From: Candidatus Hydrothermarchaeota archaeon
Lineage (GTDB): Archaea; Hydrothermarchaeota; Hydrothermarchaeia; Hydrothermarchaeales; BMS3B
Direction: 5' to 3'
NCBI GenBank assembly: GCA_015521565.1
Contig: WANX01000132.1
Span: forward strand, 1-50,301
DNA length: 50,301 bases
Under the pieces are notes generated by a model. It ran no database searches. It was not told where the DNA came from and was given only the letters and a program-made list of their open reading frames with translations. Below are positions 1 through 50,301 of the stretch, piece by piece (the stretch's first letter is position 1; each line of letters starts with the position of its first letter). Both the position numbers and the translations under genes were made by a program.

Positions 1-48
1 CACCTTCTTTCTGCTCGCATTTCCAACTATCTTCGCAGTCCTCAGGGT

Positions 49-403
49 TTAATTTAAAAGGGTGTCGGGGCTTTTAAACCTTTCCCCGGGCGCGAGCACT
101 GTGCCCGTGGCGGAGCACTTCAGCTTCGCCTTAGCCCACAATACCTCATCCCGGAGGTTCTCTGGATGCTTAGCATAAGGCTTCCTCCCGGGTTTTTTGA
201 GTACAGGAACCTCACCAGTCTCCCTGTAGTGCTTAACCAGCAGCTGAACCCTGCGCCGGGTAACTCCAAACTGCCTCGCCACAAACCCCGTACTGAGACC
301 ATAGTCAACCACCCGCTTTACTATCCTCTCTACATCATCCTGAGTCAGCTTCATCAAAGGCTCGTGCCTAATACCGCACAAGCGAAATGTTTTGCAGATA
401 ACA
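49..403 (-). mobile_element. Truncated IS481-family (ISA0963-like) insertion sequence remnant: left terminal repeat plus N-terminal HTH part of the transposase
   Basis: ORF from ATG 354 (MKLTQDDVERIVKRVVDYGLSTGFVARQFGVTRRRVQLLVKHYRETGEVPVLKKPGRKP) resembles the HTH start of archaeal IS481 transposases. It stops after ~100 aa with no DDE domain. The minus strand at 403 begins TGTTATCTGCAAAACATTTCGC, matching the 5'-TGT end typical of IS481. Confidence 0.7.
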
Positions 404-460
404 CACACAACCCCTTAAGCACCGTAAAATTTATATATCCGTAGTGCATCATGAATGAAT

Positions 461-540
461 GCCCTTGGAGTGTTAGGAACTGCTTTTTCTTCTAATCTCC
501 AAGGGCCCCCCTCCCCAACACCTCCCTCCCCTTTTTATTA
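461..540 (+). ncRNA. Candidate small RNA (hairpin, anti-SD tract, U-tract)
   Basis: TATA-like TTTATATA at ~430-437. Perfect 10-bp stem GCCCTTGGAG (461-470) / CTCCAAGGGC (497-506). C-rich tract containing CACCTCC, then CCCCTTTTT. Confidence 0.35.
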
Positions 541-681
541 TGCCTGATGCCGGTTTTGCGCCGCTGCAGAATTTTCCGCCCCCATACCTGTTTCACCACA
601 TCCATCACAGGCACAACTTCACATCACATGCAGAAGGTTTAATTAGCACCTCTTACAAAGTGGCTGGCAGGGGGTGAGAAG

Positions 682-1317
682 ATGAGGAAGACTGTTTTCG
701 GCGAAGTTGAGATTGTGTGGTTCGGACACGCAAGCTTCATGCTCGCGTGCGATACGGGCCTGGTATACATTGACCCGTATCTGCTGCCTCAGTCACCGGA
801 AAAGGCGGATATAGTGGTAATGACCCACGAGCATGCGGACCACTGTGCCGCTGAAAATGCCTCCAGAATCTCCAGGAATTCAACCATAACACTTACCACA
901 CCTGCGTGCGCGGTTCGCTGCTCTGGCGATGTTCGCACCATCAGGGCCGGCGACGTCGTGGAGGAAGGTGGCATAAAGGTTGAGGCTGTGGAGGCGTACA
1001 ACAGGAACAAGCCCTTTCATCCGCGCGGTCTGGGCTTCGGAGCTGTTGTGGAAATGCAGAAGGTGAGGATATATCATGCCGGCGATACAGACCTCATACC
1101 TGAGATGAAGGGTCTCAATGTACACGTAGCCTTGCTCCCCATTGGAGGCCACTACACCATGGATGAGCGGGAGGCCGCAGAGGCGGCTCTGACCATAAAG
1201 CCCAGAGTTGTTATACCCATGCACTACAACCACATTCCGGGAACAGAGGCGGATCCGGAACTCTTCCGCAGGCTGGTTGAAAACAGGGCTGGCGATATAG
1301 AAGTGCGCATCCTTTAG
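682..1317 (+). CDS. Metallo-beta-lactamase-fold hydrolase (UPF0173/UlaG-like)
   Basis: WFGHASF, IDPY, THEHADH, YHAGDT and VIPMHY motifs; RBS GGGGTGA. Confidence 0.9.
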   Translation: MRKTVFGEVEIVWFGHASFMLACDTGLVYIDPYLLPQSPEKADIVVMTHEHADHCAAENASRISRNSTITLTTPACAVRCSGDVRTIRAGDVVEEGGIKVEAVEAYNRNKPFHPRGLGFGAVVEMQKVRIYHAGDTDLIPEMKGLNVHVALLPIGGHYTMDEREAAEAALTIKPRVVIPMHYNHIPGTEADPELFRRLVENRAGDIEVRIL

Positions 1318-1649
1318 TCTGACTTATCGCCCAGTATCTCCCGCTTCATCTCGAGGTACTCTTCCCTGGTTATCTCCCCCCTTGCAAGGCGTCTGTTAAG
1401 GATGTCTATGGCGCTCTCCTGCTTCTCCTCACGTCCGGTGAGGAGCAGATAAAAAAACGCCAGCACAAGCACCCAGAAGGCTATGCCAAAGATGCTGAAT
1501 CCGTATCCAAAAGCGTAGCGTCTGTGCATTTCCATCATACCCCCCCACGCCTGACAAATCCCCCAGGGGTGTCCCGTCTCATACAGCAGGGTGAGCAGCA
1601 GCAGGAAGCCCAGTATCCCGAAGGTTATGTAGCCCAGGTACCTCTTCAT
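1314..1649 (-). CDS. SHOCT-domain membrane protein
   Basis: Two hydrophobic segments with a WGGMM linker; C-terminal AIDILNRRLARGEITREEYLEMK. Confidence 0.8.
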   Translation of the reverse strand: MKRYLGYITFGILGFLLLLTLLYETGHPWGICQAWGGMMEMHRRYAFGYGFSIFGIAFWVLVLAFFYLLLTGREEKQESAIDILNRRLARGEITREEYLEMKREILGDKSD

Positions 1650-1720
1650 CAGACAGTCACCATCTATAACTTCTCCTGTCTGCCTTAATACTCTTTCTCA
1701 GAAAAATAAAAAGGGAACGG

Positions 1721-2098
1721 CTACCAGCCATAGCCCATCATGGGGCAGTGGTAGTAGCCGTAGCCGGGCACAGGGGCCGTCTGATTGCCAGCCACCCCGA
1801 ACTTCTGCAGCAGTTTGAGCACCTCTGCACGAATCTCCCAGGGCGGCGCACCCTTCTGCTGCAGCTCACGCACTCTGTCCTGCAGCTCCGCCATCTGCTC
1901 CTCGCTGAGCCCATTTCCGTAGTATCCCCAGCCGTAGTATATCCACGGCGGAAGGGGTGCATATCCCATGCCCATGGGGCCCATCACGGGTGCACCGTAC
2001 CCCCACCCGGGATATCCCCAGCCGCCGTGGGCACTCCCTGTGCCGACCAGAAGCAGCACCACAATTGCAGCAACCGCAACCTTGGCCTTCATTTCCAT
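1721..2098 (-). CDS. Secreted Gly/Tyr/Met/Pro-rich small protein
   Basis: Signal peptide MEMKAKVAVAAIVVLLLVGTGSA; GWGY/GPMGMG repeats; central helix; C-terminal HCPMMGYGW. Start reassigned to ATG 2098. Confidence 0.65.
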   Translation of the reverse strand: MEMKAKVAVAAIVVLLLVGTGSAHGGWGYPGWGYGAPVMGPMGMGYAPLPPWIYYGWGYYGNGLSEEQMAELQDRVRELQQKGAPPWEIRAEVLKLLQKFGVAGNQTAPVPGYGYYHCPMMGYGW

Positions 2099-2242
2099 CA
2101 CCGTGAATATTCTCATCGCCAGTGCTGGTATAATTTGCCAGAAGAACCGGATACAGATTCTGTGCAACTGTCCGCGTTTGACACCTGAAAACGTCCATAA
2201 TCGTTCAGAACAGACGACTTATGCACAATATGCGCCATGCAC

Positions 2243-2695
2243 CTATTTTTTTATCCAGTCGGCAATAAAAACTTTATATGTCCTTCCAAGCCTTTCTCTC
2301 GTTATAATTCCTTTCTTTTCAAGATTAAGAAGCAGGGCACTAACCTTGGATTTTGAAAATCCTGTACGAAAACGCAGCGAATCCTGTGTAATTCCCTCAT
2401 TTTCTCTGATTATCTCTATCAGCAGCGCCTCGTCGTCGCTAAGGGCACGCTCAAGTATAGCGTAGCTCTTATCCTTTTTCTCCTCCACATCATCCGGTTT
2501 TGCCCACAGGTAGAAGAGCGCACCTGCAGCTATGCCCGCGATAAAGGAAAGGGTGAGCCGGTACCTTAGAAGAGAGATGTCCTCCTCGGTGAGCAGCAGC
2601 GAGGTCAGCGAATCCAGGCCAAAGTAAACTATGAACACCAGCAGGAAGGTTGCCAGAACCCGCTCATTTTCTGTAGCTGGCTTTTTTATTTTCAT
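2243..2695 (-). CDS. Membrane-anchored helix-turn-helix protein (COG2512-like)
   Basis: Two TM helices, then LSDDE..IIRENEGITQDSLRFRTGFSKSKVSALLLNLEKKGIITRERLGRTYKV winged HTH. Confidence 0.8.
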   Translation of the reverse strand: MKIKKPATENERVLATFLLVFIVYFGLDSLTSLLLTEEDISLLRYRLTLSFIAGIAAGALFYLWAKPDDVEEKKDKSYAILERALSDDEALLIEIIRENEGITQDSLRFRTGFSKSKVSALLLNLEKKGIITRERLGRTYKVFIADWIKK

Positions 2696-2731
2696 CCTGC
2701 TACACCTATTTGCGCCGGTCATATAAGAAGC

Positions 2732-3916
2732 CTATGGCAGAGCCCGCCTTATTATCCCCAGCATCTCCACAGCAAAGGCTGTTACAGAGGCGAGCAGGAG
2801 TGCAGAGCCAAGAAGAGAAGCAGCACCGGCGCCCAGGTACATACCTGAAGCGAGCAGCAGTACACCGGCATTGAAAATGTAGAAAATCCATCTGGAGCGG
2901 CTGGCTGAGAAGAGCTCCTTGAAGGAGGCGGGTGCCCTATCCCTCTCCCTGGGCAGAATTCTGGTCCATGTGAGGGTGGGTATTACATGGTAGAGTCCAC
3001 CTATTGCTGTCTGAACCACAAAGCCCAGAGCAGCAAGATGAGCGTGGAGAAGCGTAAGGTCCCTGCCCGGATACAGCGTCCCCAATATTCCAAGTATCAG
3101 CACCATGAGCAGATAACCCAGCGCTGCAAGAAAGAACCTGGCCTCCACCGGCTCCGACTTCACAGGCACCCGCGAAGGCGCTGTATAGCTCTTCACCATG
3201 TCGTATGTGAAAAGAAGTGCCGCAGCGAGCAGGATTAGCCCCCCCGGAAGAACCAGCTGCCTGAAGCCTGAGAAGCCCAGCACCATGATACCGGCGGCAA
3301 GGAGTGTCCCGTAAAATGTGTAGTCCAGCCAGCGGCGGTTGTAGATGTCCTTAACAACCAGCATGGGCAGCATCCAGGACATGGCGCCGAAAATTATCAG
3401 TGTCACACCCCCCACCAGGGCAAGGTGCGCGTGAGAGGCGCGGTAGCTGTATAGCACGGGGTTTAAGGCTATTAAAAAACCCAGGGTAGCGCCCAGGCTG
3501 AGAAGGACGCTGGAAGCTGCATAAAACTTGAAGGCATAGTTTTCTCCCCTGCGTTCTGCCAGAGTTGCCAGGATGTTGTAGGTGAACAGGTAGAAGCCCA
3601 GGAGCATCAGAAGCGCCCCGATGGAGGCTGCAGCAGCACTCGATGGATAGGTTATGGAGAAGAGTAGAAGTCCGGGATTAAATAGCCAGAAGCTTGCCTC
3701 TGCGGCACGCCTGCTGTGCAGCTCTGTTCCTGAGAGAGTTGGAACCTGCTGGTACATTGTGGCAATTATAACCCCGCATACAAATCCCACCAGGGCAAGG
3801 TGCACATGCACCGGTGTGGCGACAGGAAATCCCAGCAGCCCGGCTATACCCAGGAGTATCCCCAGGACAAGGTACACCAGCGCTGCTGCCAGAAAGCGCA
3901 GGACGATGGCGGACAT
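2732..3916 (-). CDS. Polytopic membrane protein with three HxH motifs (NnrS / heme-copper-oxidase-subunit-I-like)
   Basis: About 12 TM segments arranged as three repeats containing HVHLALVG, HAHLALVG and HAHLAALG. Start reassigned to ATG 3916. Confidence 0.65.
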   Translation of the reverse strand: MSAIVLRFLAAALVYLVLGILLGIAGLLGFPVATPVHVHLALVGFVCGVIIATMYQQVPTLSGTELHSRRAAEASFWLFNPGLLLFSITYPSSAAAASIGALLMLLGFYLFTYNILATLAERRGENYAFKFYAASSVLLSLGATLGFLIALNPVLYSYRASHAHLALVGGVTLIIFGAMSWMLPMLVVKDIYNRRWLDYTFYGTLLAAGIMVLGFSGFRQLVLPGGLILLAAALLFTYDMVKSYTAPSRVPVKSEPVEARFFLAALGYLLMVLILGILGTLYPGRDLTLLHAHLAALGFVVQTAIGGLYHVIPTLTWTRILPRERDRAPASFKELFSASRSRWIFYIFNAGVLLLASGMYLGAGAASLLGSALLLASVTAFAVEMLGIIRRALP

Positions 3917-3921
3917 ATCAA

Positions 3922-4041
3922 CTAACCGTGGATGAGCATTGGCAGACACCGGGTGCATATGTAGTGCTTGTCCTGCCTGTGGTAGTACTTAAGAAGGGGG
4001 ACCTCATCCTCACTTCGCTGGCAGTTTTCACATCTCTTCAT
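3922..4041 (-). CDS. 39-aa CxxC...CxxC zinc/iron-finger microprotein
   Basis: MKRCENCQRSEDEVPLLKYYHRQDKHYICTRCLPMLIHG; RBS GGAGG upstream; lies 5 nt before the next gene. Confidence 0.7.
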   Translation of the reverse strand: MKRCENCQRSEDEVPLLKYYHRQDKHYICTRCLPMLIHG

Positions 4042-4112
4042 GTCAGGAAATAGCCTCCTGCAAAATAAAATATTTTTTGCGAACATGTTCAAAAAAGAAA
4101 AAAGATTGGAGC

Positions 4113-5600
4113 TCAGGATCTCCTCCTTCTCCTGAGCATCGCATATACCACAAGAGGCACTGCAGCCAGTGCTGCCACAGATGTGGGACCGCACACGCCC
4201 TTCTGCTTCTCCAGCTTTGCGACGCGCTCCTCAAGCTCCTTCTTCTCCCGCTCCATCTGCAGCCACTCTTCCATCATGTTCAGCTTGTCCATCAGTGTAT
4301 CTACAGCACCGTTCCACTGAGTCCAGTCAGGGCCCATCATACTGGCACCCATCCTCCATCTGCGGCCATCGTGGTGCCAGATGTAGTAGTACATTATCTC
4401 TGGAATCTCATCGATCGGGTTGGACTTGTCGATGAGACCCTCCTCGTAGGCGGTATTCAGGAGCTTTTCGGCGTAGTCGTAGACGGTGTTGTAGTCGCTC
4501 ACAACCTTGTCGAAGCTCTCGAAGTAGCCATCCACCCAGTCGCTGGCGTGGCACACTCTGCACACCTTCTTCATCTCTGCTCTGCCCTTCTTTGCCTGCT
4601 CCTCATCGGGCTTCTGCTCTCCCAGTGGCACCTTGCTGGCATCGTCCCACTGAGGCGTGGACCTCTTTGGCTGCAGCTCCCAGTACAGCCTCGCCCCAAC
4701 GTCGTGGGTGCTCTCAACCACACCGCCGAAGCCGGACATGTGGCAGGTGGCGCAGGTGGGTGCGGCTATGTCCTCCGGTCCCCACTGGCCAGGTGGTACG
4801 TCCCAGTTCCAGCTGTCGCCGCTGCTCTCATATATGTTTCCGTGCTTGCTCTCCTTGTATATCTCTATCTGCGGATGGTCTGGACCCACGTGGCACTGGC
4901 CGCAGGTCTCCGGCTTGCGCGCCTCTGCTATGCTGAACCTGTGTCTGGTGTGACAGGCGGTGCAGGAGCCCATGCTACCGTCGGGATTAATCCTGCCTAT
5001 GCCGTTGTTGGGCCACCCGTCCACCAGCTTCCCGTCCCTGGCAATCACATAGCTGCCGTGGCACTGCATGCAGCCCAGCACCTGGTTCTCCTGATTGTAC
5101 TTCTCATCCTCCAGCAGGCCGATGCGCTTCAGGGCTCCGCTGTCTGGATAGAGGGGTGTGAGCCGTCCCCTTATGAAGTCCCTGGGATTGTTCTCCATGG
5201 CAGTCTCCTGCTTCAGCGGGTCCTTGCCCTGCTTGACCATCTCCTGGTACCATGGCTTCAGCGGACCTATGAAAGCCGCCCAGGCGTGCTTGCTCCTTGA
5301 GAACTCCTCCACCTGCTTGGGGTGGCAGCTCTCGCAGTACCTGGGCGAAACCACGGCTGTCACCCTGTAGCCAAAGTGGTCAAACCCCGAGGGGTCGTCC
5401 TCCTTTGCCTGGTGGCACACGTAGCACTTTACACCCACCTTGCTGTGCTTGCTCTCCTCCCACTGTTTTACTATACCAGGCGTTACCGTATCGTGACAGC
5501 TCAGGCATGGAGCACCCGGTTCTTTGAATTCCTGTGCCTTAACTGTGCTGAGCAACATCGCTGCAGCTATTGCAAAAATTAAGAGATGCTTTAACCTCAT
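4113..5600 (-). CDS. hao: Octaheme cytochrome c, hydroxylamine oxidoreductase (HAO) family, probably reductive (epsilon-Hao/OCC-like), with CGP-CTERM-like anchor
   Basis: Sec signal peptide. Eight CxxCH motifs (CLSCH, CYVCH, CESCH, CMQCH, CTACH, CGQCH, CATCH, CRVCH). HAO motifs WPNNGIGRINPDGS, GPDHPQIEIYKESKHG and WHHDGRRWRMGASMMGPDWTQWNG. Tail VCGP-TM-RRRRRS. Confidence 0.88.
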   Translation of the reverse strand: MRLKHLLIFAIAAAMLLSTVKAQEFKEPGAPCLSCHDTVTPGIVKQWEESKHSKVGVKCYVCHQAKEDDPSGFDHFGYRVTAVVSPRYCESCHPKQVEEFSRSKHAWAAFIGPLKPWYQEMVKQGKDPLKQETAMENNPRDFIRGRLTPLYPDSGALKRIGLLEDEKYNQENQVLGCMQCHGSYVIARDGKLVDGWPNNGIGRINPDGSMGSCTACHTRHRFSIAEARKPETCGQCHVGPDHPQIEIYKESKHGNIYESSGDSWNWDVPPGQWGPEDIAAPTCATCHMSGFGGVVESTHDVGARLYWELQPKRSTPQWDDASKVPLGEQKPDEEQAKKGRAEMKKVCRVCHASDWVDGYFESFDKVVSDYNTVYDYAEKLLNTAYEEGLIDKSNPIDEIPEIMYYYIWHHDGRRWRMGASMMGPDWTQWNGAVDTLMDKLNMMEEWLQMEREKKELEERVAKLEKQKGVCGPTSVAALAAVPLVVYAMLRRRRRS

Positions 5601-5692
5601 ATTCTCACCCAGTTAACAATCTCCTAATTCATATATTAAAAAGGTTTTTTTAAAAAGTCATTTAAATAAAGAAAGGGGTGTTAAAATTTAGT

Positions 5693-6793
5693 TTAGATGG
5701 ATACATGTGCATAGCGCCTCAATTCCGGCAGGGGTGAAGAAGCAGCGTACACTGTTCCTGCGCAGGTCTCAACATCCTCATGCCGGTGCACCAGCCTCAC
5801 GGCAGGTTCCCACCCATCACCGCGGCACGTGAGAAGTGCACCGTCTATGAATCCGGAATTTAAAGAAAACTTAATCAGCGCTGTAACAGCACCACCGTCC
5901 TGTCCCGCAGAATCCGCGGTGGAGCGCGCGCCCACTATTCGCCTGAACCTCCCCAGGTACTCCGCCCTCTGTCCGTCCCGGAACAGCGTGTCCTCGAGCA
6001 GTCTTAAGGGAAGCGCTGTTCTGGTGCATGCGGCGTAGCAGAGCTCACAACCCGCCGGGCACCTCCCATTAAGCCTGGGAAGTCCGTTTATCATCTGTAT
6101 CTGTCCGCACACCGCTGCACATGCGCCACAGGCATCGCACACACCCGTGGCCACTATCTCGCGCCACAGCTCCGCGTACCCCTTTCCGCTGGCTAACCGC
6201 AGCACCTGCTGCATGTCCTCCAGATTCCGGGTAGAGTAGTGGGGTACCTCCATCCCCTGCTCAATTCTGGCTTCAATTCTCCTGGCATTCTTCTCCACCT
6301 TGGACCCCGCAACCCGGCTCAGCTCCTCCACGCCATCCTCCAGCTCTATCAGCTCGACAGCACCCTCATCTACCGCCTCATTAAGCAGGATTTCTCCGGT
6401 GCGTGTTCTAACAATCAGGGTGCTCCATCCAGGAGGCGAGCCGGCGCTTCCGGCACTGATATCGGAAAGCTCTGAGGTGAAGTCCACACACAGCCTGCAT
6501 GCCATCCTCGTGTACCTCCTCAGCTCCCTCAGCGGCAGCACCATCTGCATCCTCTTCATTCTCAGTTTCACCACGCCTCCGGAAATCTCCATTCTTGTAA
6601 CCTCAGCAGCGCTTACGCCGTGCTTCTCCAGAAAACCACGCATGCAGGCGTAACTCCAGTTGCCAGTGCAGAACAGCCCAAGCACCAGCTCCACCCTCCC
6701 TATCCACTCTCTCCCGGTGGCTGCCTGCAACGCCTGCAGCTTTCGCAGCCCCTGCACCTGGCATGGAGTTCCCACAAATCCGAGCCTTCTCAC
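5693..6793 (-). CDS. Circularly permuted F420H2 dehydrogenase/FrhB-family subunit (FrhB_C, 2x[4Fe-4S], FrhB_N)
   Basis: Starts with GFVGTPCQ..LGLFC..CRLCVDFTSELSDISAG..GWSTLIVRT (FrhB C-domain). Then CDACGACAAVC...CPAGCELCYAAC (ferredoxin). Ends with QDGGAVTAL..IDGAL..WEP..AGTVY (FrhB N-domain). GTG start overlaps the napD stop, with RBS GAGGTGGA. Confidence 0.85.
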   Translation of the reverse strand: MRRLGFVGTPCQVQGLRKLQALQAATGREWIGRVELVLGLFCTGNWSYACMRGFLEKHGVSAAEVTRMEISGGVVKLRMKRMQMVLPLRELRRYTRMACRLCVDFTSELSDISAGSAGSPPGWSTLIVRTRTGEILLNEAVDEGAVELIELEDGVEELSRVAGSKVEKNARRIEARIEQGMEVPHYSTRNLEDMQQVLRLASGKGYAELWREIVATGVCDACGACAAVCGQIQMINGLPRLNGRCPAGCELCYAACTRTALPLRLLEDTLFRDGQRAEYLGRFRRIVGARSTADSAGQDGGAVTALIKFSLNSGFIDGALLTCRGDGWEPAVRLVHRHEDVETCAGTVYAASSPLPELRRYAHVSI

Positions 6794-7026
6794 TCCACCT
6801 CGTCCTCCACGTTCAGATACACCAGCTGGAAGTCCACAACATCCTCCCAGTTTTCTATCCTCTCAGACAGTTTTTTCAGCTCCTTTGTGGTTCTGCCCTC
6901 CATAACCACTGCTATTCCCTTTGCACCCCTGCCCTTGACCTCCACCCCCGGAAGACTCCGGAGGCTCCTCTCAACCTCCTCCTCCCTGCCCGGCACGGGC
7001 ACAACAACTGCTCCGGATATCGGCAA
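6790..7026 (-). CDS. napD: NapD chaperone for periplasmic nitrate reductase
   Basis: TTG start after GGAGGTGA; (M)PISGAVV...LPGVEV...GIAVVMEG...VVDFQLVYLNVE is the NapD pattern. Confidence 0.85.
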   Translation of the reverse strand: MPISGAVVVPVPGREEEVERSLRSLPGVEVKGRGAKGIAVVMEGRTTKELKKLSERIENWEDVVDFQLVYLNVEDEVE

Positions 7027-7031
7027 GTGCT

Positions 7032-7874
7032 TCACCTCCTGATTCTGTAATACAGGGCGCCGGAGGGACATGCATCCCTGCACAGCCCACAATTATCACA
7101 GTCTTTATCGTTGTAATCTTTATCTATACCCAGCTCAACAGGGCGCAGACCGTAGGGGCATACGCGATTGCATTCACCACAGAAGATGCATCTCTCCACC
7201 TTTTTGCCAATTCGCAGCAAACGCTTTGCCCCCAGCGCTGAGAGGAATCCTCCCGCAGGGCACAGAGAGCGGCACCACACCCGCCTCGCTGCCAGCGTGT
7301 CTACCGTTAGCACACCCGCAAGCAGGAGCAGCCCACCGGTGCTCAGGGTACCGTACGTCAGGAGGTAGAAGAGCTCCCTGCCCACAACATGGGGCAGATC
7401 AAAGGCGGAAACAACCGGAGTTGCGAAGAGCAGCGTGAGCAGCAGAGAGAAAACAAGCAGCTGGTAGCGGTGGTCTCCCGCTATGAGCACCAGTCTCCTG
7501 CGCATCCACAGACGCCCCCTCAGCCGCTGGGTGAGCTCCAGGAGAAACCCCGCCGGGCACAGCCAGGAGCAGAATACCCGGCCCATCAGAAGGGTAACCA
7601 GCAGCGGTAAAAGAGCACTGAGAATCAGCGGCAGGTACAAAACCCTGGATGCCAGTACCGCTTCAAGCGCTGCCAGCGGATGGGTGATGCTCACTCCATA
7701 GAAGCTGAAGCTCCATGTATCACCCCATACCCTGGACACCCTCGGGGTTGGAAGCTCGCCCATAGCTATTCTTGAGGGTGCCCATTCTATGGGATTCTGA
7801 GAGTACATGGGCACGGCTATGAGCACCCCGAGCACCAGTAGCTGGAAAATCCGCCTCGCATGCTCTGCCTTCAT
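7032..7874 (-). CDS. napH: NapH/MauN membrane quinol dehydrogenase subunit
   Basis: TM segments; GRVFCSWLCP and WCRSLCP CxxxCP motifs; two C-terminal CxxCxxCxxxCP clusters. Start ATG 7874. Confidence 0.9.
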   Translation of the reverse strand: MKAEHARRIFQLLVLGVLIAVPMYSQNPIEWAPSRIAMGELPTPRVSRVWGDTWSFSFYGVSITHPLAALEAVLASRVLYLPLILSALLPLLVTLLMGRVFCSWLCPAGFLLELTQRLRGRLWMRRRLVLIAGDHRYQLLVFSLLLTLLFATPVVSAFDLPHVVGRELFYLLTYGTLSTGGLLLLAGVLTVDTLAARRVWCRSLCPAGGFLSALGAKRLLRIGKKVERCIFCGECNRVCPYGLRPVELGIDKDYNDKDCDNCGLCRDACPSGALYYRIRR

Positions 7875-7875
7875 A

Positions 7876-8616
7876 CTACAGCCTCTTAACCACCCTAACT
7901 GCAGGCAGCTCAACCCCGGGTCCGGCTCTCCCTATCACATTCCTCACCATGGCTGCATACCTCTCCTCGAAGTAGGTGAGCTTTCTTCCCGGCTCAAGGG
8001 TGGCGCTGGCTATCTTCTCATTTACAGGACACACGTAGTTGCACATCCCGCAGCCAACGCAGTGCTTCTCGTTGACGTAGGGCCGTATCCCCACCGCACC
8101 CTCAATAACCTCGCTGGGGGGATAGTCCAGCATGGCATCATCCCGAAGGGGACAGTTGTAGTAGCATTCACCGCAGGAGTCGTACTGCCAGGCGAGGCAG
8201 ATATCACGGTTGAGCACAGAAACACCCATCTTCAGCTCATCCGGCATAGAGAGCAACGTTTCTCTGGTATTTCTTATTCTCATCAGTGCGCCCGTTGGAC
8301 ATGCTTCCCCGCAGAGCAGATACTCGCCCAGGGGCTCGTCTTTGCCCTCGCCGGTGCGCTTAAGACACAGATAGCACGGAGTCTGCAAGGGGTCTATGTA
8401 GGGTGTGGCAAACAGAGCCCCTGCAGCTATGTCGAAGAACCTTATTGAATCGTAGGGGCACGCCTCACCGCACCTACCACAGCGTATGCAGCGGGCAAGA
8501 AAGTCACGGGTGGCTCCCGGAGGGCGAATCACCTGCCTGCGGACGCCTCCTCCAATACCGGCGAAGCCGAGCAGAAACAGGCTCTTCATGAAGTTCCTGC
8601 GGCTCAGCCTCACCAT
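7876..8616 (-). CDS. napG: NapG/MauM polyferredoxin
   Basis: Tat motif SRRNFMK; IRPPGA..FLARCIRCGRCGEACP; four Cys clusters including CLAWQYDSCGECYYNCP and CVGCGMCNYVCP. Confidence 0.9.
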   Translation of the reverse strand: MVRLSRRNFMKSLFLLGFAGIGGGVRRQVIRPPGATRDFLARCIRCGRCGEACPYDSIRFFDIAAGALFATPYIDPLQTPCYLCLKRTGEGKDEPLGEYLLCGEACPTGALMRIRNTRETLLSMPDELKMGVSVLNRDICLAWQYDSCGECYYNCPLRDDAMLDYPPSEVIEGAVGIRPYVNEKHCVGCGMCNYVCPVNEKIASATLEPGRKLTYFEERYAAMVRNVIGRAGPGVELPAVRVVKRL

Positions 8617-9041
8617 CCACCCTCCCTTTCAATCTCAACCACCGCCACCTCATAGTGTCTGCCCTTAATCTGATACGGAACCACCACAATACCCCTTACC
8701 CTCACCTCAGCACCCTGCATGGGCATTGTCCCTCTGGTCACAATCCATATATCACCTGTGCCGTCGCTCAGGAGATATGGCTGCTCATCCACAAACTCAA
8801 AGGCAAGTCCGGGTGTCACAGTACCCCTGAGAACCACCTCCTTTCCCTCATACGCCTCCGGATTTTCCAGTATATCTCCTATCCTGAGCTCATCGCCGCT
8901 CTGCTGCAGAATACCTGAAGTAGCCCCCTCGCCCGAAGCATCTGCCCCCTCCACATCTCCGACCATGGCCACCTCCTTCTCCACACAGCCAGGGAGGAGC
9001 AAAAGCATCAGCAGCAGCACAGCAGACCGCATCTCATCCAC
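8610..9041 (-). CDS. Lipoprotein with probable OB-fold domain, inside the nap operon
   Basis: Lipobox-like LLLPGC; IGDILENPEAYEGKEVVLRGTV...LSDGTGDIWIV..VRVRGIV is an OB-fold-like pattern; no CxxCH. Confidence 0.7.
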   Translation of the reverse strand: MDEMRSAVLLLMLLLLPGCVEKEVAMVGDVEGADASGEGATSGILQQSGDELRIGDILENPEAYEGKEVVLRGTVTPGLAFEFVDEQPYLLSDGTGDIWIVTRGTMPMQGAEVRVRGIVVVPYQIKGRHYEVAVVEIEREGGW

Positions 9042-9142
9042 CGGCCTTTTTTAATTTAAATATATTGCATCAATAACTTATAAAGATAATTGTAAAATAA
9101 AATTTAGAAAACCTATTTTTTAAAACCAGAAGGGGCGGTGGC

Positions 9143-11620
9143 CTATGCCCTGGCCACCTTTATCTTGCACACCTTGTAGTCTGGCTCCGCAGCCTTTGAC
9201 CAGCTCTCGGGCACGTCTATGGTCAGGTCGTTTATCAGCCTGTTCTCATCAAACCAGGGCACGAACACCATACCTGGCTGAGCGCGTTCTGTAACCCAGG
9301 CGGGCAGAACTATGCTTCCTCGCGGGGAAATAAGCTTTATCTTTTCCCCGCTCTTAACTCCGAGCTTTCTGGCATCGCTGGGATGAATCTCCACGTACGC
9401 AGCCGGGTTGAGCTCCCGCAGCAGGCGCACCCGCATGGTCATCGTACCCGTATGCCAGTGCTCTATGACCCTGCCCGTGTTAAGCACGAAGGGGTAGCTC
9501 TCGTCGGGCATCTCGTAGTCCAGGGTGGGTGTCAGGGCGCGAATCACAGCCTTGTCCTTGGTGTTCTTGAGCTTGTGCTCCCCGTAGTAGTTGATGGGAC
9601 CGGGGTAGCCCAGCTCCTCCATGTGCTGGTCGTAGAGGGTCACATACCCCGTGGCGTACCTCTTCTTATCCCTTCCGAAGACCCTGATGGCGTAATCGCG
9701 GGAGATGTAGCGCTTGTTGCTTCCCCGGTTTTCAAACTCGGTGCTGGGACACGGCCACTGCACCCCGCCCGCATGGGCCTTGAGCTTCTCGTAGGTGGCA
9801 CCGTACAGGTCAACGTCTCTGCCCCTGGTGAGCACCCTGTACTCGTTCCAGGCTGCCTCTTCGGGAGTCATCTCGCCCCTCTTGACCCGGGGGTCGTCGT
9901 AGAATCCGAGACCGTACACCTCAATGGTGTCCAGTATCTTCAGGGGCTCTTTCCTGTCCCTTATCGCATACCTGACCTTCCTGCCCAGCTTCTCGGATAT
10001 CCTCCTGGCAACCTCGTTTATCTGCCAGAAGTCAGGTCTGGCATCTTCCGGTGGCTCCACCAGCTTCTCGATAAACTGACTCCTCCTGTCGGTCTGTCCC
10101 ATCACGCCCTCCTTCTCCACCCACATGGCGCTGGGAAGCACCACCGTCGCCACCTCGGTGGTGCGGTTCCAGTAAATGTCGCTCACCACAGTGAAGGCCT
10201 TCTTCATAGCCTCCGCATACCTGTCGCAGTTGGGCAGGCTCTGGGCGGGGTTGGTGGTGTTTATCCATATCGCCTTTATGTCACCCTTCTCCAGACGCAT
10301 GAACATGTCCACCGCTGGCCCTGTGGGCTTGGTGGGCATCTGCTCAAACGGCACACCCCACACCTCCGCCACCTCCCTGCGGTGCTGGGGATTCACCAGC
10401 GCCCTGTGCCCCGGCAGGATGTGGGTTAAGCCGCCCTGCTCCCTCGTACCACCGCAGGCGTTGGGCTGCCCCGTGAGGCTCAGGGAGTCGCATCCGGGTT
10501 TGCCTATCTTGCCGGTGAGCAGGTGCAGGTTGTGAACCTGGCAGTTGAGCTCCACACCCTGGGTGCGCTGATTCAGCCCCATGGTCCACATGCTCAGCGC
10601 CGTGTACCCCCTGCGTCCGAACCACCTGGCTGCGAGGCGTATATCTTCGGCATCCACGCCTGTGATGTCCTCCACCTTCTCGGGGGCGTAGTCCTGCAGG
10701 AACTCCCTGAAGGCGTCAAGGTCCATCTCCTCCCCCTTGGGTCCAAGCCCGACTCTGAAGGTGCAGTACTTCAGGTGCTCGTAGTCAACCATGTCCTCTT
10801 CTATTATCACGTACGCCATTGCGTTCAGCAGGTACATGTCGGTGCCTGGCTTGAACTTCAGGTGGAGGTCAGCATACCTCGCCGTTGGCGTGGTTCTGGG
10901 GTCTGCCACAATCACCCTTACCCTATCCGGGTAGGCGCTCTTCCTGTCTATGACCCTGCGGAAGAGCATTGGGTGCTGCTCCGCCATGTTTGAGCCTATG
11001 ATGAAGATGGTGTCGGCGCTGTCAATGTCGTCGTAGCTTCCTGCAGGCTCGTCGGCGCCGAAGGTGTTCAGATACCCGCCCACCGCCGAAGCCATGCACA
11101 GCCTGGGGTTGCCCTCAACGTTTGCGGTGCCAATTATCCCCTTGAAGAGCTTGTTCGCAGCGTACGCCTCCTGGGTGGTGTTCTGCCCCGAGCCGTACCA
11201 GGCGACGCTGTCGGGACCGTACTCCTCTATGTACCTGACAAAGGTGTCAGCGATTAAATCAAGTGCCTCCTCCCAGCTTACCTCCTTATAGGTGCCGTCC
11301 TCCTGCCTGACCAGGGGCCTGGTAAGGCGCTCCTTTCCGCCCCCGCCGTACATGATGTGGGGCAGTGAATACCCCTTCATACACAGCCTGCCGAAGTTTA
11401 TGGGTGAGTTTGCATCGCCCTTCACGGCAACAACTTTACCATCACGAACACCCACAAGTACTGTGCATCCGGTACCGCAGAACCTGCACTGTGCCCGTCC
11501 AAAGGTGATTCCCCCGTCTCCCTGGGCTGCCATTGCGGGAGCACTCATACCGGCAGCAAGCATCGCTGCTGTGGCAGCAGATGTCTTTATAAATTCACGT
11601 CTGCTCATGCTTATTTCCAT
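9143..11620 (-). CDS. napA: Periplasmic nitrate reductase catalytic subunit
   Basis: Tat signal SRREFIK; FS0 motif CRFCGTGC...C; NPRLCMASAV (Cys Mo ligand); SLTGQPNACGG; TGRVIEHWHTGTMT. Confidence 0.95.
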   Translation of the reverse strand: MEISMSRREFIKTSAATAAMLAAGMSAPAMAAQGDGGITFGRAQCRFCGTGCTVLVGVRDGKVVAVKGDANSPINFGRLCMKGYSLPHIMYGGGGKERLTRPLVRQEDGTYKEVSWEEALDLIADTFVRYIEEYGPDSVAWYGSGQNTTQEAYAANKLFKGIIGTANVEGNPRLCMASAVGGYLNTFGADEPAGSYDDIDSADTIFIIGSNMAEQHPMLFRRVIDRKSAYPDRVRVIVADPRTTPTARYADLHLKFKPGTDMYLLNAMAYVIIEEDMVDYEHLKYCTFRVGLGPKGEEMDLDAFREFLQDYAPEKVEDITGVDAEDIRLAARWFGRRGYTALSMWTMGLNQRTQGVELNCQVHNLHLLTGKIGKPGCDSLSLTGQPNACGGTREQGGLTHILPGHRALVNPQHRREVAEVWGVPFEQMPTKPTGPAVDMFMRLEKGDIKAIWINTTNPAQSLPNCDRYAEAMKKAFTVVSDIYWNRTTEVATVVLPSAMWVEKEGVMGQTDRRSQFIEKLVEPPEDARPDFWQINEVARRISEKLGRKVRYAIRDRKEPLKILDTIEVYGLGFYDDPRVKRGEMTPEEAAWNEYRVLTRGRDVDLYGATYEKLKAHAGGVQWPCPSTEFENRGSNKRYISRDYAIRVFGRDKKRYATGYVTLYDQHMEELGYPGPINYYGEHKLKNTKDKAVIRALTPTLDYEMPDESYPFVLNTGRVIEHWHTGTMTMRVRLLRELNPAAYVEIHPSDARKLGVKSGEKIKLISPRGSIVLPAWVTERAQPGMVFVPWFDENRLINDLTIDVPESWSKAAEPDYKVCKIKVARA

Positions 11621-11784
11621 ACTTTCACCTCCGCCTCTCTATAATATTCATGAATTTTAAGGTTAATAAAACCTTTTTTTAAAAATTTTATTTATATCCC
11701 TCCTCCATGTTAAACAAATTTTTATACACCCCCTCGACCAGACCTTTTCAGTTTAATCACATATTTAATTTCAAACGATTGTAT

Positions 11785-12444
11785 TTAAATGTTGCCTTCC
11801 AGTGACAGCATCGTCATGAAGGCCCGCTTTCCCGTGTCGGATATGTAGTAGTGGCGGTTTTCGTCCTGTGCTATCAGCCCCGCCTGCTTTAGCACCCTGA
11901 GGTGGAATCCAAGTTTGGCGGGCTCGTCGATGTTGAGGTAGTTCATAATATCGGTAAAGCGCGCCTTTCCCTTCGCATGGAGGTACTCGATTATCCTGCG
12001 CCTTATGGGGTTGGATAGAGATTTTAGCACATCCTTTCCCGCTTCTCCAGTGCCTGTCTTCTCCCTGAAAACCTCCTCTATCCTGGTCTCCTCAAGAAGC
12101 CGGAGTATCTTGTTCCTTATCTCCTCCACTTTGAAGGGTTTGAGTATGTAGTCGCTGGCACCCATCTTCATGGCCCGCACGGCACTGTCCACAGTACCAA
12201 AGGCGGTGATTATTATCACCTTCGTGAGAGGCGAGTATTTCTTTACGTTCCTCAGCACCTCCATCCCATCGGCTCCGGGCATCACCAGGTCTGTAATAAC
12301 CAAATCGAACTTCTGCTTCTTTATCATGTTTATTGCCTTTACACCATCCTCTGCTATTTTCGGGGAGTATCCCTTCTTCTCCAGCAAGATCTTCAGTCCT
12401 TCCCTGAGCTTCGGGTCATCTTCAACTATCAGTATTTCCTGCAT
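11785..12444 (-). CDS. Response regulator, REC plus ArsR-like winged-HTH output
   Basis: ILIVEDD, DLVITDLVMP, ITAFG and KPF, followed by LSNPIRRRII..FHLRVLKQAGLI. Confidence 0.9.
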   Translation of the reverse strand: MQEILIVEDDPKLREGLKILLEKKGYSPKIAEDGVKAINMIKKQKFDLVITDLVMPGADGMEVLRNVKKYSPLTKVIIITAFGTVDSAVRAMKMGASDYILKPFKVEEIRNKILRLLEETRIEEVFREKTGTGEAGKDVLKSLSNPIRRRIIEYLHAKGKARFTDIMNYLNIDEPAKLGFHLRVLKQAGLIAQDENRHYYISDTGKRAFMTMLSLEGNI

Positions 12445-13879
12445 GCGACTCACCCGGGAGATATATTCTGAAGGTTGTTCCCCTTCCCAGGCTGCTCTCC
12501 ACGTCTATCCTTCCGCCGTGCTTTTCAATTATGCTGTAGGTTATGTAGAGTCCCAGACCGGTGCCCTTGCCCACCTCCTTCGTCGTGAAGAAGGGGTCAA
12601 ATATCCTGCCCAGGTGCTCCTCGGGTATTCCTGTGCCGGTATCGCTGATTTCCACCACCACCTCTCCATCGCTTCTGCGGGTTCGTATGGTGAGCTTTCC
12701 TCCTTCGTCCATGGCATCGATAGCATTTGTTGCAATGTTTATAAACGCATCAAGGAGTTTTGCTGAATCTCCCTTTATTTCCGGAAGCTTCTCGTCCAGG
12801 TCAAGCTCGAGTTTTATATTTTTGTACTGTAATTGGGGTTTAAGGATATTTAACATTTTCCTGATTACCTCGTTAACCTGTGTAACCTCATTTTTAAACT
12901 CCCTCTGCCTTGAGAAATCCAGCAGCCCCTGCACCACTCTGGACGCAAGAGTTGCCTCCTCCTCGATGATTTCCAGCACCTTTTTTGTCTCCCGGTCCTT
13001 CACATCCTCCCTGTGAATCTGTGAGTAGAGGATTATATTGGCCAGCGGATTGTTTATCTGATGCGCTATGCCAGCGGCGAGCTTGCCCACAGTCGCCATT
13101 TTTTCACTCTGTATGACCTGCGCTTCCTTGTTTTTGAGCTCCTCGACCATACTGTTAAAAACCCTTGCAAGCTCTCCGAGTTCATCCTCCTTTTCAACAT
13201 TCACCCTGGCGGAGTAGTCCCGCTTTGAGAGCTTCAAGGCGGCCTCCTTGACCTTTTTGAGGGGTGTGATAACCACAATTCTCATTATTCCAAGTATTGC
13301 AAGCATAATCCCAAGTGAAAGAGCAAAACCGTAGAATATAAGCTGGGTCCGGGTCCTCTCCAGGGATGTTAGAACGTCACTTACAGGTATCTCCACCACA
13401 AGAGCACCGCGCAGGTCGCCCTCCCTGTATCCCTGGTCCACATGACATCTCAGGCACGGCTTCTCGATGTACATGGGCACCGCATATTCATACAGCTCAG
13501 AGGTTACTGTGTACCTCTCCTCGGACACACCCTGCATAAAGTCCAAAAGAGCCTCTCTTTCAAACTCGTCTGCGGGATAGTTCTCGGGGTCTCTGGGCTT
13601 GAAGGTTATCAGCTTTACCTTGTAGTCGTACATTTCATTTGAGAGCTCTGAAAGCTCATAGGTGAGCTCCGCGGGCACGGGCATGACTCTCTCCCTGTTT
13701 TCGGCAGCCCACAGCCTGACAAGCAGTATCTGGTCTGTCACCGTCTTTGCCTGCTGTCTGAGCTGCTCCATTATGTTCCTCTCATGACTTTCACTCATAT
13801 AGTAGAAGATGCTCTGCACTGACAGAAACACTATTACTCCCACGGCAAGCATCACCTTTGTGCCCACGCTTGCCCTCAC
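12422..13879 (-). CDS. Sensor histidine kinase with extracellular heme-c (Tll0287/DUF3365-like) domain and HAMP
   Basis: TM, then extracellular domain with PRDPENYPADEFE and CLRCH, then TM, HAMP (DELGELARVFNSM), AHQINNPL and N/G1/F/G2 boxes (FDPFFTTK, GTGLGL). Confidence 0.9.
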   Translation of the reverse strand: MRASVGTKVMLAVGVIVFLSVQSIFYYMSESHERNIMEQLRQQAKTVTDQILLVRLWAAENRERVMPVPAELTYELSELSNEMYDYKVKLITFKPRDPENYPADEFEREALLDFMQGVSEERYTVTSELYEYAVPMYIEKPCLRCHVDQGYREGDLRGALVVEIPVSDVLTSLERTRTQLIFYGFALSLGIMLAILGIMRIVVITPLKKVKEAALKLSKRDYSARVNVEKEDELGELARVFNSMVEELKNKEAQVIQSEKMATVGKLAAGIAHQINNPLANIILYSQIHREDVKDRETKKVLEIIEEEATLASRVVQGLLDFSRQREFKNEVTQVNEVIRKMLNILKPQLQYKNIKLELDLDEKLPEIKGDSAKLLDAFINIATNAIDAMDEGGKLTIRTRRSDGEVVVEISDTGTGIPEEHLGRIFDPFFTTKEVGKGTGLGLYITYSIIEKHGGRIDVESSLGRGTTFRIYLPGESHAGNTDS

Positions 13880-14862
13880 CCGTTCACCTCCGGGGGGAAC
13901 ACCTTCACCGGCACGCGCCCTGGAAGCTGACGCAGGTCAAGCACTGCGATGCCCCCGTTGTAGTCTGCCACGTATGCTCTGCCGTCGGAAACCGCTATAC
14001 CATAGGCGTTGCCGGGGGTGTCGTACTCTGCCACCAGCTCCAGGCCACCATCCTCAAGAATCTTCAGAATCGCCACCCCGCGGTTGGCGAGGGTTACCAG
14101 CAGGTAGTCCCCGTATGTTGCCAGCCGCAGTGCAAATCCCGGCAGGGGAATGTTCTGGTGGTGTACCAGTCTGCTGCCGGCCATTCTGTAAACATCCACA
14201 CCGCCATCTGAGCTTGCAACGTATGCGTGGTCGCCTGCTATTACAACGTCATGGGGCACACTGGTGGTGGGCACAAAGTAGAGGAACTCCACGGAGTCGT
14301 TTGTGACTCGCGCAACGTACAGGCGCATGGCGAAGTCGGTCAGGTAGAGCAGCTCATCCTGCACATCAACACTTTTTGGATAGCTGTACTTTACCGGCTT
14401 GTAAAGTCCCACCGGTCTTAGGGTGGATACGTCCAGTATAACCAGACCGGAGGAGACGCAGGCAAGGTATGCTCTTTTCCCTGATATCACAATCCTCTGG
14501 GCTGTGTGGTTCAGCTCCAGTTCTGCAATCTTGCTGGGACGGGAGGGGATGCTAACATCCAGGATATGCAGTCTGCCCAGAGTGTCGCTGACAAAGAGCA
14601 CGCTCCCCGAGAGCGCCAGCGTCTGAGCCTCCCCGGGGGTCTTTACACCTCCAATTCTCCGGAGGCTGCCCGCACCTGTTCTGAAGATGTCCAGCCCCCA
14701 GGGTGAGACCGCATACAGATAATCTCCGTATGCGAGCACATCATAGTAATAGTGAGGCTTTTCTGGCTCCGGATACTGAATCTCAGAATTGCCGCCGGAT
14801 ACACATCCTGCAAATATAACCAGCAGGGATAACGTCCAGTAGATAGTTCTGTGCCCAGACAT
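13876..14862 (-). CDS. LVIVD-repeat beta-propeller lipoprotein
   Basis: Lipobox IFAGC; repeats such as AYLACVSSGLVILDVS, AYVASSDGGVDVY and AYVADYNGGIAVLD. Stop overlaps the kinase start. Confidence 0.8.
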   Translation of the reverse strand: MSGHRTIYWTLSLLVIFAGCVSGGNSEIQYPEPEKPHYYYDVLAYGDYLYAVSPWGLDIFRTGAGSLRRIGGVKTPGEAQTLALSGSVLFVSDTLGRLHILDVSIPSRPSKIAELELNHTAQRIVISGKRAYLACVSSGLVILDVSTLRPVGLYKPVKYSYPKSVDVQDELLYLTDFAMRLYVARVTNDSVEFLYFVPTTSVPHDVVIAGDHAYVASSDGGVDVYRMAGSRLVHHQNIPLPGFALRLATYGDYLLVTLANRGVAILKILEDGGLELVAEYDTPGNAYGIAVSDGRAYVADYNGGIAVLDLRQLPGRVPVKVFPPEVNG

Positions 14863-14998
14863 CTTTTCCTCTAACCGTGCTACGGGTTTTTTAAAATTTT
14901 ACTTATTTATCGTTTAATATAAAATTCCCTTTATATAAAATTTCTTTTAAAATAAAGTTTTAAGGACTGAATATTCAAAAGGTGATACAGGTGATATT

Positions 14999-15139
14999 AT
15001 GCTTGTGGGAAACGCTGAGCTCCTGGTGGTGCTTGTGCTGGTGCTCCTTCTTTTCGGAGGGAGCAGGTTGCCCGGGCTTGCGCGCTCCCTGGGCAGAGCC
15101 AGGGTGGAGTTCAGGCGGGGAATGAAGGAAGAGGATTAG
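14999..15139 (+). CDS. tatA: Twin-arginine translocase subunit TatA (46 aa; below the ORF-track cutoff)
   Basis: MLVGNAELLVVLVLVLLLFGGSRLPGLARSLGRARVEFRRGMKEED; FG hinge plus amphipathic helix; RBS AGGTGA. Confidence 0.9.
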   Translation: MLVGNAELLVVLVLVLLLFGGSRLPGLARSLGRARVEFRRGMKEED

Positions 15140-15170
15140 CCGGGTCTGTGGCAATGCATGATGGGGGAAA

Positions 15171-15818
15171 ATGAGCAAAATACTGATAGTTGATGACGAC
15201 AGGCACACAACGGGTGTTCTGGAAAAGGCGCTCCGCAGGAGCGGTTTTGATGTGGTAACTGCGGAAAGTGCTGCCGATGGTATAAACATGCTTATCGAGG
15301 AAAATCCGGATCTGGTGCTGCTCGACCTTGTTTTGCCTGATATGGGCGGCCTCAGGGCTCTTGATGAAATCAGCAGACTTTCGCCGGAGACCAGGGTTAT
15401 AATAATAAGCGCCTTTCCCTCAATCAGCGATGTTGTGGAGGCCATGAAGCTTGGAGCGTGCGATGTGCTCGTGAAGCCCTTCAATGTGGAGGAGCTTATA
15501 AGCATCGTGAAGAAAACCCTGGAGGAAGCCAGGCTTGAGCGCCGAATTGAGGCAAAAATCAGCGACACAGTGATAAAGGCTCTTTCGAATCCAATACGCA
15601 AGAGCATAGCCTTTTACCTTTTATACGCAGGTCTCAGCCGCTTTTCTGAAATAGCCAGGAACATACAAATGGATGACCCCTCCAAGCTGAGCTTTCACCT
15701 TCGCGTCCTGATGGATGCGGGAATAATAAGCAAAAACAGAGCCGGGCAGTATTCTCTTACCGGAAACGGCCGGGCAATAGTTGAGAGGCTGCTTCTCAGG
15801 CTTGAGAAGGGCAGGTAG
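15171..15818 (+). CDS. Response regulator, REC plus winged-HTH
   Basis: ILIVDDD, LLDLVLP and KPF, followed by LSNPIRKSI..DPSKLSFHLRVLMDAGII. Confidence 0.9.
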   Translation: MSKILIVDDDRHTTGVLEKALRRSGFDVVTAESAADGINMLIEENPDLVLLDLVLPDMGGLRALDEISRLSPETRVIIISAFPSISDVVEAMKLGACDVLVKPFNVEELISIVKKTLEEARLERRIEAKISDTVIKALSNPIRKSIAFYLLYAGLSRFSEIARNIQMDDPSKLSFHLRVLMDAGIISKNRAGQYSLTGNGRAIVERLLLRLEKGR

Positions 15819-15869
15819 TCAGAGAAGGCAGCGCTGCACCCCGGAAGTGGTACAGATAAAAAGAGCTGC

Positions 15870-16766
15870 TCAGCGCTTAACTGACAGAAACCTCGCCACC
15901 AGTACCAGGACTGGAACCTCTATCACCGGCATAAGAGCGAGGAGAGTGTGGATAAGCGGCATGCCCGGGAATGTGCCCATGGCCACTGCCAGCGCTACCG
16001 GTGAGTTTCGAGCAGAAGTGGTAAAGTAGAGAAGAATCGCCTCCTCCCTCTTGAGGTTGAAAATTCTGCTCAAAAGATGGCTGAGCGGGAGGACCAGGGC
16101 AAAGTAGACGATTGCCAGGCCAAAAACAGGAAAAAGCTCCAGGGTGCTCCGATATATGCTCTGCTGGGATGCGAGTATGCACATCACCGCCAGACTCAGG
16201 AATAGCGTCTGAGCTCTTGAGATGAGCAGATTTAACTTTGACGGAAACACCCTTTTTGAGGCGAACGCCATCAGCAGTGGCAGGAGGAAGAAAAGTAGAA
16301 GGGTCTCTGCAAAAAGCTTCCAGCTGAAGGGCACTGAGGCACCGTAAAAAAGCAGCAGGTATAGGGGGAGGAGTGCAAGCTGAAGTGATAAATTTACCGG
16401 AATCAGGAGAACACCCTGTGCCACGCTGCCCCTTGCCATGGAGGTGAAGGTGAGAAACCAGTCGGTGCATGGGAGAGCAAGGTACAGGAAAAGACCCAGC
16501 ATAAGCTCCGGCTGGGAGGCGAATCTGAGGCTCATCAAAAATGCAAGAACCGGAATTACGGTGAAGTTCACGAGCAGGTTCAAAACCACAACACGTCTGT
16601 TCTGCATCACAGAGAACACTCTTGCCGGAGGAAGGGTGAGCATCGCACCCCAGAGCATGAGTACCAGAAAGACGGGAGCGAGCTTTGAAACATAGCCGGG
16701 AACATGCCCGCTCAGCAAAGCTCCGGCCGCTATGCCCGAGATGAGCAGAACAGGTTCGCGGAGCAT
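15870..16766 (-). CDS. acr3: Acr3-like arsenite efflux protein (BART superfamily)
   Basis: About 9-10 TM segments; NFTVIP, LALPCTDWF (conserved Cys), RNSPVALAVA and PVIEVPVL. Start ATG 16766. Confidence 0.8.
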   Translation of the reverse strand: MLREPVLLISGIAAGALLSGHVPGYVSKLAPVFLVLMLWGAMLTLPPARVFSVMQNRRVVVLNLLVNFTVIPVLAFLMSLRFASQPELMLGLFLYLALPCTDWFLTFTSMARGSVAQGVLLIPVNLSLQLALLPLYLLLFYGASVPFSWKLFAETLLLFFLLPLLMAFASKRVFPSKLNLLISRAQTLFLSLAVMCILASQQSIYRSTLELFPVFGLAIVYFALVLPLSHLLSRIFNLKREEAILLYFTTSARNSPVALAVAMGTFPGMPLIHTLLALMPVIEVPVLVLVARFLSVKR

Positions 16767-16767
16767 G

Positions 16768-17427
16768 CTATGCGAGCTCCGCAAGCTTGTTTATAGCTTC
16801 CAGTGCCCTCCTGCCCCTGTCTGTGAGTATATATCGCCTGTCTTCATCCTGCACCACGAGCTTTGCTTCTTTAAGTCTCTTGAGATGGAAGTTGAACTTT
16901 GTAGGGTCCCTCTCACCGACGCTTCGCTGGAGCTGGGTGAAGCTCAGCCTCTTCCTGCTTTCAGCGAGGTGGCTGAGTATGAGCCTCCTCAGGGGCGAGT
17001 TCAGAGAGCTTATAACCTCTTCCACCTCTCTGCTGGTGCACAGTTCCCGGAGACTCTTTCTGAATCTGGTCTCCTCCAGGGCGCGTCTCACCACCACGAG
17101 CAGTTCTCTGGTCCTGAAGGGCTTTTCTATGTAATCGCTTGCCCCCCGCCTCATCGCCTCAACGGCGCTGTCTATCGTTGCGAAGGCGGTTATCACAACC
17201 ACCGGCAGGGTGGAGTTTATCTTTTTTGTTTCTCTGAGGAGGTCTATTCCATCCACCTCAGGCATCACCAGGTCGTAGATTGCGATATCATAGATGTTGC
17301 TGCGCAGAAGCTTCAGCGCCTTTATCGGGGAGTTGACTGCATCCACCTCAAAGCCGTTTGAGGCCAGCGTCTGCTTCAAACTTCTGCACACGGCATCGTC
17401 GTCGTCAACCACAAGCACACGGGGCAA
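16768..17427 (-). CDS. Response regulator, REC plus winged-HTH (AioR/ArrR position)
   Basis: VLVVDDD, YDLVMP, ITAFA and KPF, followed by LNSPLRRLIL..DPTKFNFHLKRLKEAKLV. TTG start after GGTGA. Confidence 0.88.
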   Translation of the reverse strand: MPRVLVVDDDDAVCRSLKQTLASNGFEVDAVNSPIKALKLLRSNIYDIAIYDLVMPEVDGIDLLRETKKINSTLPVVVITAFATIDSAVEAMRRGASDYIEKPFRTRELLVVVRRALEETRFRKSLRELCTSREVEEVISSLNSPLRRLILSHLAESRKRLSFTQLQRSVGERDPTKFNFHLKRLKEAKLVVQDEDRRYILTDRGRRALEAINKLAELA

Positions 17428-17433
17428 GCCTTC

Positions 17434-19452
17434 TCACCTCACTGGCAGGCGAAGGGTAAATGTTGTCCCTTCTCCTACTCTGCTCTCAACCTCTATTTTA
17501 CCCTTGTGGCGCTCAACTATGCCGAGACAAATGCTCAGTCCAAGCCCTGTACCCTCGCCCGGCCTCTTCGTGGTAAAGAAGGGATTGAAGATCCTGTTGA
17601 GATGCTCCCCGGGTATGCCAACGCCGGTATCGCTCACACGGGTGATTACTTCTCCGCTTCCCGCCTTAGTTTCCAGGATAAGTCTACCTCCGTCAGGCAT
17701 GGCCTGGGCAGCGTTGAGTATGAGATTCACAAACACCTGCTGAAGCTGAGCAGGGTCCCCATAGATAGGAGGCAGGTTATCCAGCCTTTTCTCAACTTTT
17801 ACCTTTTTAAGCTTCGTTCTGAGCATCTCCAGAGCGTCTTCAATTACCCTGTTCAGGTCCACCTCCCTGGGTTCAAACCCGCTCTGTCGTGAGAACAGGA
17901 GAAGGTTCCTTGTGATTCTCCGAATCCTCTCCACCTGCTTCACTATGCCTTCAGCTATCCCCCTGACCTCGCTGTCATCCGGGTTCTCCTCCAGAATCCG
18001 CTCTGCATCCAGCAGGATGCTTGTGGCAGGGTTGTTTATCTCGTGAGCCACACCGGAGGCAAGGGTGCCTATCGTGGCAAGGCGCTCCGCATGCAGCAGC
18101 TGCCTGGTGCGCTCCTCCACCTTCTTCTCAAGCTCGCGGGAGTATTCCAGAAGCTTCTCCTCAAGCATGGCCTTCTCAACCGCAATACCTGCCTGCGAGG
18201 CAAAGCTGGTGAGCCTCTCTATGTCACCCTCCCTCAGCGGTGTCCTGCTTCCTATTCCGATCACCCCCACAACCCTGTTTTTTGACAGGAGGGGGACTCC
18301 CAGACCATAACGCGCCGGCACCATCTTTGAGATGACCTTCGCGAGAGCCCTTATTTTCGTGTCCCTGGTGTGGAGCTTTATGAGCGCTTCTATGTCATCG
18401 GTTAGAAAAGGTTCTTTTTTTGCGACTATCCCGCTTATCGGGTTTTCAGGCGTGAGTTCCATCTCATAACCGTAGGCTTTACAACCGGTGAGTCTTTCAA
18501 GTTTTTCCACAAGCGCCGAATCCATGTAGTAGCTCCGGCAGATGAGCTTACTGCCCACCAGCAGGTGCACGGCGCAGGAATCATAGCCGAACACCTCCAC
18601 CACACCCCTGGTAATCTCATCCAGTATCTCCTGCATACTTGCACCGCTGTTCAGAAGGTTGTTGACCCTCTGAAGTAGCAGGAGCTCTCTGGTGCGCTCT
18701 TCAACCAGCCTCTCCAGGGAGCTGGAGTATCTCTTCAGCTCCGCCATGTTGGCTTTGAGCTCTGCGGCCATGCTGTTGAAGGCTTCCGCAAGGAGAGCAA
18801 ACTCATCTCTGCTTTTCGGTTTTATCCTGTAGTCAAGCTCTCCCCTTTCCAGAGCCCTTACTCCAGCTTCGAGCTCCTTCATGGGAGAGGTTATAAAGCT
18901 TCCCATCACGTACCCCACACCCACAGCCACGGGTACGAGGAGGAGCACCCAGAGAAATAGCCGCTGCACCGCCTCGGCCACCCTCGCTCTGATGAGCTCT
19001 TCTGTCAGACCCAGGTGAAGCTCCCCTGCCCTGCCTCCGAGCACAGGTATGGCGAAGTCGCGAATGTGCTCTCCTGTCTCGGTTTTTATTGTTGTGACCC
19101 CTCCTCCTATTCTCAGCAGCCCCCGCGGAAAGCCATCAGTGAAGGTGCTCGCAACAACCTCCCCATCACTGTTGAGCACATATAAATAGGCCACATCTTC
19201 CCTGCTGCTTTTAAACTCTCTCAGCATGCGATGCAGGGACACCACATCTTCGGTGAGCAGCGGCTCTGTAATTGCCGTGGCAAGGTTTTCACCCAGCAGA
19301 ATTCCGTCCTTTGCCTGCGCCTCAAGCAGTACCTCCTTCAACAGGGTCTGCATTATAACCGCCGAGAGCAGGCCGAGTACAAAAAGGGCGAGGATTATCG
19401 CAAGAACAAATTTTGCCCTGACCCCAAGCTTTGCGCTATCCGGCATTTCCAT
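17434..19452 (-). CDS. Sensor histidine kinase (TM, extracellular domain, HAMP, GAF, HisKA, HATPase); AioS/ArrS-like
   Basis: STFTDGFP extracellular motif; HAMP DEFALLAEAFNSM; GAF ending LGVPLLSKNRVVGVIG..FASQAGIAVE; AHEINNP; FNPFFTTK; GTGLGL. Confidence 0.88.
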   Translation of the reverse strand: MEMPDSAKLGVRAKFVLAIILALFVLGLLSAVIMQTLLKEVLLEAQAKDGILLGENLATAITEPLLTEDVVSLHRMLREFKSSREDVAYLYVLNSDGEVVASTFTDGFPRGLLRIGGGVTTIKTETGEHIRDFAIPVLGGRAGELHLGLTEELIRARVAEAVQRLFLWVLLLVPVAVGVGYVMGSFITSPMKELEAGVRALERGELDYRIKPKSRDEFALLAEAFNSMAAELKANMAELKRYSSSLERLVEERTRELLLLQRVNNLLNSGASMQEILDEITRGVVEVFGYDSCAVHLLVGSKLICRSYYMDSALVEKLERLTGCKAYGYEMELTPENPISGIVAKKEPFLTDDIEALIKLHTRDTKIRALAKVISKMVPARYGLGVPLLSKNRVVGVIGIGSRTPLREGDIERLTSFASQAGIAVEKAMLEEKLLEYSRELEKKVEERTRQLLHAERLATIGTLASGVAHEINNPATSILLDAERILEENPDDSEVRGIAEGIVKQVERIRRITRNLLLFSRQSGFEPREVDLNRVIEDALEMLRTKLKKVKVEKRLDNLPPIYGDPAQLQQVFVNLILNAAQAMPDGGRLILETKAGSGEVITRVSDTGVGIPGEHLNRIFNPFFTTKRPGEGTGLGLSICLGIVERHKGKIEVESRVGEGTTFTLRLPVR

Positions 19453-20344
19453 CTACCACCTCCAGCATCTCTTCTATTGAAGCATAGGATATGTTTTCAG
19501 GTGAGATAAAGCGCTTTATGTGGAGCTTTTCAAGAATCCTTCTCCCTTCCTCATCCCGGTGCATGTTTAGAAGAATTTTCCTTATCTTTTCTGTCAGCTC
19601 TTTATCGCTGTAAGGACTTGCCACAACAGGTGGGATGCCGAAGGGGGGCGAGACGTTGATTATCCTCGTACGCGAGGTAAGCCAGGGCTCGGTTATGTTC
19701 TTGTAGTCCCATATTAAGCTGTCCACTGCAGCGCCGTCCACTATGCCAGAGGCCACAGCCTCGATGCTCTTGTCGTGGCTGTAGGTGTAGAAGTAGTGGG
19801 AGAAAAAGGTGTCCGGGGTCTCGTTCATCCTCGCGAGCAGGTACCTGGGATACAGCTCGCCGGAGTTTGAGAGGGGGTCCGAGAAGGCAAAGCTCCTTCC
19901 GCGGAGCTCTTCGAAGGCGTATATGTCGCTGTCCCTGTTCACTATTATGTAGGAGTAGTAAACAGGTCCCGCATCGTATACCACAGGTACGGCGAGTAGC
20001 TCAAGCCCGAACTGTCTCGCTCCGGAGATGTATGCACGGGAGCAAACAAAGGCTGCGTCCACCCTCCCAAGCCGGAGGAGTTCGTTCATCTCCGCATAGT
20101 TCTTGCGCTGCACCAGCTTTACCTTTTTCCCGAGCTTCTCCGAGAGGTAGCTGAAGAGGTCCTCATAGTAGGCTACAGTTTCCGCCGGAGATAGGATGTT
20201 GGAAACACCTACAATAACCGCATCCTCTTCCATATAATTCATTACCTGAACCCTGTCACTGAAGTTGACCTCAACCGCATTATCCCCAGCAATGCAGGCC
20301 GACAGGAGCATCAGAAGGCCTATGAAGAGCAGATTAAATCGCAT
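19436..20344 (-). CDS. PhnD-like oxyanion-binding lipoprotein (AioX/ArxX/ArrT-like)
   Basis: Lipobox LSAC; VQRKNYAEMNELL, AFVCSRAY (conserved Cys), YYSYIIV, FAFSDPLSNSG, YSHDKSIEAVASG, DGAAVDSL, FGIPPVV. No ABC permease or ATPase nearby; overlaps the kinase start. Confidence 0.85.
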   Translation of the reverse strand: MRFNLLFIGLLMLLSACIAGDNAVEVNFSDRVQVMNYMEEDAVIVGVSNILSPAETVAYYEDLFSYLSEKLGKKVKLVQRKNYAEMNELLRLGRVDAAFVCSRAYISGARQFGLELLAVPVVYDAGPVYYSYIIVNRDSDIYAFEELRGRSFAFSDPLSNSGELYPRYLLARMNETPDTFFSHYFYTYSHDKSIEAVASGIVDGAAVDSLIWDYKNITEPWLTSRTRIINVSPPFGIPPVVASPYSDKELTEKIRKILLNMHRDEEGRRILEKLHIKRFISPENISYASIEEMLEVVDGNAG

Positions 20345-20430
20345 CTCAAAACAAACAAAAAGAGTGACCAGTAAAAATTTTTTAAATTTTTAAAATTGTT
20401 TTATACATCTCGCTGTTCTCCACTGTCGCC

Positions 20431-20607
20431 TCAACCGGCAGTATCTAACTCTGGATTTTTTTCTTTCCCATCCTCCTCTTCCCTCATGCCGCGCTTAAAC
20501 TCCACCCTGGCTCTGCCCAGGGAGCGTGCCAGCTCCGGCAGCCTGCTACCGCCGAAGAGCAGCAGGGCTATGGCGAGGATCACAAGAAGCTCATTCTGCC
20601 CCAGCAT
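20431..20607 (-). CDS. tatA: Second TatA (58 aa)
   Basis: MLGQNELLVILAIALLLFGGSRLPELARSLGRARVEFKRGMREEEDGKEKNPELDTAG; RBS GGAGGTGA. Confidence 0.9.
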   Translation of the reverse strand: MLGQNELLVILAIALLLFGGSRLPELARSLGRARVEFKRGMREEEDGKEKNPELDTAG

Positions 20608-21154
20608 TGAGCCTCACCTCCTCTACCTTTTCGTAGTAGCCATCGCCTGCGCAGGGCCTGCACACGCCGTCGTGCATAAACCCCTGAGGCTGGAGCTCTC
20701 CGCAGGAGGGGCACCTCGCTATTGGCGTGCGTATTGGCTTCAGGTCCAGGGTCAGCCTTATCCTCTCCACCCTGAAGTAACCAGCGTCCATCTCCAGAAA
20801 GAGCCTGGCGAGAGAATCCCTCTCCTCATGGCTGAGCTTAGCCCTGCGGTACATGAAGGTGTTCAAAGCCTCGCTCTGCGCAGCGGCCTCGCTCTTAAGC
20901 GCCACGCGGTATCCCTCGCCCGAGGGATAGCGTGCTATTGCTAAGGCGAGCTTGCCCAGGTCGTAGATTATGAGATTGCCATTGCCAGGCGTTGTGCCGG
21001 CGACCGCCATGAGAGCATCTGGGAGGCAGACCCTGGTCTCAGCCACACCTGTCAAACCCTTTCCGGGCTTTGGGTTGCCCAGCTTTTGCATGGCAATGCT
21101 CGCCATGCGCACACCCAGCGCTATCCCCGGCGCCAGGTGGCCGTGAATCGCCAC
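20591..21154 (-). CDS. FmdE-family protein with C-terminal Zn finger (start uncertain)
   Basis: HGHLAPGIALGVRM, ETRVCLPDALM, TPGNGNL, GKLALA and CPSCGE...CRPC. The reading frame continues upstream to a GTA codon at 21184. Confidence 0.85.
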   Translation of the reverse strand: MAIHGHLAPGIALGVRMASIAMQKLGNPKPGKGLTGVAETRVCLPDALMAVAGTTPGNGNLIIYDLGKLALAIARYPSGEGYRVALKSEAAAQSEALNTFMYRRAKLSHEERDSLARLFLEMDAGYFRVERIRLTLDLKPIRTPIARCPSCGELQPQGFMHDGVCRPCAGDGYYEKVEEVRLNAGAE

Positions 21155-21180
21155 CGCGCGCTCCAGCGCCTCCTCAAGCT

Positions 21181-21879
21181 TTACGCCTCTTCCTTCTCCG
21201 CTAATTCCAGAACCTCCTTCAGCTGCTCCGCATCCAGGCTGAGGTAGCCTCTCGTCAGCTTTGCCACGCCGCGGTAAAAGTCGCTCTCAGCCTCCTGGAG
21301 CACAACATCGCAGAACCTGGGGACCCAGGCCAAGATGTGCTCCTCCAGGAAGCTCTTCTGCACCTCGAGCAGGCGCAGCGCCTCTTTTCTGTCGCCCTTC
21401 CTCCAGCTCTCCGCCTCGCGGTAGCTCGCCAGCGCAAGGAATTTAAGCTCTGTGCCTATGTAGTCCGGCGGCCCGCCGTACTCCTCGTTCAGCGCAAACC
21501 CTGCCTTGAGGTACTTGCTCATCACCTTTTGCGTCGCCTCGCCCATCACCCTGTCCTCGCCCAGGTAAACCGACTCGTAGGGCGGCGGAGGGGAGTAGCC
21601 CTTCTTGATGCCCCTGAAGAGCCTCGTGAACTCAACCGCCAGCTCTTCGGTCAGCTTTTCCAGCTCCCTCTCCCTGTTCAGCTTAAGAAACTGCTCCAGG
21701 AGCTCCGCACCTTCCCTCAGCTCTCCCCCGGCAAGCTGCGCCAGCGCCCTGAGCTCCTTCTGAAAGCCCTCACTCAGCATCTTTGCCACAAACTCCTCTT
21801 TTGGCACGGAGTTGTAGAAGCTGCTCAGGAAGGCGTATATCGTACTCCTCCTCAGCGCTATCTCGGCGAACATGCTCAC
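21181..21879 (-). CDS. TorD/DmsD-family redox enzyme maturation chaperone
   Basis: EFTRLF, PPPYESVYL, PDYIGTELKFL, FLEEHILAWVPRF and FYRGVAKL. Confidence 0.9.
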   Translation of the reverse strand: MSMFAEIALRRSTIYAFLSSFYNSVPKEEFVAKMLSEGFQKELRALAQLAGGELREGAELLEQFLKLNRERELEKLTEELAVEFTRLFRGIKKGYSPPPPYESVYLGEDRVMGEATQKVMSKYLKAGFALNEEYGGPPDYIGTELKFLALASYREAESWRKGDRKEALRLLEVQKSFLEEHILAWVPRFCDVVLQEAESDFYRGVAKLTRGYLSLDAEQLKEVLELAEKEEA

Positions 21880-21902
21880 ACCTTAAAAAATTAAAGGGGT
21901 GC

Positions 21903-22322
21903 TCAGGGATTCACCGCACCCTCTACTCCTGCGTTCATGTACAGCTCTCTCGCAGGTCCGTCCTGCTTGTGGCATCCGAGGCAAATAGCCCTGTCCACCA
22001 CGCCAGGAGCACCCCGCACAGGAAGCTTGTACTTCCGCTGGTACAGGAAGTCGTCCGCATAGCCGGAGATGTGGCAGTAGCTGCACTTAAGCCCGAGAAC
22101 CTCCGCATGGATGTTGTGCCACCTCTTGCCAAGCTCCATGCCGTACTCTTCGCCCACGTCTATCTCGCCGCTTCTTATCTTCTCCGCAGTCTCCCAGAGG
22201 TTCACGGGCACCTCCTTCTCAACTTCCCTGACCACCGTCTCCTGCTTCTGGGCGCAGGCTGCGAAGAGCAGCAGCATTGCGATCGCAAGGAGAGCCGCAA
22301 CTTTAAACCTCATCTTTATCAC
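21903..22322 (-). CDS. Diheme cytochrome c lipoprotein
   Basis: Lipobox LFAAC; WHNIH, CSYCH and CLGCH. Confidence 0.85.
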   Translation of the reverse strand: MIKMRFKVAALLAIAMLLLFAACAQKQETVVREVEKEVPVNLWETAEKIRSGEIDVGEEYGMELGKRWHNIHAEVLGLKCSYCHISGYADDFLYQRKYKLPVRGAPGVVDRAICLGCHKQDGPARELYMNAGVEGAVNP

Positions 22323-22323
22323 C

Positions 22324-22983
22324 TCACACCAGGTAGTACACCTGCGGCCTCGTGCCGTACTCCTTCTTGAGCTGAATAGCTCGCCTGCTCGCTATGAGCC
22401 TTGAAACCTCGCTGCTGGGGTCGTCGAGGTCGCCGAAGTACCTCGCTCCTGCGGGGCACACGGGTACGCACGCAGGTGAGGTGTCGTAGTCACTACCCGG
22501 CTTCTTGCCCTCCTTCAACGCCTTCTCGATGCGGTGCCAGCACAGGGTGCACTTCTCGGCAACGCCCGGCTTCTTCCTGTGCAGGGGGTGCCTCGCCTCA
22601 GCTGGCAGAGCCTCGTAGGGCGTCTTCTCGCCGTTGGGGTAGAGGGTCTTCTCCTTGTCTATGAAGTGGATTACTCCGTAGGGACAGGCGGCGATGCAGT
22701 AGCGGTAGCCCCTGCACTTTTCATAGTCTATGAGCACCACGCCGTACTCGTTCTTGCTTATCGCCTTCGCGGGGCACGCCTTAACACAGGGCGGATTCTC
22801 GCAGTGCTGGCAGTTCATTGGCACAAAGATTCTGCGAACGCTGGGATACTTTCCCTGCTCGTACTCGAGCACAAAGTTCCAGTAGTTCCCCGGCTGGACC
22901 ATGTTCTCAACTTTGCACGCGGCGACGCAGCTCCTGCAGCCTATGCACTTCGCCAGGTCTATAACCAGGCCGTATCTCACCAT
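22324..22983 (-). CDS. Four-cluster Fe-S beta subunit (ArrB/DmsB/PsrB family)
   Basis: CIGCRSCVAAC, PMNCQHCENPPCVKACP, CRGYRYCIAACPY, KCTLC..PACVPVCPAGARYFGDLDDP and GTRPQVYY. Confidence 0.92.
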   Translation of the reverse strand: MVRYGLVIDLAKCIGCRSCVAACKVENMVQPGNYWNFVLEYEQGKYPSVRRIFVPMNCQHCENPPCVKACPAKAISKNEYGVVLIDYEKCRGYRYCIAACPYGVIHFIDKEKTLYPNGEKTPYEALPAEARHPLHRKKPGVAEKCTLCWHRIEKALKEGKKPGSDYDTSPACVPVCPAGARYFGDLDDPSSEVSRLIASRRAIQLKKEYGTRPQVYYLV

Positions 22984-22996
22984 CTACACCACCTCC

Positions 22997-25702
22997 TCAC
23001 GCCCTGTACACCTTAACCTTGGTGTCCAGGAAGCTGTTGTGCCCTGAAATCATGTCAGGGTGCAGCTCCAGCACCAGGTTTATCGCTGTCCCCTTCCTGG
23101 CATACTCCGGAAAACTCCTTGCAAATCTCCCGTAGTGGTAGCTCACCGCGACGGTGTCCGGGCGAATACCCTCGCTGAGCTTTGCCCTGGCTTTGACCTT
23201 GCCTATCCTGCTCTCTATCCACACCTCGTCGCCGTCCTTGATTCCAAGCTCCTTCGCCTTGGCTGGATTTATGAGCACGTAGTTGTAGCTGGAGTCGTGG
23301 GCAACCTCGTTTAGCACCGGGTTTAGAGCATCTGGATTGGCCTGGTTCCTGTACATGCGCTTGTAGGTTATCAGGTACAGCGGGTACTCCTTGGCCTTCC
23401 TGTGGGGTGTTGGCAATGCATGCTCCTTCCTTGGGAAGGGCGAGAGCTTTATCTCAATGAGCTTCTCAAGCTCGTCGCCACTCGCCTCGTACCACTCTTC
23501 GAAGACCCTCCTGACCCTGCTCTCCCTGCTCATTATCTCCAGCACTTTTTCGCGAGTATGCACCAGCTGCTCCGCATAGAAGTGCATCTTGGGCCTGCCC
23601 TTGCCTCTGAACTTCTCCGCGTCTTTAAGATACCTGTGCTCCACGTCCACAGTCTTCGCAACCAGCCCGTGCTTAAGCGCGTAGTCGAAGGGCTTCTTAG
23701 TTTTCTTCTCCCAGAGTATCTTGACAGAGAGCCTGCTCAGCTCCTCCGCGTCCTTCTTGCCCGCAAGGCTGCCGCCGTTCTTTGCCTTGAGCTCCTGGTA
23801 CCTGCTCCTGAGCGGGTTGAACTCGCCCTTCTTGAACTTCCACTTCTTGTGCATTCCCTCAATGTACCTGTCGAGTATGCCCGCCTTGTCTGCGAGTATC
23901 ATCAGGATATCGAAGTCCTGGTGGGGCAGGTTGTAGGCGTTGACTATGGGCTGGCGTATTGCGCTGTGGCTCGTGCCCGGGGTCCAGCGGGTTGGGGAGA
24001 AGTGCCAGCACTCCAGGTAGCTCTTGTTCGGCAGCACAAGGTCGCTCATCTGTGTCTGCTCGCTCAGCACGATGTCTATTGCTATCTGCTTCACCTTCTT
24101 TGCGCCCTCTATCTGCTTCTCCACGTCCGAGGTGGAGAACAGCCTGTTGGTGGCATAAACTATCTGAAGCTTTGGCTTGTAGGGCAGGCCGTACTTCTCG
24201 GGCTCCAGGTAGGTGAGGTGGGGCTGCTGCGCCACATTGTGCGTCCCATGCGGGTAGAAGACGCTCTCTGAGAGGTCCACCTTACTGGGCGGGTACTCGC
24301 ACTTGCCGGGCTTCATGTTCTTGTAGTCCGGATTGGCCTTGTGCAGCATGAGCCCGCCCACGGCGTCGAAGTTTCCTACCAGCATCTGCACCATGAGCGC
24401 CGCTCGCCAGTTCTGGGTGCCGTACTCTCTGGCGCTCATCCCGCGGAAGGTGTGAATAGCTACAGGACGGTAGCGGAGCTTTTTGCCCTCAAGCTCTATT
24501 GTGGAGCCTATCCTGGCGTGCTCTCCGAACTCCTTTGCCACTCTCATTATCGTCTCCGCGGGTATGCCAGTAATCTCCTCAGCCTCGCTCAGGTCAACGT
24601 TCTGGAACAGGTAGTCCTTGAAGACCCTGAAGGAGGTGCGGTACTCCTTTCCATCGACGGTAACCCTGCCGTCCAGCAGTATCTCCTCCGCCTCGTCGTA
24701 GGGCACCGCCTTCTGGGCATTGCTGTCCCACACCAGGGGGTTGCCGTCCTCGTCCCTGAGGAACTTCCCATCCTCGCCCACAAGATACACCGCGTCGGTG
24801 TACTCCTTCAGGAACTCCTCGTCCACATAGCCTTGAGCTATGAGCTCCCTCGCCATCGCAAGCAGGAAGACCACATCTGAGCCCGGCTTTATGGGTATCC
24901 ACTCCGTAGCCTTGGCAGCGAGGTTGCTCAGCCTGGGCTCAACCACCACCAGCTTCATCCCGTCCTCGACGACGCGCTTCATGCAGACCCTGTCCAGCCA
25001 TCGCGCCCACTGCTCAGCCTCTGTGAAGTTCGCCCCCATGTTAAGGTAGTACTCCGTGTACTCCAGGTCAGGCAGGAAGCCGTGCCCGCCCCAGGTTAGC
25101 TCATCCGCCACGTGGCGCGCGGCCTCGCAGACAGTGGTTCTGTGAACGTTGTTGGGCGAGCCTATGGCCTCGTTTATAAAGGCCTTGAGGAACTTGTCCT
25201 GCACCAGGTACTTGCCGTGCCCCCACAGGAAGGTTATTGAACGCGGGTCGTAGTCCATCGCCTCTTTTATCATCCTTGCAGCCTCTTCGAAGGCCTCCTC
25301 CCAGCTTATCTCCTTCCACTTGGGGTCTGCGTCGGGACTCTTGTCAGGGTTGGTGCGCTTGAGCGGCGCCTTTATCCTGTAGGGGTTGTAAACGTCGAAG
25401 AGACCGCTCTGCCCCTTGGGACACAGGTGCCCCACGTTGTAGGGGCTTGCGGGATTGCCGTAGATGGCGCGTATAACGCCGTTTACCCTGCGCACCCTTA
25501 TTCCGCAGAAGTTTACGCACATTACGTCGGTGCTGGGTATGAGCACGTCTTCGCTTACTGCAGTGGCGACCTGCTTTACACTGCCCTGAGCCCTGCTCGC
25601 TTCGGCAGCTACGCTGCCCAGCGAAACCACCTGCGAGCCAAGAGCAGCCATTCCTGCTATAAGGCTCGACTTTTTTAAAAATTCCCTCCTCGAAAGATTC
25701 AT
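22997..25702 (-). CDS. Tat-exported Mo/W-bisPGD oxidoreductase catalytic subunit (Arr/Arx/Psr-related, atypical)
   Basis: SRREFLKK Tat signal; TDVMCVNFC...HLCPKG; APLKRTNPDK..DPKWKEISWEEA; HRTTVCEAAR (Cys ligand); PIKPGSD; C-terminal INP..A..LGIKDGD..GIRPDTV. Confidence 0.85.
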   Translation of the reverse strand: MNLSRREFLKKSSLIAGMAALGSQVVSLGSVAAEASRAQGSVKQVATAVSEDVLIPSTDVMCVNFCGIRVRRVNGVIRAIYGNPASPYNVGHLCPKGQSGLFDVYNPYRIKAPLKRTNPDKSPDADPKWKEISWEEAFEEAARMIKEAMDYDPRSITFLWGHGKYLVQDKFLKAFINEAIGSPNNVHRTTVCEAARHVADELTWGGHGFLPDLEYTEYYLNMGANFTEAEQWARWLDRVCMKRVVEDGMKLVVVEPRLSNLAAKATEWIPIKPGSDVVFLLAMARELIAQGYVDEEFLKEYTDAVYLVGEDGKFLRDEDGNPLVWDSNAQKAVPYDEAEEILLDGRVTVDGKEYRTSFRVFKDYLFQNVDLSEAEEITGIPAETIMRVAKEFGEHARIGSTIELEGKKLRYRPVAIHTFRGMSAREYGTQNWRAALMVQMLVGNFDAVGGLMLHKANPDYKNMKPGKCEYPPSKVDLSESVFYPHGTHNVAQQPHLTYLEPEKYGLPYKPKLQIVYATNRLFSTSDVEKQIEGAKKVKQIAIDIVLSEQTQMSDLVLPNKSYLECWHFSPTRWTPGTSHSAIRQPIVNAYNLPHQDFDILMILADKAGILDRYIEGMHKKWKFKKGEFNPLRSRYQELKAKNGGSLAGKKDAEELSRLSVKILWEKKTKKPFDYALKHGLVAKTVDVEHRYLKDAEKFRGKGRPKMHFYAEQLVHTREKVLEIMSRESRVRRVFEEWYEASGDELEKLIEIKLSPFPRKEHALPTPHRKAKEYPLYLITYKRMYRNQANPDALNPVLNEVAHDSSYNYVLINPAKAKELGIKDGDEVWIESRIGKVKARAKLSEGIRPDTVAVSYHYGRFARSFPEYARKGTAINLVLELHPDMISGHNSFLDTKVKVYRA

Positions 25703-25789
25703 TCCACCACACTCCTGCCTTCGACATTTTAAAATTTTTATTCAGTCAAATAAAAAGATTTTTAGAAGTATAATTATATAAAATAATTG

Positions 25790-25808
25790 TGTTTCGACAT
25801 TTGAAACA
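25790..25808. promoter_or_regulatory. Candidate operator: inverted repeat in the divergent promoter region between the molybdoenzyme operon and moeA
   Basis: TGTTTC-N7-GAAACA. The 10-mer TTCGACATTT occurs at both 25720 and 25793. Confidence 0.35.
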
Positions 25809-25999
25809 TGATTAAAACTCTTTTATGTATATTATAACAGTTGCATCCTGATAAATGTTTGAAAATAGTGTAAAACATCCTTTAAAAAATTAGTCTGCCG
25901 CTTCACCACTTTATAAAAATTTTTTTATAAAAACCTTTTTATATTAAATCGTTTAAAAAAACTACTGATTTAAATATAAACGTTTACAGGTGGCACCGG

Positions 26000-27223
26000 A
26001 TGGAAACCCTTGTGCCTCTGCTCAGAGCACGGGAGCTCGTGGATGCCCTGAGAGAAAGGTACTATTTCAACCGTTCCTGTGAAGCTGTGGGGGTGGACAC
26101 CTCCCTCCCGGGCAGGGAGCTTTCAAAGGATGTGGTTGCAGCAGAAGATTCACCGCCCCGGGACATCGCAAGTTACGACGGGTACGCCATGCGCAGCAGC
26201 GATGCGGAGCACTATCCGCTGCGCATCGTGGGAAGCATCTATGCGGGTGATGCCTACGAAACCCTGCCACAGCTTCGCAGGGGCGAGGCGATGTACATCG
26301 CCACCGGAGCGTTTCTGCCTCCGGGTGCTGATTGCGTGCTCCGGCTTGAAGATGCGCGTGTGGAGGGTGACAGGCTGTACGGTGTACCAATCGAGAAGGG
26401 CACAAAGGTGGTGCCCCGGGGGAGCAACTACCGGCGGGGTGAGGTCATCCTGAAGGCTAAAACCAGGATAAGGGCGCAGGAGTTCGGGATTCTGTGCGGC
26501 ATGGGTATAGAAGAGGTTGAGGTGTACCGCAGACCCCGTGTGGCAGTGCTTGCAACAGGCAATGAAATAGCCCGCGGAATAATCAGAGACATAAACTCCT
26601 TTGTGGTGCTCGCGCTGCTGGAGAAGTGGGGGTGCGAGACAGACTATCTGGGTGCAATCCAGGACGATTACGGGGCAACCAGGCGCGCCATCGCAGAGGC
26701 TGCAGAGCACTACGACTGCGTTGTCACGAGCGGCGGTGTAAGTGTGGGGAAGCGGGACTATGTACTCCGCGCTATTGAAGAACTCGGCAGGGTGGTGTTC
26801 TACAAGGTCAGGACGCGGCCCGGCAAGCCCATAGCAGTTGGCGTGGTGGAAAACACGCCCGTGTTTGCGCTGCCGGGCAAGCCCACCGGCGCTCTTGTGG
26901 CTGCTCAGCTTCATCTGCGCAGGTACTTCCTGGGAAGAGTGGAGGAACCCTTCCTCTACGCCAGGATAACAGAAGACATACTGCTCTCCAGAAAAGACAC
27001 CGACTCGCCAGACATCGCAAACCTGGTGTTTGTTCACCTTGAAGACGGCCTCGCAAAGCCGGTTGGCTTCGAAGGAAGCGAGATGCCCCTGATGAAGAGC
27101 GGTGATAAGTATAACGTCTCTGCAATTGCATCCAACCTGCGCAGCGCCCTGGTGGACGGCTATGCCATACTGGAGCGGGATACAAGGCGGGGGGAAAGGG
27201 TGAAGGTTCATCTGTTCATGTGA
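26000..27223 (+). CDS. moeA: Molybdopterin molybdotransferase MoeA family
   Basis: SYDGYAMR, IATGAFLPPGADCV, ATGNEI, DINS, TSGGVSVGKRD, RPGKP and LPGKP. Confidence 0.9.
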   Translation: METLVPLLRARELVDALRERYYFNRSCEAVGVDTSLPGRELSKDVVAAEDSPPRDIASYDGYAMRSSDAEHYPLRIVGSIYAGDAYETLPQLRRGEAMYIATGAFLPPGADCVLRLEDARVEGDRLYGVPIEKGTKVVPRGSNYRRGEVILKAKTRIRAQEFGILCGMGIEEVEVYRRPRVAVLATGNEIARGIIRDINSFVVLALLEKWGCETDYLGAIQDDYGATRRAIAEAAEHYDCVVTSGGVSVGKRDYVLRAIEELGRVVFYKVRTRPGKPIAVGVVENTPVFALPGKPTGALVAAQLHLRRYFLGRVEEPFLYARITEDILLSRKDTDSPDIANLVFVHLEDGLAKPVGFEGSEMPLMKSGDKYNVSAIASNLRSALVDGYAILERDTRRGERVKVHLFM

Positions 27224-27233
27224 GGTGTTGCTC

Positions 27234-27830
27234 ATGGAGCTGAGGGAAGAAGAGGTTGTGGAGCTGGCTGAGAAGCTGCACGGCCACCTGGCGCCGGGGA
27301 TAGCGCTGGGCGTGCGCATGGCCACGCTGGCGCTTAAAAAACTTGGCACCAGGCGGGGGAGCAAGAAGCTCATTGCCATAAGCGAGACAGCTCGCTGTCT
27401 CGCAGACGGCATGCAGGCAGCAACCGGTGCTACGCTGGGGCACGGCAACGCCTTTGTGGAAAACTACGGCAAGCTTGCCCTGACCGTGGGCAGGGTGGAC
27501 ACAGGGCAGGGGTACCGCGTAGCCCTGCGCCGCGACGCATGGAGGCACTCCGCACTCATGAAGAAGTGGATGCTCCGCGAGGGGAAGCTGACCAGGCAAG
27601 AGGAGCACGTGCTTGCGCAGGAGCTCCTGCACCTGGATGAGGAGTGGCTCGATGTGGAGCCGGTGAAGATTGAGATGGAGGCGCTCTTTGAGAACTCAGC
27701 GATAGTACGCTGCTCCTCCTGCGGCGAGCTGGTGCCCGAGAAGCTCAGCATAGGCGAAAACGGCACGCGCATGTGCAGAAGCTGCGCCGGCGTTGGCTAC
27801 TACCGCAGGGCGGAGTGTGTGCTGCCATAG
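27234..27830 (+). CDS. FmdE-family protein with Zn finger (second copy)
   Basis: HGHLAPGIALGVRM, ETARCLADGMQ, TLGHGN, GKLALT and CSSCGE...CRSC. Confidence 0.88.
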   Translation: MELREEEVVELAEKLHGHLAPGIALGVRMATLALKKLGTRRGSKKLIAISETARCLADGMQAATGATLGHGNAFVENYGKLALTVGRVDTGQGYRVALRRDAWRHSALMKKWMLREGKLTRQEEHVLAQELLHLDEEWLDVEPVKIEMEALFENSAIVRCSSCGELVPEKLSIGENGTRMCRSCAGVGYYRRAECVLP

Positions 27831-27900
27831 GCTGCTCCTTGTGCCCTCCAACCGGGGGCGGTGAGAAAGGTTTTAAAACCATCGCATTATAAAAAGAGCT

Positions 27901-29514
27901 ATGAACCTGCTGGAGTTCGCCGAGGTGGAGGAAGACACCGGCGTAATTAAGGAGATTCTGGAGGAGTTTGGAGAGGAGTGTGTTTTCGACCCCTACTGTC
28001 TGGCAGAGCTCACCAGGAGGGCTCTTTACAGCGGACTTTCCCTTCCGGCCAAGAGGAGGCTGCTGAAGCAGACCTATCGCGTGTGGCATCCCCTTCCCCC
28101 GCCCTGGAACCAGCAGTTTCTCAACCATCTGCTGAAAAACCACGGGGTCTCATCCATAGGCTCGCTGCGAAATTTTCTGAGGTTTGTGGACGAGCCACGC
28201 CCTGCCTATGAGAACCTGAAGCTGATTCTGAGTTCACGCTCCTCCAGGAAGGACGAGCTTGCCTTGATGATTCTCTCAGGGGCACCGCAACTGGCAGATA
28301 AGCTTGCAAAAGAAGAGCCCGAGGTTGCTGTTCGGCTGATGAAGAAGGTGCTGCGAAGCGGGAGAGACTTCGGGGAGCTGCTCAGAAAGGCTGTGCCCAT
28401 TATATACAGCATCGAGAGGAACGATGCCTTTCTCAAAAGCTTCCTGAAGCTGAAACTGAGGAACAGGAGGGAGGAGGAGATTTTTATCGGATTTCTGAAG
28501 GCCTGCAGGGAGTGCGGAGACCTCGCCTTCGTGCGGAGAGCCTTTGACAAAACCATAGAGCGCGTGGGCAAGGTCAGAATCCGCAGGCTGGCCTACATCT
28601 ACGGAGCTGAGGTCTTTGGAGAGGAGTACAGGAAGAGGGCGCTTAAGGACAGAGCTAAAAGTATAAGGAAGTGGGCTGCGGGAGAAAAGCCCAGGAGATG
28701 GAGTCCGGAGGAATACATAAAGAGGGGTATGTGGTATCTGGAGCAGGGCAGGGCAGACTCTGCCCTGAAGTGTGCTGAAACCGCCTGCGAGAAGGGCGCC
28801 GGCGACAGGGCGCTGATTTTGAAGGCGCAGGCTCTCTACGCGCTGGGAGACTTTGCGAGAGCCGAGGCGCTGCTGGACGGGCTGATTCAGAAGCAGAACC
28901 ACGACGCCTACGTGACTAAAGCGCTGCTGCTGCTCAGCTCCGGGAGACTGGAGGAGGCGCTGCGCACCGCAAGGGAGGGTGTGGAGAGGTATCCGGAGAG
29001 CTTCGACCTGAGGATGTGCCTTGCCCAGCTGCTGTACTTCCAGGGGGATGAAGAGTACATGAGAATCCTGGAAGAGCTCCACCGCGAATATCCCTGGCGC
29101 ACAGCAAGCTTCATGCTCACCAGCTGGATGGAGACGCCGCCCCTGGAGGTTATCCGGGAAAGATTTGCGGCCTTCAACACCGCCCTTTTTGGGGGCGAAG
29201 ATGAGCTGAGCGAAGAGGTAATTGAATGGTTCAGGGACATGGGGATGCGGGAACAGTCCCAGGCCCTGAAAGCCATAAAGCTGTGGATGGAGGGAAGGGA
29301 TGAGGAGGCGGAGCAGCTGATTCGCTCCATCCCCGAGAGGTTTGAGTTTCTACCGCTGCACCTGGCGTTTCATCTCAGAAGGGGAAACGCGCAGAAGGCG
29401 CTTCAGGTGCTGGACGCAATAGAGGCGGAGAGGCTCTCAGAAGCTCTGCCGGAGGAAATTCGGGAGATGCTGAAGAAGCTCAGGAGCTTCCTGGAAAGCT
29501 CTACATCACCATGA
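27901..29514 (+). CDS. Helical-repeat / TPR-containing protein of unknown function
   Basis: TPR-like units (YIKRGMWYLEQGRADSALKCAE; KAQALYALGDFARAEA; KALLLLSSGRLEEAL); TATA-like element upstream. Confidence 0.7.
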   Translation: MNLLEFAEVEEDTGVIKEILEEFGEECVFDPYCLAELTRRALYSGLSLPAKRRLLKQTYRVWHPLPPPWNQQFLNHLLKNHGVSSIGSLRNFLRFVDEPRPAYENLKLILSSRSSRKDELALMILSGAPQLADKLAKEEPEVAVRLMKKVLRSGRDFGELLRKAVPIIYSIERNDAFLKSFLKLKLRNRREEEIFIGFLKACRECGDLAFVRRAFDKTIERVGKVRIRRLAYIYGAEVFGEEYRKRALKDRAKSIRKWAAGEKPRRWSPEEYIKRGMWYLEQGRADSALKCAETACEKGAGDRALILKAQALYALGDFARAEALLDGLIQKQNHDAYVTKALLLLSSGRLEEALRTAREGVERYPESFDLRMCLAQLLYFQGDEEYMRILEELHREYPWRTASFMLTSWMETPPLEVIRERFAAFNTALFGGEDELSEEVIEWFRDMGMREQSQALKAIKLWMEGRDEEAEQLIRSIPERFEFLPLHLAFHLRRGNAQKALQVLDAIEAERLSEALPEEIREMLKKLRSFLESSTSP

Positions 29515-29908
29515 CCTCACCCTCTCGCGTGATTGCAACCTCAATCTCCGAGAGCACCCTCCTGCCCCTTATCTTCTCTCCGGCACCCTGCTGTATGAGC
29601 ACCGCCAGCGACGGAAAGCTGTAGGATATCCATATCCCCGCCTCATCCGCCCGGCGGTATATTTCACGCACGGCTTCGTTCAGGTCCGTCTCAGGCTTTA
29701 TAACAACACTCAGGGGCGCCTCAAGCATCCTCACAAGCCTCAGGGTGTTCTCAGCACGTCTTATGTTCTCCCTCGCCTTCCTCTCAGTGGCCGAAACATT
29801 TGCCACCGTCGTGCCCAGGCGCCTTGCAATCTCGCTGGTGCTCAGCCCCTGAGCCTTGAGCCTGAGCACCTCAATCTGGCGCTCCGTGAGCACCGTATCA
29901 CGCACCAT
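29501..29908 (-). CDS. tfx: Tfx-family DNA-binding regulator
   Basis: TVLTERQIEVLRLKAQGLSTSEIARRLGTTVANVSATERKARENIRRAENTL, then IYRRADEAGI. Confidence 0.85.
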   Translation of the reverse strand: MVRDTVLTERQIEVLRLKAQGLSTSEIARRLGTTVANVSATERKARENIRRAENTLRLVRMLEAPLSVVIKPETDLNEAVREIYRRADEAGIWISYSFPSLAVLIQQGAGEKIRGRRVLSEIEVAITREGEVMVM

Positions 29909-30404
29909 GGCGCAGGAACCTCTCCTCAACGAATTCGGCCAGCCTCTCAATGTCGTCGAATCCGAAGACCCGGCACTCCGCCTCCACTTCAGCGTCGCTC
30001 ACCACTGCAACTATCTCACCACCCGCGGCTCCCGTGAAGAGCTTCAGGTCCTCCTCGCCGGTTGCGACCAGTATCTTGGGCGTCTCGGCCCTCGCGTAGC
30101 CTTCGGTTAGCACCACATCCATATCCCCCATGTACCTCCCTACAATATCGGTGAGGAACATTTCCCTGGGGGTAGTGCGCATCAGAACAAGGCGGTCCGG
30201 AGAAGATATCGCCACAACATCTGCACCGGCGGCGGCATGTCTCCAGGTATCCTTGCCAGGCATGTCCATGCTGAATCCATAGTGGATGTGGTGTTTCACA
30301 GTGGCCACGCGGTAGCCTCTCGCCTTGAGCGCCGCGATCAGGCGCTCCATCACGGTGGTCTTCCCGGCCTTCTTCCTGCCTATAACTGAAACTATGGGAG
30401 GCAT
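29898..30404 (-). CDS. mobB: Molybdopterin-guanine dinucleotide biosynthesis protein MobB
   Basis: GRKKAGKTT P-loop, VATVKH, GKDTWRHAAAGA and VLTEGY. Confidence 0.92.
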   Translation of the reverse strand: MPPIVSVIGRKKAGKTTVMERLIAALKARGYRVATVKHHIHYGFSMDMPGKDTWRHAAAGADVVAISSPDRLVLMRTTPREMFLTDIVGRYMGDMDVVLTEGYARAETPKILVATGEEDLKLFTGAAGGEIVAVVSDAEVEAECRVFGFDDIERLAEFVEERFLRHGA

Positions 30405-30494
30405 CGTTAAATTATAATGTTTAATTCGATATAAAATTTTCGGACTTTTCCGGGTAAATAAAACAAAAGGATTTAAGCTGGCATCTGTACGGGC

Positions 30495-31178
30495 TCAAAA
30501 GCTGTCCGGAAAGCACAGGTGCAGCCACCTGTCAAAGAAGACCTCGGCCCAGCGGTTGAGCTCCCTCACCCGCTCCTCCAGGTTCTGGAGAATCTCCTCC
30601 CGCCTTTCGGGCACTTCTCCGGACCACTCGCGCACCATCTCCTCCGTGACCTCAAGGTGGAACTGCAGTGCGTAGCTTTTGCGAGCACGGAATGCCTGAT
30701 GGGGATACAGCTCCGAGCTTGCGAGCAACCTGCCTTCGCGCGGAAGGTCGAAGGTTTCACCGTGCCAGTGGAAAACCTCAAGGCGCGGGGGAAAGGCGGA
30801 GAAAACCTCGTCCCTTCTTCCCTCATCGGTCAGCGTTATGGGATACCACCCGAGTTCCTTCTCCTCTCCTGGGTACACCCTCGCCCCGAGGGCGCTGGCA
30901 ATGAGCTGCGACCCCAGGCAGACTCCCAGCACCGGTTTATCAGCCGCCATAGCGCGCTTTATAAGCGCCTCCTCCTCTGCGAGGTAGGGGTACTCCTGCC
31001 TGTCGTTGACGCTCATTGGTCCGCCAAGAATCACAATCAGGTCATACTCCAGAGCACCTTCCAGGCCGTCTCCCCGCCACAGATGGCGGTACTCCACACC
31101 GATACCCCGAGCCTCTGCAAACTCCTCAAAACAGCCTAAGTGCTCCCCCTCCGCATTCTCAAGCGCGAGCAGCCTCAC
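30495..31178 (-). CDS. Type 1 glutamine amidotransferase-like protein
   Basis: LGGPMSV, GVCLGSQL, HWHGETF and QFHLE. Confidence 0.9.
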   Translation of the reverse strand: MRLLALENAEGEHLGCFEEFAEARGIGVEYRHLWRGDGLEGALEYDLIVILGGPMSVNDRQEYPYLAEEEALIKRAMAADKPVLGVCLGSQLIASALGARVYPGEEKELGWYPITLTDEGRRDEVFSAFPPRLEVFHWHGETFDLPREGRLLASSELYPHQAFRARKSYALQFHLEVTEEMVREWSGEVPERREEILQNLEERVRELNRWAEVFFDRWLHLCFPDSF

Positions 31179-31187
31179 GCCACGACC

Positions 31188-31400
31188 TCAGCACGAGCTG
31201 TGTTCTATCGCTCCCTCCGGGCATGCCTCCACGCAGGCGCAGCACTCAATGCAGTCAGCCACGCGCGGGGCGGTGCTCTTACCCTCCACAAGTTCATAAA
31301 CCTCTGCAGGACATACGTCCACACACTCTCCATGACCCTTGCACTTGTCATAGTCTATCTTGATGGTAACATCAGCTTTAAACTCCCTTATGTCCGCCAT
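31188..31400 (-). CDS. Dicluster ferredoxin
   Basis: CKGHGECVDVCP and CIECCACVEACP. Confidence 0.9.
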   Translation of the reverse strand: MADIREFKADVTIKIDYDKCKGHGECVDVCPAEVYELVEGKSTAPRVADCIECCACVEACPEGAIEHSSC

Positions 31401-31450
31401 GTCTCCACCTCCTGAATTATTTCCCCCTCCCTCTATTTATACTTGACGCC

Positions 31451-31879
31451 CTACGGGTGTTCCTCCACCCAGACTTCTCCCCCTGCCGTGTACTCCTTCT
31501 TCCAGATGGGCACATGCTTCTTGAGCTCATCTATAACGAAACGGCATGCCTCAAAAGCGTCCTTTCTGTGCTCTGCGGCGGCAACGATCAGCACTATATT
31601 CTCACCTGTCCCCAGCTCTCCATAGCGGTGCACCACCGAGACCTCAATCAGGTCAAACTTCTTTTTTGCGAGCTGGCGAATCTCCTCAAGCTTCTTCTCA
31701 GCCATGCCCGGATAGTACTCAAACTCCAGCTTTTCCACATCCCTGCCGCGAGAGAAGTCGCGCACAGTGCCCAGGAAGGTGACCACACCGCCTATTCGCT
31801 TCGACACCGCCCTCACCCGGTTTATCTCCTCCTCCACCGAGAAGTCCTCCCTCTGCACGCGCACCCATTCGTATGTCAT
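31451..31879 (-). CDS. moaE: Molybdopterin synthase catalytic subunit
   Basis: GGVVTFLGTVR, LEFEYYPGMA, HRYGEL, HRKDAF and PIWKKE. Confidence 0.95.
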   Translation of the reverse strand: MTYEWVRVQREDFSVEEEINRVRAVSKRIGGVVTFLGTVRDFSRGRDVEKLEFEYYPGMAEKKLEEIRQLAKKKFDLIEVSVVHRYGELGTGENIVLIVAAAEHRKDAFEACRFVIDELKKHVPIWKKEYTAGGEVWVEEHP

Positions 31880-31990
31880 AGGAGCACCAGAGGTTAAGCG
31901 CAGACTACCGTGGAAAAGTTTGAAATGGGCTTAACCTTAATATAGGGGTTTCTGCATATAATCATGCAGTTCCGGGTGGAGGACTGGTTG

Positions 31991-32983
31991 ATGAAGCCAA
32001 AAATTCTCGTGGTGGATGACGAGGAGCTCATACGGCTGAGCCTGAGGAAGCTTCTGGAAAAGAACGGCTACATGGTGGAGGTGGCCAGCTCTGCCGCAGA
32101 GGCGCTGGAGAAGCTGAAAGCAGACGGGTTCAGAATAGTAATAACCGATATAATGATGCCTGACATGGACGGGGTCGAGCTCCTGAAAAAAATAAAGGAG
32201 CAGGACAGGAGCATTTACGTAATAATGATAACCGCCTATGCAAGTCTGGAGCGCGCCATTGCCAGCCTCAAGTTCGGCGCCGGCGATTTCATTCAGAAGC
32301 CCTATGAGAACAGGGAAATCCTCGAAGCTGTGCAGAAGGCGGTGGAAACTCTTGAGGAAGACGGAAAAAGTGTGGAGCTTGCGGTGTCTGTGAAGCAGGA
32401 GGTGGTAAATGCCTTCCGCTCAACCTGCCACAGGAGCGTGACTGAGCTTGCCAGCGCAGTTAAAAAGATTACCGGAACAGACACAAGCATTAATATAGAG
32501 GGCCCGGTGGTGGAGGAGGTGGAGAACTTCCCCAACCTGGTGGGCGGTGAGGGCATCGCCATGGTTGGCTCCTATGCCAGCCTGTACGGAGCCCTCAGCG
32601 GAAGCGCTACCCTGCTCTTTCCCATAGAGGATGCAATACGTTTTGTGGAGATACTCTCCGGCAAAAAGGTGGACTATGCAGACTTTCCCAATCCTCAGGA
32701 CAGGGAGGTTCTGAAGGAGGTGGGCAGCATAATCTCCGAGGACCACACCAGAAGGCTGAAGGAGCTTGCAAACATCGATGTGAAGATAACCCCTGCCAGC
32801 TTTGTGGACCTGGTGTCAGGAAACTTTGTCTCCTTCCTCGAGCTCCGCACCGGGCGTAAGAGGCAGTACTACTTTGCCCACAGGCTGAACTTCCACATAG
32901 GGGGGGCAAAGCAGATACTGGGCTATCTTCTGTTCATCTTCGACCTTAGAAACATAGGCGTGCTCAACAGTCGATTTTCATAG
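31991..32983 (+). CDS. Response regulator with CheC-like C-terminal domain
   Basis: REC (ILVVDDE, TDIMMP, ITAYA, KPY), then GALSGSATLLFP..LKEVGSII..ITPA CheC-fold pattern. Confidence 0.8.
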   Translation: MKPKILVVDDEELIRLSLRKLLEKNGYMVEVASSAAEALEKLKADGFRIVITDIMMPDMDGVELLKKIKEQDRSIYVIMITAYASLERAIASLKFGAGDFIQKPYENREILEAVQKAVETLEEDGKSVELAVSVKQEVVNAFRSTCHRSVTELASAVKKITGTDTSINIEGPVVEEVENFPNLVGGEGIAMVGSYASLYGALSGSATLLFPIEDAIRFVEILSGKKVDYADFPNPQDREVLKEVGSIISEDHTRRLKELANIDVKITPASFVDLVSGNFVSFLELRTGRKRQYYFAHRLNFHIGGAKQILGYLLFIFDLRNIGVLNSRFS

Positions 32984-33130
32984 ATAACCATCAACTTTTT
33001 ATAGCACCTGTTTTTAAACAGTAGTTGAAGGGCGCAGCAGTTTTCAGTGTTTATTGCGGTCCGGGATGTAGCCTGCAGGGTGGGCATGTGCAGAGCCGGG
33101 TATGAATAATAAAAGCTGCAAGGCGGAAAA

Positions 33131-35740
33131 ATGGATGAAGACCTCAAGAGGGCGATAGAGTATCACAGACGGGGTGAATACGAGAAGGCAAGAGAATACT
33201 ACCTCAGGGCTGTTCACAGAGACCCTGAGAACCCGAGGCTGAGGGTCCTTCTGGGAAACACTTTCTACTACGGTGGACACGTGGAGGAGGGGATTGCCCA
33301 GTACAGGGAGGCGATACGAATTGACCCCGACTACTGTGTGGCCTATTTCAACCTGGCCATCGCCCTGGAGGAAACCGGGGACATACAGGGGGCCATAGAC
33401 AACTACAGGAGGGCAATAGAAAAAAATCCGCAGTATGCGGAGGCGTACGCAAACCTGGGGGCGCTGCTGAAGGAGTGCGGTGAGATAGATGAGGCAATCA
33501 TCTGCCTGCGCAGGGCTCTGGAAATAGACAGAAGCCTTGAGGCACCCCGCAGGAAACTGCAGCAAATCCTCAACGAGGTGCACGAGCAGGTGAGGATGAG
33601 AGAGCGTGTGAGGGAGGCGGAGGAGTACATAAAAGATGGCGACATCTTCGAAGAGGTGGGGGACCTGGACAGGGCCATAGAATGCTACAGGAAGTCCATA
33701 GAGGTGTACCCCAGCATAGTGGCCCACTTTCTGCTCGCCCTTGCCCTTGAAAGGAAGGGAGACTTGAAGGCTGCTACCCGGAACTACAGGGCCCTTCTCA
33801 GTATGGACGTGTCCAACATACGCGACTTCACCTCAGAGACCCTCAACATTCTGGGCAGGAAGCTTGGAAAGATTAAATTCACCAGTGATGACCTGGTAAA
33901 AATGCTGAAGAAGCTGCACTCACAGGTGAAGGAGAGGAGGCAATTCATCTCCATGATAGGATATGTGCTGAAGGAATCTGTGCAGACCGCAGACGACTTC
34001 ATAAGGCTTGGCTCCGAGTACGAGCAGAAGGGCGACCTTCAGACAGCTGTGGACTACTACCGCCGAGCAGTGGAGCTGGAGCCCGTGTCGCCGGTGCCGT
34101 ACTACATCCTTGGCATGGCGCTGGAGAGACTTGGAAGAAAACGCGAGGCGGTGCGCCAGTACCGGCGTGCCCTGGAGCTTGACATAGGCTCGCTGACTCC
34201 TGAGGCTTCCAGGAAGCTGGCTGAAACTCTTGCCAGGCAGATAGGGAGCATGTACGTGAGCTTTCTGGACTCCAGACAGCTTCTCATGGAGTTTAAAGAA
34301 TATGTGAAAAGCAGTGGCGATGCCAGCTTTGAGAACTTTATAAAGCGCAAGCTAACGGGAGAGGTGGAGAGCAAGATCGAGGAGGGCTACATGCTGGACA
34401 GGGAGGGCACCCTTGAGGTGGCGATTCAGAGGTACCAGGAAGCTGTGGAAATAGACCCCCACAATCTCGTCGCTCACTACATCCTGGGCCTCGCACTGGA
34501 GACCAAGGGCGACTACGAGGGTGCCATTCGCAGGTACAGGGAAAGTGAGAAGGTGGACCTGGAGCAGGCCCCCAGGGAGATATCCAGACGGGTTATTGAT
34601 ATCCTGAACAGGTACCTCACCAGGACCACAAAGGACGGCCACAGGGTGGGCACCATACTGATGAGATACTTCGAAATAATCAGCCAGAATCCCGAGAAGA
34701 TGACACAGCTCCTCAGCTACATCGAAGACATAAAGCTGGACACCCTCTCAAAGATTCTCAAGTCCTATGTGGAGAAGGCCATGAAGGATGGTGGAGGCGG
34801 AGTGATAATACGGGATATGGAGGACTTTGCAGAGAACTTTGAAGAGCAGCTTAAAATGAAGAGGTCCGAAGAGCTGAGCCGGGTGAGTGTGAAGCTGGCC
34901 TGGAAGTACAAGACTGGCAGGGCTATAAGGTGTGCCGCCATGTCCTCCGGAGGCGAGGTTATAGCCGGTGGTTCCGAAAACGGCAGGATTTACTTTATCA
35001 GCAGAAAGGGCGAGCTCATCTGGAAGAAAAACAGAGAGGTTATGATAGTGGACCTGGACGTCTCCCCGGATGGGGGGTACATTGCCCTTGGTTTGCAGAG
35101 CGGCATCGTGGAGCTTATAGACTCGGAGGGGGGGCTGGTGTGGAGGAGGGACTTTACTAAAAACGGGGTTACCTGCCTGTCGGTCTCCAGGGGGGCGGAA
35201 TACACCGCTGTCGCCACCAGGGACTCCAGGCTGATTGCCCTGGACAGGTTTGGCGAGGTGGTGTGGGAGCGTTCTGTGGACGGATACTGCACCAGGATGG
35301 ACATCTCCCACAGCGGAAGGGACATAATAGCCTGCTCCGACCTGGGCTACATCCACTTCATAAGAAACGAAGGCATTGTAATACTCGACAGCATGATAGT
35401 TAAAGACACCCCCCACTCGGTAGCAATATCCCCGGACGGTAAATTCTGTGCCTCGGGCTCCACCTCCGGCAGGGTGTACTTCATGAACAGAGAAAAGCAG
35501 GTGCTCTGGAAGCGGGAGACCGGAAGCCCTGTATACGGGCTGGCGGTGAGCGGAAAGGGAAAGAACGTGGCGGCGGGCACATCAGCCGGCAGGGTGTACC
35601 TTTACAACGGAGAGGGGGAGCTTCTGTGGGAGTACCCCACCGGTGTAAACATCTGGGATATCGACATCTCTTCTGACGGCAGCAGCACCATCGCTGCCTG
35701 CGGACTGGTCTTCGGAGACATCTACCACTTTATTACCTGA
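33131..35740 (+). CDS. TPR-repeat protein with C-terminal WD40/PQQ-like beta-propeller
   Basis: Many TPRs (YREAIRIDPDYCVAYFNLA; YAEAYANLG); C-terminal repeats such as GSENGRIYF..LIWK and GTSAGRVYLYNGEGELLWEY. Confidence 0.85.
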   Translation: MDEDLKRAIEYHRRGEYEKAREYYLRAVHRDPENPRLRVLLGNTFYYGGHVEEGIAQYREAIRIDPDYCVAYFNLAIALEETGDIQGAIDNYRRAIEKNPQYAEAYANLGALLKECGEIDEAIICLRRALEIDRSLEAPRRKLQQILNEVHEQVRMRERVREAEEYIKDGDIFEEVGDLDRAIECYRKSIEVYPSIVAHFLLALALERKGDLKAATRNYRALLSMDVSNIRDFTSETLNILGRKLGKIKFTSDDLVKMLKKLHSQVKERRQFISMIGYVLKESVQTADDFIRLGSEYEQKGDLQTAVDYYRRAVELEPVSPVPYYILGMALERLGRKREAVRQYRRALELDIGSLTPEASRKLAETLARQIGSMYVSFLDSRQLLMEFKEYVKSSGDASFENFIKRKLTGEVESKIEEGYMLDREGTLEVAIQRYQEAVEIDPHNLVAHYILGLALETKGDYEGAIRRYRESEKVDLEQAPREISRRVIDILNRYLTRTTKDGHRVGTILMRYFEIISQNPEKMTQLLSYIEDIKLDTLSKILKSYVEKAMKDGGGGVIIRDMEDFAENFEEQLKMKRSEELSRVSVKLAWKYKTGRAIRCAAMSSGGEVIAGGSENGRIYFISRKGELIWKKNREVMIVDLDVSPDGGYIALGLQSGIVELIDSEGGLVWRRDFTKNGVTCLSVSRGAEYTAVATRDSRLIALDRFGEVVWERSVDGYCTRMDISHSGRDIIACSDLGYIHFIRNEGIVILDSMIVKDTPHSVAISPDGKFCASGSTSGRVYFMNREKQVLWKRETGSPVYGLAVSGKGKNVAAGTSAGRVYLYNGEGELLWEYPTGVNIWDIDISSDGSSTIAACGLVFGDIYHFIT

Positions 35741-37379
35741 GTTCCAGCGCCTCCACTTCGAGTTCCATAGCAGCTACGGGAAACTCCAGCTCGAAATTCT
35801 CCAGCACCTCGGGATGGAGCTCCCCGAACAGGCCCGCCTCATCATCACCCACCAGCAGGGAGGCGCACCTTCCGGTGATAAAAGCCGGGTCTTCTGCAGG
35901 CGCCACTCTGTACTCCACACCGAGGTCTCGGAGAAGTCCCTGGAGCAGAGCCTTTATCTCAGTAAAGCTGGCCCTGTCGTGCACTACCGCCACGCCCAGC
36001 CTGCGCCTCCGCGGGGCACCCGCATCACCGTCGAGCAGCACCACATCCCCCAGCTCAAAAATTCGCTGGGGAAGCTCGCGGTGCCTGTTGAGCCTGAGGG
36101 TGCGCAACAGGCCCGGGATGAGGGAGGTCCTCACTATGGTGTGCTCCTCGCTTATAGGGTTTTTTATCCGCACCGCCTCTCCATGACGACGAAGTCTGGA
36201 GAAGTTCTCCCTTTCGTTGGTGAGCATCAGGTTCATCACTTCGGTAAAGCCGTAGCCGAGCATGAGCATGCGCAGCTTTTCGCAGAGCACCTCCAGTGGC
36301 AGCTTCTCACCTGTGGTAAGCACCCCGGGAAGGGAGGCCGGAAAGTTCCCGTAGCCGTAGCCTATGGCAACGTCCTCCACCAGGTCTATCTCATGGAATA
36401 TGTCGCACCTGTAGCAGGGGACGCTCACCAGAAGCTCCTCACCGTTGAGTCCTGCACCGTAGCCCATCCTCTCCAGGCAGGACTTCACCTCCTCGGCTTC
36501 CAGCCTCAGACCGAGCATTCTGTTCACATAGCTCAGGCGCAGCTTCATGTGTCTGGGAGAAAAGTCGGGCGTGGTCAGACTCTGCCGGGGGTACCTGACC
36601 TCCACCTTTCGCACCGTGAAGCCCCGCTCCGCAAGGGCGGTTGCCAGAATGTTGAGTGCCTGGGAAATCAACCTCAAATCGGTGCCGGTAACGTCGATGA
36701 AGAATCTGCGCGTAGCCTCTGTCACCCGGGTGAGCTCTCCATTTATGATGGGAGGGAGGCTGAGCACATTGTTGCGGGAATCCAGGATAACCGGGTAGCG
36801 GTCGAAGGAGGAGATTATGTGGGCATATTCCACGCCCTTGGGGTGCTCCTCCAGTATCTGCCTGGGAGTCATTTCCTCCCGGTAACCCAGAGGCACAAAG
36901 CGTATCCCATCCGGCGCCACGGTGGTGTACCTGTAGGGCGGTGTTACCCGCGACGGGTCGTGCACGCCTATGGAGACCTTCCTCCTGTCCCTCCCCAGAG
37001 CCCAGTGCAGCCTCTCCTGAAGCTCCATGAGCTCCGCAATGAGCTCGTCGGTGAGCCTGACATTCTCAACCTCACACGCTACGACGAAGTCGCGCACACC
37101 TGAGACACTTTCATCTACGATAAGAAAGTTCTTCGCCTCCCCGGCACTGTACTCCTTAAGCCCGGGCTCTATACCGAAGAAGGCCCTGTAGGCCCGGGCG
37201 ATGCCCTCCACGGAGTAGAGGTCAGGGCGATTTGGAAAGTATTCCGCGTAGATATACCTGCCATCGTAGCCCTCAATATCGCAACCCAGCAGCGGGAGCT
37301 TCTCCATGAGTTCGGCGTCGCTCATCTCGGTGCGCATCAGGCGCCTGAGCTCATCACACTCAATTTTTATCACCGGCAT
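35733..37379 (-). CDS. pheT: Phenylalanine-tRNA ligase beta subunit (archaeal type)
   Basis: PNRPDLYSVEGIAR, LSLPPIING, RCDIFHEIDLVEDVAIGYG and GELHPEVL. Confidence 0.97.
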   Translation of the reverse strand: MPVIKIECDELRRLMRTEMSDAELMEKLPLLGCDIEGYDGRYIYAEYFPNRPDLYSVEGIARAYRAFFGIEPGLKEYSAGEAKNFLIVDESVSGVRDFVVACEVENVRLTDELIAELMELQERLHWALGRDRRKVSIGVHDPSRVTPPYRYTTVAPDGIRFVPLGYREEMTPRQILEEHPKGVEYAHIISSFDRYPVILDSRNNVLSLPPIINGELTRVTEATRRFFIDVTGTDLRLISQALNILATALAERGFTVRKVEVRYPRQSLTTPDFSPRHMKLRLSYVNRMLGLRLEAEEVKSCLERMGYGAGLNGEELLVSVPCYRCDIFHEIDLVEDVAIGYGYGNFPASLPGVLTTGEKLPLEVLCEKLRMLMLGYGFTEVMNLMLTNERENFSRLRRHGEAVRIKNPISEEHTIVRTSLIPGLLRTLRLNRHRELPQRIFELGDVVLLDGDAGAPRRRRLGVAVVHDRASFTEIKALLQGLLRDLGVEYRVAPAEDPAFITGRCASLLVGDDEAGLFGELHPEVLENFELEFPVAAMELEVEALELR

Positions 37380-38873
37380 TTATCTCACCCTCGCTCTTCG
37401 CAGCCAGTTGATGTCGCTCATGTAGAGCTCGCGGATGTCCTCCAGACCCAGGCGCAGCATCGCAAGGCGCTCTATTCCGAGGCCCCAGGCCAGGACAGGG
37501 TGGCGTATTCCCAGGGGCTCTGTAACCTCCGGGCGGAATATTCCAGCGCCGCCCAGCTCCAGCCACTTCTCCTTATCCGCAAAGAACACCTCTATTTCAA
37601 GACTCGGCTCAGTGTACGGGAAGTAGCCGGGACGGAAGCGCACCTGCTCAAATCCCATTTTGCTGTAGAACTCGCGGAGCAGCCCAAGCAGATCCGCAAA
37701 GCTCACCTCTCCGACAACTATGCCCTCCACCTGGTGAAACTCCGGAAGGTGTTTGAAGGTTATGCGCTCCTTGCGGAAAACACGGTCAACGCAGAAAACC
37801 TTTATGGGCGGCTTTTGCTCTGCTGCAAGGTGGCGTATTGTAGTCGCGGTTGTATGTGTTCTGAGCAGAGCTGTGCGCGCCAGCTCTTCGCTCCAGGAGT
37901 AGCGCCAGCCCGTTGAGCCGGTACCTGCACCGTTTTCATGGGCGCGTCTCACAGCCTCCACAATCCTCCTATCCGGCAGCTTGAGTCTCGCCGGCTTCTC
38001 CAGGTAGAAGGTATCCTGCATCTCCCGTGCGGGGTGGTCCTGGGGCACAAACAGTGCGTCGAAGTTCCAGAAACTTGACTCCACCAGAGGGCCTGAGATC
38101 TCCTTAAAGCCCATCTGCAGGAAAATGGAGCGGATTTCGTCGATTATTATCCTGAGCGGATGCAGCTTGGCTGGCAGAAGCTCCGGCGCTGGCAGGGTAA
38201 CATCGTAGCGGCGCAGCTTCTTCCCGCGCCAGGTACCGGTTTTTATTATCTGATGGGTGAGCTGGGAAATCTCCTCCTCCAGCTCTATGCCCTTTGCAAA
38301 AAGCTCCTTCCCGCGCCGTGTTAGCCTTGCCTTCCTGAGGCTCCTCTCCTCAATTCTGACGACCTGCTGCCTCCCCCTCAGAAGCTCCAGGGCTGAGCGC
38401 TCTTTCTCTGAAAGCTGGCTCAGCATGAGCTCGCCCTGTGCAAGCCTCTCTAAAAGCTTCTCATCCTCAGTCCTGTCGCCCCTCCTTCCCTCCTCTGTGA
38501 GCGCCAGCCTTCCTCCTGTAATGCTTGCCAGACCCTTTCTGCGCAACCAGCCGAGTGCTATGCTCACCTCGTCCTTATCCAGCACCTCACCCAGTGCCGA
38601 AATCTCAGCCTCACCGCCTTTGCTTCTGAGGTACTCCAGCGCTCTGCGCTCCGGCAGACCCCTCTCCGCATAGAGCCTGCCCTCCTCCCCCAGAGCCACA
38701 GCGCAGTCCTTTTCCTCCTCGACCTCCGCCAGACCTTTGCGCACCAGCCAGTACAGCGCGCGGTTAACGGCACTCACTCTCAGCTTGGTGCGGGATGCTA
38801 TCTCCTCCGGCTCCGCACTGCCCAGCTCTCCCAGCGCCTTTAAAACCAGCTTCTCGTTTCTGCTCAGCTCCAT
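37380..38873 (-). CDS. pheS: Phenylalanine-tRNA ligase alpha subunit (archaeal type)
   Basis: FWNFDALFVPQDHPAREMQDTF, LRTHTT, FRPGYFPYTEPS and GLGIERL. Start ATG 38873. Confidence 0.97.
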   Translation of the reverse strand: MELSRNEKLVLKALGELGSAEPEEIASRTKLRVSAVNRALYWLVRKGLAEVEEEKDCAVALGEEGRLYAERGLPERRALEYLRSKGGEAEISALGEVLDKDEVSIALGWLRRKGLASITGGRLALTEEGRRGDRTEDEKLLERLAQGELMLSQLSEKERSALELLRGRQQVVRIEERSLRKARLTRRGKELFAKGIELEEEISQLTHQIIKTGTWRGKKLRRYDVTLPAPELLPAKLHPLRIIIDEIRSIFLQMGFKEISGPLVESSFWNFDALFVPQDHPAREMQDTFYLEKPARLKLPDRRIVEAVRRAHENGAGTGSTGWRYSWSEELARTALLRTHTTATTIRHLAAEQKPPIKVFCVDRVFRKERITFKHLPEFHQVEGIVVGEVSFADLLGLLREFYSKMGFEQVRFRPGYFPYTEPSLEIEVFFADKEKWLELGGAGIFRPEVTEPLGIRHPVLAWGLGIERLAMLRLGLEDIRELYMSDINWLRRARVR

Positions 38874-38874
38874 G

Positions 38875-39132
38875 TTATCCCTGCTCTGCCCTTTTTCCAG
38901 CCCCTTCCTCAAAGTAGAGCATTGCAATCAGCACAAAGAGCACGGCCATGGCTATAAAGTATTCAAAGTTTGGCTGGTTTTTTACAACAGTGTAAACAGA
39001 AATTCCACCAAAGAGGACCCCGAGGCCGGAGAAAAGCCAGAATATCTCAGTTTTCCCGAGCTCCCTCTCCAGATAGTACACGGCAAATATGACGAGGGCA
39101 ACACCCACACCAAAAACCACACGCGCATCCAT
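38875..39132 (-). CDS. Small 3-TM membrane protein
   Basis: Three hydrophobic segments; lies 1 nt before pheS. Confidence 0.65.
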   Translation of the reverse strand: MDARVVFGVGVALVIFAVYYLERELGKTEIFWLFSGLGVLFGGISVYTVVKNQPNFEYFIAMAVLFVLIAMLYFEEGAGKRAEQG

Positions 39133-39257
39133 TGCAGTGCAGAGTTTATCTAAATGCTATAAAAGCTTTTTCCAGGAAACGGCTGCCACCGGGATGGGTG
39201 TGCTGTCCGCTATCCGCACGGGCAAAATTTATATCCCCCGGGCACAATCTTTTTGCC

Positions 39258-39395
39258 ATGCCCACCTGCGAGATATGCGGCGAGGAGGTGGAGGAGATAT
39301 ACTCCTGCAGGGTCTGCGGCTACCGCTTCTGCGCCAACTGCGGCGACCCCGCGAGCGGAGAGTGCGAGTTCTGCATGGAAGAGGAGGAGCTCTAA
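39258..39395 (+). CDS. 45-aa Cys-rich zinc-finger microprotein
   Basis: MPTCEICGEEVEEIYSCRVCGYRFCANCGDPASGECEFCMEEEEL (four CxxC); TATA TTTATAT ~25 nt upstream, probably leaderless. Confidence 0.7.
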   Translation: MPTCEICGEEVEEIYSCRVCGYRFCANCGDPASGECEFCMEEEEL

Positions 39396-40522
39396 CCCAA
39401 AACCTCCACCAGTGCCTCGTAGGGGGCGTCGGTTTTTATGCCCGTGGCCGAGATGTGGGTTCTGCTGGCGCTGTAGCCGCGGCGGTGGAGTTCTTCCAGG
39501 ATTTCCCTCATCGGGGGCAGCTCTCCCAGCGAGAGGCGCCTGGCGAGGTGGTGCACATCGTAGAAGAAGGGCACCTCAAGCTCAGAGGCAATCGCTGCGA
39601 GAAGCTTTGAGCAGCGCTTATCCTCCAGGTATGCCGCCTCTTCAGCCGCCCTCCTCGCGAGCTCCGCATCTTTAAGTTCCCCCAGCCACAGCGCTCCCGC
39701 CACAGCATAGCTCCCGCCGCACGCGCAGCGCTTTTGAGAGGGAAGGGGCGAGGCTTCGCTCTCACGTCTGCCGCAGGCAGGGCAGTAGTAGAGGTAGCCC
39801 AGCTTTGCAAGGGCTTCATCCGCACGCCTCCTGCCGGAGCGCAGCGCCACGAAGGCGCGGAAGTAGTGGTCGGTGGCGTGGGCGAGCAGAACGCGGGCAC
39901 CCCGGCGAAGCTTCGCCGCCTCGCGCACCACGCCTGCGATGAGTATTCTGAGCCCCGCCTCCTTGCACAGCTCGCCTCGCAGAGGAATAGAAAAGTACTT
40001 CCTGAGGCACGCCTTCGGGTAGACGCCGCAAAGCGGCGCGGTGTCTGTTGCGGTTACAGCGAGATACCCGCCCCGCGGTGGGAGCGCCAGCACGGCGTTG
40101 TGGATAAAGGGCACGGGCGTGCCGAAGGGGTCTATGTCTATGAAGTTGAATCTCCCCCGCCGCTCAAGCAGGAAGAGGTTCGCTTCCCTCAGGGAAATGC
40201 CCACCTCCAGGCTGTTAAGCGCCGCGTTCCTCCTTATAAGCTCCACGGCGCTCTCGCTTCCGTCGTTCAGGTGAACCTCCGCTTTTGCCTCCTTCGCCAC
40301 GCGCAGCCCCTTTGCTCCTGTCCCTGCGAGCAGGTCCAGGAACTTTACCTCCTCCCCGGCAGAGAGAAGCGCCCTCACAACGGCGCAGGTTACGTCGCGG
40401 TTGAGCTTCATGCGGGGGTTGAAGAATACGGGAGGGAGGGACTTCTTTATCTCCCGGGGCGATGTCAGGCTGCGCTCTGGTACGAGAAGCTTCGTCCTGC
40501 CCTCCACAATCTCGACGAACAT
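39392..40522 (-). CDS. trm1: tRNA (guanine26-N2)-dimethyltransferase
   Basis: VFFNPRMKLNRD, DIDPFGTP, VTATDTAPLCG, EAGLRIL, GALWLG and SRTH..GIKTDAP. Confidence 0.95.
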   Translation of the reverse strand: MFVEIVEGRTKLLVPERSLTSPREIKKSLPPVFFNPRMKLNRDVTCAVVRALLSAGEEVKFLDLLAGTGAKGLRVAKEAKAEVHLNDGSESAVELIRRNAALNSLEVGISLREANLFLLERRGRFNFIDIDPFGTPVPFIHNAVLALPPRGGYLAVTATDTAPLCGVYPKACLRKYFSIPLRGELCKEAGLRILIAGVVREAAKLRRGARVLLAHATDHYFRAFVALRSGRRRADEALAKLGYLYYCPACGRRESEASPLPSQKRCACGGSYAVAGALWLGELKDAELARRAAEEAAYLEDKRCSKLLAAIASELEVPFFYDVHHLARRLSLGELPPMREILEELHRRGYSASRTHISATGIKTDAPYEALVEVLG

Positions 40523-40523
40523 G

Positions 40524-41507
40524 CTACAGCTTCATCATCTCTCTAAGCCTGCGCCCCACCTCCTCGATGGGGTGCTCCTTATCCTTTGCGCGGAGGCTGC
40601 TGAGCACCGGCAGGCCCGCGCGGTTCTCCAGAATCCACTCCCGTGCGAACTCCCCGCTCTGAATCTCCCGCAGTATCTTCCTCATCTCCTGCCTTACCTC
40701 GGGGGTTATTATCCGCCTGCCCCGGGTGCGCCCCCCGTACTCTGCGGTGTTTGAGACCCGGCGCCACATGCCCTCTATCCCCTCGCGGTAGTACAGGTCC
40801 ACGATGAGCTTGAGCTCGTGCAGGCACTCGAAGTACGCCACCTCTGGCGAGTAGCCCGCCTCAACCAGGGTTTCAAAAGCGGCCTTTATAAGCTCCGCGC
40901 TGCCCCCGCACAGGTCAACCTGCTCCCCGAAGAGGTCTGTCTCTGTCTCCTCGGCGAAGGTTGTCTCGAGCACGCCCACCCGGGTGGCGCCGTTCGCCTT
41001 CGCAAGCGCTAAAGCGCGCTGCTTCGCCCTGCCGGTGTAGTCCTGCTCCACAGCAATAAGCGCCGGCACGCCTGAGCCCCGCTCAAACTCCCGCCTCACC
41101 ATGGCACCCGGCCCCTTTGGCGCCATCATTATCACATCCACATTGCCAGGAGGCACAATCTGCGAGAAGCGGATGTTGAAGCCGTGGGAGAAGCTCAGGG
41201 CGTTGCCCTCCTCAAGGTTCGCGTGCACGTACTTCCTGTACACCTCGGGCTGGGCCTCGTCGGGGATGAGCATGTGCACAATTGTGCCCCGCTTGGCCGC
41301 TTCCTCTATGCTCAGCACCTCAAAGCCGTCGCGGGAGGCGCGCTCCCAGGAGGCGCCGCCCCTGCGCAGCCCGAGCACAACCTCCAAACCAGAGTCGCGG
41401 AAGTTCTGCGCCTGGGCAGAGCCCTGGATCCCGTAACCTATAACGGCGATAACCTCATCCTTAAGCACGTCCAGGTCCACGTCCCTGTCGTAGTATATCC
41501 TCGCCAT
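40524..41507 (-). CDS. ilvC: Ketol-acid reductoisomerase
   Basis: [26 protein letters not shown] and VSNTAEYG. Start ATG 41507. Confidence 0.97.
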
Positions 41508-41566
41508 TAAACCACCTCGAAGAGAAATAGCGCTGAGAATATTTAAACAATTCGTTGCAGAAAGGC

Positions 41567-41680
41567 TCACCTGCGGTTCCTTTCCCTCTCCCTCAGAAGC
41601 CGCTCCATCTCCCTTTCAAGCGCCTCTCTGCGCAGTTCTATCTCAAGCCATTTCTCTGCAAAGCTCTCTGCTTTACCCAT
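41567..41680 (-). CDS. 37-aa charged coiled-coil microprotein (unannotated)
   Basis: [37 protein letters not shown]; BRE/TATA AAAGGTTTATAT ~30 nt upstream. Confidence 0.5.
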
Positions 41681-41765
41681 CAATTATAGAAGTTTACCCT
41701 CTGCAATATAAACCTTTCTATACATGCCAGATTACTTTCAGCATCAATAGCAATTGATTATATAC

Positions 41766-42065
41766 ATGAAATTTATTTCACATAAACTGGTGAGCGAAGA
41801 CATCTTCAGACTCCTGGGAAGAAGAGGAGTAATCGAACTCCTGTACAGCCTTGAGGGAAAGAGGCGGAAGTACAAGGAGCTTGAAGAGATCATAGGGAAT
41901 CCCTCCACAACAGCACGCCGGCTGAAAAGTCTGGAAAGGCATGGCCTGATCAGGAGAGAAGTTTCCTCTGAGAAGTACCGGCCGGTGTACTACTCCCTCA
42001 CCGAGAAGGGCAGAAAACTTCTTCTTGTGGTGCGGCAGGTTAGGGAGAAGTACGGCGAGGAGTGA
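41766..42065 (+). CDS. HxlR-family winged-HTH regulator
   Basis: LLGRRGVIELL..YKEL..STTARRLKSLERHGLIRREV...VYYSLTEKGRKL. Confidence 0.85.
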   Translation: MKFISHKLVSEDIFRLLGRRGVIELLYSLEGKRRKYKELEEIIGNPSTTARRLKSLERHGLIRREVSSEKYRPVYYSLTEKGRKLLLVVRQVREKYGEE

Positions 42066-42106
42066 AGCTATAAATATGAGGGAAAATTTAAATTAAATTT
42101 GATAGC

Positions 42107-42919
42107 ATGCCGGCGGTGAGTGTGGTCAGGGATTCCAGGCCTAATGTAAAGAAGGCCCTGGAGTATATCGAGTTTGAGCCGGAAGAGTGTGAGGTGCTTG
42201 TAATAAAGCCCCACCTGTGCTGCTCGAAGCAGTGGTACACCGGCGCCACCACGGACCCGAGAATCCTGGAGCAGCTCTTCAGGCTGTACGAGGGCCTGGC
42301 CGACGAAATCTACGTGGTGGAGAGCGACGGCTACGGAGAGAGCGCCGACGAAATCGCCAGGGAGCTCGGAATAATTGAGCTGTGCGAGCACTACGGCGCG
42401 AGATGGGTTAACCTCTCGCGGGACATCCTCATACCTGTGGAGAGGGACTTTTTAGCTCTTGAGAATCCCTTCCCCACGCCGCGCACAGTGCTGAAGGCAG
42501 ACCTTGTTATAAACGTGCCCAAGATGAAGACCCACAGCATGCTCACCGTTAGCCTGGGGCTTGCGAATATGTTCAGGATAGTGCCGCGTAGGAAGGAGGT
42601 GTACTACCCCAAGATATCCGAGGCGATATGCGACGTGCTCATGATCCGCTCGCCGGAGCTCACTATACTGGACGCGGGCATTGCGATGGAGGGAAACGGC
42701 CCGCTCAAGGGCACGCCAAGGCGTATGGGCTTAACGCTTGCCAGCCGTGACCCGGTTGCGATAGACACCATAGCGTGCAGGATAATGGGGATAAACCCGA
42801 TTCACGTGGAGCACATAGTAAAGGCTGGCTACTACGGCTTCGGCGAGTACGCTGAGAAGCGCATCTCAGTGAGGGGCGAGAGCATAGAGAATGTGCGCAC
42901 CCGCTTCCGCGTGCCCTAA
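42107..42919 (+). CDS. DUF362-family protein
   Basis: VIKPH, ATTDP, INVPKMKTH, MEGNGP and DPVAID. Confidence 0.88.
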   Translation: MPAVSVVRDSRPNVKKALEYIEFEPEECEVLVIKPHLCCSKQWYTGATTDPRILEQLFRLYEGLADEIYVVESDGYGESADEIARELGIIELCEHYGARWVNLSRDILIPVERDFLALENPFPTPRTVLKADLVINVPKMKTHSMLTVSLGLANMFRIVPRRKEVYYPKISEAICDVLMIRSPELTILDAGIAMEGNGPLKGTPRRMGLTLASRDPVAIDTIACRIMGINPIHVEHIVKAGYYGFGEYAEKRISVRGESIENVRTRFRVP

Positions 42920-45591
42920 CGCTCAACCAGCACAACAGCTTCGGGAAGCTCCGGCACGGAAACGCTCTCCACCTCCCTGCCGGCGAGGGAGATTGACCGC
43001 TTCACCTCCTTTATGTGCTCCTGGCGAACCTCAAAGCGCTTCCCGTCGAGGGTGAAGCGGAACACGCCCTCCTCCTCTATCGCACGCGCCACCGCCTCGG
43101 CGCTGGAGCGCAGGTAGCCCGCAACCCTGCCGGCGTCGCCCTTGAACTCGGGTCCAAGAGCTGCGAAGTTTGGCACCACCTCGAGCACGCGCTCCTGCGC
43201 CGCAACTGGCTCTGAGGTTATCTCCACTCTCCCTATCTGAAGGGTGCCCTCTATGGTGTCCACACCCCGCCTGAGCGACTCAGCCACCTCCAGCGGGGCG
43301 CTTACGGTGAGCGCCTTCAGCGGAGCGTTGAGCGCCATCCCGCGCTCCGCCTTGTACCGCCGCACCGCAGCCACGAGCGCAACGATGCGCTCCGCCTCCT
43401 CCTCAAGAGAGGGGCGTATCAGGTCGCGTCTCGGCTTGGGCCAGGTGTCCGCGTGGATGCTGCGCTGGGGCTCGCGCTTTGCGTAGTAGCTCTGGTATAT
43501 CTCCTCGGTTATGTGGGGCGCAAAAGGTGCAAGGAGCTTGAGCGAGATGAGGAGCACCCTGTACAGCGCGTACTGCGCACTCCGCCTCGCATCCTCGCCG
43601 TACTTCTCCGGGTTGTACAGCCTGGCCTTAACCATCTCCAGGTAGTTGTCGCAGAACTGCGAGAGGAAGAAGTTCACCGCCGCCTTCTTCGCCTTTGAGT
43701 AGCGGTACTCCTCGAAGTAGGCGGTGCACCTCTCAACCAGGCGGTACGCCTTGGAGAGTATCCAGGCGTCTATTATGTTGAGCTCCTCCGGCTTCTCGCC
43801 GTGGTAGTCCTGCAGATGAGCCAGAGCGAAGCGCGAGGCGTTCCACAGCTTGTTCAGGAAGCGCTGCGCCGCAACCAGGTCCTTCTCTTTAAAGGGCAGG
43901 TCCTCGCCCAGCTTGCTCTCCGCCGCCCACAAACGCAAAGCGTCGGCGGAGTACTTTTTCAAAACGTACTCCGGCTCTATAACGTTTCCCTTGCTCTTGC
44001 TCATCTTCTTGCCCTGCGGGTCAAGCGCCCAGCCGCTTATCATGGCGTTGTACCAGGGAATCTCGCCGCGGTGGAGCAGGCCTTTTACCACCGTGTTGAA
44101 GAGCCAGAAGGTTATTATGTCGTGCGCCTGGGGGCGGAGAGACATGGGGTAGAGCTTTCTGCGCACCTCCTCGTCCTCAATGAGCTCCGCCGCGATTATG
44201 GGGGTGAGCGAACTCGTGGCCCAGGTGTCGAGCACATCTTGCTCTGGGACGTACTCCTCGCTGCCGCAGCGCGGACACGGCGAGGGCGGAGGGTCGATGG
44301 TGGGGTCAACGGGCAGGTCCTGCTCCCTCGCCAGGATTACCTCCCCGCAGGCCTTGCAGTACCACACCGGGAAGGGCACGCCGAAGTAGCGCTGGCGGGA
44401 GATGCACCAGTCCCAGCGCAGCCCGTGAATCCAGTTCTCGTAGCGGGAGCGCATGTGCTCCGGGTGCCAGCGTATGCGCCTGCCCGCCTCAAGAAGCTGC
44501 TCCTTCATGTCCAGGTAGCGGATGAACCACTGCTTTGTGTTCAGAATCTCTATCTCTGTACCGCAGCGCTCGTGCACATTCACCACGTGGGTAATCTTCT
44601 TTGAGCGCACCAGAAGCTTTGCCTTTTTCAAATCCTCTATAATCGCCGCCCTTGCCTCCTTTACCTTCATACCTTTATACTTCCCCGCCAGAGCCGTCAT
44701 GCGCCCGTCCCTGGTAATCGCCACCTTTAGCGGGAGGTTGTGCTCCATGTACCACTCTATGTCCTGCATATCTCCAAAGGTGCAGCACATCACTATGCCC
44801 GTGCCCTTCTCAGGGTCCACGCGCGGGTCTGGCTTTATCTCCACCCAGTGCTCGAAGAGCGGCACCCGGGCGCGCTTCCCGAAGAGGTGTTTGTATCTCC
44901 CGTCCTCGGGGTGGGCGAATATCGCAACGCACGCCGGGAGAAGCTCTGGTCTCGTGGTGGCGATTACCACCTCGCCTCCGTCCTCAAGCTTGAAGATTAT
45001 GTCGTTGAAGCTGCCCTCCACCTCGCGGTCCTCCAGCTCAACCTGGGCGATGGCTGTCTCGCAGCTGGGGCACCACAGGAAGGGCGTCTCCTTCCGGTAC
45101 TCCCTGCCCATGCGGTAGAGCTCGATGAAGGAGCGCTGGGAGATTCGCCTGCAGTGCTCGTCTATGGTGGAGTACGCCAGCGACCAGTCCACACTTATGC
45201 CTATCCGCTTCCAGTCCGCAACGAAGCTCGGGCGAATCTCCTCCAGCGTGCTCAGGCACAGCTTTATGAAGTCGTCGCGCTTCATCTCCTTCGCCCTGAC
45301 GTTCTTCAGGCGCTCCACCAGGCGCTCCGTGGGCAAGCCGTTGTCGTCGGTGCCAAAGGGGTAGAAGAGGTTGTAGCCCTGCATTCGCCTGAAGCGGGCG
45401 ATGAAGTCCATCTGGGAGTAGGAGAATGCGTGCCCCAGGTGCATGCGCCCGCTCACAGTGGGCGGGGGGGTGTCTATTGAGAAAATCGGCTTCCCGCTCC
45501 TGGGGTCGAAGCGGTAGATGCCCTGCTCCTCCCACCAGCGCTGCCACCTGGGCTCAATCTCCTTGGGGTTGTAGTTTTTCGGGAGCATCAC
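42916..45591 (-). CDS. valS: Valine-tRNA ligase (archaeal type)
   Basis: IDTPPPTVSGRMHLGH, TTRPEL, DWCISRQR and KMSKSKGN. Confidence 0.97.
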   Translation of the reverse strand: MMLPKNYNPKEIEPRWQRWWEEQGIYRFDPRSGKPIFSIDTPPPTVSGRMHLGHAFSYSQMDFIARFRRMQGYNLFYPFGTDDNGLPTERLVERLKNVRAKEMKRDDFIKLCLSTLEEIRPSFVADWKRIGISVDWSLAYSTIDEHCRRISQRSFIELYRMGREYRKETPFLWCPSCETAIAQVELEDREVEGSFNDIIFKLEDGGEVVIATTRPELLPACVAIFAHPEDGRYKHLFGKRARVPLFEHWVEIKPDPRVDPEKGTGIVMCCTFGDMQDIEWYMEHNLPLKVAITRDGRMTALAGKYKGMKVKEARAAIIEDLKKAKLLVRSKKITHVVNVHERCGTEIEILNTKQWFIRYLDMKEQLLEAGRRIRWHPEHMRSRYENWIHGLRWDWCISRQRYFGVPFPVWYCKACGEVILAREQDLPVDPTIDPPPSPCPRCGSEEYVPEQDVLDTWATSSLTPIIAAELIEDEEVRRKLYPMSLRPQAHDIITFWLFNTVVKGLLHRGEIPWYNAMISGWALDPQGKKMSKSKGNVIEPEYVLKKYSADALRLWAAESKLGEDLPFKEKDLVAAQRFLNKLWNASRFALAHLQDYHGEKPEELNIIDAWILSKAYRLVERCTAYFEEYRYSKAKKAAVNFFLSQFCDNYLEMVKARLYNPEKYGEDARRSAQYALYRVLLISLKLLAPFAPHITEEIYQSYYAKREPQRSIHADTWPKPRRDLIRPSLEEEAERIVALVAAVRRYKAERGMALNAPLKALTVSAPLEVAESLRRGVDTIEGTLQIGRVEITSEPVAAQERVLEVVPNFAALGPEFKGDAGRVAGYLRSSAEAVARAIEEEGVFRFTLDGKRFEVRQEHIKEVKRSISLAGREVESVSVPELPEAVVLVER

Positions 45592-46364
45592 CGCACCTCT
45601 ATCTCATCGCCAACCGCAATGCGCATAAAATCCTTCGCCGCAACCGTTGCCACGCCGGTCTCGCGCTCAACGCGCCTGGCCTCCCTGTCGGCGATGCCTA
45701 TCATAGCCATGCCGAAGTGGTTCATTACAGCAAGCTCAGGCTTTACCTCGTGCAGAATTTTTATAACATCCTCGGTGCACAGGTGCCAGGGTATCCGCCT
45801 GTTCGAGGGGCGGATGACGTTTATAATCAGAACCCTCGCCTCTGCATACGCCTCTTCTATTCCAGGGAAGTACTCTGTGTCGCTTATGTAACCCACCACC
45901 CCCTCCTCATAGAGGAAGTTAAGACCGACGTTGGTGGGGTCGCTGTGCCTCGTCTGCGCAGCCTCCACGGCGAGGCCGTTGATGCTCACACGCTTTCCCG
46001 GCTCCAGCACCTGCAGCTCCTTCACCCTGGAGGCGTGGTACCTGGAGAGCACCGGACCTATATCCTCAACGCCCTCCACGGCACTTTTGCTGCCGGTGAA
46101 GGTGCCCCGCGTGGTGCGCATGCCGCGCGTCATCGCCTCGACCAGAATCTCGGCATCGTTGTAGTGGTCCGGGTGCGAGTGGCTCACCACAACCGCATCG
46201 GTGCGCAGGGCGCTTATTCCGGCGTGGGCGATGTTGACTATCGCACCGGGACCCGGATCCAGGTGGATTCTGCTCTCCCCGTGTAGTCTTATCCCGCCGG
46301 TGCGCAGCCTCTGCATGAGCGTGGTCCAGCGTCCGCCGCCGGTGCCGAGAAATATTATCTCCAT
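45588..46364 (-). CDS. Metallo-beta-lactamase-fold hydrolase (archaeal)
   Basis: FLGTGGGR, DPGPG, SHSHPDH, SDT and NHFG. Confidence 0.88.
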   Translation of the reverse strand: MEIIFLGTGGGRWTTLMQRLRTGGIRLHGESRIHLDPGPGAIVNIAHAGISALRTDAVVVSHSHPDHYNDAEILVEAMTRGMRTTRGTFTGSKSAVEGVEDIGPVLSRYHASRVKELQVLEPGKRVSINGLAVEAAQTRHSDPTNVGLNFLYEEGVVGYISDTEYFPGIEEAYAEARVLIINVIRPSNRRIPWHLCTEDVIKILHEVKPELAVMNHFGMAMIGIADREARRVERETGVATVAAKDFMRIAVGDEIEVR

Positions 46365-46385
46365 AACAGAAGAAAGAGTCTTGGC

Positions 46386-47261
46386 TCACATAAACTTTTT
46401 TGCCCTCTCGATAACCCAGGCCGCGTCTCCGCGCACATTCTCCTTTTCGTGGGCGAGAAGCCTCTCAAAGGCTCCGTGAAGCTTCCGGAGCATCTCCGGT
46501 CTTGCTCTGAAAAGCTCCTCCAGGGCGAGCATCGCACCCATCTTAACCCGCATGCTGCTGTCGGCGATGAGCCCGACCAGCACCTCTGCTACAGCAGCGT
46601 CCCGGGCGGCCCACTCCCCCGCCTTTTCCGCCAAACCCCGGGCAAGCATCTGCCTCACCACCTCCGCACGCCTCCGCCGGTCGAGCACCGCCTCCACCGC
46701 ATCTGTTATCTCCCTCAGGGAAGCGTCGCCCTCAAGCTTTAGCTTGCCGTCAACCACAAGCGTTGGAGCAGCTGTGACCTCGTACTCCTCCCTCAGCTTC
46801 TCCTCCACAAGCGCGTCCACCACCACGCTTCTAATCCAGCTTTCCCTTAGCGCCAGCATGTTGCAGCGCTTCACCACCCTTGCACAGCGGGGGCATGAGC
46901 TGGTGACGAACACTAAGAGCTCCACCTCCTGCTCTGGTTTCAGGGGCTTCAGCACAACCTCGGGCAGGCTATTTCCACCCGCCGCCTTCAGGGTTTCCAG
47001 AAATGGTGTGAGCTCCCTTCCCACAGGCAGCGTGCGGTACACCACCGCTTTTCTTCCGGCCTTTTCGACCGCCAGTGCAGGGGCGTTTGCGCTGCCCTCT
47101 TCCACCCTCAGCTTTATCATGTCGCTTATGCGTGTGAGCTGGCGGGCAAGCTCCTCCATCCTATTCCCCGCATCTCCATTTCTCAGCACCACCAGGGTGA
47201 CCTCGCCCTTCAGCGAGTGCAGCACGCGCCTGGCCCTGTTCAGCTCCGCATCGCTTAGCAT
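46386..47261 (-). CDS. Thioredoxin-fold protein (PDO/AhpF N-terminal-like) fused to a HEAT-like C-terminus
   Basis: FVTSSCPRC and YEVTAAPTLV; C-terminal MRVKMGAMLALEEL..ENVRGDAAWVI. Confidence 0.75.
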   Translation of the reverse strand: MLSDAELNRARRVLHSLKGEVTLVVLRNGDAGNRMEELARQLTRISDMIKLRVEEGSANAPALAVEKAGRKAVVYRTLPVGRELTPFLETLKAAGGNSLPEVVLKPLKPEQEVELLVFVTSSCPRCARVVKRCNMLALRESWIRSVVVDALVEEKLREEYEVTAAPTLVVDGKLKLEGDASLREITDAVEAVLDRRRRAEVVRQMLARGLAEKAGEWAARDAAVAEVLVGLIADSSMRVKMGAMLALEELFRARPEMLRKLHGAFERLLAHEKENVRGDAAWVIERAKKFM

Positions 47262-47331
47262 GGAACCACCTCTTCACAAAAGTTTTAGACGGGAAGGTTT
47301 GTAACAAGGGAAGTCTTGAGAGGTGTTAGGT

Positions 47332-47517
47332 ATGAGCAAGGGCACTCCTTCGATGGGCAAGAGAAACAAGCTCCTGCACGTGCGCTGCCGCAGGTGCGGG
47401 AGGAACGCGTACCACGTGAAGAAGAAGCGCTGCGCCGCCTGCGGCTTCGGGAGGACGCGCAGGATAAGGAGCTACTCCTGGCAGAACAAAAAGGTCAACC
47501 GCATGCGCAGAGTTTAA
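47332..47517 (+). CDS. rpl37e: 50S ribosomal protein L37e
   Basis: [38 protein letters not shown]. Confidence 0.96.
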
Positions 47518-47580
47518 TGACGTAAGCTTTATTAGTATTTTTTGCCTACTTAAGAGCATTCAAGGAGAGAGGTTTCCAGC

Positions 47581-48987
47581 TTGCTACGCGACAGGTGCGG
47601 CGTGGTGGGAATACACTCGCCTGACGATGAGAGGGTCTCCTACTACATATTCTACGCCCTGCTTGCTCTCCAGCACCGCGGGCAGGAGTCCTGCGGCATT
47701 ACCATGCGCACCGGCGGAGAGTTCATCTCGGAGAAGGGGATGGGGCTGGTAAATGAGGTGTTCTCCCTGGATAAGCTGAACAAGCTTGAGGGGAATGCCG
47801 GAATAGGGCACGTGCGCTACTCCACGACGGGCGAGTCTGAGCTCTTCAACGCCCAGCCCTTTGTGGTGGGACACTCGAAGGGTACAATTGCGATAGCGCA
47901 CAACGGCAACATAGTCAACGCCGAGGAGCTCCGGGAGAAGCTGAAGGCGAGCGGCCAGGCCTTCGTTTCGACGAGCGACACCGAGGTTATCGCCCACCTG
48001 ATAGTGAGGGAGTACCTTAGAAGCGGGGACATGGTGCATGCGATAGCAATGACGATGAGGAAGCTCGTCGGCTCCTACTCGCTGGCTATCCTCACCGACG
48101 ACGCGCTCATAGCGGTGCGCGACCCCCTTGGCATACGCCCCCTCTCCCTCGGAAGAACCCGCGACGGGGGCTACATCTTCGCCTCTGAAAGCGTGGCCTT
48201 CGATGTGATAAACGCAAGCTTTGAGCGCGACATTAAACCGGGTGAGATATTTGTGGTGTCAGAGAGCGGGGCGAAGAGCCACCGCCCCTACAAGCTTCCC
48301 CGGAGGGCGCACTGCATGTTCGAGTACGTGTACTTCTCCCGTCCCGACTCTGTGCTCAACGGCATACCCGTGTACGAGGTTAGGGAGAAGCTGGGCATGC
48401 TCATGGCAGAGCGCGACGAAGTCGAGGCTGACCTGGTCACGCCTATTCCCGACTCGGCCATACCCTTCGCCCTGGGCTATGCGCGCGCCAGGGGTATACC
48501 CTACCGCGAGGGCTTGATACGCAACCGCTACGTGGGGAGAACCTTCATCCTGCCCAGCCAGAAGGCCAGGGAGCTGGCGGTGAAGCTCAAGCTCAACCCG
48601 CTCGCGAGGCAGATCGCGGGCAAGCGCGTGGTGCTCTTCGACGACAGCATCGTGCGCGGCACCACCTCGCGCAGGATAATCTCCATCCTCAAGGAGGCAG
48701 GCGCAAGGGAGGTGCACATGCGCGTGGGCTGCCCGCCCATCCGCTCGCCCTGCAAGCTGGGCATAGACATGCCCACCCATGAGGAGCTCATTGCAAGTTC
48801 CCGAAGCGTCGAGGAGATACGCCTTGCAATAGGCGCTGATACGCTGAAGTACACGCGGATTGAGGACCTGATAGAAGCGATAGGCCTGGGGGAGAACAGA
48901 CTGTGCCTGGGCTGCCTCACGGGCAGGTACCCCGTGGAGATTGCCAGGTACGAGCAGCTGCGCCTGCCCGTGTATCTTAAAAAGTAA
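47581..48987 (+). CDS. purF: Amidophosphoribosyltransferase
   Basis: CGVVG, LQHRGQES, GHVRYST, FEYVYFSRPDS and DDSIVRGTT. Confidence 0.97.
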   Translation: MLRDRCGVVGIHSPDDERVSYYIFYALLALQHRGQESCGITMRTGGEFISEKGMGLVNEVFSLDKLNKLEGNAGIGHVRYSTTGESELFNAQPFVVGHSKGTIAIAHNGNIVNAEELREKLKASGQAFVSTSDTEVIAHLIVREYLRSGDMVHAIAMTMRKLVGSYSLAILTDDALIAVRDPLGIRPLSLGRTRDGGYIFASESVAFDVINASFERDIKPGEIFVVSESGAKSHRPYKLPRRAHCMFEYVYFSRPDSVLNGIPVYEVREKLGMLMAERDEVEADLVTPIPDSAIPFALGYARARGIPYREGLIRNRYVGRTFILPSQKARELAVKLKLNPLARQIAGKRVVLFDDSIVRGTTSRRIISILKEAGAREVHMRVGCPPIRSPCKLGIDMPTHEELIASSRSVEEIRLAIGADTLKYTRIEDLIEAIGLGENRLCLGCLTGRYPVEIARYEQLRLPVYLKK

Positions 48988-49055
48988 AAAATCACCCTGC
49001 GAGTTGCACTCTCCAGGAGCACAACCCTTATTAACCTTCCTGCCAACTCTCTGCT

Positions 49056-50093
49056 ATGGAAGAGGGAATGACCTACGCAAAGGCGGGGGTTGACATAGAC
49101 AGGGAAAGCCTCGCGATTCGCGCGCTCGCGGAGCGGCTCAGGGCTACCCTCGCCCTGAGGAAGGGCAGAGCCGGGGAGAGCCTTCTCGGCGTTGGGCACT
49201 TCGCTGCGCTGGTGAAGCTTGATGATACGCGGGTGCTCGCCCTCTCCGCGGACGGTGTTGGCACCAAGATTCTCGTCGCCAGGGCGATGCAGAAGTACGA
49301 CACCATAGGCATAGACCTCGTGGCAATGAACGCCAACGACATAATCTGCGTGGGTGCGGAGCCGCTTGTATTGCTGGACTACCTCGCCGTGGAGGAGCCC
49401 GACCCGGAGATAACCGCCCAGATAGCAGAGGGCCTTGCGAGGGGTGCGGAGCTCGCCGGGATAAGCATCCCGGGCGGAGAGCTCGCAACTCTTCCCGAGA
49501 TCGTCGAAGGCTTCGACCTCGCGGGCTTAATCGTCGGGATGGTGGAGGCAGACAAGATAATCACAGGCGAGAGGGTGGAGCCGGGTGACGTTGTAATAGG
49601 TCTCGAGAGCTCCGGCATACACAGCAACGGCTTAACCCTTGCCAGGAAGGTGATACTGGAGCACTACCGCATAGATGAGGAGATATTCCCGGGGAGAAAG
49701 GCGGGCGAGGAGCTTCTCGAACCCACGAAGATTTATGTGCGCGAGGTGCTGGAGTGCATCACCAGAGCTGAGGTTCATGGTCTTGCGAACATCACCGGCG
49801 GCGGGCTCGCGAACCTCACCAGAATAACACGGCACGGCTTTTACCTGGACAACCTGCCCGAGCCACCGCGCATCTTCGGGCTGATTCAGGAGCTGGGCCG
49901 CGTGCCCGAGCGGGAGATGTACAGGACCTTCAACATGGGTGTGGGCTTCTGCATAGTTACAAGCGAGGAGGAGAGCGAAAAGGTGGTCGAGATATGCCGC
50001 CGGCACGGCACCAACGCGAGCGTAATTGGGCGTGTGGTGGCTGGAGAAAACGTGGTCAAAATCAAGGGCAAGGACTTTGCGCTGAGCTACTGA
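49056..50093 (+). CDS. purM: Phosphoribosylaminoimidazole (AIR) synthetase
   Basis: TYAKAGVDI, DGVGTK, SSGIHSNG and EMYRTFNMGVG. Confidence 0.97.
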   Translation: MEEGMTYAKAGVDIDRESLAIRALAERLRATLALRKGRAGESLLGVGHFAALVKLDDTRVLALSADGVGTKILVARAMQKYDTIGIDLVAMNANDIICVGAEPLVLLDYLAVEEPDPEITAQIAEGLARGAELAGISIPGGELATLPEIVEGFDLAGLIVGMVEADKIITGERVEPGDVVIGLESSGIHSNGLTLARKVILEHYRIDEEIFPGRKAGEELLEPTKIYVREVLECITRAEVHGLANITGGGLANLTRITRHGFYLDNLPEPPRIFGLIQELGRVPEREMYRTFNMGVGFCIVTSEEESEKVVEICRRHGTNASVIGRVVAGENVVKIKGKDFALSY

Positions 50094-50281
50094 CGGCGTG
50101 CCCTGTACAGGAAGCGCCTCCCGTCCCAGCGCCTCTCCACCAGGCCGAGCTGGTAGAGCTCCTCCAGCAGTCTGCGCGTCTTGCTCCTGTTGCTGAAGGT
50201 CGCACTTGAAAGGGTATCCAGGTCCATGTACGCGCTTCCGAGCAGCCTCAAAACAAAGGTGTGGTCCATGCTGAGCTTCAT
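50087..50281 (-). CDS. Small winged-helix-like protein
   Basis: TRRLLEELYQLGLVERRWDGRRFLYRA; RBS GAGGTGAGG. Confidence 0.55.
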   Translation of the reverse strand: MKLSMDHTFVLRLLGSAYMDLDTLSSATFSNRSKTRRLLEELYQLGLVERRWDGRRFLYRARRQ

Positions 50282-50301
50282 AGCCTCACCTCACATAAAG
50301 A

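Follow-up and report, generated by a model that had tools for sequence, protein, structure and literature searches.

Do respiratory genes that lie side by side in an archaeal chromosome form one pathway or several neighbouring ones? This question is raised by 29 kb of chromosome of Candidatus Hydrothermarchaeota archaeon, an organism from a hydrothermal-vent source; the window, the whole stretch of DNA that was analysed, is 50,301 nucleotides long. Every gene of the original prediction was placed by Pfam and NCBIfam profile searches at the coordinates given there, and gene content and order were borne out. The single super-cluster in which these genes had been united fared less well: on balance, the locus is better seen as a composite of three adjoining units, a nitrate/nitrite locus, a molybdenum cofactor (Moco) toolkit and an accessory block, than as one pathway. 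The genes are as follows:

2243-2722, minus: membrane-anchored wHTH regulator (DUF7343/MarR-like; Pfam DUF7343 44.6 bits)
2732-3958, minus: COX1-like membrane protein (Pfam COX1 78.8 bits, three stretches)
4113-5600, minus: octahaem Hao-like cytochrome c (eight CxxCH; Multi-haem_cyto 111 bits)
5693-6793, minus: FrhB-like protein (FrhB_FdhB_C and FrhB_FdhB_N)
6790-7092, minus: NapD chaperone (Pfam NapD 51.3 bits)
7032-7913, minus: NapH-type membrane FeS protein (Fer4_5 53 bits, C-terminal dicluster)
7876-8616, minus: NapG-type Tat-exported polyferredoxin (Fer4 families; N-terminal twin-arginine motif SRRNFMK)
8610-9041, minus: 143-aa lipoprotein (lipobox LLPGC)
9143-11620, minus: NapA (PDB 2jio 634.5 bits; NCBIfam NapA 655.9 bits, under the cut-off of 904)
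11785-12453, minus: nap-locus response regulator (RR-wHTH; Pfam)
12422-13879, minus: nap-locus kinase, Tll0287-type with HAMP (Pfam; CLRCH)
13876-14862, minus: LVIVD-repeat beta-propeller lipoprotein (Pfam LVIVD 69.8 bits)
14999-15139, plus: tatA, left flank of the insertion (TatA 44.7 bits, cut-off 21)
15171-15818, plus: RR-wHTH, left flank of the insertion (homologous neighbours in genomes G001-G003, 79-88% identity)
15811-25910: accessory block, 10.1 kb (homology break versus G003 and G002)
15870-16784, minus: SBF-family transporter, earlier called acr3 (SBF 60.5 bits)
16768-17427, minus: block response regulator, archaeal RR-wHTH (part of an XSR-type sensor set)
17434-19452, minus: HAMP-GAF kinase (part of the same set)
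19436-20344, minus: PhnD-like binding lipoprotein of the AioX/ArxX/ArrX family (PDB ArrX 6x6b 217.2 bits)
20431-20607, minus: tatA of the block (58.5 bits, cut-off 21)
20591-21154, minus: FmdE-like protein with zinc ribbon (FmdE 98.1 bits)
21181-21879, minus: TorD-family chaperone (Nitrate_red_del 106.6 bits; TorD 78.8 bits, under the cut-off of 132)
21903-22322, minus: lipoprotein dihaem cytochrome c (CSYCH, CLGCH)
22324-22983, minus: four-cluster FeS subunit (Fer4_11; ArrB model 178.1 bits, cut-off 450)
22997-25702, minus: Tat-exported bis-MGD Mo catalytic subunit (Pfam domains)
26000-31879, no single strand: Moco toolkit as a whole (MoeA, FmdE, TPR protein, Tfx, MobB, GATase, small ferredoxin, MoaE)
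26000-27223, plus: MoeA (Pfam)
27225-27830, plus: FmdE, toolkit copy (Pfam)
29501-29950, minus: Tfx (Pfam)
29898-30404, minus: MobB (Pfam)
31188-31400: small ferredoxin
31451-31879, minus: MoaE (Pfam)

The toolkit genes moeA, fmdE, tfx, mobB and moaE were thus found beside the cluster as predicted, and so were both tatA genes, but these lie inside the cluster and not alongside it. Nearly all genes between 2732 and 25702 are indeed on the minus strand, the left-flank tatA and its neighbouring regulator being the only ones on the plus strand. A minus-strand ORF at 14975-15607 was rejected as a low-complexity shadow of these two genes.

The composite character of the locus is seen when relatives are compared. 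Homology to G003 and G002 stops sharply at 15810 and resumes at 25911, with 41 bp in G003 replacing the 10.1-kb block. The block was not found in these two of the four congeners, where the regulator directly adjoins MoeA and the Nap-Hao genes and the toolkit are intact and contiguous. The block of G001 is located at the same chromosomal site. An assembly chimera is excluded because both block junctions are spanned by contigs that come from the DNA runs of two studies. Of 41 genomes, six have an orthologue of the Mo subunit (G000, G001, G004, G011, G036 and G037), eight one of NapA (at least 72% identity) and nine one of Hao (at least 59% identity), these nine including all eight with NapA. G036 and G011 have the catalytic, FeS, dihaem and TorD genes with no Nap nearby, and on the stretches fetched no Nap was found beside the block in G011, G036 and G037 (a contig of 2.7 kb only), which belong to other families. 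In G008 and G013, napA-napD-hao adjoins MoeA/FmdE/MobB/Tfx. The modules are thus largely unlinked in relatives, and the block behaves as a clean presence/absence unit. The nap and Mo modules, moreover, each have their own two-component system and are, from their gene content, separately regulated. The other option offered originally, that of two respiratory modules under independent regulation, is the best fit. That two congeners have the block beside nap at one and the same site may also be a sign of functional coupling.

Unit 1 (2243-15818) would be a nitrate/nitrite respiration locus inherited with the lineage. NapA is, as judged from its sequence, of the monomeric Desulfovibrio type with a Tat signal: its top PDB match is the D. 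desulfuricans enzyme (2nap/2jio), with which the active-site stretch GNPRLCMASAVGGY is identical. As in the NapGH/NapD system of Desulfovibrio, NapD, NapG and NapH are encoded in the operon and NapB is not, as shown by profile search; no match to NapC/NirT was obtained in the genome. Carr et al. (2019, PMC6775978) have already reported NapADGH in Hydrothermarchaeota, and the name NapH is based on that annotation and on the operon context. Unlike the operons of D. desulfuricans and of the published NapADGH, the one described here has two additional genes, one for a lipoprotein and one for a permuted FrhB-like protein. The 143-aa lipoprotein, between napA and napG, has no Pfam or NCBIfam match and is conserved in G001-G004 (64-67% identity). 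The FrhB-like protein, specified by the last gene of the operon as had been noted, carries FrhB_FdhB_C (residues 2-153) ahead of FrhB_FdhB_N (288-357), the two being separated by two ferredoxin-type Cys motifs. Its domain order makes it a circularly permuted FrhB/FdhB/FpoF-like FeS flavoprotein, and 6 of 120 among the relatives listed align over at least 98% of its length. Exported NapA would reduce nitrate with electrons supplied by NapG/NapH and this cytoplasmic-side flavoprotein, the presumed donor being quinol, F420H2 or ferredoxin; F420H2, the donor originally proposed, may be used.

Unit 1 would be switched by its own sensor kinase and regulator. Because the Tll0287-like domain of the kinase (72.6 bits) carries its own CxxCH (CLRCH), the protein is regarded as a haem-c-containing sensor; its earlier description as heme-sensing stands as to the haem and needs softening as to haem being the signal. 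This system stays with nap in G001-G003 (kinase 80-89%, regulator 92-96% identity), as does the LVIVD lipoprotein.

The Hao protein has a Sec signal and ends in Cys-Gly-Pro, a helix and an RRRRR anchor. Its best PDB match is an Ignicoccus octahaem cytochrome (4qo5, 199.6 bits), ahead of Kuenenia 6h5l (107.6) and Nitrosomonas HAO (86.5). Entry 4qo5 is Igni_0955 of Ignicoccus hospitalis, likewise an archaeal, membrane-associated member of the HAO fold family with eight CxxCH motifs; the Cys-Gly-Pro type tail sets the present protein apart. The octahaem cytochrome c of I. hospitalis was reportedly studied by Parey and others in 2016. NapA and Hao co-occur in all eight NapA-positive genomes, and the Ignicoccus-type membrane-anchored Hao may take nitrite further, probably to ammonium. 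The pairing resembles ammonification by Nap and epsilonproteobacterial Hao in vent Campylobacterota, and the route from nitrate to ammonium is plausible, as predicted from the genes. Since an NrfA-family gene is present elsewhere in the genome (contig C100, 167.5 bits), Hao is not necessarily the ammonifying enzyme.

The HxH membrane protein reported next to hao was confirmed and has an oxidase fold: 408 aa, compact, with 12 helices and three internal repeats (35-61 bits versus shuffle means of 14-15), each with H-x-H. Its AF2 model (pLDDT 95.2) is best matched in Foldseek by CcoN (8smr_E, TMq 0.82). It shares the 12-helix fold with CcoN (cbb3 subunit I, 3mk7/8smr; TMq 0.80-0.82) and cNOR NorB (0.64-0.67) but is short, lacks the helix-7 His pair (CuB/FeB ligands) and, unlike these, has sequence-detectable repeats with H-x-H. 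As its gene also adjoins hao in G001-G003, followed by that of the wHTH regulator (85-89% identity), it is a likely membrane partner of Hao.

Unit 2 (26000-31879) would make and insert the molybdenum cofactor. Unit 3 (15811-25910), the accessory block between Units 1 and 2, is predicted to specify an enzyme of three subunits, namely a Mo/W-bis-MGD catalytic subunit, a four-cluster FeS subunit and a lipid-anchored dihaem cytochrome c, with TatA, TorD and FmdE as helpers. The catalytic subunit scores 258 bits with PhsA (cut-off 694) and 202 with ArrA (cut-off 1600) in NCBIfam, 31 bits with arsenite_ox_L, and 160.5 and 137.8 bits with ArrA and PsrA, its first and second PDB matches. Cys192 aligns with the Mo-ligand Cys, and Asp59 stands in place of the first FS0 Cys. 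The signature is W-G-H-G-K-Y, with HGKY where RGRY (Arr) or GRGWG (Arx) stands, and the arsenate-binding residues of Arr are replaced (R165 by H162, Y166 by G163, H189 by R188, K198 by H197, Y210 by F209). These features place the subunit in an unnamed sister family of Arr/Arx/Psr. The dihaem cytochrome is predicted to be the third subunit: its complex model with the FeS subunit had a median of 0.76 versus 0.00 for the best control (the mark used is reached by 58 of 80 complexes of solved structure and by 2 of 110 mismatched pairs), runs shared at least 55% of contacts and partner pLDDT was at least 72. Histidine probably serves as the distal ligand of both haems, since H69 and H72 are invariant in 38/38 relatives and Met62 is present in only 26/38. 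As no NrfD or NapC/NirT was found in the block by Pfam search, electrons may be traded with an extracytoplasmic cytochrome pool and not through a quinol-binding NrfD subunit.

The enzyme thus resembles ArrAB(C)D, of which ArrAB of Shewanella sp. ANA-3 (6cz7) also has a Tat-exported bis-MGD subunit with a Cys Mo ligand, in its four-cluster FeS subunit and TorD-type chaperone, but differs in its dedicated lipoprotein dihaem c. In Shewanella, Arr receives its electrons from a c-type cytochrome and not from an ArrC subunit. ArxB'ABCD with ArxXSR of Alkalilimnicola ehrlichii, compared by published motif and description, belongs to the same superfamily branch and has XSR-type regulation; the enzyme described here has no NrfD-like ArxC and no ArxB'. 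AioBA of Rhizobium sp. NT-26 would share the exchange of electrons with a c-type cytochrome but has a catalytic subunit that is unrelated at the family level and a Rieske subunit that is absent here.

The link of the block with arsenic comes from its sensor. The binding protein matches ArrX of Chrysiogenes arsenatis, which has an XSR set in common with the block but not the archaeal RR-wHTH, better than AioX (157-159 bits), PtxB (71) or PhnD (53-60). All seven published pocket residues are kept: Y83, C101, Y129, S159, S161, H190 and D208 correspond to Y88, C106, Y131, S161, S163, H192 and D210 of AioX from Rhizobium sp. NT-26 (6esk/6eu7), including the Cys absent from PhnD. Of ten oxyanions, among them antimonite, selenate, thiosulfate and tetrathionate, the three characterised AioX-subfamily sensors bound none but arsenite, or arsenate (and phosphate weakly). 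Among the 41 genomes, the binding protein occurs in four, all Mo-subunit-positive.

The neighbourhood of the enzyme family in 80 loci elsewhere points the same way. FeS genes were found in 79, TorD in 70, the dihaem gene in 61 (each time following the FeS gene), the binding protein in 31, the kinase in 30 and sigma-54 regulators in 23; the pattern Y-C-Y-S-[ST]-H-[DE] is conserved in 24 of 25 binding proteins encoded nearby. Acr3 is present in seven loci (four representatives score 374-447 bits, cut-off 283), an ArsC cluster in three, AioA within 10 kb in two (L060, L091; 1238-1279 bits) and Arr/Arx-like enzymes in two (L088, L094; 435-446 bits). No sensor was seen in 49 loci, many on short contigs, and most loci have no further arsenic marker. 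Because of the sensor pocket and the company of sensors, Acr3, AioA and Arr/Arx-like genes, the arsenic link, and with it the oxyanion-sensing system of the original prediction, is well supported at the sequence level. The label acr3 itself was not upheld: the protein scores 48.8 bits with the Acr3 model (cut-off 282.8), no other Acr3-like match being present in the genome, and is an SBF-family transporter but no demonstrable Acr3. It is present in the block of G004 and was not detected in that of G001. Neither ArsC nor a bona fide Acr3 was found in the genome (93% complete); this would be unexpected of an organism that respires arsenic and counts against the arsenic reading.

Arsenic is likely the substrate of the enzyme, and there is a slight lean towards arsenate reduction over arsenite oxidation, since the host is a CO/H2-using, acceptor-limited anaerobe. 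Carr et al. (2019, PMC6775978) describe the lineage as carboxydotrophic, anaerobic and poorly supplied with oxidants, which also speaks against the strongest contender, a composite locus with an arsenite oxidase outside the cell passing electrons from Mo via FeS and dihaem c to the cytochrome c pool. This alternative is rather unlikely, although the family is frequent among Thiobacillus, Sulfuritalea, Hydrogenophilales, Rhodoplanes, Chromatiaceae and Azospirillum, and its many sulfur-oxidising denitrifier or phototroph hosts, like the loci with AioA and Arr/Arx-like enzymes, fit an oxidase. The cytochrome c partner without a quinol-oxidising anchor and the Gly at position 166, as in Arx and not Tyr as in Arr, argue for it as well. 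Candidate acceptors would be Hao, Nap or three to four full-length haem-copper oxidase/NOR genes, COX1-family members being present on contigs C90, C128 and C83, but no gene in the block ties the enzyme to an oxidase. Bis-His c haems, moreover, mostly act as donors of low potential, NapB being an example.

A substrate other than arsenic that the sensor also binds, such as thiosulfate, polysulfide, tetrathionate or selenium or antimony oxyanions, is improbable. Thiosulfate/polysulfide reductases are no more distant from the enzyme than Arr is, with PhsA scoring above ArrA and PsrA as second PDB match, so that sulfur or another oxyanion is possible; the missing Arr/Arx substrate motifs, TauE sulfite-exporter genes in four of the 80 loci and the many sulfur oxidisers among the hosts agree with this, but the conserved sensor pocket and the recurrent arsenic genes do not. 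Still less probable is an integrated system in which arsenite and F420H2 drive nitrate ammonification, with dihaem c feeding Nap or Hao directly: the Mo block is 11 kb from napA at one site in G000 and G001, all partners face the same outer side (Tat/Sec signals, lipoboxes) and a Nap without its own NapB or NapC makes an outside cytochrome donor conceivable, but the modules part in congeners and other families, have different two-component systems, NapGH already gives a donor route, and same-side arsenite oxidation and nitrite reduction alone should build no proton gradient.

In conclusion, the locus consists of two neighbouring respiratory modules and is not a demonstrated arsenite-to-nitrate pathway. 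In the accessory module, the AioX/ArxX/ArrX-type lipoprotein would sense an arsenic oxyanion outside the cell and signal through the HAMP-GAF kinase to the archaeal RR-wHTH, which would switch on the Tat-exported three-subunit enzyme.

The favoured reading of this locus is a composite one, in which a Nap-Hao core and its molybdenum-cofactor toolkit are joined by an accessory block with a molybdenum enzyme of its own. The host genome (1.72 Mb, 56% G+C, 93% complete; no McrA seen in it) contributes one entire 50.3-kb contig, and as the final 17 kb are filled with housekeeping genes (Phe- and Val/Ile-type tRNA synthetases, Trm1, IlvC), the cluster is chromosomal. Pfam and NCBIfam searches agreed with the gene list and gene order of the original prediction, including its two tatA genes (Pfam TatA_B_E, 58.5 and 44.7 bits; cut-off 21). 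Two of its labels had to be altered. The gene called acr3 encodes an SBF-family transporter, scoring 48.8 bits on the Acr3 model TIGR00832 (47.8 genome-wide) against a cut-off of 282.8. The kinase described as heme-sensing does contain haem c, with a Tll0287-like sensor domain and its own CxxCH, but sensing of heme is too strong a label. A minus-strand ORF at 14975-15607 was rejected as a gene, being of low complexity and lying opposite tatA/RR. The features discussed below are the following.

2732-3958, minus strand: membrane protein with an oxidase fold, 408 aa
4113-5600, minus strand: multihaem protein Hao
5693-6793, minus strand: FrhB-like protein
8610-9041, minus strand: conserved 143-aa lipoprotein of the nap locus, between napA and napG, no family match
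13876-14862, minus strand: second conserved lipoprotein of the nap locus, an LVIVD beta-propeller adjoining the haem-c sensor kinase
15870-16784: SBF-family transporter
16768-17427: response regulator of the accessory block
17434-19452: sensor kinase of the accessory block
19436-20344, minus strand: binding lipoprotein
21903-22322: dihaem cytochrome c
22324-22983: FeS subunit
22997-25702, minus strand: Mo catalytic subunit, 901 aa
31188-31400, minus strand: 70-aa 2x[4Fe-4S] ferredoxin ORF, of unannotated size, between the GATase and MoaE genes

The locus was compared across 41 genomes, the window's own and 40 relatives, by a tblastn map of fetched stretches. NapA orthologues of at least 72% identity occur in 8 of the 41 and Hao orthologues of at least 59% in 9, among them all 8 NapA-positive genomes. 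Two members of the same genus (G003, G002) share the order wHTH, oxidase-fold gene, hao, FrhB-like gene, napDHG, lipoprotein, napA, RR, HK, LVIVD, RR, and there MoeA, FmdE, Tfx, MobB, GATase and MoaE come directly after that last RR. Nucleotide homology to both ends at window position 15810 and restarts at 25911; the corresponding interval in G003 is 41 bp. In G008 and G013, napA-napD-hao adjoins MoeA/FmdE/MobB/Tfx, and NapG, NapH and the FrhB-like gene are absent. Orthologues of the Mo subunit were found in six genomes (G000, the window's own, G001, G004, G011, G036 and G037); a partial match of 37% in G022 belongs to a different enzyme. The congener G001 carries the block at exactly the same site, with the SBF gene unmatched, and in the congener G004 the block stands alone on a short contig of its own. 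The fetched stretches of G036 and G011, from other families, hold MoA-FeS-dihaem-TorD with no Nap nearby. Both junctions of the block are bridged by contigs assembled from the DNA runs of two studies. Cover by run X5 was little or none over 17409-20413, and none of the contigs spanned the whole block; no conclusion is based on either point. On the strength of the synteny map and the homology break, the 10.1 kb of the Mo block form an accessory unit, the conserved core consists of Nap-Hao with the cofactor toolkit, and NapG, NapH and the FrhB-like protein were gained or lost together. The original prediction was of an approximately 29-kb super-cluster that could support nitrate ammonification with F420H2 and possibly arsenite as donors. 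The modules are linked in G000 and G001; in G002 and G003 the block is absent from the Nap-Hao site, and in G036 and G011 Nap was not seen near the block. A single pathway is not borne out by synteny.

The nitrate part of the core is recognizable from its closest solved relatives. NapA matches the monomeric Desulfovibrio enzyme best (2jio, 634.5 bits), with an identical active-site stretch, GNPRLCMASAVGGY, that includes the conserved Cys-Met; formate dehydrogenases reach at most 369 bits, and NapD, NapG and NapH are encoded in the same operon. The scores on the NCBIfam equivalog models (655.9 and 616.5 bits) lie under the cut-offs of 904 and 930.55. Hao has eight CxxCH motifs and matches an HAO-type multihaem profile. 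Its best PDB match is the Ignicoccus octahaem protein 4qo5 (199.6 bits), followed by an HAO-like reductase-complex subunit of Kuenenia and then by Nitrosomonas HAO. In a check for the Tyr that cross-links to the catalytic haem in oxidising-type HAO, the C-terminal region gave no significant alignment to N. europaea HAO. The tail of Hao, V-C-G-P followed by a hydrophobic helix and RRRRRS, resembles a CGP-CTERM sorting signal; it matched no NCBIfam model. An NrfA-family gene lies on another contig (C100:13784-14947).

According to Carr 2019 (PMC6775978), NapADGH was previously published for Hydrothermarchaeota, and the Nap part is thus already known. The Nap-Hao pairing would supply the nitrite step left open in published reconstructions, in which Nor genes were reported and NirS/K were absent (Kato 2019). 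The words "hydroxylamine" and "molybdopterin" do not occur in the main texts of Hydrothermarchaeota papers including Carr 2019 and Kato 2019, nor does "octaheme" in that of Kato 2019; such genes may be listed in the supplements.

In the FrhB-like protein the Pfam C domain (2-153) precedes the N domain (288-357), the reverse of the standard order, with two ferredoxin motifs between. Among the 120 relatives listed, 6 align over at least 98% of the length, five of them 53-99% and one 34% identical; coverage of the others is at most 59%, as expected for a circular permutation. The gene is found in the nap operon solely where NapG and NapH are present (genus g1). From this co-occurrence it is inferred to feed NapH from F420H2. 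Members of the FrhB/FdhB/FpoF family also use ferredoxin. No link between FrhB and Nap was evident in the NapH/F420/archaea literature among the matches listed.

The membrane protein encoded next to hao has 12 helices and was modelled with a pLDDT of 95.2 from a 50-sequence alignment. Its structural matches to cbb3 CcoN (TMq 0.80-0.82) and NorB (TMq 0.64-0.67) indicate that the model represents an entire oxidase fold, not just part of one. Three four-helix units (15-134, 141-259 and 271-406) are alike in sequence, with 61.2, 44.3 and 35.0 bits between units, whereas 100 shuffles averaged 14-15 bits and never exceeded 25-35. For thirds of the canonical oxidase genes of the host, the same comparison gives 13-18 bits in two genes and 26-33 in a third. 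An H-x-H motif lies in the second helix of every unit (51/53, 176/178 and 305/307), and all six of these His are kept in 10 of the 13 closest relatives; the only further His is 324. Helix 7 (208-229) is without His, unlike subunit I of haem-copper oxidases and NO reductases, whose six canonical His include a helix-7 pair for CuB/FeB. The protein might bind three bis-His haems, or it might reflect a triplication behind the oxidase fold. Look-up in the Atlas returned unnamed or loosely named clusters only. A paralogue is encoded at C34:44997-46055 of the host, and full-length genes of the COX1 family (oxidase or NO reductase) number three to four in this supposedly strict anaerobe (C90:3204-4556, C128:2762-4039, C83:8187-10947).

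Within the accessory block, the genes for the binding lipoprotein, kinase and regulator abut or overlap (16768-20344) beside the Mo enzyme, as in XSR-type sets, and the block holds no ABC transporter genes. The binding protein matches ArrX (6x6b) with 217 bits, AioX with 157-159 and phosphite/phosphonate binders with 44-71. In Badilla et al. (PMC5908839), the pocket of the AioX/ArxX/ArrX subfamily is given as Y88, C106, Y131, S161, S163, H192 and D210 (AioX numbering), the Cys being missing from PhnD; among ten oxyanions tested, AioX and ArxX bound arsenite only, and ArrX bound arsenate, with phosphate about 150-fold weaker. All seven residues are kept here, as Y83, C101, Y129, S159, S161, H190 and D208. 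From its pocket and gene context, the protein is a predicted arsenic-oxyanion binder of this subfamily, and it is limited to Mo-subunit-positive genomes (4 of 41). Arsenate was dropped as the ligand suggested by the higher ArrX score, because XSR phylogeny tracks 16S and not enzyme type (Badilla et al., PMC5908839).

Among the candidates scored, 972 are related to the Mo subunit at E<=1e-10, and every one listed at 50% identity or more is unnamed or generically named. It stays far under all curated families (PhsA, 258 bits against a cut-off of 694; ArrA, NF041714, 202 against 1600), and the nearest solved structures are ArrA (160.5 bits) and polysulfide/thiosulfate reductase (137.8 bits), a placement based on HMM and PDB scores. 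Like the Arr/Arx/Psr branch, it has a Tat N-terminus (SRREFLK), an FS0 motif (D59-x2-C62-x3-C66-x27-C94), the Mo-ligand Cys (C192, aligned with ArrA C193) and an adjoining FeS gene. It was aligned to ArrA of Shewanella ANA-3 (6cz7_A) using the motif definitions in PMC13685797, namely RGRY (ANA-3 residues 163-166) with H189, K198 and Y210 for ArrA and XGRGWG for Arx. At the position of RGRY stand W160 G161 H162 G163, then K-Y, and where ArrA has the three other residues this protein has R188, H197 and F209. It also lacks GRGWG of Arx, with WGHGKY in its place, and no gene of the NrfD family, to which an ArxC-like subunit would belong, lies in the accessory block. H-G-K-Y is invariant in 15 of 15 aligned sequences, and 44 of the 45 locus ORFs picked up by the pattern have it. 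Asp59 occupies the first ligand position of the FS0 [4Fe-4S] cluster, as in 7 of the 15 sequences of the alignment and in 11 of 49 ORFs found by pattern, these 11 belonging exclusively to thermophile or subsurface lineages. The deep clade beside ArxA/ArrA mentioned in Leu 2020 may or may not equal this family. For a WOR-3 isolate, which may or may not carry the gene, the published account states that growth on arsenate was not seen.

The dihaem cytochrome c is a lipoprotein of 139 aa with two CxxCH motifs. Both haems are probably bis-His, because H69 and H72 are invariant among 38 relatives while Met62 (26 of 38) and Met129 (3 of 38) are not. When the FeS subunit and the mature cytochrome were modelled as a complex, the median score was 0.76, compared with 0.00 for the best control; at least 55% of contacts were common to the runs, and the partner had a pLDDT of 72 or more. 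Of 80 solved complexes 58 reach this level, as do 2 of 110 mismatched pairs; these counts hold only roughly here because our own alignments were used. The model supports a predicted three-subunit enzyme of Mo subunit, FeS subunit and dihaem c.

The company kept by this family elsewhere was surveyed in the best 80 of 280 confirmed stretches from one-genome-per-species data; the counts are lower bounds because many loci end at contig ends. tblastn with the window proteins found FeS in 79, TorD in 70, dihaem c in 61, the binding protein in 31, the kinase in 30 and the regulator in 24 plus 6. Other neighbours, found by ORF clustering and family scans of cluster representatives, are sigma-54 regulators of the AioR/ArxR type (23 loci), Acr3 (7; four representatives scanned, 374-447 bits), a thioredoxin-type ArsC cluster (3; one scanned, at exactly the cut-off of 174.3 bits), ArsP-type permeases (3), ArsR-type regulators (2), NapC/NirT (5), TauE (4), MobA (4) and MoaA (4). 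The arsenic-sensor pocket is kept in 24 of 25 neighbouring binding proteins (22 loci). Six large ORFs were scanned: two are AioA (L060, 1238 bits; L091, 1279 bits; cut-off 359), two are Arr/Arx-like but under the ArrA cut-off (L088, 435 bits; L094, 446 bits), and two had no match. These neighbourhoods confirm that the Mo-enzyme family keeps arsenic company.

In 19 loci (e.g. L058:6163-7785 and L060:14470-15999) TorD is followed by a soluble protein of 510-570 aa that carries three motifs for ferredoxin-type clusters and, at its C-terminus, a CxxC...CxxC resembling a zinc ribbon. Where bacterial loci encode this protein, the archaeal blocks encode an FmdE-like one with a zinc ribbon. In Sulfuritalea and relatives (L096, L097, L098, L101, L104), the Mo enzyme gene lies between two divergent sets of binding-protein, kinase and regulator genes, and a second FeS-subunit gene lies at the locus edge. 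Such loci may be larger arsenic islands with two different Mo enzymes.

The sensor pocket and the Acr3, ArsC, AioA and Arr/Arx-like neighbours strengthen the arsenic reading of the Mo module that had originally been proposed. Against it count the 49 of 80 loci in which no sensor was seen, the Mo subunit's score to thiosulfate reductase, which is as good as that to ArrA, and the host itself, in which genome-wide searches found neither ArsC of either type nor a true Acr3. On direction, we lean tentatively towards reduction. The haems would be NapB-like, those of NapB being bis-His. The host lineage is an anaerobic carboxydotroph with several alternative oxidants, according to Carr 2019. A genome-wide search found no NapC/NirT and one NrfD-family gene only, so a reductase would need other extracytoplasmic cytochromes as its source. 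Oxidation, held to be somewhat less probable, would agree with the proteobacterial hosts of the family, the AioA near the enzyme in some loci, the cytochrome c partner and the Gly at position 166. The most far-reaching combination appears improbable. In it, MoA-FeS-dihaem c would form a third class of arsenic oxyanion oxidoreductase, wired to cytochrome c, next to Aio and Arr/Arx. Electrons from vent arsenite would pass through the lipoprotein cytochrome to Nap/Hao, so that this archaeon would couple anaerobic arsenite oxidation to the reduction of nitrate to ammonium, and F420H2 would feed a second input by way of permuted FrhB-NapH-NapG.

New in this analysis are the sensor-pocket evidence, the mapping of the indel and the predicted cytochrome docking, the archaeal re-wiring in which an RR-wHTH replaces the sigma-54 regulator, together with an in-block tatA, and the permuted FrhB-like and repeat-bearing oxidase-fold proteins. 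Apart from arsenic, two of these proteins may be of bioenergetic interest, the permuted FrhB-like one, whose gain accompanied that of NapGH, and the one with an oxidase fold and a visible threefold repeat. The locus is also a tidy test system: the pocket of its sensor is known, its predicted three-subunit enzyme is of expressible size, and strains that have or lack the block exist in nature. Should the accessory enzyme act on arsenic, a widespread family, spread over the 280 stretches from Thiobacillus to Archaeoglobaceae, would have been missed by arsenic-cycle gene surveys, which seek aioA, arrA and arxA motifs that its members do not have.

Follow-up and report, generated by a model that had tools for sequence, protein, structure and literature searches.

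Most clades of the HAO family have no assigned function (PMC9213671), and 11 archaeal members were catalogued in 2015 (PMC4429474). In the reverse-HURM pathway of Nautilia profundicola and Campylobacter, epsilon-Hao, an HAO without the cross-linking tyrosine (Tyr-less), is proposed to substitute for NrfA after Nap (PMC3701875, PMC8042395); the Nautilia pathway consists of Nap plus Hao (PMC3701875), and four Tyr-less epsilon-HAOs reduce both nitrite and hydroxylamine in vitro (PMC8042395). Tyr-less HAOs act as reductases (PMC8042395). HAOr of Kuenenia stuttgartiensis (Kustc0458, 6H5L), which has a Tyr-less HAO fold and is reductive only, acts on nitrite at 0.1 U/mg versus 4.6 on hydroxylamine; it has a diheme protein as its dedicated partner, and release of NO has been proposed for it (PMC8042395). 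IhOCC of Ignicoccus hospitalis (4QO5) is described as an archaeal HAO-clade octaheme without P460 (PMC9250108). An octaheme is also encoded immediately downstream of a nap operon, with co-expression during DNRA, in the cable bacterium Ca. Electronema (pMHC) and in Ca. Maribeggiatoa (BOGUAY_0691); for the cable bacterium, a part in DNRA has been proposed for it (10.1101/2020.02.22.960823). Octaheme nitrite reductase (ONR), an NrfA-family enzyme represented by the Thioalkalivibrio structures 2OT4 and 3SXQ, belongs to another clade with a 3-1-4 heme pattern, and onr occurs in one archaeal phylum (PMC10716430). The combination of Nap with a Tyr-less octaheme is already known in bacteria.

For Hydrothermarchaeota, napADGH has been reported (PMC6775978), passages of PMC6759336 give Nor but no NirS/K, denitrification is mentioned (PMC6946796), and nirS has been reported (PMC10999283). 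General background was drawn from PMC11214002 and PMC6018805. The word 'hydroxylamine' does not occur in the main texts of PMC6775978, PMC6759336 and PMC6946796, and a literature search of main texts returned no HAO-type nitrite reductase or ONR/HAO swap named for this group. The genes themselves may already be listed in PMC6775978, in its tables on cytochromes and on nitrate, or in Supplementary Table 1 of PMC10716430.

We analysed a 50,301-nucleotide stretch (the window) of a Hydrothermarchaeota genome (labelled G000, 93% complete), in which a 495-aa ORF at positions 4113..5600 encodes an HAO-family octaheme cytochrome c that is Tyr-less and structurally nearest to IhOCC. This hao-like gene (hao) and all window features given below lie on the minus strand. 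All eight CxxCH motifs attributed to the protein by an initial annotation are present, at residues 32, 59, 89, 177, 213, 233, 283 and 347, with no CxxCK, and more than two CxxCH arose in none of 20,000 shuffles of its sequence. Alignment places Asp241-His242 (4875..4880), a pair common to oxidative HAOs, on the D-H of two oxidative-type references (L044 and L042); the pair is invariant in 121/121 aligned sequences, and we take it to be the distal-pocket pair. Six conserved non-motif His together with Met421 could furnish seven distal heme ligands, on ligand roles that we presume for the family and with a model that is free of hemes. The catalytic heme of HAOs is heme 4 (PMC8042395, PMC8840924), and the corresponding motif here (residues 177-181, 5058..5072) is predicted to hold a His-ligated, five-coordinate catalytic heme.

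The two ends of the protein were examined for signs of export. A hydrophobic segment at approximately residues 1-22 (5535..5600), read from the sequence as a hydropathy peak, is a predicted Sec signal peptide, and the C-terminus (4113..4202) has a CGP motif, a hydrophobic helix and an Arg cluster after a coiled-coil stalk. We call this anchor CGP-CTERM-like only, because TIGR04288 (CGP-CTERM) did not match the tail at E<=5; the tail of the ONR from the same genome reached 10.9 of 21 bits. A CGP-type tail is common to about ten ORFs of G000, which contains one exosortase-family gene, and archaeosortase D (TIGR04175) was not found in this genome. A capacity for cytochrome c maturation is indicated by four genes that score above the PF01578 cut-off. 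The hao-like protein is predicted to be exported and tethered to the membrane.

Alignment confirmed that the cross-linking Tyr is absent in either of two possible registers. The segment concerned, MMGPDWTQWNG (residues 421-431, 4308..4340), begins at residue 421, where oxidative HAOs have a conserved His, presumably a heme ligand, in place of Met421, and residues 407 to 485 of the protein are free of Tyr. With oxidative-type HAOs from fetched loci as references, two from Nitrosomonadaceae (L044, L045) and one from Gammaproteobacteria (L042), MAFFT placed their cross-link Tyr on Gln428, and the His-to-Tyr spacing of 8 in oxidative HAOs, counted from Met421, leads to Trp429. The reference Tyr is Tyr467 of Nitrosomonas according to the chain numbering in the PDB sequence match. 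The hhalign alignment left the Tyr stretch gapped and the register unfixed, and PDB sequence searches stopped short of the Tyr region of Nitrosomonas HAO. In neither column does any of the 121 aligned sequences hold a Tyr, while position 426 is Tyr in 11 of them. The annotation's reading of this region as lacking the cross-link Tyr is borne out, with Gln428 or Trp429, and no Tyr, at the cross-link position.

The closest solved relative is IhOCC. It was the best match in a PDB sequence search (E 7.5e-58, or 1e-73 with the 121-sequence profile), and in a structure search the AlphaFold model (pLDDT 90.7) matched 4QO5 with Z 31.3 and an rmsd of 2.2 A over 392 residues. Matches to oxidative HAOs, HDH and HAOr were weaker, at Z 20-22 (22.1 for HAOr), and ONR/NrfA remained below 10. 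The top nine structure matches are IhOCC, HAO, HAOr and HDH, and the HAO fold with its C-terminal helical bundle is present in the model. In a quick tree of 68 chosen rows from fetched loci and proteins, which contains no epsilon-Hao, IhOCC or ONR rows and on which we build no clade or donor claim, the protein lies far from oxidative HAOs. By sequence and model, it belongs to the HAO family, and it is predicted to be of the reductive type. Like IhOCC, it has Met at the Met421 position in the displayed alignment; unlike IhOCC, to which it is 28-36% identical, it has a CGP-type tail and a place in a nap cluster. Two further proteins from Hydrothermarchaeota (L088, L089) come closer to the IhOCC C-terminal motif and form their own branch in the quick tree.

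In the window, the cluster runs through genes for an LVIVD protein, a kinase and a regulator to napA, then a small gene, napG, napH and napD, and on past a circularly permuted FrhB-like gene to hao. The first three genes (LVIVD-repeat protein, histidine kinase, response regulator) occupy 11785..14862. They precede napA (9143..11620), which has a TAT signal and, among solved structures, is nearest to the periplasmic nitrate reductase of the Desulfovibrio type (2JIO/2NAP). The small protein between napA and napG (8610..9041) has no Pfam or NCBIfam match, is conserved in L027, L029, L030, L085, L096 and L104, and might, at a guess from its sequence, be an OB fold. The remaining genes encode a napG-like ferredoxin (7876..8616; best match NF007012, under cut-off), a napH-like membrane ferredoxin (7032..7913; best match TIGR02163, under cut-off), NapD (6790..7092; PF03927, E 1e-13) and a circularly permuted FrhB/FpoF-like protein (5693..6793), which runs from an FrhB C-domain through a ferredoxin to an FrhB N-domain and is absent from the other nap-hao cassettes examined. 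The annotation had placed hao right after the nap operon; it does belong to the same cluster, but the FrhB-like gene and an AT-rich gap of 92 bp separate it from napD. NapB was found in 0/15 genomes, NapC-family matches were lacking in G000, G004 and G008, and NarG was not found in G000. Also encoded in the window are a second TAT molybdoenzyme (Psr/Arr type) and a membrane protein (2732..3958) whose three COX1-like repeats are weak and which lies downstream of hao in the four same-genus relatives. The closest named records, at 86-91% identity and with identical gene order, come from Hydrothermarchaeota including Ca. Pyrohabitans.

The AT-rich intergenic region upstream of hao (5601..5695) contains a TATA-like element together with a T5A7 motif that is also found upstream of napA; hao likely has its own promoter. 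In G000, as well as in those three relatives for which both regions were read, the T5A7 motif precedes both napA and hao. Genome-wide, the T5A7-type motif has 3 matches, 2 of them before napA and hao, where 0.2 were expected; the corresponding P of 0.005 is overstated, as the motif was picked post hoc. It is absent before the ONR genes of G000 and G003 and before nirS. A scan for sigma-70 promoters and terminators was uninformative, the host being archaeal.

Set against the described systems, the locus resembles each in part. The likeness to Electronema and Maribeggiatoa is one of description, and the operon there includes napB and napF, whereas the G000 cluster has no napB, an inserted permuted FrhB-like gene and an octaheme with a putative C-terminal anchor. 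Unlike reverse-HURM, G000 retains ONR and NirS, and an NapC/NrfH-type donor (PF03264; the cM552 role) was not found there. Hcp was checked in two of the three PF03063 genes of G000, both of which are CO dehydrogenases; the third is a 738-aa frame. In contrast to HAOr, the hao-like gene has no dedicated diheme neighbour.

We compared 41 genomes, which are kin, so that counts of co-occurrence are non-independent. A napA orthologue is present in 8 of them, with a 49% partial match in one more, and all 8 carry a close hao (at least 66% identity); among the remaining 33 genomes, a close hao was found in one (G031, 59% identity, 62% complete). More remote members of the HAO family were found in G004, G009, G019, G020, G027 and G036. 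The two genes share a contig in 6 of the 8 napA genomes, in three gene orders: four genomes have hao after the FrhB-like gene, in G008 it overlaps napD, and in G013 its end lies 9 nt ahead of napA. Contig ends interrupt the region in G004 and G010, and G001 has three close hao copies. Minimal cassettes of napA, napD and hao are found in G008 and G013, where a close napH was not found, and in a Desulfobulbia record (L038, napA-napD-hao); two metagenome loci (L096, L104) read napA-napG-napH-napD-hao. Among 79 metagenome loci, many of them short, napA is nearby in 4 of the 10 with at least 50% identity, and the 69 distant loci include a full-length napA match in 2 and a weak partial match in 2. 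In L102, napA is absent within 8 kb on each side of hao, and in L100 an apparent diheme cytochrome lies between napA and hao. These data support the core of the annotation's proposal, namely that an archaeon has a nap-linked octaheme of the HAO family that is Tyr-less and of the reductive type.

Its statement that nrfA and nir are missing from the window holds for the 43 ORFs scanned there, but the genome does contain such genes. An intact-looking ONR gene (C100:13655-15592, PF02335, 646 aa) matches Thioalkalivibrio ONR with E 9e-110; its product has 3 CxxCH, 1 CxxCK and 4 CxxCH motifs and a CGP tail as in the hao-like protein. A gene for cytochrome cd1 NirS (C83:11825-13516) matches cd1 structures with E 7e-199 and adjoins one for an eNOR-like heme-copper enzyme with His-Pro-x-x-Gln and a Gln at the active-site Tyr position; a diagnostic Gln is the eNOR signature (PMC8756737). 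The function of NirS is uncertain, and it may lack heme d1, because a NirF/NirN paralogue was not found in G000. Thus the 'NrfA-independent' Nap plus Hao DNRA of the annotation fails for this genome, given ONR on C100 and NirS on C83. NirK had no match above cut-off in the 41 genomes; in searches for NosZ, 4 of 5 genomes gave matches, all of them short, confined to the CuA domain and below cut-off. Siroheme nitrite/sulfite-reductase-family matches were present in 5/5 genomes checked, of which only the DsrAB of G000 was classified.

The NrfA-independent arrangement fares better in some relatives. ONR occurs in 5 of the 41 genomes and NirS in 7 (one partial); among the 8 napA genomes the counts are 3 and 4. 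ONR/NrfA, NirS and NirK were not found in three of these 8, namely G001 (99% complete, with one 27-residue sub-threshold PF02335 match), G013 (97%) and G010 (62%), the only napA genomes that fit Nap plus Hao without another such nitrite reductase. An NrfA-independent route is plausible in some relatives.

A second locus, where ONR and HAO exchange places, is the most useful new lead. On C100, the ONR gene lies in a cassette of larE, LVIVD, kinase, regulator, thioredoxin-like, ONR and glyA genes (labelled partly by sequence reading), and the regulators beside it are paralogues of those preceding napA (30%, 48% and 51% identity for LVIVD protein, kinase and response regulator). The ONR slot holds ONR in G000, G002 and G003, a Tyr-less HAO paralogue in L034 and G001, and is empty in G004. 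In L034 the flanks are those of the ONR slot and the HAO paralogue is 65% identical to the hao-like protein of G000; in G001, hao lies between glyA and the kinase. L034 and the corresponding G002 locus (L050) are collinear at 80.5% through the regulator, the promoter and the whole signal peptide; collinearity resumes at the anchor linker, at 84%, so that the difference is confined to the catalytic domain, HAO in one and ONR in the other. Their signal peptides are identical at 15/24 residues. A single mis-assembly is argued against because a separate HAO (P0049), 77% identical to the L034 protein, carries the slot-type signal peptide. The swap may have run in either direction, because the leader of the G000 and G003 ONR genes differs from that of L034 and L050. 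Drawn from few assemblies, this comparison suggests that Tyr-less HAO and ONR are interchangeable at the slot. The two are otherwise distinct: ONR has a Lys-ligated CxxCK heme, belongs to another clade and is a separate gene in G000, but it likely catalyses the same reaction.

We lean towards the view that the hao-like protein is a respiratory nitrite-to-ammonium reductase, one of three candidate nitrite reducers in G000. The main support for ammonium as product is that an HAO paralogue shares its promoter, signal peptide and anchor with the ammonia-forming ONR of a close relative. Exported, loaded with heme and co-induced with napA, the protein would carry out a six-electron reduction of NapA-made nitrite to ammonium at heme 4. 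The active site would comprise five-coordinate heme 4 and Asp241/His242, and six bis-His hemes with one His/Met421 heme would form the electron wire. Electrons would pass from the quinol pool through NapH/NapG to the hao-like protein; we propose this entry because NapB and NapC/NrfH were not found. The protein is not required for nitrite removal in G000, because ONR and NirS with the eNOR-like enzyme are present, and the loss of the Tyr leaves the product unfixed, because Tyr-less Kuenenia HAOr is a proposed NO maker in vivo (PMC8042395).

The strongest competitor, which we nevertheless regard as unlikely, is a protective role, in which a reductase at the cell surface clears nitrite, NO or hydroxylamine, for instance as a shield for DsrAB, and the respiratory flux goes through ONR or NirS instead. 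DsrAB is inhibited by nitrite, and dsrAB, ONR and NirS are all present in G000, where hao apparently has its own promoter. The multiple hao copies of G001 would also suit such a role, as would the preference of HAOr for NO and hydroxylamine, which it reduces at 28 to 46 times its rate with nitrite (PMC8042395). Against a protective role count the nearly complete G001 and G013, where another periplasmic nitrite reductase was not found, the tight packing of hao against napD in G008 and napA in G013, and the swap of an hao paralogue with ONR.

Alternatively, the enzyme could reduce nitrite by one electron to NO, as anammox HAOr does, and feed an eNOR-like enzyme that makes N2O. HAOr offers the precedent (PMC8042395), the eNOR-like enzyme is at hand in G000, and the NirS there may lack heme d1, as no NirF/NirN paralogue was found. 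We consider this route improbable: the eNOR-like gene clusters with nirS and not with hao, HAOr is structurally no nearer than the oxidative HAOs (Z 22.1 versus 31.3 for IhOCC), and the swap partner ONR is described as making ammonia without released intermediates (PMC8840924).

Less probable still is that the protein is mainly a multiheme electron relay to NapA, standing in for the missing NapB and NapC. The lack of both in the genomes searched, and the minimal cassettes of napA, napD and hao in G008, G013 and L038, the first two lacking a close napH, speak for such a role. Against it, Asp241-His242 is invariant, the diheme cytochrome of L100 apparently takes up a place between napA and hao, and hao paralogues occur apart from napA, exchanged with ONR. 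A complex prediction of NapA (38-825) with the N-terminal part of HAO (28-225) gave a score of 0.01 against a mark of 0.32, and we take it neither for nor against binding.

Reduction of a sulfur compound, rather than of a nitrogen oxide, has been speculated for another clade of the HAO family (PMC9213671), sulfite is also a substrate of ONR (PMC8840924), and the genome has dsrAB and, in the window, the Psr/Arr-type TAT molybdoenzyme; the linkage of hao to napA in 6/8 genomes and in bacteria makes this assignment very improbable here. The weakest proposal, an oxidative HAO cross-linked through another tyrosine, has a candidate in Tyr405, invariant in 121/121 sequences, yet this residue lies 23-24 residues from the cross-link position, and with the distance in the quick tree and the reductive context we give the idea almost no weight.

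Returning to a respiratory ammonia-forming enzyme, we can outline a broader scheme, offered tentatively and with more doubt than the assignment itself. Tyr-less HAO and ONR would be plug-in catalytic modules on one surface-anchored nitrite-reductase chassis with a common regulator, promoter, signal peptide and CGP anchor, and their swap would be natural genetic evidence for this HAO clade as a true respiratory ammonia-forming nitrite reductase. NapB-less NapA together with HAO, supplied by NapGH and perhaps, via the permuted FrhB, by F420H2, would then form a complete archaeal nitrate-to-ammonium module, the sole route in some relatives.

Tyr-less HAOs are widespread, and their physiological role is mostly unassigned (PMC9213671). 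The exchange of ONR and HAO within one promoter, signal peptide and anchor provides a direct handle on a respiratory ammonia-forming role of these enzymes. If the proposed function is true, it would close the nitrite-reductase gap of some Hydrothermarchaeota (PMC6759336), and surveys based on nrfA and onr would undercount DNRA.

The NapA encoded in the window (9143-11620) belongs to a tight group of about 65 listed matches with at least 60% identity, while the next ones reach at most 48%. Within this group fall records from Nitrospirae, Desulfobulbaceae and Planctomycetota, a distribution of related sequences which suggests that a nap-hao cassette without NapB has been exchanged horizontally. 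In a relative's genome, G009, a nap-type kinase and regulator (74-88% identity) lie immediately upstream of a distant HAO (39%) whose gene contains an in-frame TAG (locus L083:1103-5939); no napA was found in that genome.

The archaeon's own genome, G000, also encodes an archaeal octaheme nitrite reductase (ONR) that carries a C-terminal anchor of CGP type (contig C100:13655-15592; loci L001 and L002), preceded by a kinase/regulator cassette paralogous to that of nap. ONR is present in 5 of the 41 genomes. When one relative's locus (L034:8500-14000) is set against the ONR locus of G002 (L050), the HAO and ONR catalytic domains are exchanged, while promoter, signal peptide and anchor are common to both. 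In G004 (L078) the slot is empty, and the transglutaminase-like gene downstream of it persists as a remnant. The CGP-type tail of the hao product and ONR recurs on a cytochrome with nine CxxCH motifs in G000 (C116:2786-4807). An open frame of 3318 residues in the relative G001 (C2:540088-544614), with several multiheme-like matches, is possibly a giant surface cytochrome.

The window further encodes a circularly permuted FrhB/FpoF-like protein (5693-6793), whose domain order is opposite to that of 112 of 120 database matches, collinear with 6 and unclassified against 2. Two further permuted paralogues lie elsewhere in G000 (C73:21899-23065 and C12:13353-14825), one of them immediately preceding a pyruvate-synthase-like operon. 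A second TAT molybdoenzyme operon (window 21181-25702) comprises a 901-aa Psr/Arr-like subunit, an Fe-S subunit, a small diheme cytochrome and TorD; its matches fall under every family cut-off.

A gene downstream of hao (window 2732-3958) encodes a membrane protein in which three His-rich repeats weakly resemble COX1, and similar proteins are encoded in G000 at C83:8088-9404 and on C34. In the C83 cluster (8088-13516; L070), the genes after nirS encode a cupredoxin subunit, then an eNOR-like subunit I and the protein with COX1-like repeats; no paralogue of nirF or nirN was found in G000. G000 also encodes a heme-copper oxidase that contains the Tyr and an oxidase of cbb3 type (C90:3204-4556 and C128:1827-4039), together with dsrAB (C3) and CO dehydrogenases, a set that gives the lineage a wide respiratory range.
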